Of a stretch of 64,000 bases of DNA, positions 1 to 64,000 are shown piece after piece. The notes beneath the pieces are model-generated. The model worked only from the letters and a program-made list of their open reading frames with translations, did no database searches and was not told the DNA's origin. The DNA comes from Adineta vaga (lineage: Eukaryota > Animalia > Rotifera). Both the position numbers and the translations under genes were made by a program. How positions within the stretch are numbered: position 1 is the stretch's first letter; every line of letters starts with the position of its first letter. The DNA lies in the NCBI GenBank assembly GCA_021613535.1, contig CP075495.1, forward strand, positions 16,058,001 through 16,122,000, read 5' to 3'.

Positions 1-137
1 ATCCTCGTTTTAGGAGTTTCGAGGATTCCAAGGTTCAAAGTTACCAAAAGTTTTCCCTCTCACCGAACATGACAAATCGTTCTTTTGAGTTAAAATTCTT
101 AATGCAGACACTAGATCCTACACTGATAAAAATGAGC

Positions 138-1380
138 GTAGAGTAATGAACCCTTTGATATACGATTTTTCCGTTCATTTGTATCATAAAGCTTTTGATA
201 TACCCTTTCTTTTGATCTACCCAAAAAGGATATTTCATACGTTGCTGTCTGAAAAACGTTTTAGGGCATATCAGCAGTTATGGGCTTGTCCACGCAACGC
301 GACACTTGGCTGATCAAGTTTTGAAAAAAAATTTTTTCGAATTCCATTTATTCGAATAGGCTTTTCGATGCAGTTTTTCACGCTGATTACGAATCTGTCA
401 CTCATTTGGCGAACAAACCACTTTTTGTTCTAAGAAATTCAGTTTTCAACTTTTGAAAAACCGTATTTTGAAACTTTTGAGGTAAAAACTTTTTCAGAAT
501 TATCCGGAAAGGTTACCTTTCGACGCAGAATTTCATTCTCTACACAATGGTGTGTTTACTTTTCATTTTTGTAGTTATAGGCGATCCATAGACTCTCACA
601 CATTTTTCGACTTGCGGCTCGGTTTAGGAGCTTCCACATTGATGTATCAATCTGATTTTCTAGTAGCATGCTGATCGACACTGAAGGACCAGCACCTTAA
701 AATATGAGATTATTCGGAGCATTTTAAGTGCCTCAAAATTGGTCAACAAAAAACTGAGTCACAACGTTACATTTGTTTTTTTCATTTTTTATTCGATGGA
801 AGGGGCAGAGAAGAAAATTCTTTTTACTATCAGGAAGCTCATCTAAAGCTCTACAACTTTTGTCCTCACAGCCTTTCGATTGTGAAGCGTCTTGCGCTGG
901 AAATGAGAAAGAAAGGTGGATTACTCGATACTGAAGGTCCTTTTATGTCACAGTGTTACGCGGTCTTAAATTCTTCATAGATACTCGATGACTAAACTAA
1001 ATACACTCATTCTTGTATCCCTTGTAGAGGAAACCGAGCTTCCTCGAATGCTGTTTGAACGAGCTCTTGAGCTGTTCTCGTTCAAGAGATAATTAAAAAA
1101 CAATATGTAAAAATGTCACATCGTTACGTTTGGACAAGCCCTTATATACTCTTAAACCCTACGAAAACTGGTTTAGTAATACACTCATTAGTAGAAAACG
1201 TAGAATGAAAAATCATTTCGATAGAGTTTATAAATTTAAAAAATGGTTTAATAGTATGTAACTGCTGATATACCATAAAACGTTTCTCAGACAGCAACGT
1301 ATGCAATATCCTTTTTGGGTAGATCAAAAGCTTTATGATTCAAATGAACAGAAAGCAACGTATATAAAAAAGTTCATCAG
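138..1380. mobile_element. Old non-autonomous element with long imperfect inverted repeats, interrupted by the 282-1141 insertion
   Basis: 209-280 (cttttgatctacccaaaaagg...tcagcagtta) is the reverse complement of ~1259-1330. Outer boundaries are approximate. Confidence 0.55.
282..1141. mobile_element. Non-autonomous TIR element with a 4-bp TTAT target duplication
   Basis: Termini GGGCTTGTCCA...TGGACAAGCCC, with TTAT on both sides. No coding capacity. Confidence 0.75.
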
Positions 1381-1431
1381 TTTGATAAATCGTTGTGTAG
1401 GATTTGCTATTCTGCGCTCATTTTTATGAGC

Positions 1432-1894
1432 GTGTCGCTTTCGTAACAACGACACACATGTAATTTTCATTCCTAATAACGACGCCAAGCAAAAGTTTCT
1501 CCCTAATACCGACAATAAGTCTATCTTGCTTTAATAACAATATTTTTAACTAGTTTTTGTTCTTGAAAACGACACTTTGCTATAAAAGCTGACGTATTGT
1601 AAAGCAAAATAAACATATTGTCGCTATTAAGGCGAACATTTTGTGTGGTCTCGTTTTATGATCTTTGATCCACACAGAAGTTTGTTATTACATTACTAAG
1701 TCACCATGAACCGTTAGATATAGATAGTGTTTGAGACGATCTTCAAACTTTTCAGCGAAGCTTAGAGTCGTTTTCTTGATAGAAATTGTGGGAAACACAT
1801 TTTTCAAAAAAGTGTCTATTTTCACATAAGCTTTTTTGAAACGTCGTTATTAGGAATGAAAATCATCTGGCTGTCGTTATTATGGAAGTGATAC
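1432..1894. mobile_element. MITE with ~50-bp imperfect TIRs
   Basis: gtgtcgctttcgtaacaacgac...attttcattcctaataacgacg is mirrored by cgtcgttattaggaatgaaaat...gtcgttattatggaagtgatac. Confidence 0.6.
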
Positions 1895-2272
1895 TAGAGA
1901 TCTGCACGAGACCAAAAACTATTTTCTGGTTCTCGTCAAACATTTGATTGATAAGTCGTTACTTTAATCGTGTGTGTGTGTGTGTGGATGACGATACACT
2001 CGTCTCGAATTACCCACACCCTCATCAAGATGCGATTTTTCCCTGAACGTTCCTTATGGATGTACCATTTCCAGTCTCCGTTATACGAATAACCCGATTT
2101 CAATAAAACCCCACGAAATACAGACTATTATCGCAAGTAGACCATGTTAGCTCCACATTTTAGCTTTAAAAGGGCTGCGCTGAGAAGCTTTTCAAAATAA
2201 GTTTCGTATGCGATAAGGAATAGATGGTAATGAATTCGACTGACTTTCTATGGCTTTTACCGTGAGCTTCAT

Positions 2273-2651
2273 TAGGGGTGCACCAAATCCAATTCCAGTC
2301 AAATCCAAATCTAGGATTTGACTGGAATTGACCAGATTTGACTTGAATGGTAATAAGCGACGATTTGTGTGGATATGCAGTTTGACAATAATGGTGAATG
2401 TGCGGTGAATAAAAATGAATACATATGAGAGTGGGTGAAGTCTATACATGTATGTGAGTATCGGGATAGGAAAGATATCCTGACATATTACTATCCAGAA
2501 CCTCATATAATGCCCCGCCTGCACCTATCGCACATTCATACCTACATATACGCCCTCGCTCATATTCACACGCTCAGATTCTGTCAGGTCCATGTCAAAT
2601 CTTGTCAAACCTGTCAAATCCAATTATAGAATTGGATTTGGTGCACCCCTA
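2273..2651. mobile_element. hAT-type MITE
   Basis: TIR TAGGGGTGCACCAAATCCAATTC / GAATTGGATTTGGTGCACCCCTA with a perfect 8-bp TSD AGCTTCAT. Confidence 0.9.
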
Positions 2652-3259
2652 AGCTTCATACCATTTCGTAATGCGATAATTTTTCACTGTTTGATAACAT
2701 ATAGTAGTCAAGTCTTGAATAGATTAATCTAAGAGCTTTCAAAAAATGCTGATGGTGGACAATGTGTATTGCCACTCGATTTTTCATTCTTAATAGTTTC
2801 TCAGAACCATTTTGATATTACGGTTATTTCTCAAAAGATGTGGCAGGTATACTTTGTGAACATTGTTTAACACATCAGCACGTGAGAATCATGTGCCCAA
2901 TACAACTGATCGTTATCATCTAGCTCAAAGTTAAAATAGAAAATTTCGAAGAATAAGCCATATGATGCATGTTATTTTGTAACTATTTTCGGCTATCGAA
3001 GATTGATGAAGATGGGTTTTCAGTTCGTTCTCAAATAATACGATTAGCGCTCTGCTCATAGATAGTATTAAAACATTGTCTCTCGGCTCTGAAAATATAA
3101 GTTCAAGTACATGACAAGTAATCGTCCGAGTTCTGCATTGAATAAAGGTGAAAAATATAACAAAACAGATTTTTTTTCTAACATGACCAATCAGACATAT
3201 TTATGAATGCACAAATACAGAAATCAATCATTTTTTTCTACTCTTAGACAATTATCGAC

Positions 3260-6200
3260 ATGGTATTATTACTAGCAGTAGTCACTATCGTTCTACTTCT
3301 CACGATTCTTAAATATATTCGGCCATTTCTCATACGACACTCGCTGTTACATAACGACTATCGAGATATTTCACTTCTCCCACTTTCACCTATTCCATTT
3401 GTTGGAAATATACATCAATTCGACAAGAGATCTCATGTATTTTACGATTTAATTCGTCGATTGTCTACAGAATGCCAAAGTCAAGGAAAAGGTGCATTCT
3501 GTCTTTGGAGCACAGTAAAGCCAATAGTTTTCATGTGTTCAGCAGAAGGACTTAAAGTACGATATTTTCATTCTTTTATGAAATGTAAAACCTTATAATT
3601 CAATTAGACATTTATCAATAGTACTAAGCAACTCAGTAAGTCAATGGATTATACGTTTCTCGAACCATGGCTTAAAACGGGTTTGCTCACAAGGTAAATT
3701 TGATAAAACATATTCTTCTAACTACTTTTTGTATAATATAGTAAAAATGAGAAATGGCGTAGTCATCGACGCTTTATCACTCCTTCATTCCATGATACTG
3801 AATTATTAAACAGTTATATGCGCATATTCAATGAACAATCATGTGTTCTCGCTCATCGTTTTGATGGATATTCTAGACAACTCAATGAAACACATGATCT
3901 TTATCCACATATATCTGCTTGTGCGCTGGACATTATTGCTGGTTAGTGGACTGCCTATGTTTCCTTATATACATTCTTTTCTATTGCTAGAAGCGGCAAC
4001 AGGCATAAATCCGCGAGCACAATCAGGCGGCGAAACAGATGATTTTGTTGCCGCTACCGTTCGGTAAAATAAACTGATTGGATTCAAAAATAAAATCTTT
4101 ACTTTGATAGATTTACTGAGATACTAAGCCTACGTTTACGGTCTCCATGGATGTGGTTTCCATTTATTTTTGATCGATTATCAATTGGATGCGAACAGAA
4201 GGAAGTGCTCAAGGTGCTTCATGGCTTTTCTCGAAAAGTATTTTTCCTCTTTCAGCTATCGCTTATAATTGTAATGTATTTCATAAAGATCATTAAAGAA
4301 CGGCTTGATACATTCAATACACAACAAGTCACAAACATTGATGATAAGACGAGCAAACGTCGTCTTGCGTTTCTCGACAGCCTTCTTACTCAAATGCAAG
4401 CAGAAAAACTTTCATTGGATGATATTCAAGAAGAAGTTGACACATTCATGTTTGCAGGTCATGATACAACAGCAGCTGCTTTAAATTTCTTCTGTTATCT
4501 AATGGGATGTTATCCAGACGTGCAAGCGAAAGTCCATGCAGAAATGGATGTTATTTTTGGAGGTTACATATTTCACTTCTCCTTCAATGCTACTATTTTT
4601 ATTCTAGTTAAGATGACCGCAAAAGACCATGCACAATGGAAGATATTCAACAAATGACCTATCTTGATTGTGTGATAAAAGTAATCGTCATTTATTTCTA
4701 GAAATGAATAGTAGAACTATTCTTACATTCATAGGAATCGCTGCGAATTCTTCCACCAGTTCCAATTATTGGACGAGAAGTACAAGAAGATTTTATATAT
4801 TGTAAGTTAGAAAAATGAATTCAATATAGGATCTATAGAAAACTTCACAGTTTGTCTACAAATTATATGTTGAAATTGTGCATTCTTTGATATGAAACTC
4901 AATATTAAAAAACTCTAATAGCAGAAAAGCTATTAGTTGATAGCTCAGAAGAGACATCAGAATTAAAAGATTCACTTAGTAGATCTTTTAATATTTCTTC
5001 CATGTAAAAACAGAGCTCGAATTCGTATTTGGGTGTGAGTGTCTAGAATGAATAATCACACTAATATCCTCCCCAGCCATACACGCGCCCACAACCTAGT
5101 TTTTATTTTGTTTATTTTATAGTTACTTCAGAAACCGAATAAATTTCCAGAAGTTCTAAAATTAAACTTATGAGTGCTTATATTTCAATTAAATTAAAGT
5201 TATCGGTGGTGCAAACTGCTTTAGATAGAGAAGTTTCATGATAATTCATTCAGCAAAATATATCTGGTGAAAATGATTTGAATTGAGGAGAAAATGAAAT
5301 TTTATTGGTAAACTCTAACCCATTTTTATAGTCATCAAAAATAGAGTTTATAATAGCTTTTTGTAAAAATTCGTTCGAATCATTAAAGGTAAAGTGAATG
5401 TGAAGTTTAAATCGAGAAATTCGGCTCGCTCCCCTCTCGTCCTCCCTCGTCATCCATTACAGACAGGGTACCATTACAGGCAAATCCCCAGTCTTCATCA
5501 TAAACACAACCCTTTTATAAGCAAAGTTCCATTATGGGAATAGCCCGATTTCAATAAAATCCCACGAAGCACAGACTATTATCGCAAATAGACTGTATGA
5601 GTTCCACATTTTAGCACTAAAGGCGCTGCGCTAAAAAGCTGTTACACACTCATTCGATAGAGTATGGCGTTTCACATATGATCTCAAATTTTCAAGTCGT
5701 TCGATCTAGTTTTGGTTGAGGTATGGAGTACACTGAAAACAAAAATGGTGTTAGTCGAAACCACATAGTATTTCCTGCATTTGTAAAAGGTCTCGTAGAA
5801 AATGACGACCATCTAAAAATTTCTTTTAGAACGAATGGAACTTTTAAATGGTTTCGTAGTTTTTTCGCGAAACTTTCAAAAAAGATTAGTAAACTTTTGA
5901 TGAGCCTTCTAAAAGCGTCCTAGGTTCGTACGAAACCTTCCAAAGAATTTCGAATTCGTTGCAAAAATGGTTCGGTATAGCTACCATTTTTGTTTTCAGT
6001 GTATCATGGATCCGACTGTTGGTGAAAATTTGAAATCAAAATTTGCTTCATACTACTCGAAGCATAAGCACAAAATAAAAGAAAATTTTGATTATTTTTA
6101 CATCAAGACATAGGAAACTTTTTTCTCATTGTGGTCTATTTAGAGCGAAAGTCGAAAGAGATCTGTGTACAACAGTTAAGCTTCTGAGGCGGCATAAAAA

Positions 6201-7883
6201 TTTAGCGTGCTTCAGATTTCAACCAGTTTCAGTCGTGTTTTGGGAATCATACTCCGTTGAAACTCTCTTTCATTATTGACCATTAGATAGAGAATTTCTA
6301 GCGCTACAACTTTTCTTTCTCGAATTTTTTAAAATTTGTTGGTTTTAAAACCAAAAAATCTTTATTTGATTTCATTATGGGTATCAGTTTGAGTATAATT
6401 TTACTGACAATTACAGCAAATTTTAATTTAATTGTTGTTTATGTCGAACATTAATTCAAACTAATAAACGATTTATTTCAATAATTTGATCAAATAGTAA
6501 TTTGTTTAAATAAATAAATTTAATTTACAAACAAAATAAGACAATTCAGAACAAAATTCAGTTGTCGTTTCGTAAGCAAACACTTCCATTATCAGTATGA
6601 ATCCTCATCACCGAAAAAAGAACCGTCGAAATTAACATCGCAGAAAATCGACAATATGCCTCTCGATCATACACGCTTTCAGTCAAGTTACTCTCGCCAA
6701 TATACATTTCGAAGATACGACTTTTGATTGGCTAATCTTTGACGACATCTTTTTTCGTTTATCTGCATTTGAACAGAATAAACTCTTAACGTAGGTCTTT
6801 GATAATATACTTTCTCCTATATCTATTTATATATTCATGTGTGAATACAAATGAGAGCAATCACGATAATAGCCGAAATGAATGGTTGTTAAAAAGGATA
6901 TGTAGGTTGCCAATAGTTAAGGAAAGTTTGGTGATGTCTATTTTAATGACATATGTGTCGACTATTTCTATTTCGGCGATATTCTTTTCGAGAATCGGCG
7001 ATTTCGGTTATGTAGTTTCCGGCTATGTCACTTATCGGCAATAAGGATTGTAATCGCTATAATAGGAAATTTCTATATGATCACTTATTACATCTGAAAA
7101 TCATTCATCTAATCTGAAAATTGCAGTTCATTTCTTTCCCAAGCTTCTGCTTGCTGTTGCCGCTGTTTATTTCCTCAGATAATAGCTCACACAAACCCTA
7201 TACATTCACAAACTCTGAATCTCACAGAAAATCTCACTTCACCTCTATTGAGAAAAATTTTGAGATATTAAAAAGTTACTTTGTATTGTTAATATTGCTA
7301 CTGTTGGGGTCAAAAATGACCCCGGCTGGTAGTACTAGGGTTAAATTTGTAAAATCTTAATTTACCGTTCACCTTGGTTTCAGTTTATGTACTTTTTCAA
7401 GAAAGATAATTCATTGATAGATAAAGAAAATATTATTGGATAATCTGAGAATTCACCGAGGATTTCTTTTTACCAAATAGGCGGTCATACTATTCGTAAA
7501 GGTACGACTGTAAACGTGTTCATACATGGCATACATTTTGATGCGAATGTGTTTCCTGATCCGGAGAAGTTCGACCCAGAAAGATTTGCTGAAAGTTCTT
7601 TTATCAGTGGAGAAAGTTCACCATTCGCTTTTATTCCATTTTCGGCTGGACCTCGCAATTGTATTGGTAAGTGAATGCTATTCGAATAGACCTTTCATAA
7701 ATTGCCAGTATAATTCTTAAATCAGGACAACGTTTTGCTGGACTTGAAGAACGAGTTGTTTTATCAACATTATTTCGACGGTTTTCATTCCATTCTACTC
7801 AAACTATGGAGGACATTCATTTATCGATAAATGGTATTCTTCGAACTGAAGTCCCTATCCAAATGATAATCAAACAGCGCTAA
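3260..7883 (+). CDS. Cytochrome P450, CYP4 clan (CYP4V/4C-like), 10 exons
   Basis: Spliced translation gives an N-terminal TM anchor, PIPFVGN, LEPWLKTGLLTS, WRSHRR (WxxxR), I-helix EEVDTFMFAGHDTT, ESLR (ExxR), FDPERF and heme motif FSAGPRNCIG. Introns are ~50-bp GT-AG plus one 2.7-kb intron (4802-7480). Stop TAA at 7881-7883. Confidence 0.93.
5731..6001. mobile_element. CACTG-ended (CMC/EnSpm-type) MITE inside the long CYP intron
   Basis: TIR CACTGAAAACAAAAATGG / CCATTTTTGTTTTCAGTG with TA duplicated on both sides. Confidence 0.8.
7306..7344. mobile_element. piggyBac-like terminus (one end only)
   Basis: GGGGTCAAAAATGACCCC palindrome followed by ...TACTAGGG|TTAA. I did not find the partner end. 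Confidence 0.4.
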
Positions 7884-8155
7884 CATTAAAAACCATTTCA
7901 GAACAATTTTTGCCTATATTTTCATTTTTTTTTACCGTTTACTTCTTCACATTCAAATAACCCAGTAATCAAAACAAACGATATGTTTTACACTTTAAAA
8001 GAAGGTATATACGGAGCCTAAAAAGAATCTGAGCGCGGGTACAAGCTACGAACATCACTGGGTTTCGCTAGAAGAAGGTTTCGTATCGAAAGTTCATTAA
8101 TAAATCTTTCTAGGTAAAATTTTAAAAGGTTCGTATGGAGGGTGAGTGGTGTCAC

Positions 8156-8310
8156 TGTTAGCTCGCTTGTCGAGCGACTTTTCGTTTATTCAGAATTAAT
8201 CATATCAAAAAGAGAAAATGCATCACCTTATATAGAAAGAAGAGCTAGAGAGAGAGAAAGAGAGAGAACAAAGACAAACGTAAATCTGTCGAGGGTTTAT
8301 GTCGTTAACA
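8156..8310 (-). repeat. 3' LTR (155 bp)
   Basis: TGTTAGCTCG...GTCGTTAACA. About 5 substitutions versus the 5' LTR. Confidence 0.95.
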
Positions 8311-8322
8311 CGCCCCTCCCCC
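8311..8322 (-). promoter_or_regulatory. Polypurine tract
   Basis: GGGGGAGGGGCG on the minus strand, immediately before the 3' LTR. Confidence 0.85.
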
Positions 8323-9362
8323 ATGAAGTGGTTTGTCCGCACACCAAAATATGGTACAGTGTGAGGAAAAGAACCATGACAAAAAACATGAAAAAGTTAT
8401 TAGTTTACATAATGATAATTTGATAACTCTTCATCTTCATTATTGAAATTAATGAAAATAAGATTACTACAGGAATCAGAACATTCTCTTATAAACCAAA
8501 ATAAACTCAATTCTTCGGAATAATATTTTCTTATAAACCATAAAGAAATGAATTTTCTTCACGTAATTTTGTTAAATATTCAAATAATTCTAATAACTAT
8601 TTATTTGGATTTCCATCAGTTGTTTCTCTGTTTAACATTTGTTTGAAAGGATTTAATATTAAATAATGAAGATAATCGTGGATAACCATTTGTTGTACAA
8701 TTTGAAAATCCATCTGATGGTTTATTTGATGTCCATACTATTGAACGATTTGAATTATAATCAAGACCGAGTTCTTCTCCAAAAAGAATAATTGTTGTTG
8801 ATGAGCTATCATTAACATTTCGATGATGAGGAAAAAAATGATTTAATTGAAACGAATTTACTCTTCCATTTATTTCATTATAGCTGAGTAATCAAGATTT
8901 TCCATGGAATATTGGTTAAATCATTTGGTTGTGTAAATCTTTTTCATTTGTTAAATATGTTGAATTCGATGGAATATTATATGGAATTAATTCTGTTTAT
9001 CATTTATATGATATTAATTCTTGATTCATCGTTGATTTGTAATGTGTTAGTTCATGTCAATGAAAAATATTTAATTTCCATTTAAATTTGTACTAATGTT
9101 AATTTGTACGATTGATTGATAAGCCAGATGTGATGATATTGTGAACCATATCTATCGATGATGAAGGTTAAACATTGATGAGCTGATTGTTGTAGTAAGA
9201 TGTTGTTGATTGTGAATATTCTTGTAAATGTGATGAGTCACTTCAAGTAGAAAATGTATTTACTAATGAAAAGTTTTACTTAGTAGAATTTGTAGTTGGC
9301 GCTGTTGTTGTCTATTCCATTCAATTTTTCCGTACATATTTGTTTGTTTGTTTTTGTTTTTT

Positions 9363-10862
9363 TTACCATCTAGCGTAGAATTGTTCTCGTGAGAAATAAT
9401 TTATTTTCATTTTTAATTTTGCTTCTTCTTTTTCTTCACTTGATTTAAATCCAATTTTCACCTGACCCCTTCTTCTATCGATGTTTTGGAAGTGGCTGGT
9501 GTATATCTTATCTTCCACCATTTGAGCTCTGATCTTCATATAATCTCACCGATTGTATATTGGACGAATAATGTAATTTTGGAAATTCGGTTGATATTTT
9601 CGTTTCCATTTGAGCTTTTCGTTCTTTTTCTTTTGTTTTTCTTGTTTGATTAATCTTATGGTGGTTGTTTGTTGTTGTGGTTTTGGATCGAATTTTGGTT
9701 TGAGAATTTCGATTAATTCATCTTCACTAATATTAACCATATCATCGATATAATTATTAATGGTTTTAATTCTTTTTGTTGGTTCAGGTTCATCATTTGG
9801 TTCAGGATTAACATTTAGTTCAAGTTCTTGATCATTAATATGTTGTGTTTGTGATGCAAATAATTCAATTTCATCATCACTTACATCTGAAATGCCATCC
9901 TGATAATAATGGTTTGTCGATGTGGTTTTTGGTGTTGAATTTCGATCTATGAATGTTGTTGTTTGTTGTTGATTAGTAATTTGCTGTGCCCGTCCGAGAT
10001 ATATAATCGAATAGATTTCGGTAACCGAGGTACAATCATATGCAGCATAATTTATCAAATCTAATCGAGTTTGTTTTTCTAATTGCATATCATAATATTT
10101 TGTTTGAAATGTTTTCCATCGCCATGTACCTAATTCCCAATCCAAACCACAACCCCATGAATTTCGTGTTAATGATTTGTCGATAAATCGTTTTAATGTC
10201 ATTTCAACGGCTGTTTGTAATGAATATTTGATTTTCTTTGCATTTTCGTCATCATCATCATTATAATCAGCATAACCAGGTGTATCATACGATACTCTGG
10301 TTTTCATTTCACGACTTTCCCTTTCGAGATGCGTGATTTCTTCATCTTGATGATCCTGAAATAAAGCTTGTAAATTTTTTCCTATGATCTTACCTATCTT
10401 CATCCATTCGAATCGATGAAAATCTTTAAATTCATTGCTGATTGCACCCCAGGTGATGATCGTGTCGCCGGAGTTGAAGATGATTGACCATAATTGCTTT
10501 ATTTTGTCCATCATAGATGAATTTGCATCTGGAAAATGGAAAGTTTCGAGCAATAACACTGTTGAATAATCACATGAATGCACCATTTCGATTTGGACCA
10601 ATGGACCTATATTACCAGATTGACTTGATTGTAATTCAGTGTCGATTGTATATCGGTGTGTTTCTTTTGCTCGACCTATCAGTTGTTCAATGATGTGGAT
10701 GATGTTGACGTTTGTTGCTGGACGATATTGAGGATATTGTTCTCGTAATCGTTCATTTTTTTCCATCCTTCTAGCATTTTTCCTTCTGTTTGCTAGCGTT
10801 TTCGATGTTGGTTTTCGAGTTTCATTCCAGTTGTTGTCGTTATTGCATGTATGTCTAGACAT
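9363..10862 (-). pseudogene. ORF3 of the LTR element: DEDDy (RNase D/WRN-like) 3'-5' exonuclease, with one in-frame stop at 9546-9548
   Basis: ExoI YTIDTE, LVQI, WG....E, YSLQTAVEMTLKRFIDKSLTRNSW, ExoIII YAAYD. The frame continues 60 codons past the stop (DYMKIRAQ...QFYARW*). Confidence 0.8.
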
Positions 10863-11422
10863 CTTCGTTTCTAAAATGCACTAAGATTCGCTTAAAGGTT
10901 AGGTTTTTCTTTATTCTATTTTCGTTGGCCTGGTTTTTTTATTCCTGTTTTTCTTTTCTTTTTCTTTCCTTCCTGTCGATTATATATGTATTCGTACATA
11001 TATATGTTCGCGTCTTCGTGTACGCGTATAGATGTGAGTGGCATGACTATATGATCTTGTTTACATCTTTTTCTTTCCTGTTCTGTGATGTGGTGAGATC
11101 GACCGTGTCGTGTTCCTGTAAGGTAATCGACTTCGTCCATCTGAATCATCCGTCGTATCATGTCGTCCGCGCGTGATCGCAATGATATATCGATTAAATG
11201 TTCATATGAAGAGAAAAAAATAGATGTTGCTTATACATATATGATTATGATGTATATATGTCTTTGATAGCCTCATCTTATCAGTGAGAAGGGGAAACCT
11301 ATCTCTCCGATATGAACTGCTAAATCAAATTCAAATATTTTAATCAAATAAGTACAATTGACCATTTGCTTTCGATTAATTCTTATTATAGTCGATTCAC
11401 ACCTTTCCCTATTGGGATGTGT

Positions 11423-14400
11423 TTAATCACATAGATTCCACCGCTCCACTAGTGGAACGATGACATCCATCGTAACTTGTTTTGTTAATGTTGTTTTCTT
11501 CGCATGTTGTACAATGAATGTTTTTCTTCCTAATTGTTCGATAATTCGAAATGGACCTTCGTACCTAACATCGAATTTGTTTCGAAAATTTCTGGTTTTA
11601 ATCAGGACTAAATCATTAATTTGGATTGATAATTCTTGTCGATGTTGATCATATCGAGTCTTATATTGTTGCTGAGATTTTTGAATGTTTTTTCGTGCAT
11701 CATCTGTTAGTTTTTCAAGGTAATTTCGAAGTTTTTCTCCGTGTTCAGTGTCGTTCGTAAGTGAAATAAGTGTCCGTTGTTGATCGAATGGAAGACTAGC
11801 TTGTCGACCGTACATCATTTCAAATGGTGTATGTTTTGTTGTTGCATGTACAGATGTATTGTAATTAAATGTAACAAATTGTAATATTTCATCCCAATCT
11901 GTACGTTGATCATTGCATAATGATGCTATTTTCCCATCCATTGTTGCATTAAAACGTTCAATTTGTCCATTTGTTTGTGGATGATAAGCTGTTGTATATA
12001 AATGAGTGACACCAAGTTTCTTGAGTAAATTGTTCGTTGTTTCTGCTGTGAAGTGAGTACCATTATCAGTTAAAATGCATGTTGATGTTCCATATTTCAA
12101 GATAACATCGTTGGTAAGGAAATCAACTGTTGTTTTTGCTGAACAATCACGCACTGCTTTTGCTATAACGAATTTTGATAGGACGTCTGTTAATGATTGA
12201 TGTATCGATTGTCTCGTCGTGATGTTGGATTTATTGGACCATAAAAGTCCATGCTTAGTCACTTCCATATTCCATCGGGTGGTGGTATTGGTTGTAATTT
12301 GCCTGGTGGTTTTTGACGACGATGATTGTTCTGTGCACATGGTAAACATGAATTTATATGATTTTTAATATCTGCTAACATTGTTGGCCAATACTAACGT
12401 TCTTGTATTTTTCTTGTCGTTTTATCACGACCGAAATGAGCACCGTTACCAGGTGTATCATGATAAATTTTTAAAATATCAGCACGCATCCTCCCTTGCG
12501 GAACGAATGGTACTGTTGATGGAAGTGGTGGATTTTGTTTTCGGAATAATATTCCATCTTGAATTATATATTGTTTGTGTTTCTTCAGATTCATTTTAAT
12601 TCTCTTAACCATGTCATCTTCTTCTTGTTGTTTCATTAAGTTATCCATATCGAACGGAACGATCTTATTCGGATCATCGTTCGATGGATCTTTCGCTTCT
12701 TTCCCGTCTGAGATGAGCTCATTTGGTTTCTGTAATTTTGCTTGAGCTCGTGTAATAGCTGTTATTATCAAAGGTGATGATGTTTCAGTTTGTGTTGATT
12801 TTGTTTCATAACTAATTTTATCATCATTATCTTCTTGTGCCTCTTCCACCGGTGATCGAGATAGATAATCTGCCATGTTGTTTTTCTTTCCTTGTATATG
12901 CTTCACCTTGAAACGATATTCAGCTAATCGTAATCTCCAACGTTCACGTCTTTTGTTCAACTGTTCCTTGTTTGAAAAATTAACTAATGGTGCATGGTCT
13001 GTTTCCAGTATAAATTCATGTCCACGTAAATATTTGTCCCATTTCTCGACAGCTTGAACAATTGCATAACATTCTTGTTCAATTGTGGGCCAGTTAAGTT
13101 GTGTTTTAGTTAATTTCTTGAACATGTATGCTAATGGTCGATCACCCTCTGGAGTAATTTGTAATAGAACCGCACCTATTCCATCGACACATGCATCAGT
13201 TTGTAATTTAAATGGCATATTATCATCAGGTAAATTGAGAATAAGATCAGTTGTTAATATGTGCTTGAGTTAATGGCATGCTGTTCTTCCTTCTTCTGAT
13301 AATTCAAATTTTAATTTCTTGTTTCCTTTCTGTTGCTGTTTTAATGTTGTTGGTGAATACTTATGAAGTGGTGCAGCGATGATGGAGAATTTCGAGATGA
13401 ACTTTCGATAATATTCTGCAGCTTTGACGAATCTAAATGCTTCTTCTGCAGATGTTGGTTCTCGAGCGTCTGCTAAACCACGAATATTTTCGGGATCTGG
13501 TTTAATTGTACCTGCTTTGATAATGTGCCCAAGGAATAATATTTCTGGTTTTGCTATCTCACATTTGACAATGTTTAATTTGAAGTTTACGTCGTTCAAT
13601 AATGAGCATACTTCTTCAATGTGTTGTGCATGTTCAGGAAATGTTCGTGAATATATAATGATGTCATCGATGTATGCTAGCATATGTTTCCACCGATTTG
13701 GACCTAATATTTGATTTACAATTCGTTGAAATGTTGGTGGTCCATTGGTTAATCCTTGTGGTAATACTTTAAACTGAAAATGACCATCCTGACTAGAAAA
13801 TGCTGTTTTCGGTCGATCTGATTTGTCTAATGGTACTTGTAAATAACCTGCCTTGAAATCAAATTTGCTGAAATATGTTGCTTTTGTTAATTGATCATAA
13901 ATATCATCAATTCTTGGCAATGGAAACGCATCTTTTGTTGTAATTTGATTGAGTCGACGGTAATCAACACAAAATCTTGTTGTTCCATCTTTCTTCTTTA
14001 CTAATACTACAGGGGAAGACCATGGAGATGTTGAATGTTCACTAATATCATTTTGCAATAATTTTTGTGTTTCTTCACCGAGAACTTCTTGATCTTTATT
14101 CGATTTTCGGTATGGTGGTGTATGTATTGGTCGATGAGTTCCAGTATCAATTGCATTTTTCAAAGTTATGTCGATTTTTGACGGTTGTCTAATGTCAAAT
14201 AATTTGCCATATTTCCAAAGGATAGTTGTAGTTTGATTTCGTTGTTTATCATTAGCGATGTGTTCGGTTAGTTTTTTAATTTGTTCTCGTATTTCATCTG
14301 GATAACATTGTTCCCTAAGATGGTGAAATAAATCATTTTTTGTGACAAATCGTTGCGAACAACTTCGACACCGATGTTCACTGTCTTCTACTGTTGATGT

Positions 14401-15273
14401 TCGTAGGTTTCCTGATTGTGGATCTTGCATTTCGTTCGCTTCTTTTCCTTGCGGAATGCGTTCTTGAGAATAATTTGATGGTATAATAAGACTAACTGCA
14501 GTTGATACTTGTGTGACCACACCAATCTTCGTTCCTTCAGAAAGCGTTTGTTGTCGATTTGTTGCATTGATGATACCAATATTAACTTTTCCATCTTTGA
14601 CATTAAGAAGTGTACATGCTGTAAATAATGCTTTATGTTGTAGTTGAGGATTTGGTTCAAATAATGCATCGGATAGATTTCTTTGTTGTAGTTGTGCTTC
14701 GACAACATGTTCTGAAAATGGAAATAGTGTAATGCAGATAACCAGAGTTGCTGAAAAATTCAAAAGTGGTGGTTTAATAAAAGGAGTTGATACTTCTCTG
14801 CCTTGGTTTTTGATCATAATACGCTTTTCTGGTGTAAGAATATAAACATTGTTTGCTTGAATCCAATCGCTACTAAGTATTAAATTTGTGACGAGATCTG
14901 TTGCTACATCAGCTGTAACTTGTGTTGTAATTCCATTAATGTTGATGAATAATGATACTTCGCCGATGACGTTCACTGCTGAGCAACTTGCTGATAAATG
15001 ATTTTTTGTTCGTGGTATAAATTGTTTGTATGGGATCTTGTTTAATAGACGTTTGTGAATTATTGTGATGGCCGATCCTGTATCGATTAGTGCTTCTTGT
15101 GGAGTATTATTGCATAAGATTTTGACGAAGATTGGATTGTATGTTTCCGTTGTTGTTGCTGGTGTTGTAAGTGATGATGTTGATGTTGTTGTCGATGATG
15201 ATGACTTTTGAACTCCACAAGGATCGTCACCATCAAACAATCCCCTTATTAGAAAAAATAACGTTGAGGACAA
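11423..15273 (-). pseudogene. pol: pol (protease, RT, RNase H, integrase) with nonsense and frameshift lesions
   Basis: PR LIDTGS; RT RFCVDYRRLN...YIDD; RNase H LQTDAC...IEQEC...ETDH; IN HHCC, LTDNG, PQTNGQIER, YEGPF. Stops at 13270-13272 and 12394-12396, frameshift near 12200. Confidence 0.92.
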
Positions 15274-15967
15274 TCACGTATTCGATGATTTGACTGTCCA
15301 CATCTAAAGCACCCATTGTCCTTCTTGTAAAAACATTGCATCGTTGAATGGTTCGTTCGATTGCAGACTAGATATGGTTTCGATTGTTGAGATGTATTTC
15401 GCCGATCAGTTTGTCGTTGTCGTATTGTATTCGAACGTCGTTCATACCGTTGATATTGCTGATGATGGTTGTTGGATTGTTGCTACAGGTAATGTCGGTT
15501 CGAAATATGGTTTCTGTACTGCTGCTCGTGGTGGTGTATTACGTTGTTGAATTCGTCGTTGTATATGTTCTTCTTCCCTTGCCACCAACAGCCATTCTTC
15601 AGGTTTAGAGATGTTTACTTCATTTCGAATTAATTGTTCCTTTAATGAATACTTGACACCTGCTTTTAATACCGTAATAATTTGTTTTTCAGTGATCAGT
15701 CCACATGCTTTTCGATATTTGCGCATAACCGTGTCATAAAATGCTATAGTTGATTGATCTTCTTCTTGTCGAAGCTGAAAGAATTCTTGTACTAATTGAC
15801 CATCTGATGCAAATGTTTTGAATCGGTCTCATAATGCTTCTTCTGCTTCCTTCCAATCACCAAATGATGTTAAATTTCCTTGATACCATCGTAATGCTGA
15901 TTCGATTAATTTTCCCATCGTCAATAATATCTTTGTTTTATCTTGCATTTGCATTAGCGAGAATATT

Positions 15968-18113
15968 TGTTGTCCGATTCTTCTTTGCTGTGTGATTTGT
16001 ATTATAGTTATCTATACAAGAAATGTAGGTCGGTCAGTAGAAGAAAGGGTATGGTTGTGATCTATGACTAATTTCATAGAGTGAAGCCAAAAGAACATGA
16101 GAAAGAGGAATAGAAATACAGACTAATACATAATAAAATACACAGATTGTTTTGGATTCAGATAATATAGAAATGAATATAAATGAGACGAATTTCTACG
16201 GTAAGGTTGATGAATATATTAATTCATTAAGTGAAAAGTTTCGTGTGAAATCGGTAATAAAACAAGATGTGTATAATACTATTCAACAATGTTTAGCATT
16301 ACCGAGAGGTGTAGCAAATAGTTTATATTCTGCAACGTACACGCATTGGGTGAAACATATGTTCATATTAATCAAAATTGCTGGTATTGATATAGTGGCT
16401 TGTATCAAAACCAAAAAGCCTGTTTGTATTTATGAAAATTTTTATACCATAATTAATGAAGCACATATCAATATTTCACATGGTGGTCGAGAAAAAACAA
16501 TGTATGAATTAAATGTTCATTACTCGTGGATTCCTCGACCTTGCATTGCGATATTCTTGAAGCAATGTGTTGCGTGTCAAACACGCAAACCAATTAAGCA
16601 CCATGTGATAACAAAACCAATAATCTCTTTAGGTGTGATGACCAGACTTCAAATAGACCTTATCGATATGCGCACCAGACCCGACAAAATATCATCTGAT
16701 TTAACTTATTGTTGGATATTAAATTGCGTCGATCACTTCAGTGAATTCTCTTGGGGTTATTCACTGAAGAACAAATCAGCTGTTGAAGTAGTAACAAAAA
16801 TACGTGAATTATGTTTTACATTTGGACCACCCAAAATATTGCATAGCGATAACGGACGTGAATTTGTTTCTTCAGTTATCTTTGAATTGAAAGTACTTTT
16901 TCCTGATTTAGTTTTCATCCATGGTAGGCCGAGACATCCACAAAGCCAAGGTTGAGTTGAGAGAGCAAATGGGGTTTTGTGTGATGCTCTCGGCAAATGG
17001 TTGTCCACGAATAATACTTCAAGTTGGTCGTCTGGTCTATTACCGGTTATATATGGAATTAATACAAGAATGTCTACTGTTACTAAAACAAGTCCTTACG
17101 AAGTAATGTTCGGTCAATCACCTCGTTCTGACAGTGATTTCTGGAAATTGATTCGTGATAGTGGAATTGATGATGAAGAAGATTTACCTACACCTATTGA
17201 TGATGAAGAAGATGATTCTTCTGTATCCATTGATGTTAATACAATTAATTTCAATCAACCCATCGATGATGAAATTGTCGCTCTTGTTAATCAATTATCC
17301 GATGATGCTTCTTCTTCAATTGATACACAATTAACATTAAAACCAACAGCATATGTTCCTATATCGACTCCAACAAAACATGCATTGATTCGAACAGCTG
17401 CTTCAAATCACTACATGGCAAGTGCTAGTAAGAAGATGAAATTGTATGAAGATAGTTTGGTTGAAATGGCTACTAATTATAATGTGAATGATTGTGTTGG
17501 TATCGAAATACATTCAGTGGATCGTACAAACACAGATCCTAAATATTTACCATGTGTCATTGTTGAAAAGTTGTTACAAAATAATATTCATTTATTTAAG
17601 TTAATTTGTCAATATGGAGTTTTGACAAATACATTCGAAGCTGCACAGTTTGTTAATATAAAAGATGCTTGTTCAATCGAATTGAGAAATGTGGTTATTG
17701 GTAAGTTAAAACCAATTACTATTATTGAAGCGTCAAGACTTTACTCACGGGGCTCGACAACTGGTCGTACATGCAATTGCAAAGGTCAATGTGGAACAAA
17801 AACATGTTCTTGCAGAAAAGAAAATGTTTTCTGTTCTACCAAATGTCATTCGAAGAGAGGTGGATGTTTGAATATGGAATAAACAAGTTACAAATCATAT
17901 AACGTGTTCATTAGAATTCTTCATGAAATAAAACATTTTTTATAATTAATTCTCTCTTCTTTTCTTATAGAGAGAATTTCGATTTTGTCTAGTCAAAATT
18001 AGAATTGTAACTTTGCCTAACAATTCATTCAGTCAAAATTGACATTTCAATTCTGCCTAGTCAGAACTGAAATTTCAATTTTGTCTGGTCAAATTTCAAT
18101 TTTGCCCACAACA
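15968..18113 (+). mobile_element. Ginger2/TDD-like integrase DNA transposon inserted antisense into gag
   Basis: TGTTGT...ACAACA termini, palindromic subterminal repeats (TTTCAATTTTGTCTAGTCAAAATTGA-like) at ~17975-18105, and gag coding sequence on both sides. Confidence 0.75.
16173..17882 (+). pseudogene. KRBA2/SCAND3-like rve integrase with HHCC finger and C-terminal CXC domain; single in-frame TGA at 16953-16955
   Basis: H..HGGREKT...CVAC; QIDLID, HSDNGREF, PQSQG*VER; CNCKGQCGTKTCSCRKENVFCSTKCH. ORFs 16152-16955 and 16977-17882 are in the same frame. Confidence 0.85.
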
Positions 18114-18687
18114 TAACCATTCATCAATATCCAGTTCATTAGATTCTCCCGAATACTCATTAATTTTCTTCATAGCTTCCTGTTGACTGGAATGTAATTG
18201 TCGAAGCTCCATCGAGTCCACATCGTTCGAGGTATTTTTCGTTGCTCCCATCTCCATCGAGGTGTTTTTCGTCATCATATCGTCCGAGTGCGTTTCGTTC
18301 ATCGAGGTATTGCTTAATGCGCTGTCTTTCGTCATGTTGTATATAGACAAATTTTTACGTGTGTTTTTCCGACGTGTTCGTTTTGATGATTATGTTATTA
18401 TTTCGTATGGATAAAGGTTTGCACTGCTTCTCTTTGTTGTTCTTCGAATGCCGTCCACCGTGTTCGTATAGATGTTTTTAAAGGATGAAAGAAAATAAGA
18501 TATGTGAAGAATACTATACCTTCTTCGACTGAATGATTTCAGTACTTATAATTAATAATTGTACTTAATGAATTCACTTGACTCTCTTTCCGTCACGGAT
18601 GAGATAATAATCACTCTTTCCTGATAAAGGATGAGTTCAAAAAGACCCGGTACTTGATTCTTTTTCGATGGAATAAATAGAAAAAGA

Positions 18688-18702
18688 CTGGTCACGGCAC
18701 CA
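18688..18702 (-). promoter_or_regulatory. Primer-binding site, tRNA-His
   Basis: TGGTGCCGTGACCAG, 2 nt after the 5' LTR. Complementary to the 3' end of invertebrate tRNA-His(GUG) (...CTGGTCACGGCACCA). Confidence 0.85.
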
Positions 18703-18704
18703 AA

Positions 18705-18859
18705 TGTTAGCTCGCTTGTCGAGCGACTTTTCGTTTATTCAGAATTAATCATATCAAAAAGAGAAAATACATCACCTTATATAGAAAGAAGAGAGAGAGA
18801 GAGAGAAAGAGAGAGAACAAAGACGAACGTAAATCTGTCGAGGGTCTATGTCGTTAACA
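18705..18859 (-). repeat. 5' LTR (155 bp)
   Basis: Direct repeat of 8156-8310, adjacent to the PBS and followed by TSD GTCAC. Confidence 0.95.
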
Positions 18860-19959
18860 GTCACATATCCCCGATCTGAGGGATATGTGTCACTGCTGAT
18901 TTTATGTGTCATAATCATTCTTGAAGTCGTTTAATAAAGATCAATCCACACCCACTCTTTAAAAAAGTACCTCCCCCTTTCCGGCGTTTCTAAAAAACGA
19001 CCGGTCGAAAATTCTTGAAACTTTCTGCGTAGATACGTCTCGAATAGTACAGCAATAGTTCTTCTGGACACAAATTTGCCAGACCTCACCATCATGAAGT
19101 TCTATAGACCACAAGCTCAAAAACTGGCCTAACATTACAAAAGTTTCCCCCCTCGCAGATTCACAGATTTCATCCGTTTGAGCTGAAATTTTTACTCTAG
19201 TTAGCAGGATCCAATCGGTGGATGCTTTTACTTTTTGAAAAATCTCAAATAGTTTAGGCTGTAGAAGCAAAATATTGATCACGAGGAAATCTCTAGGTTT
19301 TTCGGGTTCTAAAAATTTTGTGAAGTCTGTCAAATCTGATTGGTAGGAAGTATCGACAAACAAAATCACCTTCAACCACCCTCAAGATTCGGATTCAGGA
19401 CCATCGATTAGCTATGGTCCACTAGCTCTCACGTTAAAAACGATTTCCATTTCTCACATTAGTACATAAAAGATATTGCAGTTGACTGTTATCAGCGCAT
19501 TCAATCTCCTTGTTGATTCAACTGTTTTATGCTCACAGAATACAAGTGCTATAGCTTCAGAAAATACAGTTATTTCGAATCTGTGTGCTGTGTTCAGTTA
19601 AAAATATAGGTAACGGGTGAAGTGAATATTTCTATTAATCAAACTTGGTCGTGTTCACAATACATCCGTAGCTGGTGTTTGTGCCTATAATAAAGTCAAG
19701 ATGTATATAACTAATTTATCACCATGGGTGCGTCAAAACGTATACAAAATGTACTCACAAAAAAGACGAAATACGACAATTCTATCATTTCTAAGGTTTT
19801 CGAGCGAGTACACACCTCGATATTAATACATGCATTCTTTCCTATCAGAATGAAAGATATCGTTTCATTCCAAGTACAATTTGTACTCGTATCCGCGCAC
19901 CCCTCTTTATCAGATATCATTGTTAATTCTTCTGTTGTATATCGATATTCATGACTTAT

Positions 19960-20897
19960 CCCAGGACAGACGTTTCGGACCCTTCCACACAGTTACCGTT
20001 AGATACTGACAGAACCCAACTAAAAATCTCGGCAGAATGGAAGCAGTATTCCAGACTGAAAAATCTCAGGCACGGATACGAAAGATTCCTGACAAAACTG
20101 ACGACCGACTTCCTTAAAGAACCCTACCGAAACCAACTATGGAAAACAAAACATAGACCACACTGTAAAAAAAAGCGTCGAATTACAAATCCTCGAAAAG
20201 GATTGATAGTCGCGACATGAATCCTTTTTAGGTTTATGAACGTAAGGTACCCTCTCATAAACCCTTGTTTTCATGGACGTTGGTAAGGGTTTCTTATACG
20301 TTGCACTTTCATAAATCCTTTAAGGTGGATGAGCATTCATTTACCCTTTAAGGGTATACGAAAGTGCAGCGTATAAAATACCCTTCTTATAATTTATAAG
20401 GTTAACAAACCTATAAAAAGAGTTGATTATTCTGCGCTTTTTTTTACAGTGCACTTCAGTACTTTGTCACTTATCGTATCACAAAGGAAGCTTTAGCGAA
20501 CGCGCAAATGAATCATCCGGAATCCAACCACTCGGACTTTTCCGTTCCATTCCAACCTTTTCCGGCTAGGTCCGACAGAATACAAACGGTTCCTAAAGGC
20601 GAAACCGAATAAAGCGATCTCTCCTATTCCCTTAGCCGACGCTCAGAAACTATCGGTACCAACAAAATCTAACAAAATCCTGCGTAAAGTAACCATAGAT
20701 TGACCCCAATCAGACTCAGGTATATTCTTAAATTTAGATATGAATGATAAAAAATCGGTTTTCAATCCTTTCAAGAATTCTTAACAGAATTCGGTGAATA
20801 CATGTACAAGCTTGGATAGGAGGGATGAAGATGAAATTGGGAATGACTATTCCTTAATAGGATCTGTTGGTTTCCGGGCCGGATTTTCGGACCTGGG
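19960..20897. mobile_element. Non-autonomous element with CCCAGG...CCTGGG ends, hosting a CACTG MITE
   Basis: Short TIR with TAT on both sides, and repeated TCGGA/TCCGA motifs internally. Confidence 0.55.
20161..20451. mobile_element. CACTG-ended (CMC/EnSpm-type) MITE; mirror copy at 41039-41329
   Basis: TIR CACTGTAAAAAAAAGCG / CGCTTTTTTTTACAGTG with 2-bp TSD CA. Confidence 0.85.
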
Positions 20898-23875
20898 TAT
20901 CTATTGTTACCGCTAATACTTCTTGATCGTGTCCTAGAACAATAAATGTAACTGCTACTAATGTTAATGAGTCAGTATCTTATTGTGCTTTGAATTTGAT
21001 GAACATTCATTATATTAATTAAACATTCGTATACAATTCTATTCAAGTGTATCCTAAAGAACTCAATGTAAGTAACAGGGAGGATAGCAATTTTGTCAAT
21101 GACTGCCCAAGTGTGCCTATCTCGCTTGATGCTAACAATGCGATGGTTTCGACAGATACATCAAAATGCTCGTCGACTGTTAACGTAATGGCTACGAATG
21201 GAGCGTGATTAATGTTTGTGCTGTTAGAATAAATCATGCAGTTGCATCATTTAATGGCGCAATATAGTACAGAGGAACCAAGGGAAAAGAGCGGAAACCT
21301 GAATGGCATGAATTTTGAAAGATGGAGCAGTTATTGGAACTTATTGTTTTGGAATTTATGGGAATTTCTGAATAACTACCACGTCTTTTATAAGGAAAAT
21401 GACTTACTGAGGATGAGAGGGCGAGAACGAGGAGTAGAATTAATGGTGAGGGTGCACTGAAATATTGATGTAGCTAATAAGTGCAAATAAATACTCTGTA
21501 GAGAATAAATCCTAATAAAAGAAATCCTAAGGACTCCTCTTCTTGCACTTACCTTAGGACGTTCATTCTCGATCTTGTTTCTGACACTCATACGCACCCA
21601 CACGCCTATTTATCTTTATTCTTCACAATCCCACTCATTCGAATTTACTATTACACATGCATAAAAAACTAGAGACATGCTCTATATGTAAGTTAATGTG
21701 TTTGTTTTTTGCAAGTTTTGTGGCATCAACTGTAGTATGAATGTCATCTCCATGTGGATGTTGTGTATACTCTCGATTTCTTGTAAATATTGTATTATCA
21801 GATGATGTAATGAGACAAGTGTATGAAACATCACATATGTTGCGTTCATTAGCCTATGTGGACAGGGTGCATAATGTTTGAAATAATGTCAGACCAGTAG
21901 TCTAATTTATTTGCAGAAACAGGTTTGATTGGTACGATGCATTGAGAGATGACAGTCACAGATGAATGGCTTTATAATTACCCTAGAAAATATTTTATGG
22001 TAAAGTTTATTCTATTATCTGTGTGAATAAATATAATTAGGGTAAGGAGGTGAATAAACGGACCTTTTTTCATATCATATAAGCACGCGAAACTGCTCTA
22101 CTGTGATTGAAATGAGATGTATATAGATCTACACAAAATATTTCACTTATTAGAATTCTGTCTCTACATTGTATGACTAATGTCATATGGTTAGAAATCG
22201 TTCTGTTTGTACAGAAAATTCAGGTTGGATATTATATCCATCTTTCAGTTGAAGTATCGGAATTTCAAGAGTATAAAACAATCAGACCAAACAATTTATT
22301 TTTGTCTGAACTATCCAATAAAAGGTAATCTAGGTAACTGAGAGCATACATTTTATTCAAGCCTTTCGGGGGCGATGTGATTTTGAAAAGTTTGCAAAGA
22401 GATTTACGAAACGGATTTCATACGTTGAATTAATCATTCTTAATTAGCACATTTCCATGCGTACTCTTTCATGAAAAAGATGAGTGTAAATATCTGCGAA
22501 AAATCTGTTACGCCAAAACATGTTCCAAAAACATTTTATTTTTATTGCTGACGAACGTTCGGAAAATAGAGTATTCGCCATTGGTGATCAACATCGTCAT
22601 TAAAGGGCTAACGAAGATTCGACTTTATACTGCGGATTATACAAAATTATTCCGATCCTTATAACAATTTAAAACGTTTTTATGCAAAACGAATTACTAT
22701 TGGCTTTGTCGAAAGGAAATCCGAGGAACCTTCACGAAATTTGCGGGTTGGCGTAAAGAACTTTTGTGCATTTTCTTTTTATTGTGGTTACATAGAAAGA
22801 TTCTTCTAAAATACGCGTGCAACAAGATAGAAGAAAATACTTCAGCTTTTATGATGTTGTTAAAATATTATGATTACTATTGCAAATAAGAATAGTAAAA
22901 GTCTAGAAATGTCAGAGTAACTAAATGTACGATAATGTGTAGAGCGAGATGTTAATTTTCCAGTTCCTTTTATACATGTTTATGTTTTCTAACAGCTCTT
23001 ATTATTCACTTTAGTGTGAAGATTCAGCTTATGAAAGGATAGAAGTATCGACAAATGAACAATTGTGCGTTGCTTGTTGGAACATTTCATTAGCTCGAAA
23101 TTTCAAATAATAAGAGGTTAAGTATGCCTGTGTCCATACCAAGGTGCACTTTTACTTACCTGCATATGAGTACAGAGATGAAAAAGTTAAATATTGAAAC
23201 TTTTTCATACTCCATGTGATAAAAAATACTTCTCATCGTATTGTTACTTTAGAGAACCATGTTGATAGGTCTACCGTACAGAAAAGGACACAAATATAGC
23301 ACAAGCTGATTGAAAACCTCTGTTCTTCCTTCCTCCTTTTGCAAAACGACAAATAAACTTCTTAGGTACAAGTTCTAATTATAAACACCGTTGCCATATC
23401 ATAACATAATTTAACAGATATGGTTGAACATATCTTTATGTAGTAGAACCATCGTTTAACCATATTCCCGTATATGACATAATATCAATACTTTACAAAT
23501 CGGCCTACTGCAACTCCGTTCCTTGCTCCAAAGAACGTATCTCGTAAAGTCAGTGTATTCATCCTTATTCTTCTTGTTATTTTATGAATGTGGAGTATAT
23601 TAGAACAAGATGCAATAAACTACAACGCTCTACCGCATTATACACAATTTCTAGTCGACTATTTAAGAGTAGCATCCACGTTTTTCCTTCTGAATATTAT
23701 ATTAGGATATCTTGAAATGCTGGTTTACCTGGTTTTAGTCGTTATTGAGATGAAGTTGACTGCCGTTTCAATTGTATCTTCAAACCATGTGAGGCAGTTG
23801 CTATGTTTTTGTTCGCTGATATCCATGGAAAGCACAAATCGAAAACCAAACTGTTCTGTTCAATTGTTTAGACGC

Positions 23876-24069
23876 TGTTAGTGCAAGAGCCTTAGTTCCA
23901 CCAACACTAGTGCCTCGACAGTGTTCTACCCGTTTTTGATTAATGTTAGTACAAGAGCCTTAGTTCCACCAACACTAGTGCCTCGACAGTGTTCTACCCG
24001 TTTTTGATTAATGTTAGTGCAAGAGCCTTAGTTCCACCAACACTAGTGCCTCGACAGTGTTCTACCCGT
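23876..24069. repeat. 68-bp tandem repeat x ~2.9; mirror copy at 37422-37615
   Basis: Units start at 23876, 23944 and 24012 and are nearly identical, with no unique spacers. Confidence 0.95.
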
Positions 24070-24999
24070 GGTTTGGTTATACCTTGCCACTTTAAAAGCA
24101 AGTTTATTTAAGCTAATACTGATTCGAACAGAAATGGTTTTCGAAGTTGTGCAATCATCCATTCGTTGGAAATATAAATAGATAATCTTTCTTTCTTAAG
24201 TGTCAAGTTTCGTATTAAATTGTGAAATTTACGCTTCGTTTAAGATTGGTCAGATATCAGTTTACCTATAAAAGAAAGTAATGCAATCTTAAGTTGATAC
24301 GATGCTTTATCATAAAAATTGACTGATAGAGACCGGTCACCAACTATCCAGTCGATTTTGGATTGATATTTTGTGGAACCATATGTTTTCAGTTGAAAAA
24401 CAAATTAACGAGTGTAAGTTTTAGGTCGATGAATTTGGCCCACACCTCTCCCCGATCCTCGATTACAAACAGAATCCATTAGAAGCGCAAATAGGCTATG
24501 TGACTTTCACATTTTAGACCCAAAGCAATTGCGCTGAAAAGCGTTTTCGCTCAACAATGAAAAAGCGGTTAAAATTTCATGACTCCACACAAAAGACCTA
24601 GTGTTCGGAAATTTCCTGGGACTATTCGAGTCTTAAGGTCTCTTGCCTATAACCAGAATATCAACCCAAAAGCGACTGATAAGTTGGTGAGTTTACCTCG
24701 CAAAATGCTCATAACTGTGAGAGGAAGGCTTGAGACAACTAAATGTTCCAGGTTTTTCACGTCTCAACAGAATGTATCGAATCTTCAAAACTCCAACGCA
24801 ATAACAAATGAACAGCTTTTTAAGTCGTTAGCATTAACGTCCATAAACAGGTGCATAAAAATAATAATCCTTTCCTGCCCTATGGGCGCTATGACGCCCA
24901 TCTTACATAAATCTCGTTCTTTTTGAACTAAGAAATATTTAAGGACCAATTTCATATCAACTTGGAGCCTGTCGAAAGTACAATTCATTGGCTTTATAT

Positions 25000-25640
25000 G
25001 TGTACATAATTGAGTTTTATGTTTCTTAGGAGAAGTGTTCACTAACTGTCCAACCGTTTTTGGTTAATATTTTGACCCAGAGGTAGGGCGCTATAAGAGT
25101 AGAACAATCCTACTAGGATATGGACCGCTAGGCCTTTTGCGCTGAGTATGGGCTTTCTGCGAACTTTTCACCCTTTTCCCACGCTGAAAAAAAAACTAAA
25201 TAACGGAGTTTCCAACTGAAATTCAAAGCATAGATAGGTCCAATCATCATTAGACTATTCTGAAAGTTTCAGTCGCAAAAAATGTTCCCTTATGGAGATA
25301 TTGATTTACAAGAAGATAATCACTTGCAGTATAATATATACAAATTATCAGATTACTTCAAAATCCAATTTCTCAATGAAGGAATACTTTTTTCGGCCGA
25401 AACTTTCAAAATACTTTATTGATGGTTAGACCTATATACGGCCCAAATTTCAGTTGAAAATTCCGTTATTTAATGTTTTGCTCAATATTGACAAGGGGTA
25501 GAAAGTTGGTAGAAAGCTCATATCCTCATAGGATTATTCTAGACATAGAATCTCTTACCTTTGGCCAAAGTATCCACTGAAAAGCGACTGGGCAGTGAGT
25601 GACTCTCCCTCGTTATTTCTAAAGAACCAAATTTTGTAGA
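25000..25640. mobile_element. Imperfectly palindromic non-autonomous repeat
   Basis: ~25030-25330 is a degenerate reverse complement of ~25340-25620 (e.g. aaataacggagtttccaactgaaatt vs aatttcagttgaaaattccgttattt). Ends are approximate. Confidence 0.5.
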
Positions 25641-26459
25641 AAGTGGATGTTAAAGCGCGCAAAAGCAGGAAAGGATTAATATGAATATTATAATATTCGA
25701 TCAGAATATTCTACAACATTTGATCAAGTATTACCGTATATAGTGCACAATACTTTAAAACTGCATAAATAAATTACTTACGTTTTTTTAACAGCAAGGA
25801 CGAATTGAATATGATATATTATTCTGCCATAAGTGTAATATGATTTAAACATTTATATCACTTAACCAACTTAGAGTTGAGAAAAAATACAGAGTATGGT
25901 TGATTTAAACTCTTTCTCTAATGTTTTACCAATATCAAAATCAAGTCCTTGTTTGTAAAGGCCTTCTCATATTGATCATAATGCAGCGTCATATTATTTT
26001 ACTGCACACTACTCTCTAGCCGTATATGAAATGTAATGGTCCCTATTTTATTCTATGCGTCGATTCTTCATAAAAAACGACGGTAAAAATCGACGAAGCG
26101 TGAATAAGTAATCGAAGAGCAGCGAGTAAGGTGTACAGTAGATATTTAGACATGATGATAAAAAACTTTACGTTCTGTACAATAATGTACTGGGTAAAGT
26201 GTGGATAGCATGAAACTGAAAGAACAGTATTCATACATTGAATCACGTAAAACGAGGATTCTCGCCTTGAGAACGACTAAGAGCAACTGAAAACTTCAAC
26301 AAAAATTATATTTCGAAACCGTGTCTTGGGACGTAACTCTGAATAGAATATTATAGCGTCAGAAAAAAGATATCAATTCGTATTTCTACAGAAGATTTCA
26401 TTCCGAAAAGATTGATTTTTCCGTAATCTAGAATTATTTGTTTTGATACATTTGTATAT

Positions 26460-26945
26460 GATAGCATCCTAAAACGGAGATATTCTATATTTGTCTTGAC
26501 GAATACTACAAACCCATTTCAACTTGAACTCGATAGGATGTTTCTCACCAAAGATTTGCATTGGCCACAATCCAAATCCTGACTGCACACATCCGAAAAT
26601 AATGGCTGTTCCAGAACGAATGGATCTCGGAATATTCCGAATATTTCTCCTATATCATTCATGTGATCAAAGAGCTTTGTTTTTATCAAAAGATAGTGTT
26701 TGGAATTCTCTACAATACCGTGTATGATTGAACCCTCACACGTTATTAAACATATTCCAAAAAAGATGAAATTAGAAGCGTATGAAAAGGTGTAAAAAAA
26801 TGGGCTGAACAGTTGCGTCTCGTTTTCATGCCACTTGCTTCATGTTATTAAACAAATAAAATATGGCAAAGGATGCCGCGTGGAAAGCTCTACAGTTTAC
26901 GAAAAACACATTATTTTGAAAAGTTGCAAGAGAAAGAATAGTTTA
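26460..26945 (+). repeat. Dispersed repeat family; diverged copy at 53136-53970 and inverted piece at ~54140-54207
   Basis: atagcatcctaaaacggagatatt...gttgcaagagaaaga aligns to atagcatgctaaaacggagatatt...gttgcaagagaaaga. Confidence 0.75.
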
Positions 26946-26983
26946 ACTTCTGACAAAAAAATTTCATTTCGTTTGGTTTAAAG

Positions 26984-27149
26984 TAGGTGTGTGACAGTTC
27001 CATATCAATTCACACAACTGGAGTTGATCGAACTGGTTCTGTTCAATTGAACTGAACTGTTCGATCAGTTCAGTCGATTTGAACTAGAAACGCTGACCAG
27101 TTCAGTTAATGCGAGCTGGTACTGTTGAACCTGAGCTGTCACACATCTA
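26984..27149. mobile_element. Short hAT-like MITE with GAACTG/CAGTTC subrepeats
   Basis: TAGGTGTGTGACAG / CTGTCACACATCTA termini. The right TSD is cut after GTT by the adjacent fold-back. Confidence 0.65.
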
Positions 27150-27153
27150 GTTG

Positions 27154-27498
27154 CTACTTTGAAATTTTTTTTCATTATTTTGAGAGTGTTGCAGCACAAA
27201 ATATAATTTTTACAATAAAACAGAGGTCAGATTCGGAATGAACGTGCAAAATTTAGTAGAATTATATATAAGTTAAACGGTTTTAAAATGTTTCATTTAT
27301 TAAGGTACTATGACGGTACTTCAGGGAAGGGGTAGGGCGATTGTTTTCGAGAAAAATGAAACATTTTAAAACCATTTAACTTATATATAATTCTACTAAA
27401 TTTTGCACGTGCATTCCGAATCTGACATCTGTTTTATTGTAAAAATTATATTTTGTGCTGCAACACTCTCAAAATAATGAAAAAAAATTTCAAAGTAG
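27154..27498. repeat. Fold-back: 145-bp near-perfect inverted arms with a 55-bp spacer; mirror copy at ~33991-34335
   Basis: 27154-27298 versus 27354-27498, about 3 mismatches. Confidence 0.9.
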
Positions 27499-27534
27499 TA
27501 GTGCTAATGGAATTCCGCTTAAAAACGTATATGT

Positions 27535-28013
27535 GGCCATATTTCGTTTTGTATAGAAATATGAGGGAAATGTAGCTTTTTTGACGGGCTATCGAACATA
27601 CTGTATGAGAATTTTGGTACCTTCACTTATTCTAATCAGATATCGCTTGAAACATCAGGGGGAATTAAAAATATAGCAAGTTGTGTCTTAATGTTGCTTA
27701 TTCCATCGAAATTTTCTCTTATAAAACTAAATAATGGATTCATGTTTTACACATAGAATTAAAGCTCTGACCAAGAGCTATCGAAATGACTGATTAAATG
27801 TTAATTTATCTTGTATCTTTGCCATGGAATAGAGTACACGATAAAAAAAAAAATTTTCAATCAATAACCCAAAAATTAGGCTTTTTGTGCATAGCTTTTT
27901 ATATAGAAAAATGGAGCAAAACCCCAACAGTTTTATACCAAAATGCTCGTCTTAACGAGCTCGTTCTAATTGCATAAAATTCTTAGGGGGTTAGTGGAAA
28001 ATAAAAATGGACC
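27535..28013. mobile_element. GGCCAT...ATGGNCC MITE (PIF/Harbinger/ISL2EU-like ends); copies at 33476-33954 and 62060-62539
   Basis: Colinear over its full length with the diverged copy at 62060-62539, which sits in different flanks. Confidence 0.75.
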
Positions 28014-28080
28014 ATCCTTTAAAAAAATGACAGCTAAGGGCGTCCACAAATGATTTTGAGAGAAATTGTTTCGATTTTTA

Positions 28081-28538
28081 TGTGATACTAGCGGAGATAC
28101 CCGGTGCAAAGAGGACACAATTTACGTTTTTCATCTACAACAGTGCTTTTCTCATCAACCACCGCACCTCTCCGTTGGTATTTACCCGTCGTGTATGAAA
28201 AACCCTCACACCCTCCTTTCCTGCCCTGCCTTAGCTACTGTAATCCTTCAGGTCGCCACTCAGCAATTGATAACAAAAGACTGACCGGAGAAAAAGAGAA
28301 ACAATAATATAAATACAGATCGACGATGATCAGAGAAAAAAATATAGAAAAGAGAAGAAAACAAAGAAGAAATAGAATCACAGAAATCATCATGAGAACG
28401 GACATGATAATCAACGAAAACTAAAAGACAACAGGAAAGAAAGAGAAAGAAGATATATATACATATATATGCATAGAAAAGAAAGAAAACAACTATGTAG
28501 AAGGTAGCGTCATGAAGTAATATCCAATGACGCTAACA
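28081..28538. repeat. Possible solo LTR
   Basis: TGTGATAC...GCTAACA ends, terminal hairpin TAGCGTCAT/ATGACGCTA and GA/TA microsatellites resembling the 155-bp LTRs. No TSD. Confidence 0.3.
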
Positions 28539-29007
28539 AAAACCCATGTTAAATCGCGAACTATGACAGTGGTGTATGTCGTATTTGAGGTCAAAGGTAC
28601 CTTTTTTTCAGATTTGTTTAGCAGTAGATGCGTAATAAGAAGTTATACAGCATCTATGAAATTCAGGCTGAGTTTCTCGTTATACATTGAATCAGAGTGG
28701 ATTTACTGGAAATACCTCATTTTGTTCAGTTTTTCGTACTCTATCTTTTATTGCAAAGCAGAGATTATTTGATTGCTTTTCTACCCGAAAAACTCAGCTT
28801 TACGTTAACAATTTTTCATCTTTTTCTTAAGAACTTCTCGGAATGATGGAAAAGTCAATTAAACCTAATCTTTTTTCGGTCCAAACAAATTCGTTAAAAG
28901 TTTGAATTCAGAAATTTTAGATGATGCTGAACACAGTGAGAATATTGACTGAAAACTTTTTAACGAGCACTTCGAATGTTTCTTGGCGTCATGGGTGCTC
29001 TCTTAAA

Positions 29008-29948
29008 CGGTAATGTGTAATAAACTAGAAAAAGAAAATCCCGAAAAAAGAAACTTCGAAAAAAGTAAACATCGAAAAGCTAAAATCTCGAAAAATTCGT
29101 TTTTAGAAAAAAGAAACATCAAAAAGAGTGTATCTCGAAAAAAAATCCCGAAATTGATAAATTTCGAAAAGAATCTTTTATTTATCGCGATATGAAATGT
29201 ATTAATACAGTGAGCGACAAATATATACTTCTATTTTCAATTTCTATTTCCAAAAATCATGATAAAGAACTAATAAAATATAAAATATAGCAACAGTTAT
29301 GAAGATGAAGACTATAATCATTTGTTTGCGCCAATCATCAATGAAAGTCCTTCGATTAATTCATCGAGATTTATTTGCCCTTGATTAAATTTCACTTGAA
29401 GCGAAGAAATTCGTTCTTGTCGAAGAAGAACTTTTTGGCATCTATTCTTCTTTTGTCCTGTAATCATTTTCAGGAAATGTTGACGTACAAGAACTTCTTC
29501 CTTCTTTAAACAGTCAAACAAATGCCATACATTTGGATTATATTTGGATACTAATCGGTTGAATTTGTGGTTCCAGCCTATATGATACATTAAAGGCAGT
29601 CAGGAAGAGAGAAAAAATGAATTACCTTCCACGAAATTATTGGTTCTCAATTCAACATCAGAAACATTCCATAACGTCCATTTTACCTTTGTCATCCAGT
29701 ACCGATCAAAATAATGAATTAATGGTTTTAATGAAGATGGAGCTTGACGTACAACTTTTTTAAAAGTAGATTCAAAATCAGATGTAATTTTTTTCGGACG
29801 AAAATGAAGATTAAGACGAGCAGCATGCTCGGTAAGAATCGAGAACACCTCTTTGTATGTTGCTGCAGTTCGATTACCAAGAAGAGCAGTAACACACAAA
29901 AAACCTGTGGAATTTAGTTGAAAGTATATGGTGAAAAAAGATTATATG
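29008..29948 (-). mobile_element. 3' half of a Mutator-like (MULE) element with a transposase remnant; mirror copy at 31541-32481
   Basis: CVTALL..RT..TY...F, ITSDFE, YFDRYW, RTNNFVEG/WNHKFN, PNVWHLF. Internal deletion; CGAAAA-type subterminal repeats at 29008-29180. Confidence 0.8.
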
Positions 29949-29950
29949 TA

Positions 29951-31155
29951 ACGGGTGTCACAAAATGAATGAGCCTCTCCGTATTTTTCATTTCTCTCCC
30001 CTATTTTTCGGCATGGGAAAGCAAATTTTTTTATCAAAAGATTCCTCGTCAAATTCTCTACAAACGTAGATACTTTTATTATCTTAAATAATTTCCATCA
30101 TTCTGTGACATACGATACAATCTATTGGTCCAAGAAGCACAACTTTCAAAGACAATATTTTTTCGAATTTTTTTTACTGCACGTTTTAATTCTTGGATCA
30201 ATGTTGGTTTAGATGTCACTTTATTCCAGTTGATCACCTTCACAAATTCATCCCAAATACAGTAATCCAATGGGTTAAGATCAGGGCTGTTAGGTGGCCA
30301 ATGGTCTTTATCAATAAATGCTGGAAAATTGTCATGACACCATTGTTGTGTTAAACGATGAGTATGGGGTCTAGCCCCATCTTGTTGGAATGTCCAATCG
30401 TTTCCAAACACATGATTTCCATATTTAAGTGCCACAGGAAGCACCTCCTTAATGTATCGATCATGGTTGACTGTACCTTTTTCAAATATCACCAATGGAG
30501 ATACACCTTTGGAACATACACCAAGCCATACCATGACTTTTTCAGGAAATTTTTTTTTCTGATGAATACCACCTTTCTGATTAGCTTCATCACGATTTGC
30601 AGCCCATATACGATCGTTCTGGCTATTGTAAGCTCCATCAATGTCGAACATTTTTTCGTCAGAAAACAGAATTTTCAATGTTTCCTGCTTTCGAAAATTT
30701 GTTCGTATCCAGTTGGCAAACTTTTTTCTTTTTTCTTTCTGCTCTTCGGTAAGTGCTGGTTCGATCACATGTTTATAAGGTCGACAGCCAAGATCATCCC
30801 GAAGAATTCTGCGAGCACTTTCGTGAGATATACTCAGATCAAGTGCAAGTCCTCTAGTCGATATCTTTTTTCGTTGTAGCTTTTGCTTGACCTTCTTGAT
30901 GTTGGCATTAGTTCGAGCTGTACGTGGACGACCTGATGACACTGATAAATTGATAGAACCAGTTTCATCAATCATTTTGTACCATCTTTTGATAGTTGCT
31001 AAACCGATTACCCCATTCAAATCACGAAAAACCTTCGTTGGATTGTCACCATTTTGATGTTTCAAGGCTACCACTTTCTGTAAATCTTCGCGTTTCATTA
31101 TCAGAAAACTGAATCTTTTGCAAAAAATGTTGAGAAAATAAAAAAAGCGGATCGA
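29951..31155 (-). mobile_element. Tc1/mariner DD37D (maT) element inserted at a TA in the MULE; its 5' TIR is replaced by the fold-back junction
   Basis: TA|ACGGGTGTCACAAAATGAATG terminus and an intact transposase ORF. Confidence 0.85.
30079..31098 (-). CDS. Intact DD37D (maT) transposase, 339 aa
   Basis: MKREDLQKVV..., HTH with SGRPR linker, FSDEK, FQQDGA and SPDLNPLDY. There are 37 residues between the second and third Asp. Confidence 0.92.
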   Translation of the reverse strand: MKREDLQKVVALKHQNGDNPTKVFRDLNGVIGLATIKRWYKMIDETGSINLSVSSGRPRTARTNANIKKVKQKLQRKKISTRGLALDLSISHESARRILRDDLGCRPYKHVIEPALTEEQKEKRKKFANWIRTNFRKQETLKILFSDEKMFDIDGAYNSQNDRIWAANRDEANQKGGIHQKKKFPEKVMVWLGVCSKGVSPLVIFEKGTVNHDRYIKEVLPVALKYGNHVFGNDWTFQQDGARPHTHRLTQQWCHDNFPAFIDKDHWPPNSPDLNPLDYCIWDEFVKVINWNKVTSKPTLIQELKRAVKKIRKNIVFESCASWTNRLYRMSQNDGNYLR

Positions 31156-31538
31156 GACAATTTCCCAGCATTTATTGATAAAGACCATTGGCCACCAAAC
31201 AGCCCTGATCTTAACCCATTGGATTACTGTATTTGGGATGAATTTGTGAAGGTGATCAACTGGAATAAAGTGACATCTAAACCAACATTGATCCAAGAAT
31301 TAAAACGTGCAGTAAAAAAAATTCGAAAAAATATTGTCTTTGAAAGTTGTGCTTCTTGGACCAATAGATTGTATCGTATGTCACAGAATGATGGAAATTA
31401 TTTAAGATAATAAAAGTATCTACGTTTGTAGAGAATTTGACGAGGAATCTTTTGATAAAAAAATTTGCTTTCCCATGCCGAAAAATAGGGGAGAGAAATG
31501 AAAAATACGGAGAGGCTCATTCATTTTGTGACACCCGT
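31156..31538 (+). mobile_element. Inverted copy of the maT 3' end (transposase C-terminus plus TIR), followed by TA
   Basis: DNFPAFIDKDHWPPNSPDLNPLDY...GNYLR* then ...TTTTGTGACACCCGT|TA. Confidence 0.9.
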
Positions 31539-34500
31539 TACATATAATCTTTTTTCACCATATACTTTCAACTAAATTCCACAGGTTTTTTGTGTGTTAC
31601 TGCTCTTCTTGGTAATCGAACTGCAGCAACATACAAAGAGGTGTTCTCGATTCTTACCGAGCATGCTGCTCGTCTTAATCTTCATTTTCGTCCGAAAAAA
31701 ATTACATCTGATTTTGAATCTACTTTTAAAAAAGTTGTACGTCAAGCTCCATCTTCATTAAAACCATTAATTCATTATTTTGATCGGTACTGGATGACAA
31801 AGGTAAAATGGACGTTATGGAATGTTTCTGATGTTGAATTGAGAACCAATAATTTCGTGGAAGGTAATTCATTTTTTCTCTCTTCCTGACTGCCTTTAAT
31901 GTATCATATAGGCTGGAACCACAAATTCAACCGATTAGTATCCAAATATAATCCAAATGTATGGCATTTGTTTGACTGTTTAAAGAAGGAAGAAGTTCTT
32001 GTACGTCAACATTTCCTGAAAATGATTACAGGACAAAAGAAGAATAGATGCCAAAAAGTTCTTCTTCGACAAGAACGAATTTCTTCGCTTCAAGTGAAAT
32101 TTAATCAAGGGCAAATAAATCTCGATGAATTAATCGAAGGACTTTCATTGATGATTGGCGCAAACAAATGATTATAGTCTTCATCTTCATAACTGTTGCT
32201 ATATTTTATATTTTATTAGTTCTTTATCATGATTTTTGGAAATAGAAATTGAAAATAGAAGTATATATTTGTCGCTCACTGTATTAATACATTTCATATC
32301 GCGATAAATAAAAGATTCTTTTCGAAATTTATCAATTTCGGGATTTTTTTTCGAGATACACTCTTTTTGATGTTTCTTTTTTCTAAAAACGAATTTTTCG
32401 AGATTTTAGCTTTTCGATGTTTACTTTTTTCGAAGTTTCTTTTTTCGGGATTTTCTTTTTCTAGTTTATTACACATTACCGTTTAAGAGAGCACCCATGA
32501 CGCCAAGAAACATTCGAAGTGCTCGTTAAAAAGTTTTCAGTCAATATTCTCACTGTGTTCAGCATCATCTAAAATTTCTGAATTCAAACTTTTAACGAAT
32601 TTGTTTGGACCGAAAAAAGATTAGGTTTAATTGACTTTTCCATCATTCCGAGAAGTTCTTAAGAAAAAGATGAAAAATTGTTAACGTAAAGCTGAGTTTT
32701 TCGGGTAGAAAAGCAATCAAATAATCTCTGCTTTGCAATAAAAGATAGAGTACGAAAAACTGAACAAAATGAGGTATTTCCAGTAAATCCACTCTGATTC
32801 AATGTATAACGAGAAACTCAGCCTGAATTTCATAGATGCTGTATAACTTCTTATTACGCATCTACTGCTAAACAAATCTGAAAAAAAGGTACCTTTGACC
32901 TCAAATACGACATACACCACTGTCATAGTTCGCGATTTAACATGGGTTTTTGTTAGCGTCATTGGATATTACTTCATGACGCTACCTTCTACATAGTTGT
33001 TTTCTTTCTTTTCTATGCATATATATGTATATATATCTTCTTTCTCTTTCTTTCCTGTTGTCTTTTAGTTTTCGTTGATTATCATGTCCGTTCTCATGAT
33101 GATTTCTGTGATTCTATTTCTTCTTTGTTTTCTTCTCTTTTCTATATTTTTTTCTCTGATCATCGTCGATCTGTATTTATATTATTGTTTCTCTTTTTCT
33201 CCGGTCAGTCTTTTGTTATCAATTGCTGAGTGGCGACCTGAAGGATTACAGTAGCTAAGGCAGGGCAGGAAAGGAGGGTGTGAGGGTTTTTCATACACGA
33301 CGGGTAAATACCAACGGAGAGGTGCGGTGGTTGATGAGAAAAGCACTGTTGTAGATGAAAAACGTAAATTGTGTCCTCTTTGCACCGGGTATCTCCGCTA
33401 GTATCACATAAAAATCGAAACAATTTCTCTCAAAATCATTTGTGGACGCCCTTAGCTGTCATTTTTTTAAAGGATGGTCCATTTTTATTTTCCACTAACC
33501 CCCTAAGAATTTTATGCAATTAGAACGAGCTCGTTAAGACGAGCATTTTGGTATAAAACTGTTGGGGTTTTGCTCCATTTTTCTATATAAAAAGCTATGC
33601 ACAAAAAGCCTAATTTTTGGGTTATTGATTGAAAATTTTTATTTTTATCGTGTACTCTATTCCATGGCAAAGATACAAGATAAATTAACATTTAATCAGT
33701 CATTTCGATAGCTCTTGGTCAGAGCTTTAATTCTATGTGTAAAACATGAATCCATTATTTAGTTTTATAAGAGAAAATTTCGATGGAATAAGCAACATTA
33801 AGACACAACTTGCTATATTTTTAATTCCCCCTGATGTTTCAAGCGATATCTGATTAGAATAAGTGAAGGTACCAAAATTCTCATACAGTATGTTCGATAG
33901 CCCGTCAAAAAAGCTACATTTCCCTCATATTTCTATACAAAACGAAATATGGCCACATATACGTTTTTAAGCGGAATTCCATTAGCACTACTACTTTGAA
34001 ATTTTTTTTCATTATTTTGAGAGTGTTGCAGCACAAAATATAATTTTTACAATAAAACAGATGTCAGATTCGGAATGCACGTGCAAAATTTAGTAGAATT
34101 ATATATAAGTTAAATGGTTTTAAAATGTTTCATTTTTCTCGAAAACAATCGCCCTACCCCTTCCCTGAAGTACCGTCATAGTACCTTAATAAATGAAACA
34201 TTTTAAAACCGTTTAACTTATATATAATTCTACTAAATTTTGCACGTTCATTCCGAATCTGACCTCTGTTTTATTGTAAAAATTATATTTTGTGCTGCAA
34301 CACTCTCAAAATAATGAAAAAAAATTTCAAAGTAGCAACTAGATGTGTGACAGCTCAGGTTCAACAGTACCAGCTCGCATTAACTGAACTGGTCAGCGTT
34401 TCTAGTTCAAATCGACTGAACTGATCGAACAGTTCAGTTCAATTGAACAGAACCAGTTCGATCAACTCCAGTTGTGTGAATTGATATGGAACTGTCACAC

Positions 34501-37500
34501 ACCTACTTTAAACCAAACGAAATGAAATTTTTTTGTCAGAAGTTAAACTATTCTTTCTCTTGCAACTTTTCAAAATAATGTGTTTTTCGTAAACTGTAGA
34601 GCTTTCCACGCGGCATCCTTTGCCATATTTTATTTGTTTAATAACATGAAGCAAGTGGCATGAAAACGAGACGCAACTGTTCAGCCCATTTTTTTACACC
34701 TTTTCATACGCTTCTAATTTCATCTTTTTTGGAATATGTTTAATAACGTGTGAGGGTTCAATCATACACGGTATTGTAGAGAATTCCAAACACTATCTTT
34801 TGATAAAAACAAAGCTCTTTGATCACATGAATGATATAGGAGAAATATTCGGAATATTCCGAGATCCATTCGTTCTGGAACAGCCATTATTTTCGGATGT
34901 GTGCAGTCAGGATTTGGATTGTGGCCAATGCAAATCTTTGGTGAGAAACATCCTATCGAGTTCAAGTTGAAATGGGTTTGTAGTATTCGTCAAGACAAAT
35001 ATAGAATATCTCCGTTTTAGGATGCTATCATATACAAATGTATCAAAACAAATAATTCTAGATTACGGAAAAATCAATCTTTTCGGAATGAAATCTTCTG
35101 TAGAAATACGAATTGATATCTTTTTTCTGACGCTATAATATTCTATTCAGAGTTACGTCCCAAGACACGGTTTCGAAATATAATTTTTGTTGAAGTTTTC
35201 AGTTGCTCTTAGTCGTTCTCAAGGTAAGAATCATCGTTTTACCGGATTCAATGTATGAATACCGTTCTTTCAGTTTCATGGTCTCCACACTTTACTCAAT
35301 CTAGTATTGTACAGAACGTAAAGTTTTTTATCATCATGTCTAAATATCTACTGTACACCTTACTCGCTGCTCTTCGATTACTTATTCACGCTTCGTCGAT
35401 TTTTACCGTCGTTTTTTATGAAGAATCGACGCATAGAATAAAATAGGGACCATTACATTTCATATACGGCTAGAGAGTAGTGTGCAGTAAAATAATATGA
35501 CGCTGCATTATGATCAATATGAGAAGGCCTTTACAAACAAGGACTTGATTTTGATATTGGTAAAACATTAGAGAAAGAGTTTAAATCAACCATACTCTGT
35601 ATTTTTTCTCAACTCTAGGTTGGTTAAGTGATATAAATGTTTAAATCATATTACACTTATGGCAGAATAATATATCATATTCAATTCGTCCTTGCTGTTA
35701 AAAAAACGTAAGTAATTTATTTATGCAGTTTTAAAGTATTGTGCACTATATACGGTAATACTTGATCAAATGTTGTAGAATATTCTGATCGAATATTATA
35801 ATATTCATATTAATCCTTTCCTGCTTTTGCGCGCTTTAACATCCACTTTCTACAAAATTTGGTTCTTTAGAAATAACGAGGGAGAGTCACTCACTGCCCA
35901 GTCGCTTTTCAGTGGATACTTTGGCCAAAGGTAAGAGATTCTATGTCTAGAATAATCCTATGAGGATATGAGCTTTCTACCAACTTTCTACCCCTTGTCA
36001 ATATTGAGCAAAACATTAAATAACGGAATTTTCAACTGAAATTTGGGCCGTATATAGGTCTAACCATCAATAAAGTATTTTGAAAGTTTCGGCCGAAAAA
36101 AGTATTCCTTCATTGAGAAATTGGATTTTGAAGTAATCTGATAATTTGTATATATTATACTGCAAGTGATTATCTTCTTGTAAATCAATATCTCCATAAG
36201 GGAACATTTTTTGCGACTGAAACTTTCAGAATAGTCTAATGATGATTGGACCTATCTATGGTTCGAATTTCAGTTGAAAACTCCGTTATTTAGTTTTTTC
36301 TTCAATGTGGAAAAAGGGCGAAAAGTAGGTAGAAAGCCCATACCTCGGCGCCAAAGCACTAGTGTTCCATATCCTAGTAGGATTGTTCTACTCTTATAGC
36401 CCTATACCTATGGGTAAAATATTAATGAAAAATAGTTGGACGTTTAGTGACCATCTCTGCTAATAAACATTTAAAGCTCAATTATGTACACATATAAAGC
36501 CAATGAATTGTACTTTCGACAGGCTCCAAGTTGATATGAAATTGGTCCTTAAATATTTCTTAGTTCAAAAAGAACCAGATTTATGTAAGATGGGCGTCAT
36601 AGCGCCCATAGGGCAGGAAAGGATTATTATTTTTATGCACCTGTTTATGGACGTTAATGCTAACGACTTAAAAAGCTGTTCATTTGTTATTGCGTTGGAG
36701 TTTTGAAGATTCGATACATTCTGTTGAGACGTGAAAAACCTGGAACATTTAGTTGTCTCAAGCCTTCCTCTCACAGTTATGAGCATTTTGCGAGGTAAAC
36801 TCACGAACTTATCAGTCGCTTTTGGGTTGATATTCTAGTTATAGGCAAGAGACCTTAAGACTCGAATAGTCCCAGGAAATTTCCGAACGCTAAGTCTTTT
36901 GTGTGGAGTCATGAAATTTTAACCGCTTTTTCATTGTTGAGCGAGAACGTTTTTCAGCGCAATTGCTTTGGGTCTAAAATGTGAAAGTCACATAGCCTAT
37001 TTGCGCTTCTAATGGATTCTGTTTGTAATCGAGGATCGGGGAGAGGTGTGGGCCAAATTCATCGACCTAAAACTTACACTCGTTAATTTGTTTTTCAACT
37101 GAAAACATATGGTTCCACAAAATATCAATCCAAAACCGACTGGATAGTTGGTGACCGTTCTCTATCAGTCAATTTTTATGATAAAGCATCGTATCAACTT
37201 AAAATTGCATTACTTTCTTTTATAGGTAAACTGATATCTGACCAATCTTAAACGAAGCGTAAATTTCACAATTTAATACGAAACTTGACACTTAAGAAAG
37301 AAGGATTATCCATTTATATTTCCAACGAATGGGTGACTGCACAACTTCGACAACCATTTCTGTTCGAATCAGTATTAGCTTAAATAAACTTGCTTTTAAA
37401 GTGGCAAGGTATAACCAAACCACGGGTAGAACACTGTCGAGGCACTAGTGTTGGTGGAACTAAGGCTCTTGCACTAACATTAATCAAAAACGGGTAGAAC

Positions 37501-40500
37501 ACTGTCGAGGCACTAGTGTTGGTGGAACTAAGGCTCTTGCACTAACATTAATCAAAAACGGGTAGAACACTGTCGAGGCACTAGTGTTGGTGGAACTAAG
37601 GCTCTTGCACTAACAGCGTCTAAACAATTGAACAGAACAGTTTGGTTTTCGATTTGTGCTTTCCATGGATATCAGCGAACAAAAACATAGCAACTGCCTC
37701 ACATGGTTTGAAGATACAATTGAAACGGCAGTCAACTTCATCTCAATAACGACTAAAACCAGGTAAACCAGCATTTCAAGATATCCTAATATAATATTCA
37801 GAAGGAAAAACGTGGATGCTACTCTTAAATAGTCGACTAGAAATTGTGTATAATGCGGTAGAGCGTTGTAGTTTATTGCATCTTGTTCTAATATACTCCA
37901 CATTCATAAAATAACAAGAAGAATAAGGATGAATACACTGACTTTACGAGATACGTTCTTTGGAGCAAGGAACGGAGTTGCAGTAGGCCGATTTGTAAAG
38001 TATTGATATTATGTCATATACGGGAATATGGTTAAACGATGGTTCTACTACATAAAGATATGTTCAACCATATCTGTTAAATTATGTTATGATATGGCAA
38101 CGGTGTTTATAATTAGAACTTGTACCTAAGAAGTTTATTTGTCGTTTTGCAAAAGGAGGAAGGAAGAACAGAGGTTTTCAATCAGCTTGTGCTATATTTG
38201 TGTCCTTTTCTGTACGGTAGACCTATCAACATGGTTCTCTAAAGTAACAATACGATGAGAAGTATTTTTATCACATGGAGTATGAAAAAGTTTCAATATT
38301 TAACTTTTTCATCTCTGTACTCATATGCAGGTAAGTAAAAGTGCACCTTGGTATGGACACAGGCATACTTAACCTCTTATTATTTGAAATTTCGAGCTAA
38401 TGAAATGTTCCAACAAGCAACGCACAATTGTTCATTTGTCGATACTTCTATCCTTTCATAAGCTGAATCTTCACACTAAAGTGAATAATAAGAGCTGTTA
38501 GAAAACATAAACATGTATAAAAGGAACTGGAAAATTAACATCTCGCTCTACACATTATCGTACATTTAGTTACTCTGACATTTCTAGACTTTTACTATTC
38601 TTATTTGCAATAGTAATCATAATATTTTAACAACATCATAAAAGCTGAAGTATTTTCTTCTATCTTGTTGCACGCGTATTTTAGAAGAATCTTTCTATGT
38701 AACCACAATAAAAAGAAAATGCACAAAAGTTCTTTACGCCAACCCGCAAATTTCGTGAAGGTTCCTCGGATTTCCTTTCGACAAAGCCAATAGTAATTCG
38801 TTTTGCATAAAAACGTTTTAAATTGTTATAAGGATCGGAATAATTTTGTATAATCCGCAGTATAAAGTCGAATCTTCGTTAGCCCTTTAATGACGATGTT
38901 GATCACCAATGGCGAATACTCTATTTTCCGAACGTTCGTCAGCAATAAAAATAAAATGTTTTTGGAACATGTTTTGGCGTAACAGATTTTTCGCAGATAT
39001 TTACACTCATCTTTTTCATGAAAGAGTACGCATGGAAATGTGCTAATTAAGAATGATTAATTCAACGTATGAAATCCGTTTCGTAAATCTCTTTGCAAAC
39101 TTTTCAAAATCACATCGCCCCCGAAAGGCTTGAATAAAATGTATGCTCTCAGTTACCTAGATTACCTTTTATTGGATAGTTCAGACAAAAATAAATTGTT
39201 TGGTCTGATTGTTTTATACTCTTGAAATTCCGATACTTCAACTGAAAGATGGATATAATATCCAACCTGAATTTTCTGTACAAACAGAACGATTTCTAAC
39301 CATATGACATTAGTCATACAATGTAGAGACAGAATTCTAATAAGTGAAATATTTTGTGTAGATCTATATACATCTCATTTCAATCACAGTAGAGCAGTTT
39401 CGCGTGCTTATATGATATGAAAAAAGGTCCGTTTATTCACCTCCTTACCCTAATTATATTTATTCACACAGATAATAGAATAAACTTTACCATAAAATAT
39501 TTTCTAGGGTAATTATAAAGCCATTCATCTGTGACTGTCATCTCTCAATGCATCGTACCAATCAAACCTGTTTCTGCAAATAAATTAGACTACTGGTCTG
39601 ACATTATTTCAAACATTATGCACCCTGTCCACATAGGCTAATGAACGCAACATATGTGATGTTTCATACACTTGTCTCATTACATCATCTGATAATACAA
39701 TATTTACAAGAAATCGAGAGTATACACAACATCCACATGGAGATGACATTCATACTACAGTTGATGCCACAAAACTTGCAAAAAACAAACACATTAACTT
39801 ACATATAGAGCATGTCTCTAGTTTTTTATGCATGTGTAATAGTAAATTCGAATGAGTGGGATTGTGAAGAATAAAGATAAATAGGCGTGTGGGTGCGTAT
39901 GAGTGTCAGAAACAAGATCGAGAATGAACGTCCTAAGGTAAGTGCAAGAAGAGGAGTCCTTAGGATTTCTTTTATTAGGATTTATTCTCTACAGAGTATT
40001 TATTTGCACTTATTAGCTACATCAATATTTCAGTGCACCCTCACCATTAATTCTACTCCTCGTTCTCGCCCTCTCATCCTCAGTAAGTCATTTTCCTTAT
40101 AAAAGACGTGGTAGTTATTCAGAAATTCCCATAAATTCCAAAACAATAAGTTCCAATAACTGCTCCATCTTTCAAAATTCATGCCATTCAGGTTTCCGCT
40201 CTTTTCCCTTGGTTCCTCTGTACTATATTGCGCCATTAAATGATGCAACTGCATGATTTATTCTAACAGCACAAACATTAATCACGCTCCATTCGTAGCC
40301 ATTACGTTAACAGTCGACGAGCATTTTGATGTATCTGTCGAAACCATCGCATTGTTAGCATCAAGCGAGATAGGCACACTTGGGCAGTCATTGACAAAAT
40401 TGCTATCCTCCCTGTTACTTACATTGAGTTCTTTAGGATACACTTGAATAGAATTGTATACGAATGTTTAATTAATATAATGAATGTTCATCAAATTCAA

Positions 40501-42629
40501 AGCACAATAAGATACTGACTCATTAACATTAGTAGCAGTTACATTTATTGTTCTAGGACACGATCAAGAAGTATTAGCGGTAACAATAGATACCCAGGTC
40601 CGAAAATCCGGCCCGGAAACCAACAGATCCTATTAAGGAATAGTCATTCCCAATTTCATCTTCATCCCTCCTATCCAAGCTTGTACATGTATTCACCGAA
40701 TTCTGTTAAGAATTCTTGAAAGGATTGAAAACCGATTTTTTATCATTCATATCTAAATTTAAGAATATACCTGAGTCTGATTGGGGTCAATCTATGGTTA
40801 CTTTACGCAGGATTTTGTTAGATTTTGTTGGTACCGATAGTTTCTGAGCGTCGGCTAAGGGAATAGGAGAGATCGCTTTATTCGGTTTCGCCTTTAGGAA
40901 CCGTTTGTATTCTGTCGGACCTAGCCGGAAAAGGTTGGAATGGAACGGAAAAGTCCGAGTGGTTGGATTCCGGATGATTCATTTGCGCGTTCGCTAAAGC
41001 TTCCTTTGTGATACGATAAGTGACAAAGTACTGAAGTGCACTGTAAAAAAAAGCGCAGAATAATCAACTCTTTTTATAGGTTTGTTAACCTTATAAATTA
41101 TAAGAAGGGTATTTTATACGCTGCACTTTCGTATACCCTTAAAGGGTAAATGAATGCTCATCCACCTTAAAGGATTTATGAAAGTGCAACGTATAAGAAA
41201 CCCTTACCAACGTCCATGAAAACAAGGGTTTATGAGAGGGTACCTTACGTTCATAAACCTAAAAAGGATTCATGTCGCGACTATCAATCCTTTTCGAGGA
41301 TTTGTAATTCGACGCTTTTTTTTACAGTGTGGTCTATGTTTTGTTTTCCATAGTTGGTTTCGGTAGGGTTCTTTAGGAAGTCGGTCGTCAGTTTTGTCAG
41401 GAATCTTTCGTATCCGTGCCTGAGATTTTTCAGTCTGGAATACTGCTTCCATTCTGCCGAGATTTTTAGTTGGGTTCTGTCAGTATCTAACGGTAACTGT
41501 GTGGAAGGGTCCGAAACGTCTGTCCTGGGATAAGTCATGAATATCGATATACAACAGAAGAATTAACAATGATATCTGATAAAGAGGGGTGCGCGGATAC
41601 GAGTACAAATTGTACTTGGAATGAAACGATATCTTTCATTCTGATAGGAAAGAATGCATGTATTAATATCGAGGTGTGTACTCGCTCGAAAACCTTAGAA
41701 ATGATAGAATTGTCGTATTTCGTCTTTTTTTGTGAGTACATTTTGTATACGTTTTGACGCACCCATGGTGATAAATTAGTTATATACATCTTGACTTTAT
41801 TATAGGCACAAACACCAGCTACGGATGTATTGTGAACACGACCAAGTTTGATTAATAGAAATATTCACTTCACCCGTTACCTATATTTTTAACTGAACAC
41901 AGCACACAGATTCGAAATAACTGTATTTTCTGAAGCTATAGCACTTGTATTCTGTGAGCATAAAACAGTTGAATCAACAAGGAGATTGAATGCGCTGATA
42001 ACAGTCAACTGCAATATCTTTTATGTACTAATGTGAGAAATGGAAATCGTTTTAACGTGAGAGCTAGTGGACCATAGCTAATCGATGGTCCTGAATCCGA
42101 ATCTTGAGGGTGGTTGAAGGTGATTTTGTTTGTCGATACTTCCTACCAATCAGATTTGACAGACTTCACAAAATTTTTAGAACCCGAAAAACCTAGAGAT
42201 TTCCTCGTGATCAATATTTTGCTTCTACAGCCTAAACTATTTGAGATTTTTCAAAAAGTAAAAGCATCCACCGATTGGATCCTGCTAACTAGAGTAAAAA
42301 TTTCAGCTCAAACGGATGAAATCTGTGAATCTGCGAGGGGAGAAACTTTTGTAATGTTAGGCCAGTTTTTGAGCTTGTGGTCTATAGAACTTCATGATGG
42401 TGAGGTCTGGCAAATTTGTGTCCAGAAGAACTATTGCTGTACTATTCGAGACGTATCTACGCAGAAAGTTTCAAGAATTTTCGACCGGTCGTTTTTTAGA
42501 AACGCCGGAAAGGGGGAGGTACTTTTTTAAAGAGTGGGTGTGGATTGATCTTTATTAAACGACTTCAAGAATGATTATGACACATAAAATCAGCAGTGAC
42601 ACATATCCCTCAGATCGGGGATATGTGAC

Positions 42630-45600
42630 TGTTAACGACATAGACCCTCGACAGATTTACGTTCGTCTTTGTTCTCTCTCTCTCTTTCTTTCTATATAAG
42701 GTGATGTATTTTCTCTTTTTTGATATGATTAATTCTGAATAAACGAAAAGTCGCTCGACAAGCGAGCTAACATTTGGTGCCGTGACCAGTCTTTTTCTAT
42801 TTATTCCATCGAAAAAGAATCAAGTACCGGGTCTTTTTGAACTCATCCTTTATCAGGAAAGAGTGATTATTATCTCATCCGTGACGGAAAGAGAGTCAAG
42901 TGAATTCATTAAGTACAATTATTAATTATAAGTACTGAAATCATTCAGTCGAAGAAGGTATAGTATTCTTCACATATCTTATTTTCTTTCATCCTTTAAA
43001 AACATCTATACGAACACGGTGGACGGCATTCGAAGAACAACAAAGAGAAGCAGTGCAAACCTTTATCCATACGAAATAATAACATAATCATCAAAACGAA
43101 CACGTCGGAAAAACACACGTAAAAATTTGTCTATATACAACATGACGAAAGACAGCGCATTAAGCAATACCTCGATGAACGAAACGCACTCGGACGATAT
43201 GATGACGAAAAACACCTCGATGGAGATGGGAGCAACGAAAAATACCTCGAACGATGTGGACTCGATGGAGCTTCGACAATTACATTCCAGTCAACAGGAA
43301 GCTATGAAGAAAATTAATGAGTATTCGGGAGAATCTAATGAACTGGATATTGATGAATGGTTATGTTGTGGGCAAAATTGAAATTTGACCAGACAAAATT
43401 GAAATTTCAGTTCTGACTAGGCAGAATTGAAATGTCAATTTTGACTGAATGAATTGTTAGGCAAAGTTACAATTCTAATTTTGACTAGACAAAATCGAAA
43501 TTCTCTCTATAAGAAAAGAAGAGAGAATTAATTATAAAAAATGTTTTATTTCATGAAGAATTCTAATGAACACGTTATATGATTTGTAACTTCTTTATTC
43601 CATATTCAAACATCCACCTCTCTTCGAATGACATTTGGTAGAACAGAAAACATTTTCTTTTCTGCAAGGACATGTTTTTGTTCCACATTGACCTTTGCAA
43701 TTGCATGTACGACCAGTTGTCGAGCCCCGTGAGTAAAGTCTTGACGCTTCAATAATAGTAATTGGTTTTAACTTACCAATAACCACATTTCTCAATTCGA
43801 TTGAACAAGCATCTTTATATTAACAAACTGAAGCTTGAATGTATTTGTCAAAACTCCATATTGACAAATTAACTTAAATAAATGAATATTATTTTGTAAC
43901 AACTTTTCAACAATGACACATGGTAAATATTTAGGATCTGTGTTTGTACGATCCACTGAATGTATTTCGATACCAACACAATCATTCACATTATAATTAG
44001 TAGCCATTTCAACCAAACTATCTTCATACAATTTCATCTTCTTACTAGCACTTGCCATGTAGTGATTTGAAGCAGCTGTTCGAATCAATGCATGTTTTGT
44101 TGGAGTCGATATAGGAACATATGCTGTTGGTTTTAATGTTAATTGTGTATCAATTGAAGAAGAAGCATCATCGGATAATTGATTAACAAGAGCGACAATT
44201 TCATCATCGATGGGTTGATTGAAATTAATTGTATTAACATCAATGGATACAGAAGAATCATCTTCTTCATCATCAATAGGTGTAGGTAAATCTTCTTCAT
44301 CATCAATTCCACTATCACGAATCAATTTCCAGAAATCACTGTCAGAACGAGGTGATTGACCGAACATTACTTCGTAAGGACTTGTTTTAGTAAAAGTAGA
44401 CATTCTTGTATTAATTCCATATATAACCGGTAATAGACCAGACGACCAACTTGAAGTATTATTCGTGGACAACCATTTGCCGAGAGCATCACACAAAACC
44501 CCATTTGCTCTCTCAACTCAACCTTGGCTTTGTGGATGTCTCGGCCTACCATGGATGAAAACTAAATCAGGAAAAAGTACTTTCAATTCAAAGATAACTG
44601 AAGAAACAAATTCACGTCCGTTATCGCTATGCAATATTTTGGGTGGTCCAAATGTAAAACATAATTCACGTATTTTTGTTACTACTTCAACAGCTGATTT
44701 GTTCTTCAGTGAATAACCCCAAGAGAATTCACTGAAGTGATCGACGCAATTTAATATCCAACAATAAGTTAAATCAGATGATATTTTGTCGGGTCTGGTG
44801 CGCATATCGATAAGGTCTATTTGAAGTCTGGTCATCACACCTAAAGAGATTATTGGTTTTGTTATCACATGGTGCTTAATTGGTTTGCGTGTTTGACACG
44901 CAACACATTGCTTCAAGAATATCGCAATGCAAGGTCGAGGAATCCACGAGTAATGAACATTTAATTCATACATTGTTTTTTCTCGACCACCATGTGAAAT
45001 ATTGATATGTGCTTCATTAATTATGGTATAAAAATTTTCATAAATACAAACAGGCTTTTTGGTTTTGATACAAGCCACTATATCAATACCAGCAATTTTG
45101 ATTAATATGAACATATGTTTCACCCAATGCGTGTACGTTGCAGAATATAAACTATTTGCTACACCTCTCGGTAATGCTAAACATTGTTGAATAGTATTAT
45201 ACACATCTTGTTTTATTACCGATTTCACACGAAACTTTTCACTTAATGAATTAATATATTCATCAACCTTACCGTAGAAATTCGTCTCATTTATATTCAT
45301 TTCTATATTATCTGAATCCAAAACAATCTGTGTATTTTATTATGTATTAGTCTGTATTTCTATTCCTCTTTCTCATGTTCTTTTGGCTTCACTCTATGAA
45401 ATTAGTCATAGATCACAACCATACCCTTTCTTCTACTGACCGACCTACATTTCTTGTATAGATAACTATAATACAAATCACACAGAAAAGAAGAATCGGA
45501 CAACAAATATTCTCGCTAATGCAAATGCAAGATAAAACAAAGATATTATTGACGATGGGAAAATTAATCGAATCAGCATTACGATGGTATCAAGGAAATT

Positions 45601-48600
45601 TAACATCATTTGGTGATTGGAAGGAAGCAGAAGAAGCATTATGAGACCGATTCAAAACATTTGCATCAGATGGTCAATTAGTACAAGAATTCTTTCAGCT
45701 TCGACAAGAAGAAGATCAATCAACTATAGCATTTTATGACTACGGTTATGCGCAAATATCGAAAAGCAAGTGGATTGATCACTGAAAAACAAATTATTAC
45801 GGTATTAAAAGCAGGTGTCAAGTATTCATTAAAGGAACAATTAATTCGAAATGAAGTAAACATCTCTAAACCTGAAGAATGGCTGTTGGTGGCAAGGGAA
45901 GAAGAACATATACAACGACGAATTCAACAACGTAATACACCACCACGAGCAGCAGTACAGAAACCATATTTCGAACCGACATTACCTGTAGCAACAATCC
46001 AACAACCATCATCAGCAATATCAACGGTATGAACGACGTTCGAATACAATACGACAACGACAAACTGATCGGCGAAATACATCTCAACAATCGAAACCAT
46101 ATCTAGTCTGCAATCGAACGAACCATTCAACGATGCAATGTTTTTACAAGAAGGACAATGGGTGCTTTAGATGTGGACAGTCAAATCATCGAATACGTGA
46201 TTGTCCTCAACGTTATTTTTCGAATAAGGATTGTTTGATGGCGACGATCCTTGTGGAGTTCAAAAGTCATCATCATCGACAACAACATCAACATCATCAC
46301 TTACAACACCAGCAACAACAACGGAAACATACAATCCAATCTTCGTCAAAATCTTATGCAATAATACTCCACAAGAAGCACTAATCGATACAGGATCGGC
46401 CATCACAATAATTCACAAACGTCTATTAAACAAGATCCCATACAAACAATTTATACCACGAACAAAAAATCATTTATCAGCAAGTTGCTCAGCAGTGAAC
46501 GTCATCGGCGAAGTATCATTATTCATCAACATTAATGGAATTACAACACAAGTTACAGCTGATGTAGCAACAGATCTCGTCACAAATTTAATACTTAGTA
46601 GCGATTGATTCAAACAAACAATGTTTATATTCTTACACCAGAAAAGCGTATTATGATCAAAACCAAGGCAGAGAAGTATCAACTCCTTTATTAAACCACC
46701 ACTTTTGAATTTTTCAGCAACTCTGGTTATCTGCATTACACTATTTCCATTTTCAGAACATGTTGTCGAAGCACAACTACAACAAAGAAATCTATCCGAT
46801 GCATTATTTGAACCAAATCCTCGACTACAACATAAAGCATTATTTACAGCATGTACACTTCTTAATGTCAAAGATGGAAAAGTTAATATTAGTATCATCA
46901 ATGCAACGAATCGACAACAAACGCTTTCTGAAGGAACGAAGATTGGTGTGGTCACACAAGTATCAACTGCAGTTAGTCTTATTATACCATCAAATTATTC
47001 TCAAGAACGCATTCCGCAAGGAAAAGAAGCGAACGAAATGCAAGATCCACAATCAGGAAACCTACGAACATCAACAGTAGAAGACAGTGAACATCGGTGT
47101 CGAAGTTGTTCGCAACGATTTGTCACAAAAAATGATTTATTTCACCATCTTAGGGAACAATGTTATCCAGATGAAATACGAGAACAAATTAAAAAACTAA
47201 CCGAACACATCGCTAATGATAAACAACGAAATCAAACTACAACTATCCTTTGGAAATATGGCAAATTATTTGACATTAGACAACCGTCAAAAATCGACAT
47301 AACTTTGAAAAATGCAATTGATACTGGAACTCATCGACCAATACATACACCACCATACCGAAAATCGAATAAAGATCAAGAAGTTCTCGGTGAAGAAACA
47401 CAAAAACTATTGCAAAATGATATTAGTGAACATTCAACATCTCCATGGTCTTCCCCTGTAGTATTAGTAAAGAAGAAAGATGGAACAACAAGATTTTGTG
47501 TTGATTACCGTCGACTCAATCAAATTACAACAAAAGATGCGTTTCCATTGCCAAGAATTGATGATATTTATGATCAATTAACAAAAGCAACATATTTCAG
47601 CAAATTTGATTTCAAGGCAGGTTATTTACAAGTACCATTAGACAAATCAGATCGACCGAAAACAGCATTTTCTAGTCAGGATGGTCATTTTCAGTTTAAA
47701 GTATTACCACAAGGATTAACCAATGGACCACCAACATTTCAACGAATTGTAAATCAAATATTAGGTCCAAATCGGTGGAAACATATGCTAGCATACATCG
47801 ATGACATCATTATATATTCACGAACATTTCCTGAACATGCACAACACATTGAAGAAGTATGCTCATTATTGAACGACGTAAACTTCAAATTAAACATTGT
47901 CAAATGTGAGATAGCAAAACCAGAAATATTATTCCTTGGGCACATTATCAAAGCAGGTACAATTAAACCAGATCCCGAAAATATTCGTGGTTTAGCAGAC
48001 GCTCGAGAACCAACATCTGCAGAAGAAGCATTTAGATTCGTCAAAGCTGCAGAATATTATCGAAAGTTCATCTCGAAATTCTCCATCATCGCTGCACCAC
48101 TTCATAAGTATTCACCAACAACATTAAAACAGCAACAGAAAGGAAACAAGAAATTAAAATTTGAATTATCAGAAGAAGGAAGAACAGCATGCCATTAACT
48201 CAAGCACATATTAACAACTGATCTTATTCTCAATTTACCTGATGATAATATGCCATTTAAATTACAAACTGATGCATGTGTCGATGGAATAGGTGCGGTT
48301 CTATTACAAATTACTCCAGAGGGTGATCGACCATTAGCATACATGTTCAAGAAATTAACTAAAACACAACTTAACTGGCCCACAATTGAACAAGAATGTT
48401 ATGCAATTGTTCAAGCTGTCGAGAAATGGGACAAATATTTACGTGGACATGAATTTATACTGGAAACAGACCATGCACCATTAGTTAATTTTTCAAACAA
48501 GGAACAGTTGAACAAAGACGTGAACGTTGGAGATTACGATTAGCTGAATATCGTTCAAGGTGAAGCATATACAAGGAAAGAAAACAACATGGCAGATTAT

Positions 48601-51600
48601 CTATCTCGATCACCGGTGGAAGAGGCACAAGAAGATAATGATGATAAAATTAGTTATGAAACAAAATCAACACAAACTGAAACATCATCACCTTTGATAA
48701 TAACAGCTATTACACGAGCTCATCCCAGACGGGAAAGAAGCGAAAGATCCATCGAACGATGATCCGAATAAGATCGTTCCGTTCGATATGGATAACTTAA
48801 TGAAACAACAAGAAGAAGATGACATGGTTAAGAGAATTAAAATGAATCTGAAGAAACACAAACAATATATATTCAAGATGGAATATTATTCCGAAAACAA
48901 AATCCACCACTTCCATCAACAGTACCATTCGTTCCGCAAGGGAGGATGCGTGCTGATATTTTAAAAATTTATCATGATACACCTGGTAACGGTGCTCATT
49001 TCGGTCGTGATAAAACGACAAGAAAAATACAAGAACGTTAGTATTGGCCAACAATGTTAGCAGATATTAAAAATCATATAAATTCATGTTTACCATGTGC
49101 ACAGAACAATCATCGTCGTCAAAAACCACCAGGCAAATTACAACCAATACCACCACCCGATGGAATATGGAAGTTACTAAGCATGGACTTTCATAGTCCA
49201 ATAAATCCAACATCACGACGAGACAATCGATACATCAATCATTAACAGACGTCCTATCAAAATTCGTTATAGCAAAAGCAGTGCGTGATTGTTCAGCAAA
49301 AACAACAGTTGATTTCCTTACCAACGATGTTATCTTGAAATATGGAACATCAACATGCATTTTAACTGATAATGGTACTCACTTCACAGCAGAAACAACG
49401 AACAATTTACTCAAGAAACTTGGTGTCACTCATTTATATACAACAGCTTATCATCCACAAACAAATGGACAAATTGAACGTTTTAATGCAACAATGGATG
49501 GGAAAATAGCATCATTATGCAATGATCAACGTACAGATTGGGATGAAATATTACAATTTGTTACATTTAATTACAATATATCTGTACATGCAACAACAAA
49601 ACATACACCATTTGAAATGATGCACGGTCGACAAGCTAGTCTTCCATTCGATCAACAACGAACACTTATTTCACTTACGAACGACACTGAACACGGAGAA
49701 AAACTTCGAAATTACCTTGAAAAACTAACAGATGATGCACGAAAAACATTCAAAAATCTCAGCAACAATATAAGACTCGATATGATCAACATCGACAAGA
49801 ATTATCAATCCAAATTAATGATTTAGTCCTGATTAAAACCAGAAATTTTCGAAACAAATTCGATGTTAGGTACGAAGGTCCATTTCGAATTATCGAACAA
49901 TTAGGAAGAAAAACATTCATTGTACAACATGCGAAGAAAACAACATTAACAAAACAAGTTACGATGGATGTCATCGTTCCACTAGTGGAGCGGTGGAATC
50001 TATGTGATTAAACACATCCCAATAGGGAAAGGTGTGAATCGACTATAATAAGAATTAATCGAATGAAAATGGTCAATTGTACTTATTTGATTAAAATATT
50101 TGAATTTGATTTAGCAGTTCATATCGGGGAGATAGGTTTCCCCTTCTCACTGATAAGATGAGGCTATCAAAGACATATATACATCATAATCATATATGTA
50201 TAAGCGACATCTATTTTTTTCTCTTCATATGAACATTTAATCGATATATCATTGCGATCACGCGCGGACGACATGATACGACGGATGATTCAGATGGACG
50301 AAGTCGATTACCTTACAGGAACACGACACGGTCGAACTCACCCACATCACAGAACAGGAAAGAAAAAGATGTAAACAAGATCATATAGTCATGCCACTTA
50401 CATCTATACGCGTACACGAAGACGCGAACATATATATGTACGAATACATATATAATCGACAGGAAGGAAAGAAAAAGAAAAGAAAAACAGGAATAAAAAA
50501 ACCAGGCCAACGAAAATAGAATAAAGAAAAACCTAACCTTTAACCGAATCTTAGTGCATTTTAGAAACGAAGATGTCTAGACATACATGCAATAACGACA
50601 ACAACTGGAATGAAACTCGAAAACCAACATCGAAAACGCTAGCAAACAGAAGGAAAAATGCTAGAAGGATGGAAAAAAATGAACGATTACGAGAACAATA
50701 TCCTCAATATCGTCCAGCAACAAACGTCAACATCATCCACATCATTGAACAACTGATAGGTCGAGCAAAAGAAACACACCGATATACAATCGACACTGAA
50801 TCACAATCAAGTCATTCTGGTAATATAGGTCCATTGGTCCAAATCGAAATGGTGCATTCATGTAATTATTCAACAGTGTTATTGCTCGAAACTTTCCATT
50901 TTCCAGATGCAAATTCATCTATGATGGACAAAATAAAGCAATTATGGTCAATCATCTTCAACTCCGGCAACACGATCATCATCTGGGGTACAATCAGCAA
51001 TGAATTTAAAGATTTTCATCGATTCGAACGGATGAAGATAGGTAAGATCATACGAAAAAATTTACAAGCTTTATTTCAGGATCATCAAGATGAAGAAATC
51101 ACGCATCTCGAAAGGGAAAGTCGTGAAATGAAAACCAGAGTATCGTATGATATACCTGGTTATGCTGATTATAATGATGATGATGACGAAAATGCAAAGA
51201 AAATCAAATATTCATTAAAACAGCCGTTGAAATGACATTAAAACGATTTATCGACAAATCATTAACACGAAATTCATGGGGTTGTGGTTTGATTGGGAAT
51301 TAGGTACATGGCGATGGAAAACATTTCAAACAAAATATTATGATATGCAATTAGAAAAACAAACTCGATTAGATTTGATAAATTATGCTTCATATGATTG
51401 TACCTCGGTTACCGAAATCTATTCGATTATATATCCCGACGGCACAGCAAATTACTAATCAACAACAAACAACAACATTCATAGATCGAAATTCAACACC
51501 AAAACCACATCGACAAACCATTATTATCAGGATGGCATTTCAGATGTAAGTGATGATGAAATTGAATTATTTGCATCACAAACACAACATTATTAATGAT

Positions 51601-53112
51601 CAAGAACTTGAACTAAATGTTAATCCTGAACCAAATGATGAACAACAAAAAAGAATTAAAACCATTAATAATTATATCGATGATATGGTTAATATTAGTG
51701 AAGATGAATTAATCGAAATTCTCAAACCAAAATTCGATCCAAAACCACAACAACAAACAACCACCATAAGATTAATCAAACAAGAAAAACAAAAGAAAAA
51801 GAACGAAAAGCTCAAATGGAAACGAAAATATCAACCGAATTTCCAAAATTACATTATTCGTCCAATATACAATCGGTAAGATTATATGAAGATCAGAGCT
51901 CAAATGGTGGAAGATAAGATATACACCAGCCACTTCCAAAACATCGATAGAAGAAGGGGTCAGGTGAAAATTGGATTTAGAACAAGTGAAGAAAAAGAAG
52001 AAGCAAAATTAAAAATGAAAATAAATTATTTCTCACGAGAACAATTCTACGCTAGATGGTAAAAAAAAACAAAAACAAACAAACAAATATGTACGGAAAA
52101 ACAAATGGAAAAATTGAATGGAATAGACAACAACAGCGCCAACTACAAATTCTACTAAGTAAAATTTTTCATTAGTAAATACATTTTCTACTTGAAGTGA
52201 CTCATCACATTTACAAGAATATTCACAATCAACAACATCTTACTACAACAATCAGCTCATCAATGTTTAACCTTCATCATCGATAGATATGGTTCACAAT
52301 ATCATCACATCTATTTATCAATCAATCGTACAAATTAACATTAGTACAAATTTAAATGGAAATTAAATATTTTTCATTGACATGAACTAACACATTACAA
52401 ATCAACGATGAATCAAGAATTAATATCATATAAATGATAAACAGAATTAATTCCATATAATATTCCATCGAATTCAACATATTTAACAAATGAAAAGATT
52501 TACACAACCAAATGATTTAACCAATATTCCATGGAAAATCTTGATTACTCAGCTATAATGAAATAAATGGAAGAGTAAATTCGTTTCAATTAAATCATTT
52601 TTTTCCTCATCATCGAAATGTTAATGATAGCTCATCAACAACAATTATTCTTTTGGAGAAGAACTCGGTCTTGATTATAATTCAAATCGTTCAATAGTAT
52701 GGAAATCAAATAAACCATCAGATGGATTTTCAAATTGTACAACAAATGGTTAATCCACGATTATCTTCATTATTTAATATTAAATCATTTCAAACAAATG
52801 TTAAACAGAGAAACAACTGATGGAAATCCAAATAAATAGTTATTAGAATTATTTGAATATTTAACAAAAATTACGTGAAGAAAATTCATTTCTTTATGGT
52901 TTATAAGAAAATATTATTCCGAAGAATTGAGTTTATTTTGGTTTATAAGAGAATGTTCTGATTCCTGTAGTAATCTTATTTTCATTAATTTCAATAATGA
53001 AGATGAAGAGTTATCAAATTATCATTATGTAAACTAATAACTTTTTCATGTTTTTGTCATGGTTCTTTTCCTCACACTGTACCATATTTTGGTGTGCGGA
53101 CAAACCACTTCA
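42630..53112 (+). mobile_element. Mirror copy of the Ty3/Gypsy element (5' LTR 42630-42772, PBS, gag, pol ~46200-50010, ORF3 50573-52062), ending at the gap just before the PPT and 3' LTR
   Basis: Shares the nonsense positions of the left copy and has extra 1-bp deletions and a 29-bp deletion. Confidence 0.93.
43364..45505 (-). mobile_element. Mirror copy of the Ginger2-like element
   Basis: Same termini and same TGA; extra frameshifts near 43815-43840. Confidence 0.85.
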
Positions 53113-53135
53113 NNNNNNNNNNNNNNNNNNNNNNN
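53113..53135. other. Assembly gap (23 N)
   Basis: Run of 23 N. Confidence 1.
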
Positions 53136-53182
53136 ATAGCATGCTAAAACGGAGATATTTTATATCTGCCTTGGGAAATACC

Positions 53183-53525
53183 CAAGGGGAGAAATCTCAT
53201 TGCGGGGGGCATTTCGAATGCCCGAGAATACTTGGAAATGGCTGGGAACGCCAGAGCATGCGCGGGAATGCAAGAGAACGTGTGCGAATGCGCCAGAATA
53301 CCGTGTGTTGGTTTAAAATTCTGCCATTTTTCCTAACATCCATCGAATAATGAAATAGCCAGCTGAGAAGCAATTCCAGGTTTTAATTTTCAATACGCCA
53401 GTTAGAAATAGTTAATGGGTATATACCAACAATCCGGAATGGATAGGAATGCGAGAGAATGTGTGGGAATGCCTGAGAAGGTACGGAAATGCACTGGAAT
53501 GCCAGAATGAGATTTTTCCCTCTTG
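53183..53525. mobile_element. P-type MITE with GAATGC subrepeats
   Basis: CAAGGGGAGAAATCTCATT / AATGAGATTTTTCCCTCTTG. Degenerate 8-bp TSD gaAATACC/ctAATACC. The empty site is visible in the paralogous repeat near 26500. Confidence 0.8.
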
Positions 53526-54612
53526 CTAATACCACAAACCCATTTCAACTTGAAATAGATAGGATGTTTCTCACCAAATATTTGCAGTGGCCATAGTCAA
53601 AACTCAGACTGTACAAATCTGAAAATAACAGCTGTTTCAGAACGAATGGATCTCTGAGTATTTTGATTATTTCTCCTTTATCATTCGTGTGACCAAAGAG
53701 CTTTTTTCATCAAAAGATAGCGCTTGAAATTCTCTACAAAATCGTGAATGATTGAACCATCACATGTTATTAAATATATGCGAAAAAAGATGAAATTAGA
53801 GGCATATAAAAAGGTGTAAAAACAATGGGCTAAACAATTGCATCTCATTTTTCTGCCGTTTGCTTCCTCTTATTAAACATATAGAATATGCCAAAGGATA
53901 GGGTGTGAAAAGCTCTACAGTTCACGAAAAACATTATTTTCAAAAGTTGCAAGAGAAAGATCAGTTTATTTTATTTTGAAAACAAAAACTGCCCTATGAA
54001 ATAAGGGTGAGGGTGTGTAGTTTCTAGAACTTTTCGCAGAGCATCTTGTAGTATAATTTTTTTTATAATTGGGCGAAATAAGTGGCGAAACAGTAGACCA
54101 GAAAGAGCGACTGTTTATTATGCCGAATCAGTTACTCTTCTCACTTTTTGTATGCCTCTAATTTCACATTTTTTCGAACATGTTTAATAATGTTTTAGGA
54201 TTCAATCCAAGGGGGGAAAAGCAGACTTCTGTACTTCTTTGGACTTCTGCATACTTTCATGATATGAATACTGATGATGTGGTATCCATTTGTAATATTT
54301 AAAACGATAAAGCATTTTGAAAAAACAAATAACGCAAAATCACACAAATCAGAACAGTACGCAAATGAATAAAAAAGATTACAAGTCTGTAGAAATAAAT
54401 TGGTTACACTTGCTTTGAAAGATAATATAATCGTTCTTCGTACTTAGCATATAGCTATATAAAACGTAAATAATAAAATAGATGTGAAAGGAAGAACGAC
54501 ATATTATGCGAACTGAAAGTAAAGGCAAGTGCACGTTCCAGACAAAATCTTGTGCGACAAATAGTAAATACAACATAAAAAGGTGCTAATTGAGAAACAA
54601 AGGTTGATTAAT

Positions 54613-55740
54613 TCAACCACGATGTCTTTTCGTCTTTTGAAATGATGATTGAGATGATGGTTGACTGCGTTTACGAATGTTTGTTTGAGATATTGTTGTT
54701 TGAGTATCTAAAGTAAGTGAATCCCTAACCGACAACGAATCAGTTGAAAGATCAGCAGGCACTTGTGGTTCAGCCTTCTGTTCTTGTGATGATACTACCG
54801 AAGCCGATACGACGGAGTTTGACGACGTTAAACCATCTGCTGCTTGTTGAAGTTTCAATTTCTTTCCTTCTCCATATTTTTCCTTCAACTAGTTCATATA
54901 AGTACACCCTTTCGTACGAAGATGTTTTTGATAATTGGACAATTGAAAATTTTCATCTTTCTTCGTCAAAATGATCAGTCGACCACAGTTACATTTTATA
55001 CTAGCTTCGATAACATCGTTTGCACCACGTTTCACATACAGCATGAAATCTTTGCCATCTTTCAAATCGAAAGTTTCAAGATTAAATTCATTTTTATGAT
55101 TTGAACACCAATGTTTCAATAAATTTAATAAATACTTCCGGTGTTCAGAAATTGATATTGATGATGGAACATAAGATGATGGTGTTGATGTTGTTTCTTG
55201 TGGTATCGGCGTTGTAGCTGATTGTTACGAAGCTGAAGCTGCTGTTGGTTGTTGTGATGCTGATGTTACTAATGTCTGTTCTGGTCCTTGTGGCATCGTT
55301 GGTTGCTGAGTTGATATCGTTGTTGTTATAGGCGATGTCAAAATGGACGACGGTGATGTCAGAATATTCACTGAAGAAAATGTTGGTAATTCTGTTCTTA
55401 TATTTCTCGATTGTTTTAATTTGTGGTCGGTTTCTTTTGATAATAATTCGTTTAAACATTTAAAACCGGTTCTTATACCTGGTTTAATGAAACATGAACC
55501 GTCAGACAATATAAAGCACATTTTACGTTTCAGATCATTGACATCAGCGTCATCGATATTCAGATTTAAAACCTCACAAGGATCACTAGATAGAAGAAAA
55601 CATGGAACCGAATTAATTTGTTGAATTTTTAAAAGTAATGCTTGATAAACACCTAAACGTTGCTCAACGAAGCGATAAAAATCGTCATCAACTAATGTTA
55701 ATATATTTCTTGGTAAAGTTTTCGTATCATGAGATACCTT
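54613..55740 (-). pseudogene. Accessory ORF of the P-like element (~370 aa): helical N-terminal domain, S/T/P linker, CxC...H...C putative Zn module, basic tail
   Basis: One frame with two stops (55225, 54889): LPRNILTLVDDDFYRFVEQ...IKPGIRTGF...IKCNCGR...FQLSNYQKHLRTKGC...KTKRHRG*. Confidence 0.7.
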
Positions 55741-56099
55741 TGGAAAAGTGTTAAGAAGTAAATCGATCTACAGTTGATATCATTTGTTCACACATATATG
55801 ACGTCATATGTACTACTGAATTTGTCCGTTCTGCCATGACGTCATATGTTCACTATACAATATCATATGACATCACATGATCACACATGACATCATATGG
55901 AATCTTCTCATATGTTCTTTTCGTTCTGTTCAAACCTATATATATCTTTCATTTCTGCGTTAATAAACGTTGTTCTATATATGATAAGATTTTCTACTAA
56001 ATAACATCCGAAGAAACAATACCTATCTCACAAAAGACATGACTATGAATCCTTTAATGATGTTAATCTATTTTCAAAAGAACGGCTTTTGAACAGCAA

Positions 56100-58500
56100 A
56101 TAGAATATGAACTAAACGAAGATCGAGATCAACTACCAAACGACGATCAAGACCAGAAGTTTCTTGACTTGATAAAAAAGAACTTTTTGTTAAGATCTTT
56201 ATTAACATGGTACAAAGAAAATGAAAAAGGAACAAAGACAGAATCAACATTTTCGGAAAAGTTCATTGATACCATCCTATACAATTTAACAAAATCACCA
56301 AATCACTATCGTTATTCAGAATCGATTCGATAGTTTGCTTTAGCATTGTATATAATGGGTGGGAAAATGACTTATCAATTTGTCAGGATGAATCTACCTT
56401 GTGCTTTGCCTAGTGTTCAAATATTAACAAAATTAATATTAGATAGTGATCGTAAAATAAATGAAGGTGAATTTCGTTTTAATGCTCTAGAAAGTTATTT
56501 TAAACGAATAAATGTTAAATATGCATTCGGGTCTGAAGATTCTACTGGTGTTTTAAGAAAAATAAATTATGATCAACAAACAAACTCTTTTATTGGGTTT
56601 GCCACACCACTTTTTGGTAGTCTACCAATTTCTAAATACTACCGGACAGAATCATTCGATCAGTTAAAATCATGGTTTGAGTCATCAGATAGATCATGAT
56701 TGCTGAATATACATATGATTCAACCATTACCTTCATTAAACCATTCATCTGCTCCACCTGCTTTCTTGTTATCCGGCTATGGTATTGTGAATACTTATAC
56801 ATCAATAGACATATTGCGACGATGGTTATTCATCTTTAACAATTGTTTGGAGAAGAATGTTCGTATTATTGGTTTTTCAACAGGTAAAATTATGTTGTTT
56901 TCATTTGAATTTACTATTGTCAACGTACGGCGTCTTAATTGCCTGTTTATTTAAGATGGAGATGCGAAATATGTACACGCTATGCGCTTAGCAAGTGGTT
57001 TTTTTTGCATCATTACCTCATTTCAATATGGAAGATCATCAAGAATCTTTCAATGTAAAAATCGTTACTCGGTGGTCCTGACTCTTTTTAAGAAGCAAGC
57101 AATTGCTTCTATTTTGTCAAGATCCGGTTCATTTGGTTACAAAATGGAGAAACCGACTATTGTCAAGCACGGCTCAGCTTCGTTTTGGTCGTCAATGCAT
57201 ATCAATGGAACATCTAATTGATATGATCGAAAATAATGATTATTCTAAACTAGATCATGGATTAACACGAACTGATCTCAATCCGAAGGACAAGCAAAAT
57301 TATAAATCGTGTGCGACAATTGCTTCAGATGATATACTTTCTTTATTATTGAATGAAACTGAAACATATGGAACATTTGTTTATTTAGTAATGTTGAAAA
57401 TGATAATACAAACTTATGTTGAGAAATCAACTAGCATTAACGAACGTAGATATCTTTCTTTTATACAAAAACATTCCTTCTTATTTTCTTTCTTTGTAGG
57501 TTTAAAATCAGCTTGGTGTCTTGTGTTTTTGTGTAGGATGTGGTGGACTTGGATCCAGCATAAACAGTTTACAGCAACAGCATCATCATCGACAAAAAGA
57601 AACAGCAAAGAAAAGTTTTTTATTACTAAAACAGTTTATTTGTCTGTTGAAATTAACGCCCACACTTTGCTGTATATAATTTTACTAGTCAAGGAAAAAC
57701 ATTTACCAAAAGAAGCTTTGAATATTTATCTATTCAATTCTCAGTCATGTGAATCAATGTTTCGCAACGCTAGGTCATTAAGTGGTACATTCTCAACGAT
57801 AATTAATTTTACAGTTGCTGATTTTCTGCATCGATCACAGAAGCTTTCGATATTATTAGGAATTAAATGTGATCAATTAACCGGTCAAAATCATAGTAAT
57901 TCTTTATTGTTTCCCATTCATCACAAACACAAACACGATGCTCATCGAGTATCTTTGCAAAAACTAGATGATATTGATCCAATGGATGTGGAAAATATAA
58001 TTTCGGATGCGTTTGAACAGGCTCTTCAATTAACTGAACGGTTAGGAATATCGGAAACGCTGAAGAAATATAATCTTTTTGACATGAACCTGTTAAGCAA
58101 ATATGTATTTCGACAATTTAGTACAAGCTCAAAAATGTTTGATTACTCTACGCAGATAACACACGATGAAGGTAATAATGATGAATTCGATCTTGAAGAT
58201 GAAGAAGATACTGAAGATAATAATAATGAGCTTATCAATGCTGAACAGGATGATGATGATATTTTTGATGATCAAGATAATGCCGATAACAATCTAACTA
58301 GAGTTAAAGACAACTTCACTGGCATGAAGATTTGTGAAAGAATAGAATCCCACCAACAAAATGCATATTTTAAAATAAAAATAAATGGCATTCAAAAGTT
58401 TCTATACAAACAATCAGCCTCTTGGCTTTTGACTGAGAAAAATAGCCACTTATCAAACGACCGACTCTCTCGTGTTATTCAAAGTAGTTACAAAAATTAA
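56100..58500 (+). pseudogene. P-element/THAP9-like transposase core (no THAP domain seen), intron-containing, with stops and a frameshift
   Basis: HYRYS..., YQFVR..LP..LPS, GSEDST, GFSTDGD (across an intron), QDPVHLVTKWRN, LNPKDKQN, NSQSCESMFRNAR. Stops at 56331 and 56697. 5' start is approximate. Confidence 0.8.
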
Positions 58501-58765
58501 ATATATACATTTGTTTACTTCTTGAAATAGAATCTTTTTTTTGAAAGTAAATTTTCTATATATCCAACTACACATCAAAAATTTTTATTTATTTTTAGAT
58601 GCATTTTACTACTTCTTTGGACTTCTTGGTACTTCTCGGTACTTCTGGACTTCTGAAGTCTGAAGTCCTGCTTTTCCCCCCTTGCGTGGATCTCAGATGT
58701 GCATTTTTCTTTTTGAATTAGAATAGAAAAAAATGTATATTTGTATGTCATGACACGAGTTTTGT

Positions 58766-61419
58766 CTATTTTTCATCATCCCCGCTCGATTCTTCATCAT
58801 TAGTAGTTTCAACATCTGAAGATAGTACGGAATCTCTGATTTCGGAATAGATTAGAGCGGCTGAAAGCGGATGTAAGTTGTATTTGATCTCTGCACGGGA
58901 CACGGAAAGATGCCACAAAAGTGCTGCTACATGTGCACAACAGCCAACATCACGTCTCCCTGCTGTGCAGGTGCAGTACCAGCCGTTGACTGGTTGGTCA
59001 ATACTTTTGCTGTCATATTGAATGATTGAAATATAAGTTTTGTTGTTGACATGGCGAGACGAGAATCGAGCCCGAACTAAAGCATTATCACGTGAGCAAA
59101 GTTCAATGATGAACTCCAGTTCATCATCATATAGAGTAGATTTTGTTAAATGTTCTTGAATGTATGTTAAAGCTTGTTTTACTTGGTAGCTACCTAGAAA
59201 GAACATTATAATAGAGTATTTTATGTTATTTTTATACCGAAACAGAGATTGCGAACATCTTCTGCAGAAAGGGAAGGAAAACAGCAAAGTTGCGCATCGT
59301 ATGGTTTCCAGCCGGATCTTTCTTTTGTAAATTGATAGAGATAATTTTGAATATCAATTTGTTGATTAAATATGCCAAACATTAGATGAGCCATTTCTGA
59401 GCCTGCCTGAATATCAGCGATAGGTCGCGAACGAAAAGCGTTTATCAATGCGCAAGTGATATCGAGATAATTGCTAAGGAATCGAATCGATGAATTTTGT
59501 ATTGTCTGATTAAAGTATTTCCACTGTTTAATCTGCCCGTTTACTAAGAAAAAACTAATAAAAAGATCCTGGATGGAAACTAAAATTATACCGCTTTCAA
59601 TGACCCAGCGCACTTTGGTAATTAAACGAGAATGATTTGCGTCTTTAGCACTGAATTGTCCTTTTCCATTCAAAAACGCTGGCATAATAGCATCATAACC
59701 AAAATATTTGACCGTCGATATTGCATCACGAAATCCTCTGTCGACAATAAGTATATCTTCTTTGTCGAGCCAGTTGATAATATCTTGCTCGTTTTTGTGT
59801 AAACAGTGTTTAAGAATAGATGCATCATTATTTTGATGATTAGAAAAAAATGGTCCGATGGCACACAGAATATATCCATCCTATTAATAAAAGACATCGT
59901 GTATAGTTTCGTTATGTACCAAGAGATGCAGCGAAAGAATTCTACTGAATACTTCGAAGTAGTAGTTGATGACTTACCGTAGTAGTTAGAATCATAGGTT
60001 TAAGTAAGTTTCGATGTTTATGCATCGAATACGATTTTCTTTGGAGTTGATTATCAGAAGATTTTTGGATATATAGATACGTTGAATCAGCTACAATGCA
60101 TAGTTGATCAGGTTTATAGGTATGAAGAATAGTAGCAATCGCTGTTTGATGTTCCTTGATGGCTGTTTGACGGGTCATATGTTGTAAACCCAAATAATAA
60201 GGTACAAAATCAATCATTAAAGCTTGACGAATTTGACTAATAATATGCGAAACAACTCTCTTGTTGTCTAGATGAAATAGTATAGCTATAACTCGATTGC
60301 TTAATGCTAAATGCAGCTTTGTTAAAAATATAGCTACGGCAGTACGAATTGATCTGTTATGGGAATTACGCATTGATGATTTTGCGTTGATCAACTTATC
60401 AAATTGATCTATATATAAAACATTACAAAATAATCTGTAGAAAAACATTTCAAGACTATTATATCTCCTGAACATTTTTTCACCTTTCTCTACTACTCTA
60501 AAGTTGAATCCAGCTAAAACTCATTGTAGTTTCGAATATTAAGAAAGAAAATTGGATTAAAACACTAATCAGGATTTTATTTTTATACATATTTAACCAC
60601 TGCTTTTACTCAGTAATGAAATACCTTTTGTCGGTCCAACAATACTCTGATATTCTTCGTCAGTAAAGCACGTTTGATCGTCAAAATCAAAGCGTTTTTG
60701 TTTGAATAATATTGCACGAACATCTTCCACAAACAATAGAAATTCTCTTAAATCAAGTTTCCATCGATCAGCCTTTGATACTTGAACTTGATAAAACGGC
60801 TTAATTGTTAACTCATCTTCACACAAATGGCTTTTACAACATCGAGAACCTGGACTGACCACCACTCCGCACTTTAAAAAGATCATTGTTCTTTGCGTCT
60901 GGGACAAAACTTTTTATGGTACGGCATCTTGACTATCGAAAAACACACAAGATCTAATGATAAAAATTATTTTGATTCAAAGTTCAACAAAAATTTCTTA
61001 CTGATGTGAATTTGAACAACGGAAGACTGGGATACTGACGCAATTCGATTGTGTTTCTACATCTCCATTTGAACCAGTCAAATAATCATCAGCACCAATG
61101 CTCACTCCCTATACGATAAATTATCATAAGTAATCATATATACAATGTAATGATTTCTCACACTATCATTAGCAAAGTTGATAGATTCAGTTTCGATGTC
61201 ATTCATATGATCAAATTCTTCAAAATCACCATCCATCTCTTGCTGCCACTTGAGATAAAGCGACCGGCATCTTTGACAAACGGTATCGTGACATCGAATA
61301 CGTTTTGACAAACGTACAGTCAAAAACAAACGCAAAAGACCTGATCCAACTTCACGAACTTGATTTGAATCGAGAACTCGTTCACAATCACAACATTTGC
61401 AACGTGGTGTGCGAGGCAT
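58766..61419 (-). pseudogene. ISL2EU/Harbinger-type (DDE_Tnp_4-like) transposase with N-terminal Cys clusters and C-terminal SWIM finger, multi-exon
   Basis: CxxC...CxxC N-terminus, GSRCCKSHL, RSIRTAVAIFL, VADSTYLYIQKS, YSMHKHRNLLKPM, NNDASIL, IVDRGFRD, RWVIES, WYCTCTAGRRDVGCCAH. In-frame TAA near 60915. Confidence 0.85.
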
Positions 61420-62059
61420 GCTTTATGAATAGATTTACTTGACAAATGAATCACTGAATTATTATTATTATTTTACGAAGGTCATATGTTTGTCCGGGTC
61501 ATCCCTAGTAACTATCTCATATCCATATATACATACATCTGATATCCACGTGACATATATATATAGAAAACGACTTTTGTTTCCTGTTATTCGATTAGAA
61601 TGAAGTAAAGATCGATCACGTATATCTAAATGCTAGTATATGTGATGTTAAAAAGATTGACTATGTATAAAAATGTATGATTTTATTTGTCAGACATAAT
61701 ATCCTACGATATCGAATCGGTTATGTGTAGAAAAAACGTATTACTTGTTATATAGGATGGAAATATCTCATAAATCCGTTCATTTGAACACAATAAGATG
61801 TTTCAAGGTCGTTTATTCAATTTTCAAAAGGTGAGGCACATTTTTAGGACATATAAGACATGTACGCGTCTAGATGACTAACAGTATCGTTTGAAAACGT
61901 CTAAAATAACTTGCTCTTGACTGGAGAACACACATCCAGATGAATCTAGATGAAAATATTTGATAAAACTTGAAACTCTATTAGATTTCATGAAATTAAT
62001 TGAGAAAAAGCGAGAAAATTTATATAGCAAAATAGTTTAAATCGTTTTTTTGCACTAGT

Positions 62060-62539
62060 GGCCATATTTCTTTTTGAATAGAAATATAAGGGAAACGTAG
62101 CTTTTTTCACGGGCTATCAAACGTACTATATGAGAATTTTGGTACCTTCAATTTTTCTGATCAAATATCTCTTGAAAGATCAGGGAGAATCAAAAATATA
62201 GCAAATTGTGTCCTAATGTTGCTTATTCTATCGAAATTTTCTCTGATAAAACTAAATATGGATTCATGTTTTACACATAGAATTAAAGCCCTGATCAAGA
62301 GCTATCGAAATCACTAATTAAATGTTATTTTATCTTGTATCTTTGCCATGGAATAGAGTCAACAATAAAAGTGAAAATTTTGAATTAATAACCCCAAAAT
62401 TAGGCTTCTTGTCCGTAGCTTTTTATATCGAAAAATAGATCAGAACCCCAACAATTTTATACCAAAATGCTCGTCTTAACAAGCTCTTTCTAATGGTATA
62501 AAATTTATAGGGGGTTAGTGGGAAAAATCAAAATGGGCC
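62060..62539. mobile_element. GGCCAT...ATGGGCC MITE, paralog of 27535-28013
   Basis: Full-length colinearity with 27535-28013. Confidence 0.75.
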
Positions 62540-63348
62540 GATTAGCGGTCTTATTAGCTCCCGTCCTTTTATAATTACTTATTATAAAGGAGCATTAGTT
62601 TAATGGTATGTTGTTCATTTTGAAAAATCGACAGCGTCGACGAATAACGTCCGACTCGAAGAAGTACACCATTAATAATATTTCGAAATATATGTCGATG
62701 ATGATCAGAAATAAATGTTACGACGTAATGGTAGTAGCGGCGGCGCCAGAAATTTGGACTAGGGTGGGCTCAGACGAAGGGGGAAAAAGCCAACTCCAAA
62801 TTTTTAACACAAGTTCTAGGACTCTTGAAGTAAGGGAGTACAGTCGAAAGTATTCAGAGAAAACTTAATGTGTTGGAGGCCAATGTGGAATATGCCCTGG
62901 AGTACGGGAGTACCACACTGAGTATGTGAGTATTAAATGGAGTACGAAAGTATAGATCAAAAAGTGTTCAAATACTATTAGAAGGACTAACTACAGGAGC
63001 CTATGAATGATAACCAACTTAAATTTTCAAAAGATTCTTTTAAATTATCAGTATTACATTTTTTTATTCTTGTAAACTGGTAATTGTTCGAGAAATTGTA
63101 ATACTAGCAAAGCTAATTATTATGTTCTATCGTTCAAAACATGACCCAATATAGGTTCAACAAGTACAAACACGTTCTTTTTCTGTTCTTTCATTGCCGT
63201 TCGGAATGCTCAACGAAATTATATATATATATATATATATATATAAGAACACAAATGAACTATATCCGTTAGCTTTACTCTTTCTTCAACCGGAAAGCAT
63301 ATAATTCATTTTGTAACTATACTTCGTTTATTAAATAAGCAATTTCAG

Positions 63349-63681
63349 TCTTCTACCACACTTGATATTTCCGTCATTCCAAAAGATGCTCTCAGTTTAC
63401 GAAGAGATTCATTCAATTCTCTAGTGGAACAATTAACGTCGAAAGATATCAAAGATTTACTCAGGATACAAAAAATTTCGAACGCTCGTTGCTTTCTCAA
63501 CACAAATTCTTTGGCTGTCTTCGATATTAACAGTGATGATCCATCAGTTATTCAGCTTCAGGATCGTCTTTCGATAAAACTCTTGAATAGCAAACGAGCT
63601 GTTTTGGCAGGCGTTCATGGCTTTCTTAACTATCTTCAAGAATTAAATACTCAACTATATGAAAAGAAAGTAGCTGGTTAG
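63349..63681 (+). pseudogene. Truncated ORF homologous to the N-terminal domain of the P-like accessory protein; probably a transposon remnant
   Basis: LDISVIPKDALSLRRDSFNSLVEQ...LLRIQKIS..CFL...NSDD...L..G...YLQEL aligns by eye to 55740-55440. GAGTAC/GAGTAT repeats lie upstream at ~62830-62955. Confidence 0.6.
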
Positions 63682-64000
63682 TTTCTATTGAGAAGAATTA
63701 ACCGATTTATCAAAAATTCACGTTTTTGAGACAAAGAGAGAAAGAAAAAAAGAGTTGTTTGTTTTGTGTACTTTATTGACTAGTTTCTGTCAAGTTACGA
63801 CTTGACTTCATCAGAACTTATATACAAAAAAACTCTTAATTAAATTACAATAAAAAACTTTTGGAATGAAAAAGAACGATGAACTATGTCAGGACTTGAA
63901 GAGCCCGCGACAATAAAAAACTAGGGTTAGATGAGCCCTTAGTTCTGCTCAAACTCCATTTAATCTCTTCTTCTTATTTAGAAAGGAGAAGAAGAGGTAG

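Follow-up and report, generated by a model that had tools for sequence, protein, structure and literature searches.

A 45-kb palindrome around a transposon with long terminal inverted repeats in a chromosome-level Adineta vaga assembly: candidate fold-back duplication or contig-end artefact

Palindromes were central to the 2013 claim of an ameiotic genome structure in Adineta vaga, and were dismissed in 2021 when the assembly authors judged those of the 2013 draft to be artefacts (Simion 2021, PMC8494291). The window analysed here, a stretch of 64,000 nucleotides on chromosome 2 (C2) of an AV20-type assembly, lying ~186 kb short of the chromosome end, raises the same real-or-artefact question in the same species. 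The 2013 palindromes were palindromes of gene order that were put down to the scaffolding of phased haplotypes, whereas the present one is found in a new assembly and is contiguous through a transposon at its centre. If it is real, genuine large palindromes would exist in a chromosome-level A. vaga genome after all, and transposons with long terminal inverted repeats (TIRs) would act as inherent hotspots of fold-back in an animal for which surviving extensive DNA breakage is routine. A real palindrome would also provide a base-resolved example of break repair reshaping bdelloid subtelomeres, with the transposon's own inverted repeats serving as the fold-back site. If it is an artefact, 22 kb of the reference chromosome 2 are falsely duplicated and a gap, probably of several kilobases or more, lies hidden there, and correction would be needed ahead of structural-variant or copy-number work.

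The 45-kb palindrome was confirmed to be truly present in the assembly sequence; the animal's own genome is a separate matter. When the left half of the window was compared with the right half using blastn, 8324-30333 matched 53112-31156 in a single minus-strand HSP of 22,033 aligned columns at 99.03% identity, with 114 mismatches and 43 gap openings, and a repeat search of the window returned the arms as 15 collinear gap-free blocks, each 98-100% identical. The single-copy centre (30334-31155) was 822 bp long and asymmetric. These results bear out the original prediction of a 45-kb inverted repeat with an 822-bp spacer, along with its claim that the inner ~4 kb is nearly identical, as only one difference separated the arms across 26265-29950. 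Substitutions between the arms amounted to ~0.5% overall and were patchy, with kilobases of identity in between. Within the inner right arm there were 63 substitutions at an indel ratio of 0.08, a natural value, suggesting that the two arms are here two real versions of the sequence. A search of the palindrome edges for telomere-repeat seams found none, the sole near-match being at 2013-2024. The left edge of the palindrome (8324) sits 168 bp within a complete LTR retroelement (Table 1), leaving the left LTR outside. Its LTR pair (8156-8310 and 18705-18859) was 96.8% identical, so that the predicted LTR difference of ~3% held, but the retroelement is not wholly enclosed by the palindrome as had been thought. 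Both arms contain the same retroelement with the same nested insert (2,147 bp, at 15966-18112) and have in common ~124 differences from the copy on chromosome 1 (C1), from which it follows, in agreement with the earlier proposal, that the duplication postdates the nested insertions. The ~124 common differences also ruled out a hybrid right arm made up in part of the C1 retroelement copy.

Table 1. Features of the palindrome and its surroundings (positions within the 64,000-nucleotide window)
Feature	Position	Strand	Remarks
Complete LTR retroelement	8156..18859	-	155-bp LTRs at 8156-8310 and 18705-18859; target duplication GTCAC; RT/RNase H/integrase ORFs
Left arm, including TA target duplication of central transposon	8324..29950	+	Well polished; indel/substitution ratio 0.04-0.08 against outgroup copies
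One copy of ~7-kb subtelomeric repeat family	19934..26506	+	Third copy at C2:16143075-16149695, 96% identical
Divergent patch, 351 bp	24950..25300	+	Left versus right arm 89-90%; right arm versus downstream paralog 97%
3' part of MULE-like element, cut by transposon insertion	29022..29950	-	96% paralog on C5
Central Tc1/mariner-type transposon, 1,588 bp, TA on either side	29951..31538	-	Three further copies, 99% identity, 0 gaps, unrelated flanks
Left terminal inverted repeat, 383 bp	29951..30333	+	Contains 3' end of transposase gene; 2 positions differ from right repeat
Transposase ORF, intact, 339 codons	30082..31098	-	Matches Sleeping Beauty SB100X catalytic domain, E=5.6e-12
Transposon core, 822 bp (palindrome spacer/loop)	30334..31155	.	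Present once; collinear with other three copies throughout
Cluster of 5 substitutions private to central transposon copy	31092..31197	.	Core/right-repeat boundary
Right terminal inverted repeat, 383 bp	31156..31538	-	Private variant at repeat position 44 mirrored in both repeats
Right arm, inverted copy of left arm	31539..53112	-	Inner ~15 kb clean; outer ~7-11 kb with many 1-nt indels
N run, 23 N	53113..53135	.	Starts directly after the right arm; the 144 kb of C2:16028001-16172000 contain no other N run
Post-gap sequence	53136..54208	+	Starts mid-copy of ~7-kb subtelomeric repeat family, at equivalent of left-arm 26461

At the centre of the palindrome is a transposon with unusually long TIRs of 383 bp, inserted at a TA site in a MULE-like element. 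TA target duplications were found at all four copies of the transposon in the assembly, and these, the 383-bp TIRs and a transposase related to SB100X together point to a member of the Tc1/mariner superfamily. The transposase had a weak match to Pfam DDE_3 (E=8e-4, under the curated cut-off). Judged by eye, its DDE/D spacing seems to be 32; the maT subfamily is DD37D. As the transposase is intact and the four copies are nearly identical, the transposon has likely been active recently. The same TIR-core-TIR arrangement recurs at three other loci with 99% identity and unrelated flanks, indicating that the axis of the palindrome is a pre-existing inverted repeat; a random chimera would not give such an axis. 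For the same reason a new junction at 31155/31156, the crossing point named in the original prediction, and a rebuilt transposon were both rejected: an identical junction is present in the three other genomic copies. The two-3'-end structure belongs to the whole transposon family, so the suggested check for reads that continue into a 'normal maT 5' TIR' is not applicable. Abnormality is confined to the right flank, which repeats the left one in mirror image. The private variant at TIR position 44 was found in both repeats, which implies that the copied region extends into the transposon, and the substitution cluster at 31092-31197 is either a repair scar or nanopore error left uncorrected where the second arm begins.

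Near-identical inverted arms, an asymmetric single-copy spacer and inverted homology that predates the event are what a fold-back would leave, and all were found here. The fold-back origin proposed in the original prediction fits, and fits better than that prediction could show: the sequence folds back at a 383-bp inverted repeat that was there beforehand and encloses an 822-bp loop. Reading from the assembly sequence alone, we put the chance that the structure is a true inverted duplication, folded back at its inverted repeats, at about even. The fuller account is put forward more tentatively, as one that falls a little short of even; it holds that a chromosome break in a bdelloid subtelomere was repaired by fold-back at the 383-bp TIR ends of a recently active transposon, which thereby gave rise to a palindrome of 45 kb or more in the germline. 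We postulate that the chromosome suffered a double-strand break, either on the distal side of the transposon or within its right inverted repeat, and that resection of the break would have placed both inverted repeats on one single strand. The repeats could then anneal into a 383-bp stem with an 822-nt loop, allowing the 3' end to prime synthesis back along its own chromosome. Each arm of the resulting inverted duplication would measure no less than 21.6 kb, the intact transposon would remain between the two arms as a normal-copy spacer, and the original distal flank, comprising the 5' half of the MULE-like element, would be lost. By analogy with yeast, the outer end of the new arm, hidden in the gap, may have been joined secondarily through a repeat within the LTR retroelement.

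The sequence that should follow the transposon can be recognised from the MULE-like paralog on C5 (96%), which crosses the equivalent of the insertion site unbroken into a FLYWCH ORF. This C5 continuation was without a second copy anywhere in the assembly. No counterpart of C5:376245-377625, which represents the MULE-like 5' half, was found in the 100.8-Mb assembly; it could sit inside the gap or have gone with a purged contig. Such an absence, which amounts to at least 1.38 kb of true-flank sequence, is as a terminal deletion predicts. The post-gap sequence was considered as the true right flank and ruled out, being a piece from within a member of the ~7-kb repeat family (89% identity between 53136-54208 and C2:16149650-16150429) and not the MULE-like 5' half.

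Against a real palindrome, the right arm stops on the very base before the N run, of which there is no other in 144 kb, as would the tail of a contig built on a single long read. A finite palindrome should give good reads from its distal side and hence a resolved outer junction; here the outer junction is out of sight, since the right arm leads straight into the N run and repeats occupy both edges of the gap. The two arms also differ in quality. Compared to the C1 copy, 19 single-base indels were found in the outer right arm and one in the left arm (Fisher p=1e-5), and the indel/substitution ratio of the outer right arm was 0.56, versus 0.04-0.08 between well-assembled copies. Polarisation of indel events by outgroups assigned 26 to the right arm and seven to the left. 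ORFs were more broken up in the right arm than in the left, and the other repeat copies compared, including those of the four-copy transposon, had few or no 1-nt indels. To judge by its sequence, the outer right arm resembles unpolished nanopore output, deletion-rich and with homopolymer-type errors, and accurate reads evidently did not polish it. A duplicated tail that ends at a contig end and has a lower consensus quality than its twin is what a contig-end artefact would give, and both features are present here; the caution about an artefact that accompanied the original prediction gains weight from the gap where the arm ends and from the many errors in the outer right arm.

A contig-end tail of this kind would form if rare or aberrant folded-back molecules had yielded a few long nanopore reads, or just one, and the assembler had accepted these as its longest overlap. 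The true genome would then have a single arm copy, with the transposon and the MULE-like 5' half after it; the source molecules would be somatic or subclonal, or else broken ends that became hairpin-capped through these inverted repeats. The contig would have turned back and stopped where the read stopped, its true continuation being dropped at haplotig purging or scaffolding. We consider this a serious possibility, though on the doubtful side. It would account for an arm that ends precisely at an N run with repeats at both gap edges, and for an error profile in the outer right arm unlike that of the other repeat copies compared. Nanopore reads over inverted duplications are known to drop in quality and to miss bases in the second arm (Spealman 2020, PMC7229812), and an assembly that passed through NextDenovo, purge_dups, HyPo and instaGRAAL in succession and consists of six scaffolds only is in keeping with the loss of a true continuation. 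However, a physically folded-back molecule centred on the transposon is still required, of which there should be very few in ~125x coverage, and the well-covered true path into the MULE-like 5' half should outcompete a single read. The flank missing from the entire assembly, for which the post-gap sequence is no substitute, is a further difficulty.

The remaining explanations fare worse. The arms could be two haplotypes of one locus, either mis-joined head-to-head or representing a heterozygous inversion with its breakpoint at the transposon. The ~0.5% patchy substitutions would also be expected of two haplotypes of a single-copy locus, and their alternation with identical kilobases resembles heterozygosity broken by loss-of-heterozygosity tracts; older A. 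vaga palindromes have been put down to mis-scaffolded haplotypes (PMC8494291). Nevertheless, the centre is contiguous without N, the sole gap being at the outer end, which leaves no scaffolding join at the centre, and scaffolding from Hi-C bins cannot duplicate sequence. The 383-bp inverted repeat would probably be too short for a valid assembler overlap, and a join through the inverted repeats alone was ruled out by reasoning, as only 383 bp would be common to the two sides, or 1.6 kb of element with overhangs on both sides, in our view too little for an overlap of long reads. A haplotype mix-up is therefore improbable. Ordinary sequencing fold-backs, whether from nanopore template and complement strands, a missed PacBio adapter or an amplification chimera, place the axis at a fragment end; such reads are common, typically at contig ends. 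They should leave no spacer or adapter only, with the core or the whole element mirrored, whereas the 822-bp core is single and asymmetric, and they would not explain arms that differ by 63 real-looking substitutions in the inner arm and by a 351-bp patch at 89-90% identity. The original prediction had listed a fold-back read among its alternatives; a template-complement read is excluded by a core that is whole and matches three other copies collinearly from end to end, and we give sequencing fold-backs in general practically no credence. Aberrant transposition between sister chromatids or through reversed ends, by way of the identical ends of the element as in maize Ac/Ds, is suggested by the equivalence of the element's two ends, by its intact transposase and by the near-identity of its four copies. 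By our reasoning, the outcomes worked through would leave the axis with zero or two elements, and new target duplications would lie at other places, whereas one intact element is found here with its original TA mirrored on both sides. Aberrant transposition was thus ruled out on geometry and is very unlikely.

A real fold-back would have close relatives in other systems. Human fold-back duplications have spacers of 766-70,466 bp, and 3 of their 21 junctions fall within inverted Alu/L1 elements that share ~300 bp of homology (Hermetz 2014, PMC3907307), and foldback inversions in yeast arise via hairpins with long stems and large loops (Li 2020, PMC7467729). The A. vaga palindrome shares with human inverted-duplication/terminal-deletion chromosomes and yeast foldbacks two inverted arms around a short, asymmetric, single-copy spacer (822 bp here), and with the human cases the inverted homology at the spacer edge (383 bp, compared to ~300-bp Alu/L1); the distal flank may likewise have been lost. 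It differs from both in that the homology is provided by the terminal repeats of one intact transposon and not by two separate repeats, and in that the visible arms measure just 22 kb, with the outer junction and the copy number not visible in the assembly. Long-read contig-end hairpin tails are similar in their position at a contig end and in a second arm rich in missed bases, but technical fold-backs typically have no natural spacer, unlike the complete transposon core found here. In Tetrahymena rDNA and mammalian gene amplification, large palindromes are begun by short inverted repeats. A break beside an inverted repeat, intrastrand annealing and retention of the repeat's spacer at the centre would be common to those systems and a fold-back at this locus. 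Those palindromes are programmed or selected, whereas the present arms consist of transposable elements and so give no hint of selection. In sex-chromosome palindromes the arms are kept alike by arm-to-arm gene conversion. Unlike them, the present arms hold no maintained genes, but the pattern between the arms is similar, with long identical stretches that alternate with diverged patches.

Aligned with blastn, 8324-30333 matched 53112-31156 in a single minus-strand alignment of 22,033 columns (99.03% identity, 114 mismatches, 43 gap openings), and a repeat search returned 15 collinear gap-free blocks between the arms at 98-100%, so the inverted recurrence of 8324-30333 at 31156-53112 proposed in the original prediction was borne out. 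The centre of this palindrome lies ~186 kb from the end of chromosome C2 (16,274,841 bp), one of six pieces of the 100.8-Mb assembly. Adineta vaga AV20 was assembled from ONT reads with NextDenovo, followed by purge_dups, HyPo polishing with Illumina and PacBio reads, and instaGRAAL scaffolding (PMC8494291). Differences between the arms were very unevenly spread along the palindrome: 0-2 over 20.1-23.9 kb, ~63 substitutions concentrated at 24-26.3 kb, a mixture of substitutions and indels over 8.3-19.8 kb, and a single difference over 26,265-29,950, confirming that the inner ~4 kb is almost identical. The claimed ~3% difference between the LTRs of the enclosed retroelement also held. The single-copy left flank contained cytochrome P450 gene pieces at 2000-5700 (Pfam p450 in the ORF at 4151-4657) and a 116-bp direct repeat (2077-2192 and 5528-5643, 83% identical).

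Features at the centre and outer edge of the palindrome, in window coordinates
Feature	Position	Description
Central transposon	29951-31538	1,588 bp; TA on each side; two 383-bp terminal inverted repeats and an 822-bp core
LTR retroelement	8156-18859	Complete; 155-bp LTRs, 96.8% alike
N run	53113-53135	Right arm's last base is 53112

At the centre of the palindrome lay a Tc1/mariner-type transposon encoding an uninterrupted transposase of 339 codons on the minus strand, with a match to the Sleeping Beauty catalytic domain (E=5.6e-12). Further copies, with inverted repeats and core identically arranged, were found at C3:2.84 Mb, C1:17.47 Mb and C2:15.15 Mb in unrelated flanks with TA duplications; all four copies were 99% identical without indels. 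A new junction at the palindrome centre was thus ruled out, and position 31155/31156, previously taken as the fold-back junction, proved to be a point shared by every copy. Comparison with the three other copies likewise contradicted the idea that fold-back had rebuilt the transposon to carry a 3' end on both sides. Distant relatives (~70% identity) possessed inverted repeats of just ~75-85 nt in an element of ~1.3 kb, indicating that the long-repeat form is a derived yet mobile family. Given the four near-identical copies and the intact ORF, the family was probably active recently. Part of the transposase gene, its 3' end, falls within the 383-bp repeats, and the second and third catalytic acidic residues, judged by eye, are spaced by 32, against 37 in maT.

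The sole abnormality at the transposon was that, from the TA onward, its right flank was the reverse complement of its left. Nanopore template-then-complement reading, a missed PacBio adapter and random chimerism were rejected as causes, as the core occurred once, lacked symmetry and aligned collinearly with the other copies. A technical fold-back or chimera would place the axis at a fragment end and mirror the core or the entire transposon, which was not the case here; the same asymmetric core counts against the fold-back read or amplification chimera offered earlier as alternatives. An assembler join from normal reads is unlikely, reasoning from overlap requirements, since the two orientations share just 383 bp. 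There must therefore have been at least one physical molecule carrying the transposon between mirrored flanks. Variants private to this copy comprised five substitutions clustered within 105 bp (31092-31197), straddling the boundary of core and right inverted repeat, and otherwise one mirrored pair at position 44 of both inverted repeats, from which it follows that the copied region extends into the transposon. The cluster may represent a scar left by repair or nanopore error that persisted at the start of the second arm.

Arm differences were polarised with two 96% outgroups, a related retroelement copy on C1 and a paralog of the ~7-kb subtelomeric repeat downstream (C2:16143075-16149695). 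The right arm had 26 derived indel events and the left 7; 20 of the 26 were deletions, mainly single-base and frequently in homopolymers. Single-base indels relative to the C1 copy were 19 in the right arm and 1 in the left (Fisher p=1e-5). The ratio of indels to substitutions was 0.04-0.08 between well-assembled copies and 0.56 between the arms within the retroelement, where left-arm ORFs measured 667/438/308/274 codons and right-arm ORFs 497/220/181/125/109. Judged by sequence, this is the profile of an unpolished nanopore consensus; in nanopore reads crossing an inverted duplication, accuracy falls and bases are skipped in the second arm (PMC7229812). This C1 copy of the LTR retroelement (C1:14116891-14127982, 96% identical) bears an ORF of 1,034 codons and a 2.4-kb insertion of its own; over 9843-11993 it was about as far from each arm (~1.0-1.35%) as the arms were from one another (1.07%).

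We give roughly even chances that the palindrome really exists in the chromosome, whether fixed or heterozygous. Were it a finite germline structure, good reads should have entered the right arm from outside, giving a clean arm with a resolved junction. Instead, the right arm worsens outward and ends at a gap, as would a contig-end tail made from one or few rare or aberrant fold-back molecules, an explanation to which we assign a substantial but minority probability; it needs special pleading, however, as a rare molecule must outcompete a well-covered true path whose flank then disappears from the assembly. The inner right arm (34983-41555) had a normal indel ratio (0.08) yet carried 63 substitutions relative to the left, so the data contain two genuine forms of the arm sequence. 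Some of these substitutions fell in a 351-bp patch (left 24950-25300, right 36190-36540) over which the arms were just 89-90% alike: the right was 97% like the downstream paralog (C2:16148113-16148465), and the left, with frequent adjacent double substitutions, differed by ~10% from both and had no closer donor in the assembly. The two forms may correspond to separate genomic arms or to separate haplotypes. As an explanation of the palindrome, we consider haplotype confusion improbable; other rivals together take the small remainder.

Fold-back annealing of the 383-bp repeats is the most probable mechanism. It would begin with a break, either distal to the transposon or within its right inverted repeat; after resection the repeats would anneal intrastrand with the 822-nt core as loop, and the 3' end would then prime synthesis back along the chromosome. 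In the resulting inverted duplication the transposon would serve as normal-copy spacer, and the distal flank would be lost. The resemblance to known human and yeast cases is close. Spacers at 21 sequenced human junctions measured 766-70,466 bp, and for three of these junctions the site was a pair of inverted Alu or L1 elements sharing ~300 bp of homology (PMC3907307); the spacer and repeat lengths here are 822 bp and 383 bp. In yeast, long-stem, large-loop hairpins lead to fold-back inversions, later stabilised by secondary, chiefly homology-mediated rearrangements (PMC7467729).

Distal loss predicts absence of the 5' half of the interrupted host element. The segment 29022-29950 had a 96% paralog (C5:375069-376244) whose homology ended precisely at the TA holding the transposon, and which continued unbroken into an ORF of 269 codons encoding a FLYWCH zinc finger, identifying it as MULE-like. 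No second copy of the first 1.38 kb of this continuation was found in the 100.8 Mb, so the C2 copy has no 5' half in the assembly; it could equally lie in the gap or in a purged contig. The C5 element (C5:375069-377625) has an N-terminal FLYWCH ORF, and its only genomic relative is the shortened window copy.

The gap at the right arm's outer edge was the sole N run in the 144 kb fetched around the window. Its left counterpart, 8324, was no natural boundary, lying 168 bp inside the retroelement, immediately right of a polypurine tract; the GTCAC target duplication was read directly at 8151-8155 and 18860-18864. Beyond the gap, 53136-54208 started mid-copy of the ~7-kb subtelomeric repeat (equivalent to left-arm 26461). 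Both edges being mid-repeat points to true contig ends; were the post-gap copy full-length, >6 kb would be hidden in the gap. By the yeast precedent, the arm's outer end may have been joined to sequence within the multi-copy retroelement, and assembly across such a junction would likewise be difficult. Past the gap, an ORF of 465 codons (57103-58500) had no Pfam match. The ~7-kb family was restricted to chromosome-end regions, with copies 78-96% identical at window 19934-26982, C2:16143075-16150429, C1:0.25, 0.55 and 17.35 Mb, and C4:14.88 and 14.94 Mb; within the repeat lay a tandem array with a 68-bp unit (23876-24079) and an inverted repeat of ~160 bp.
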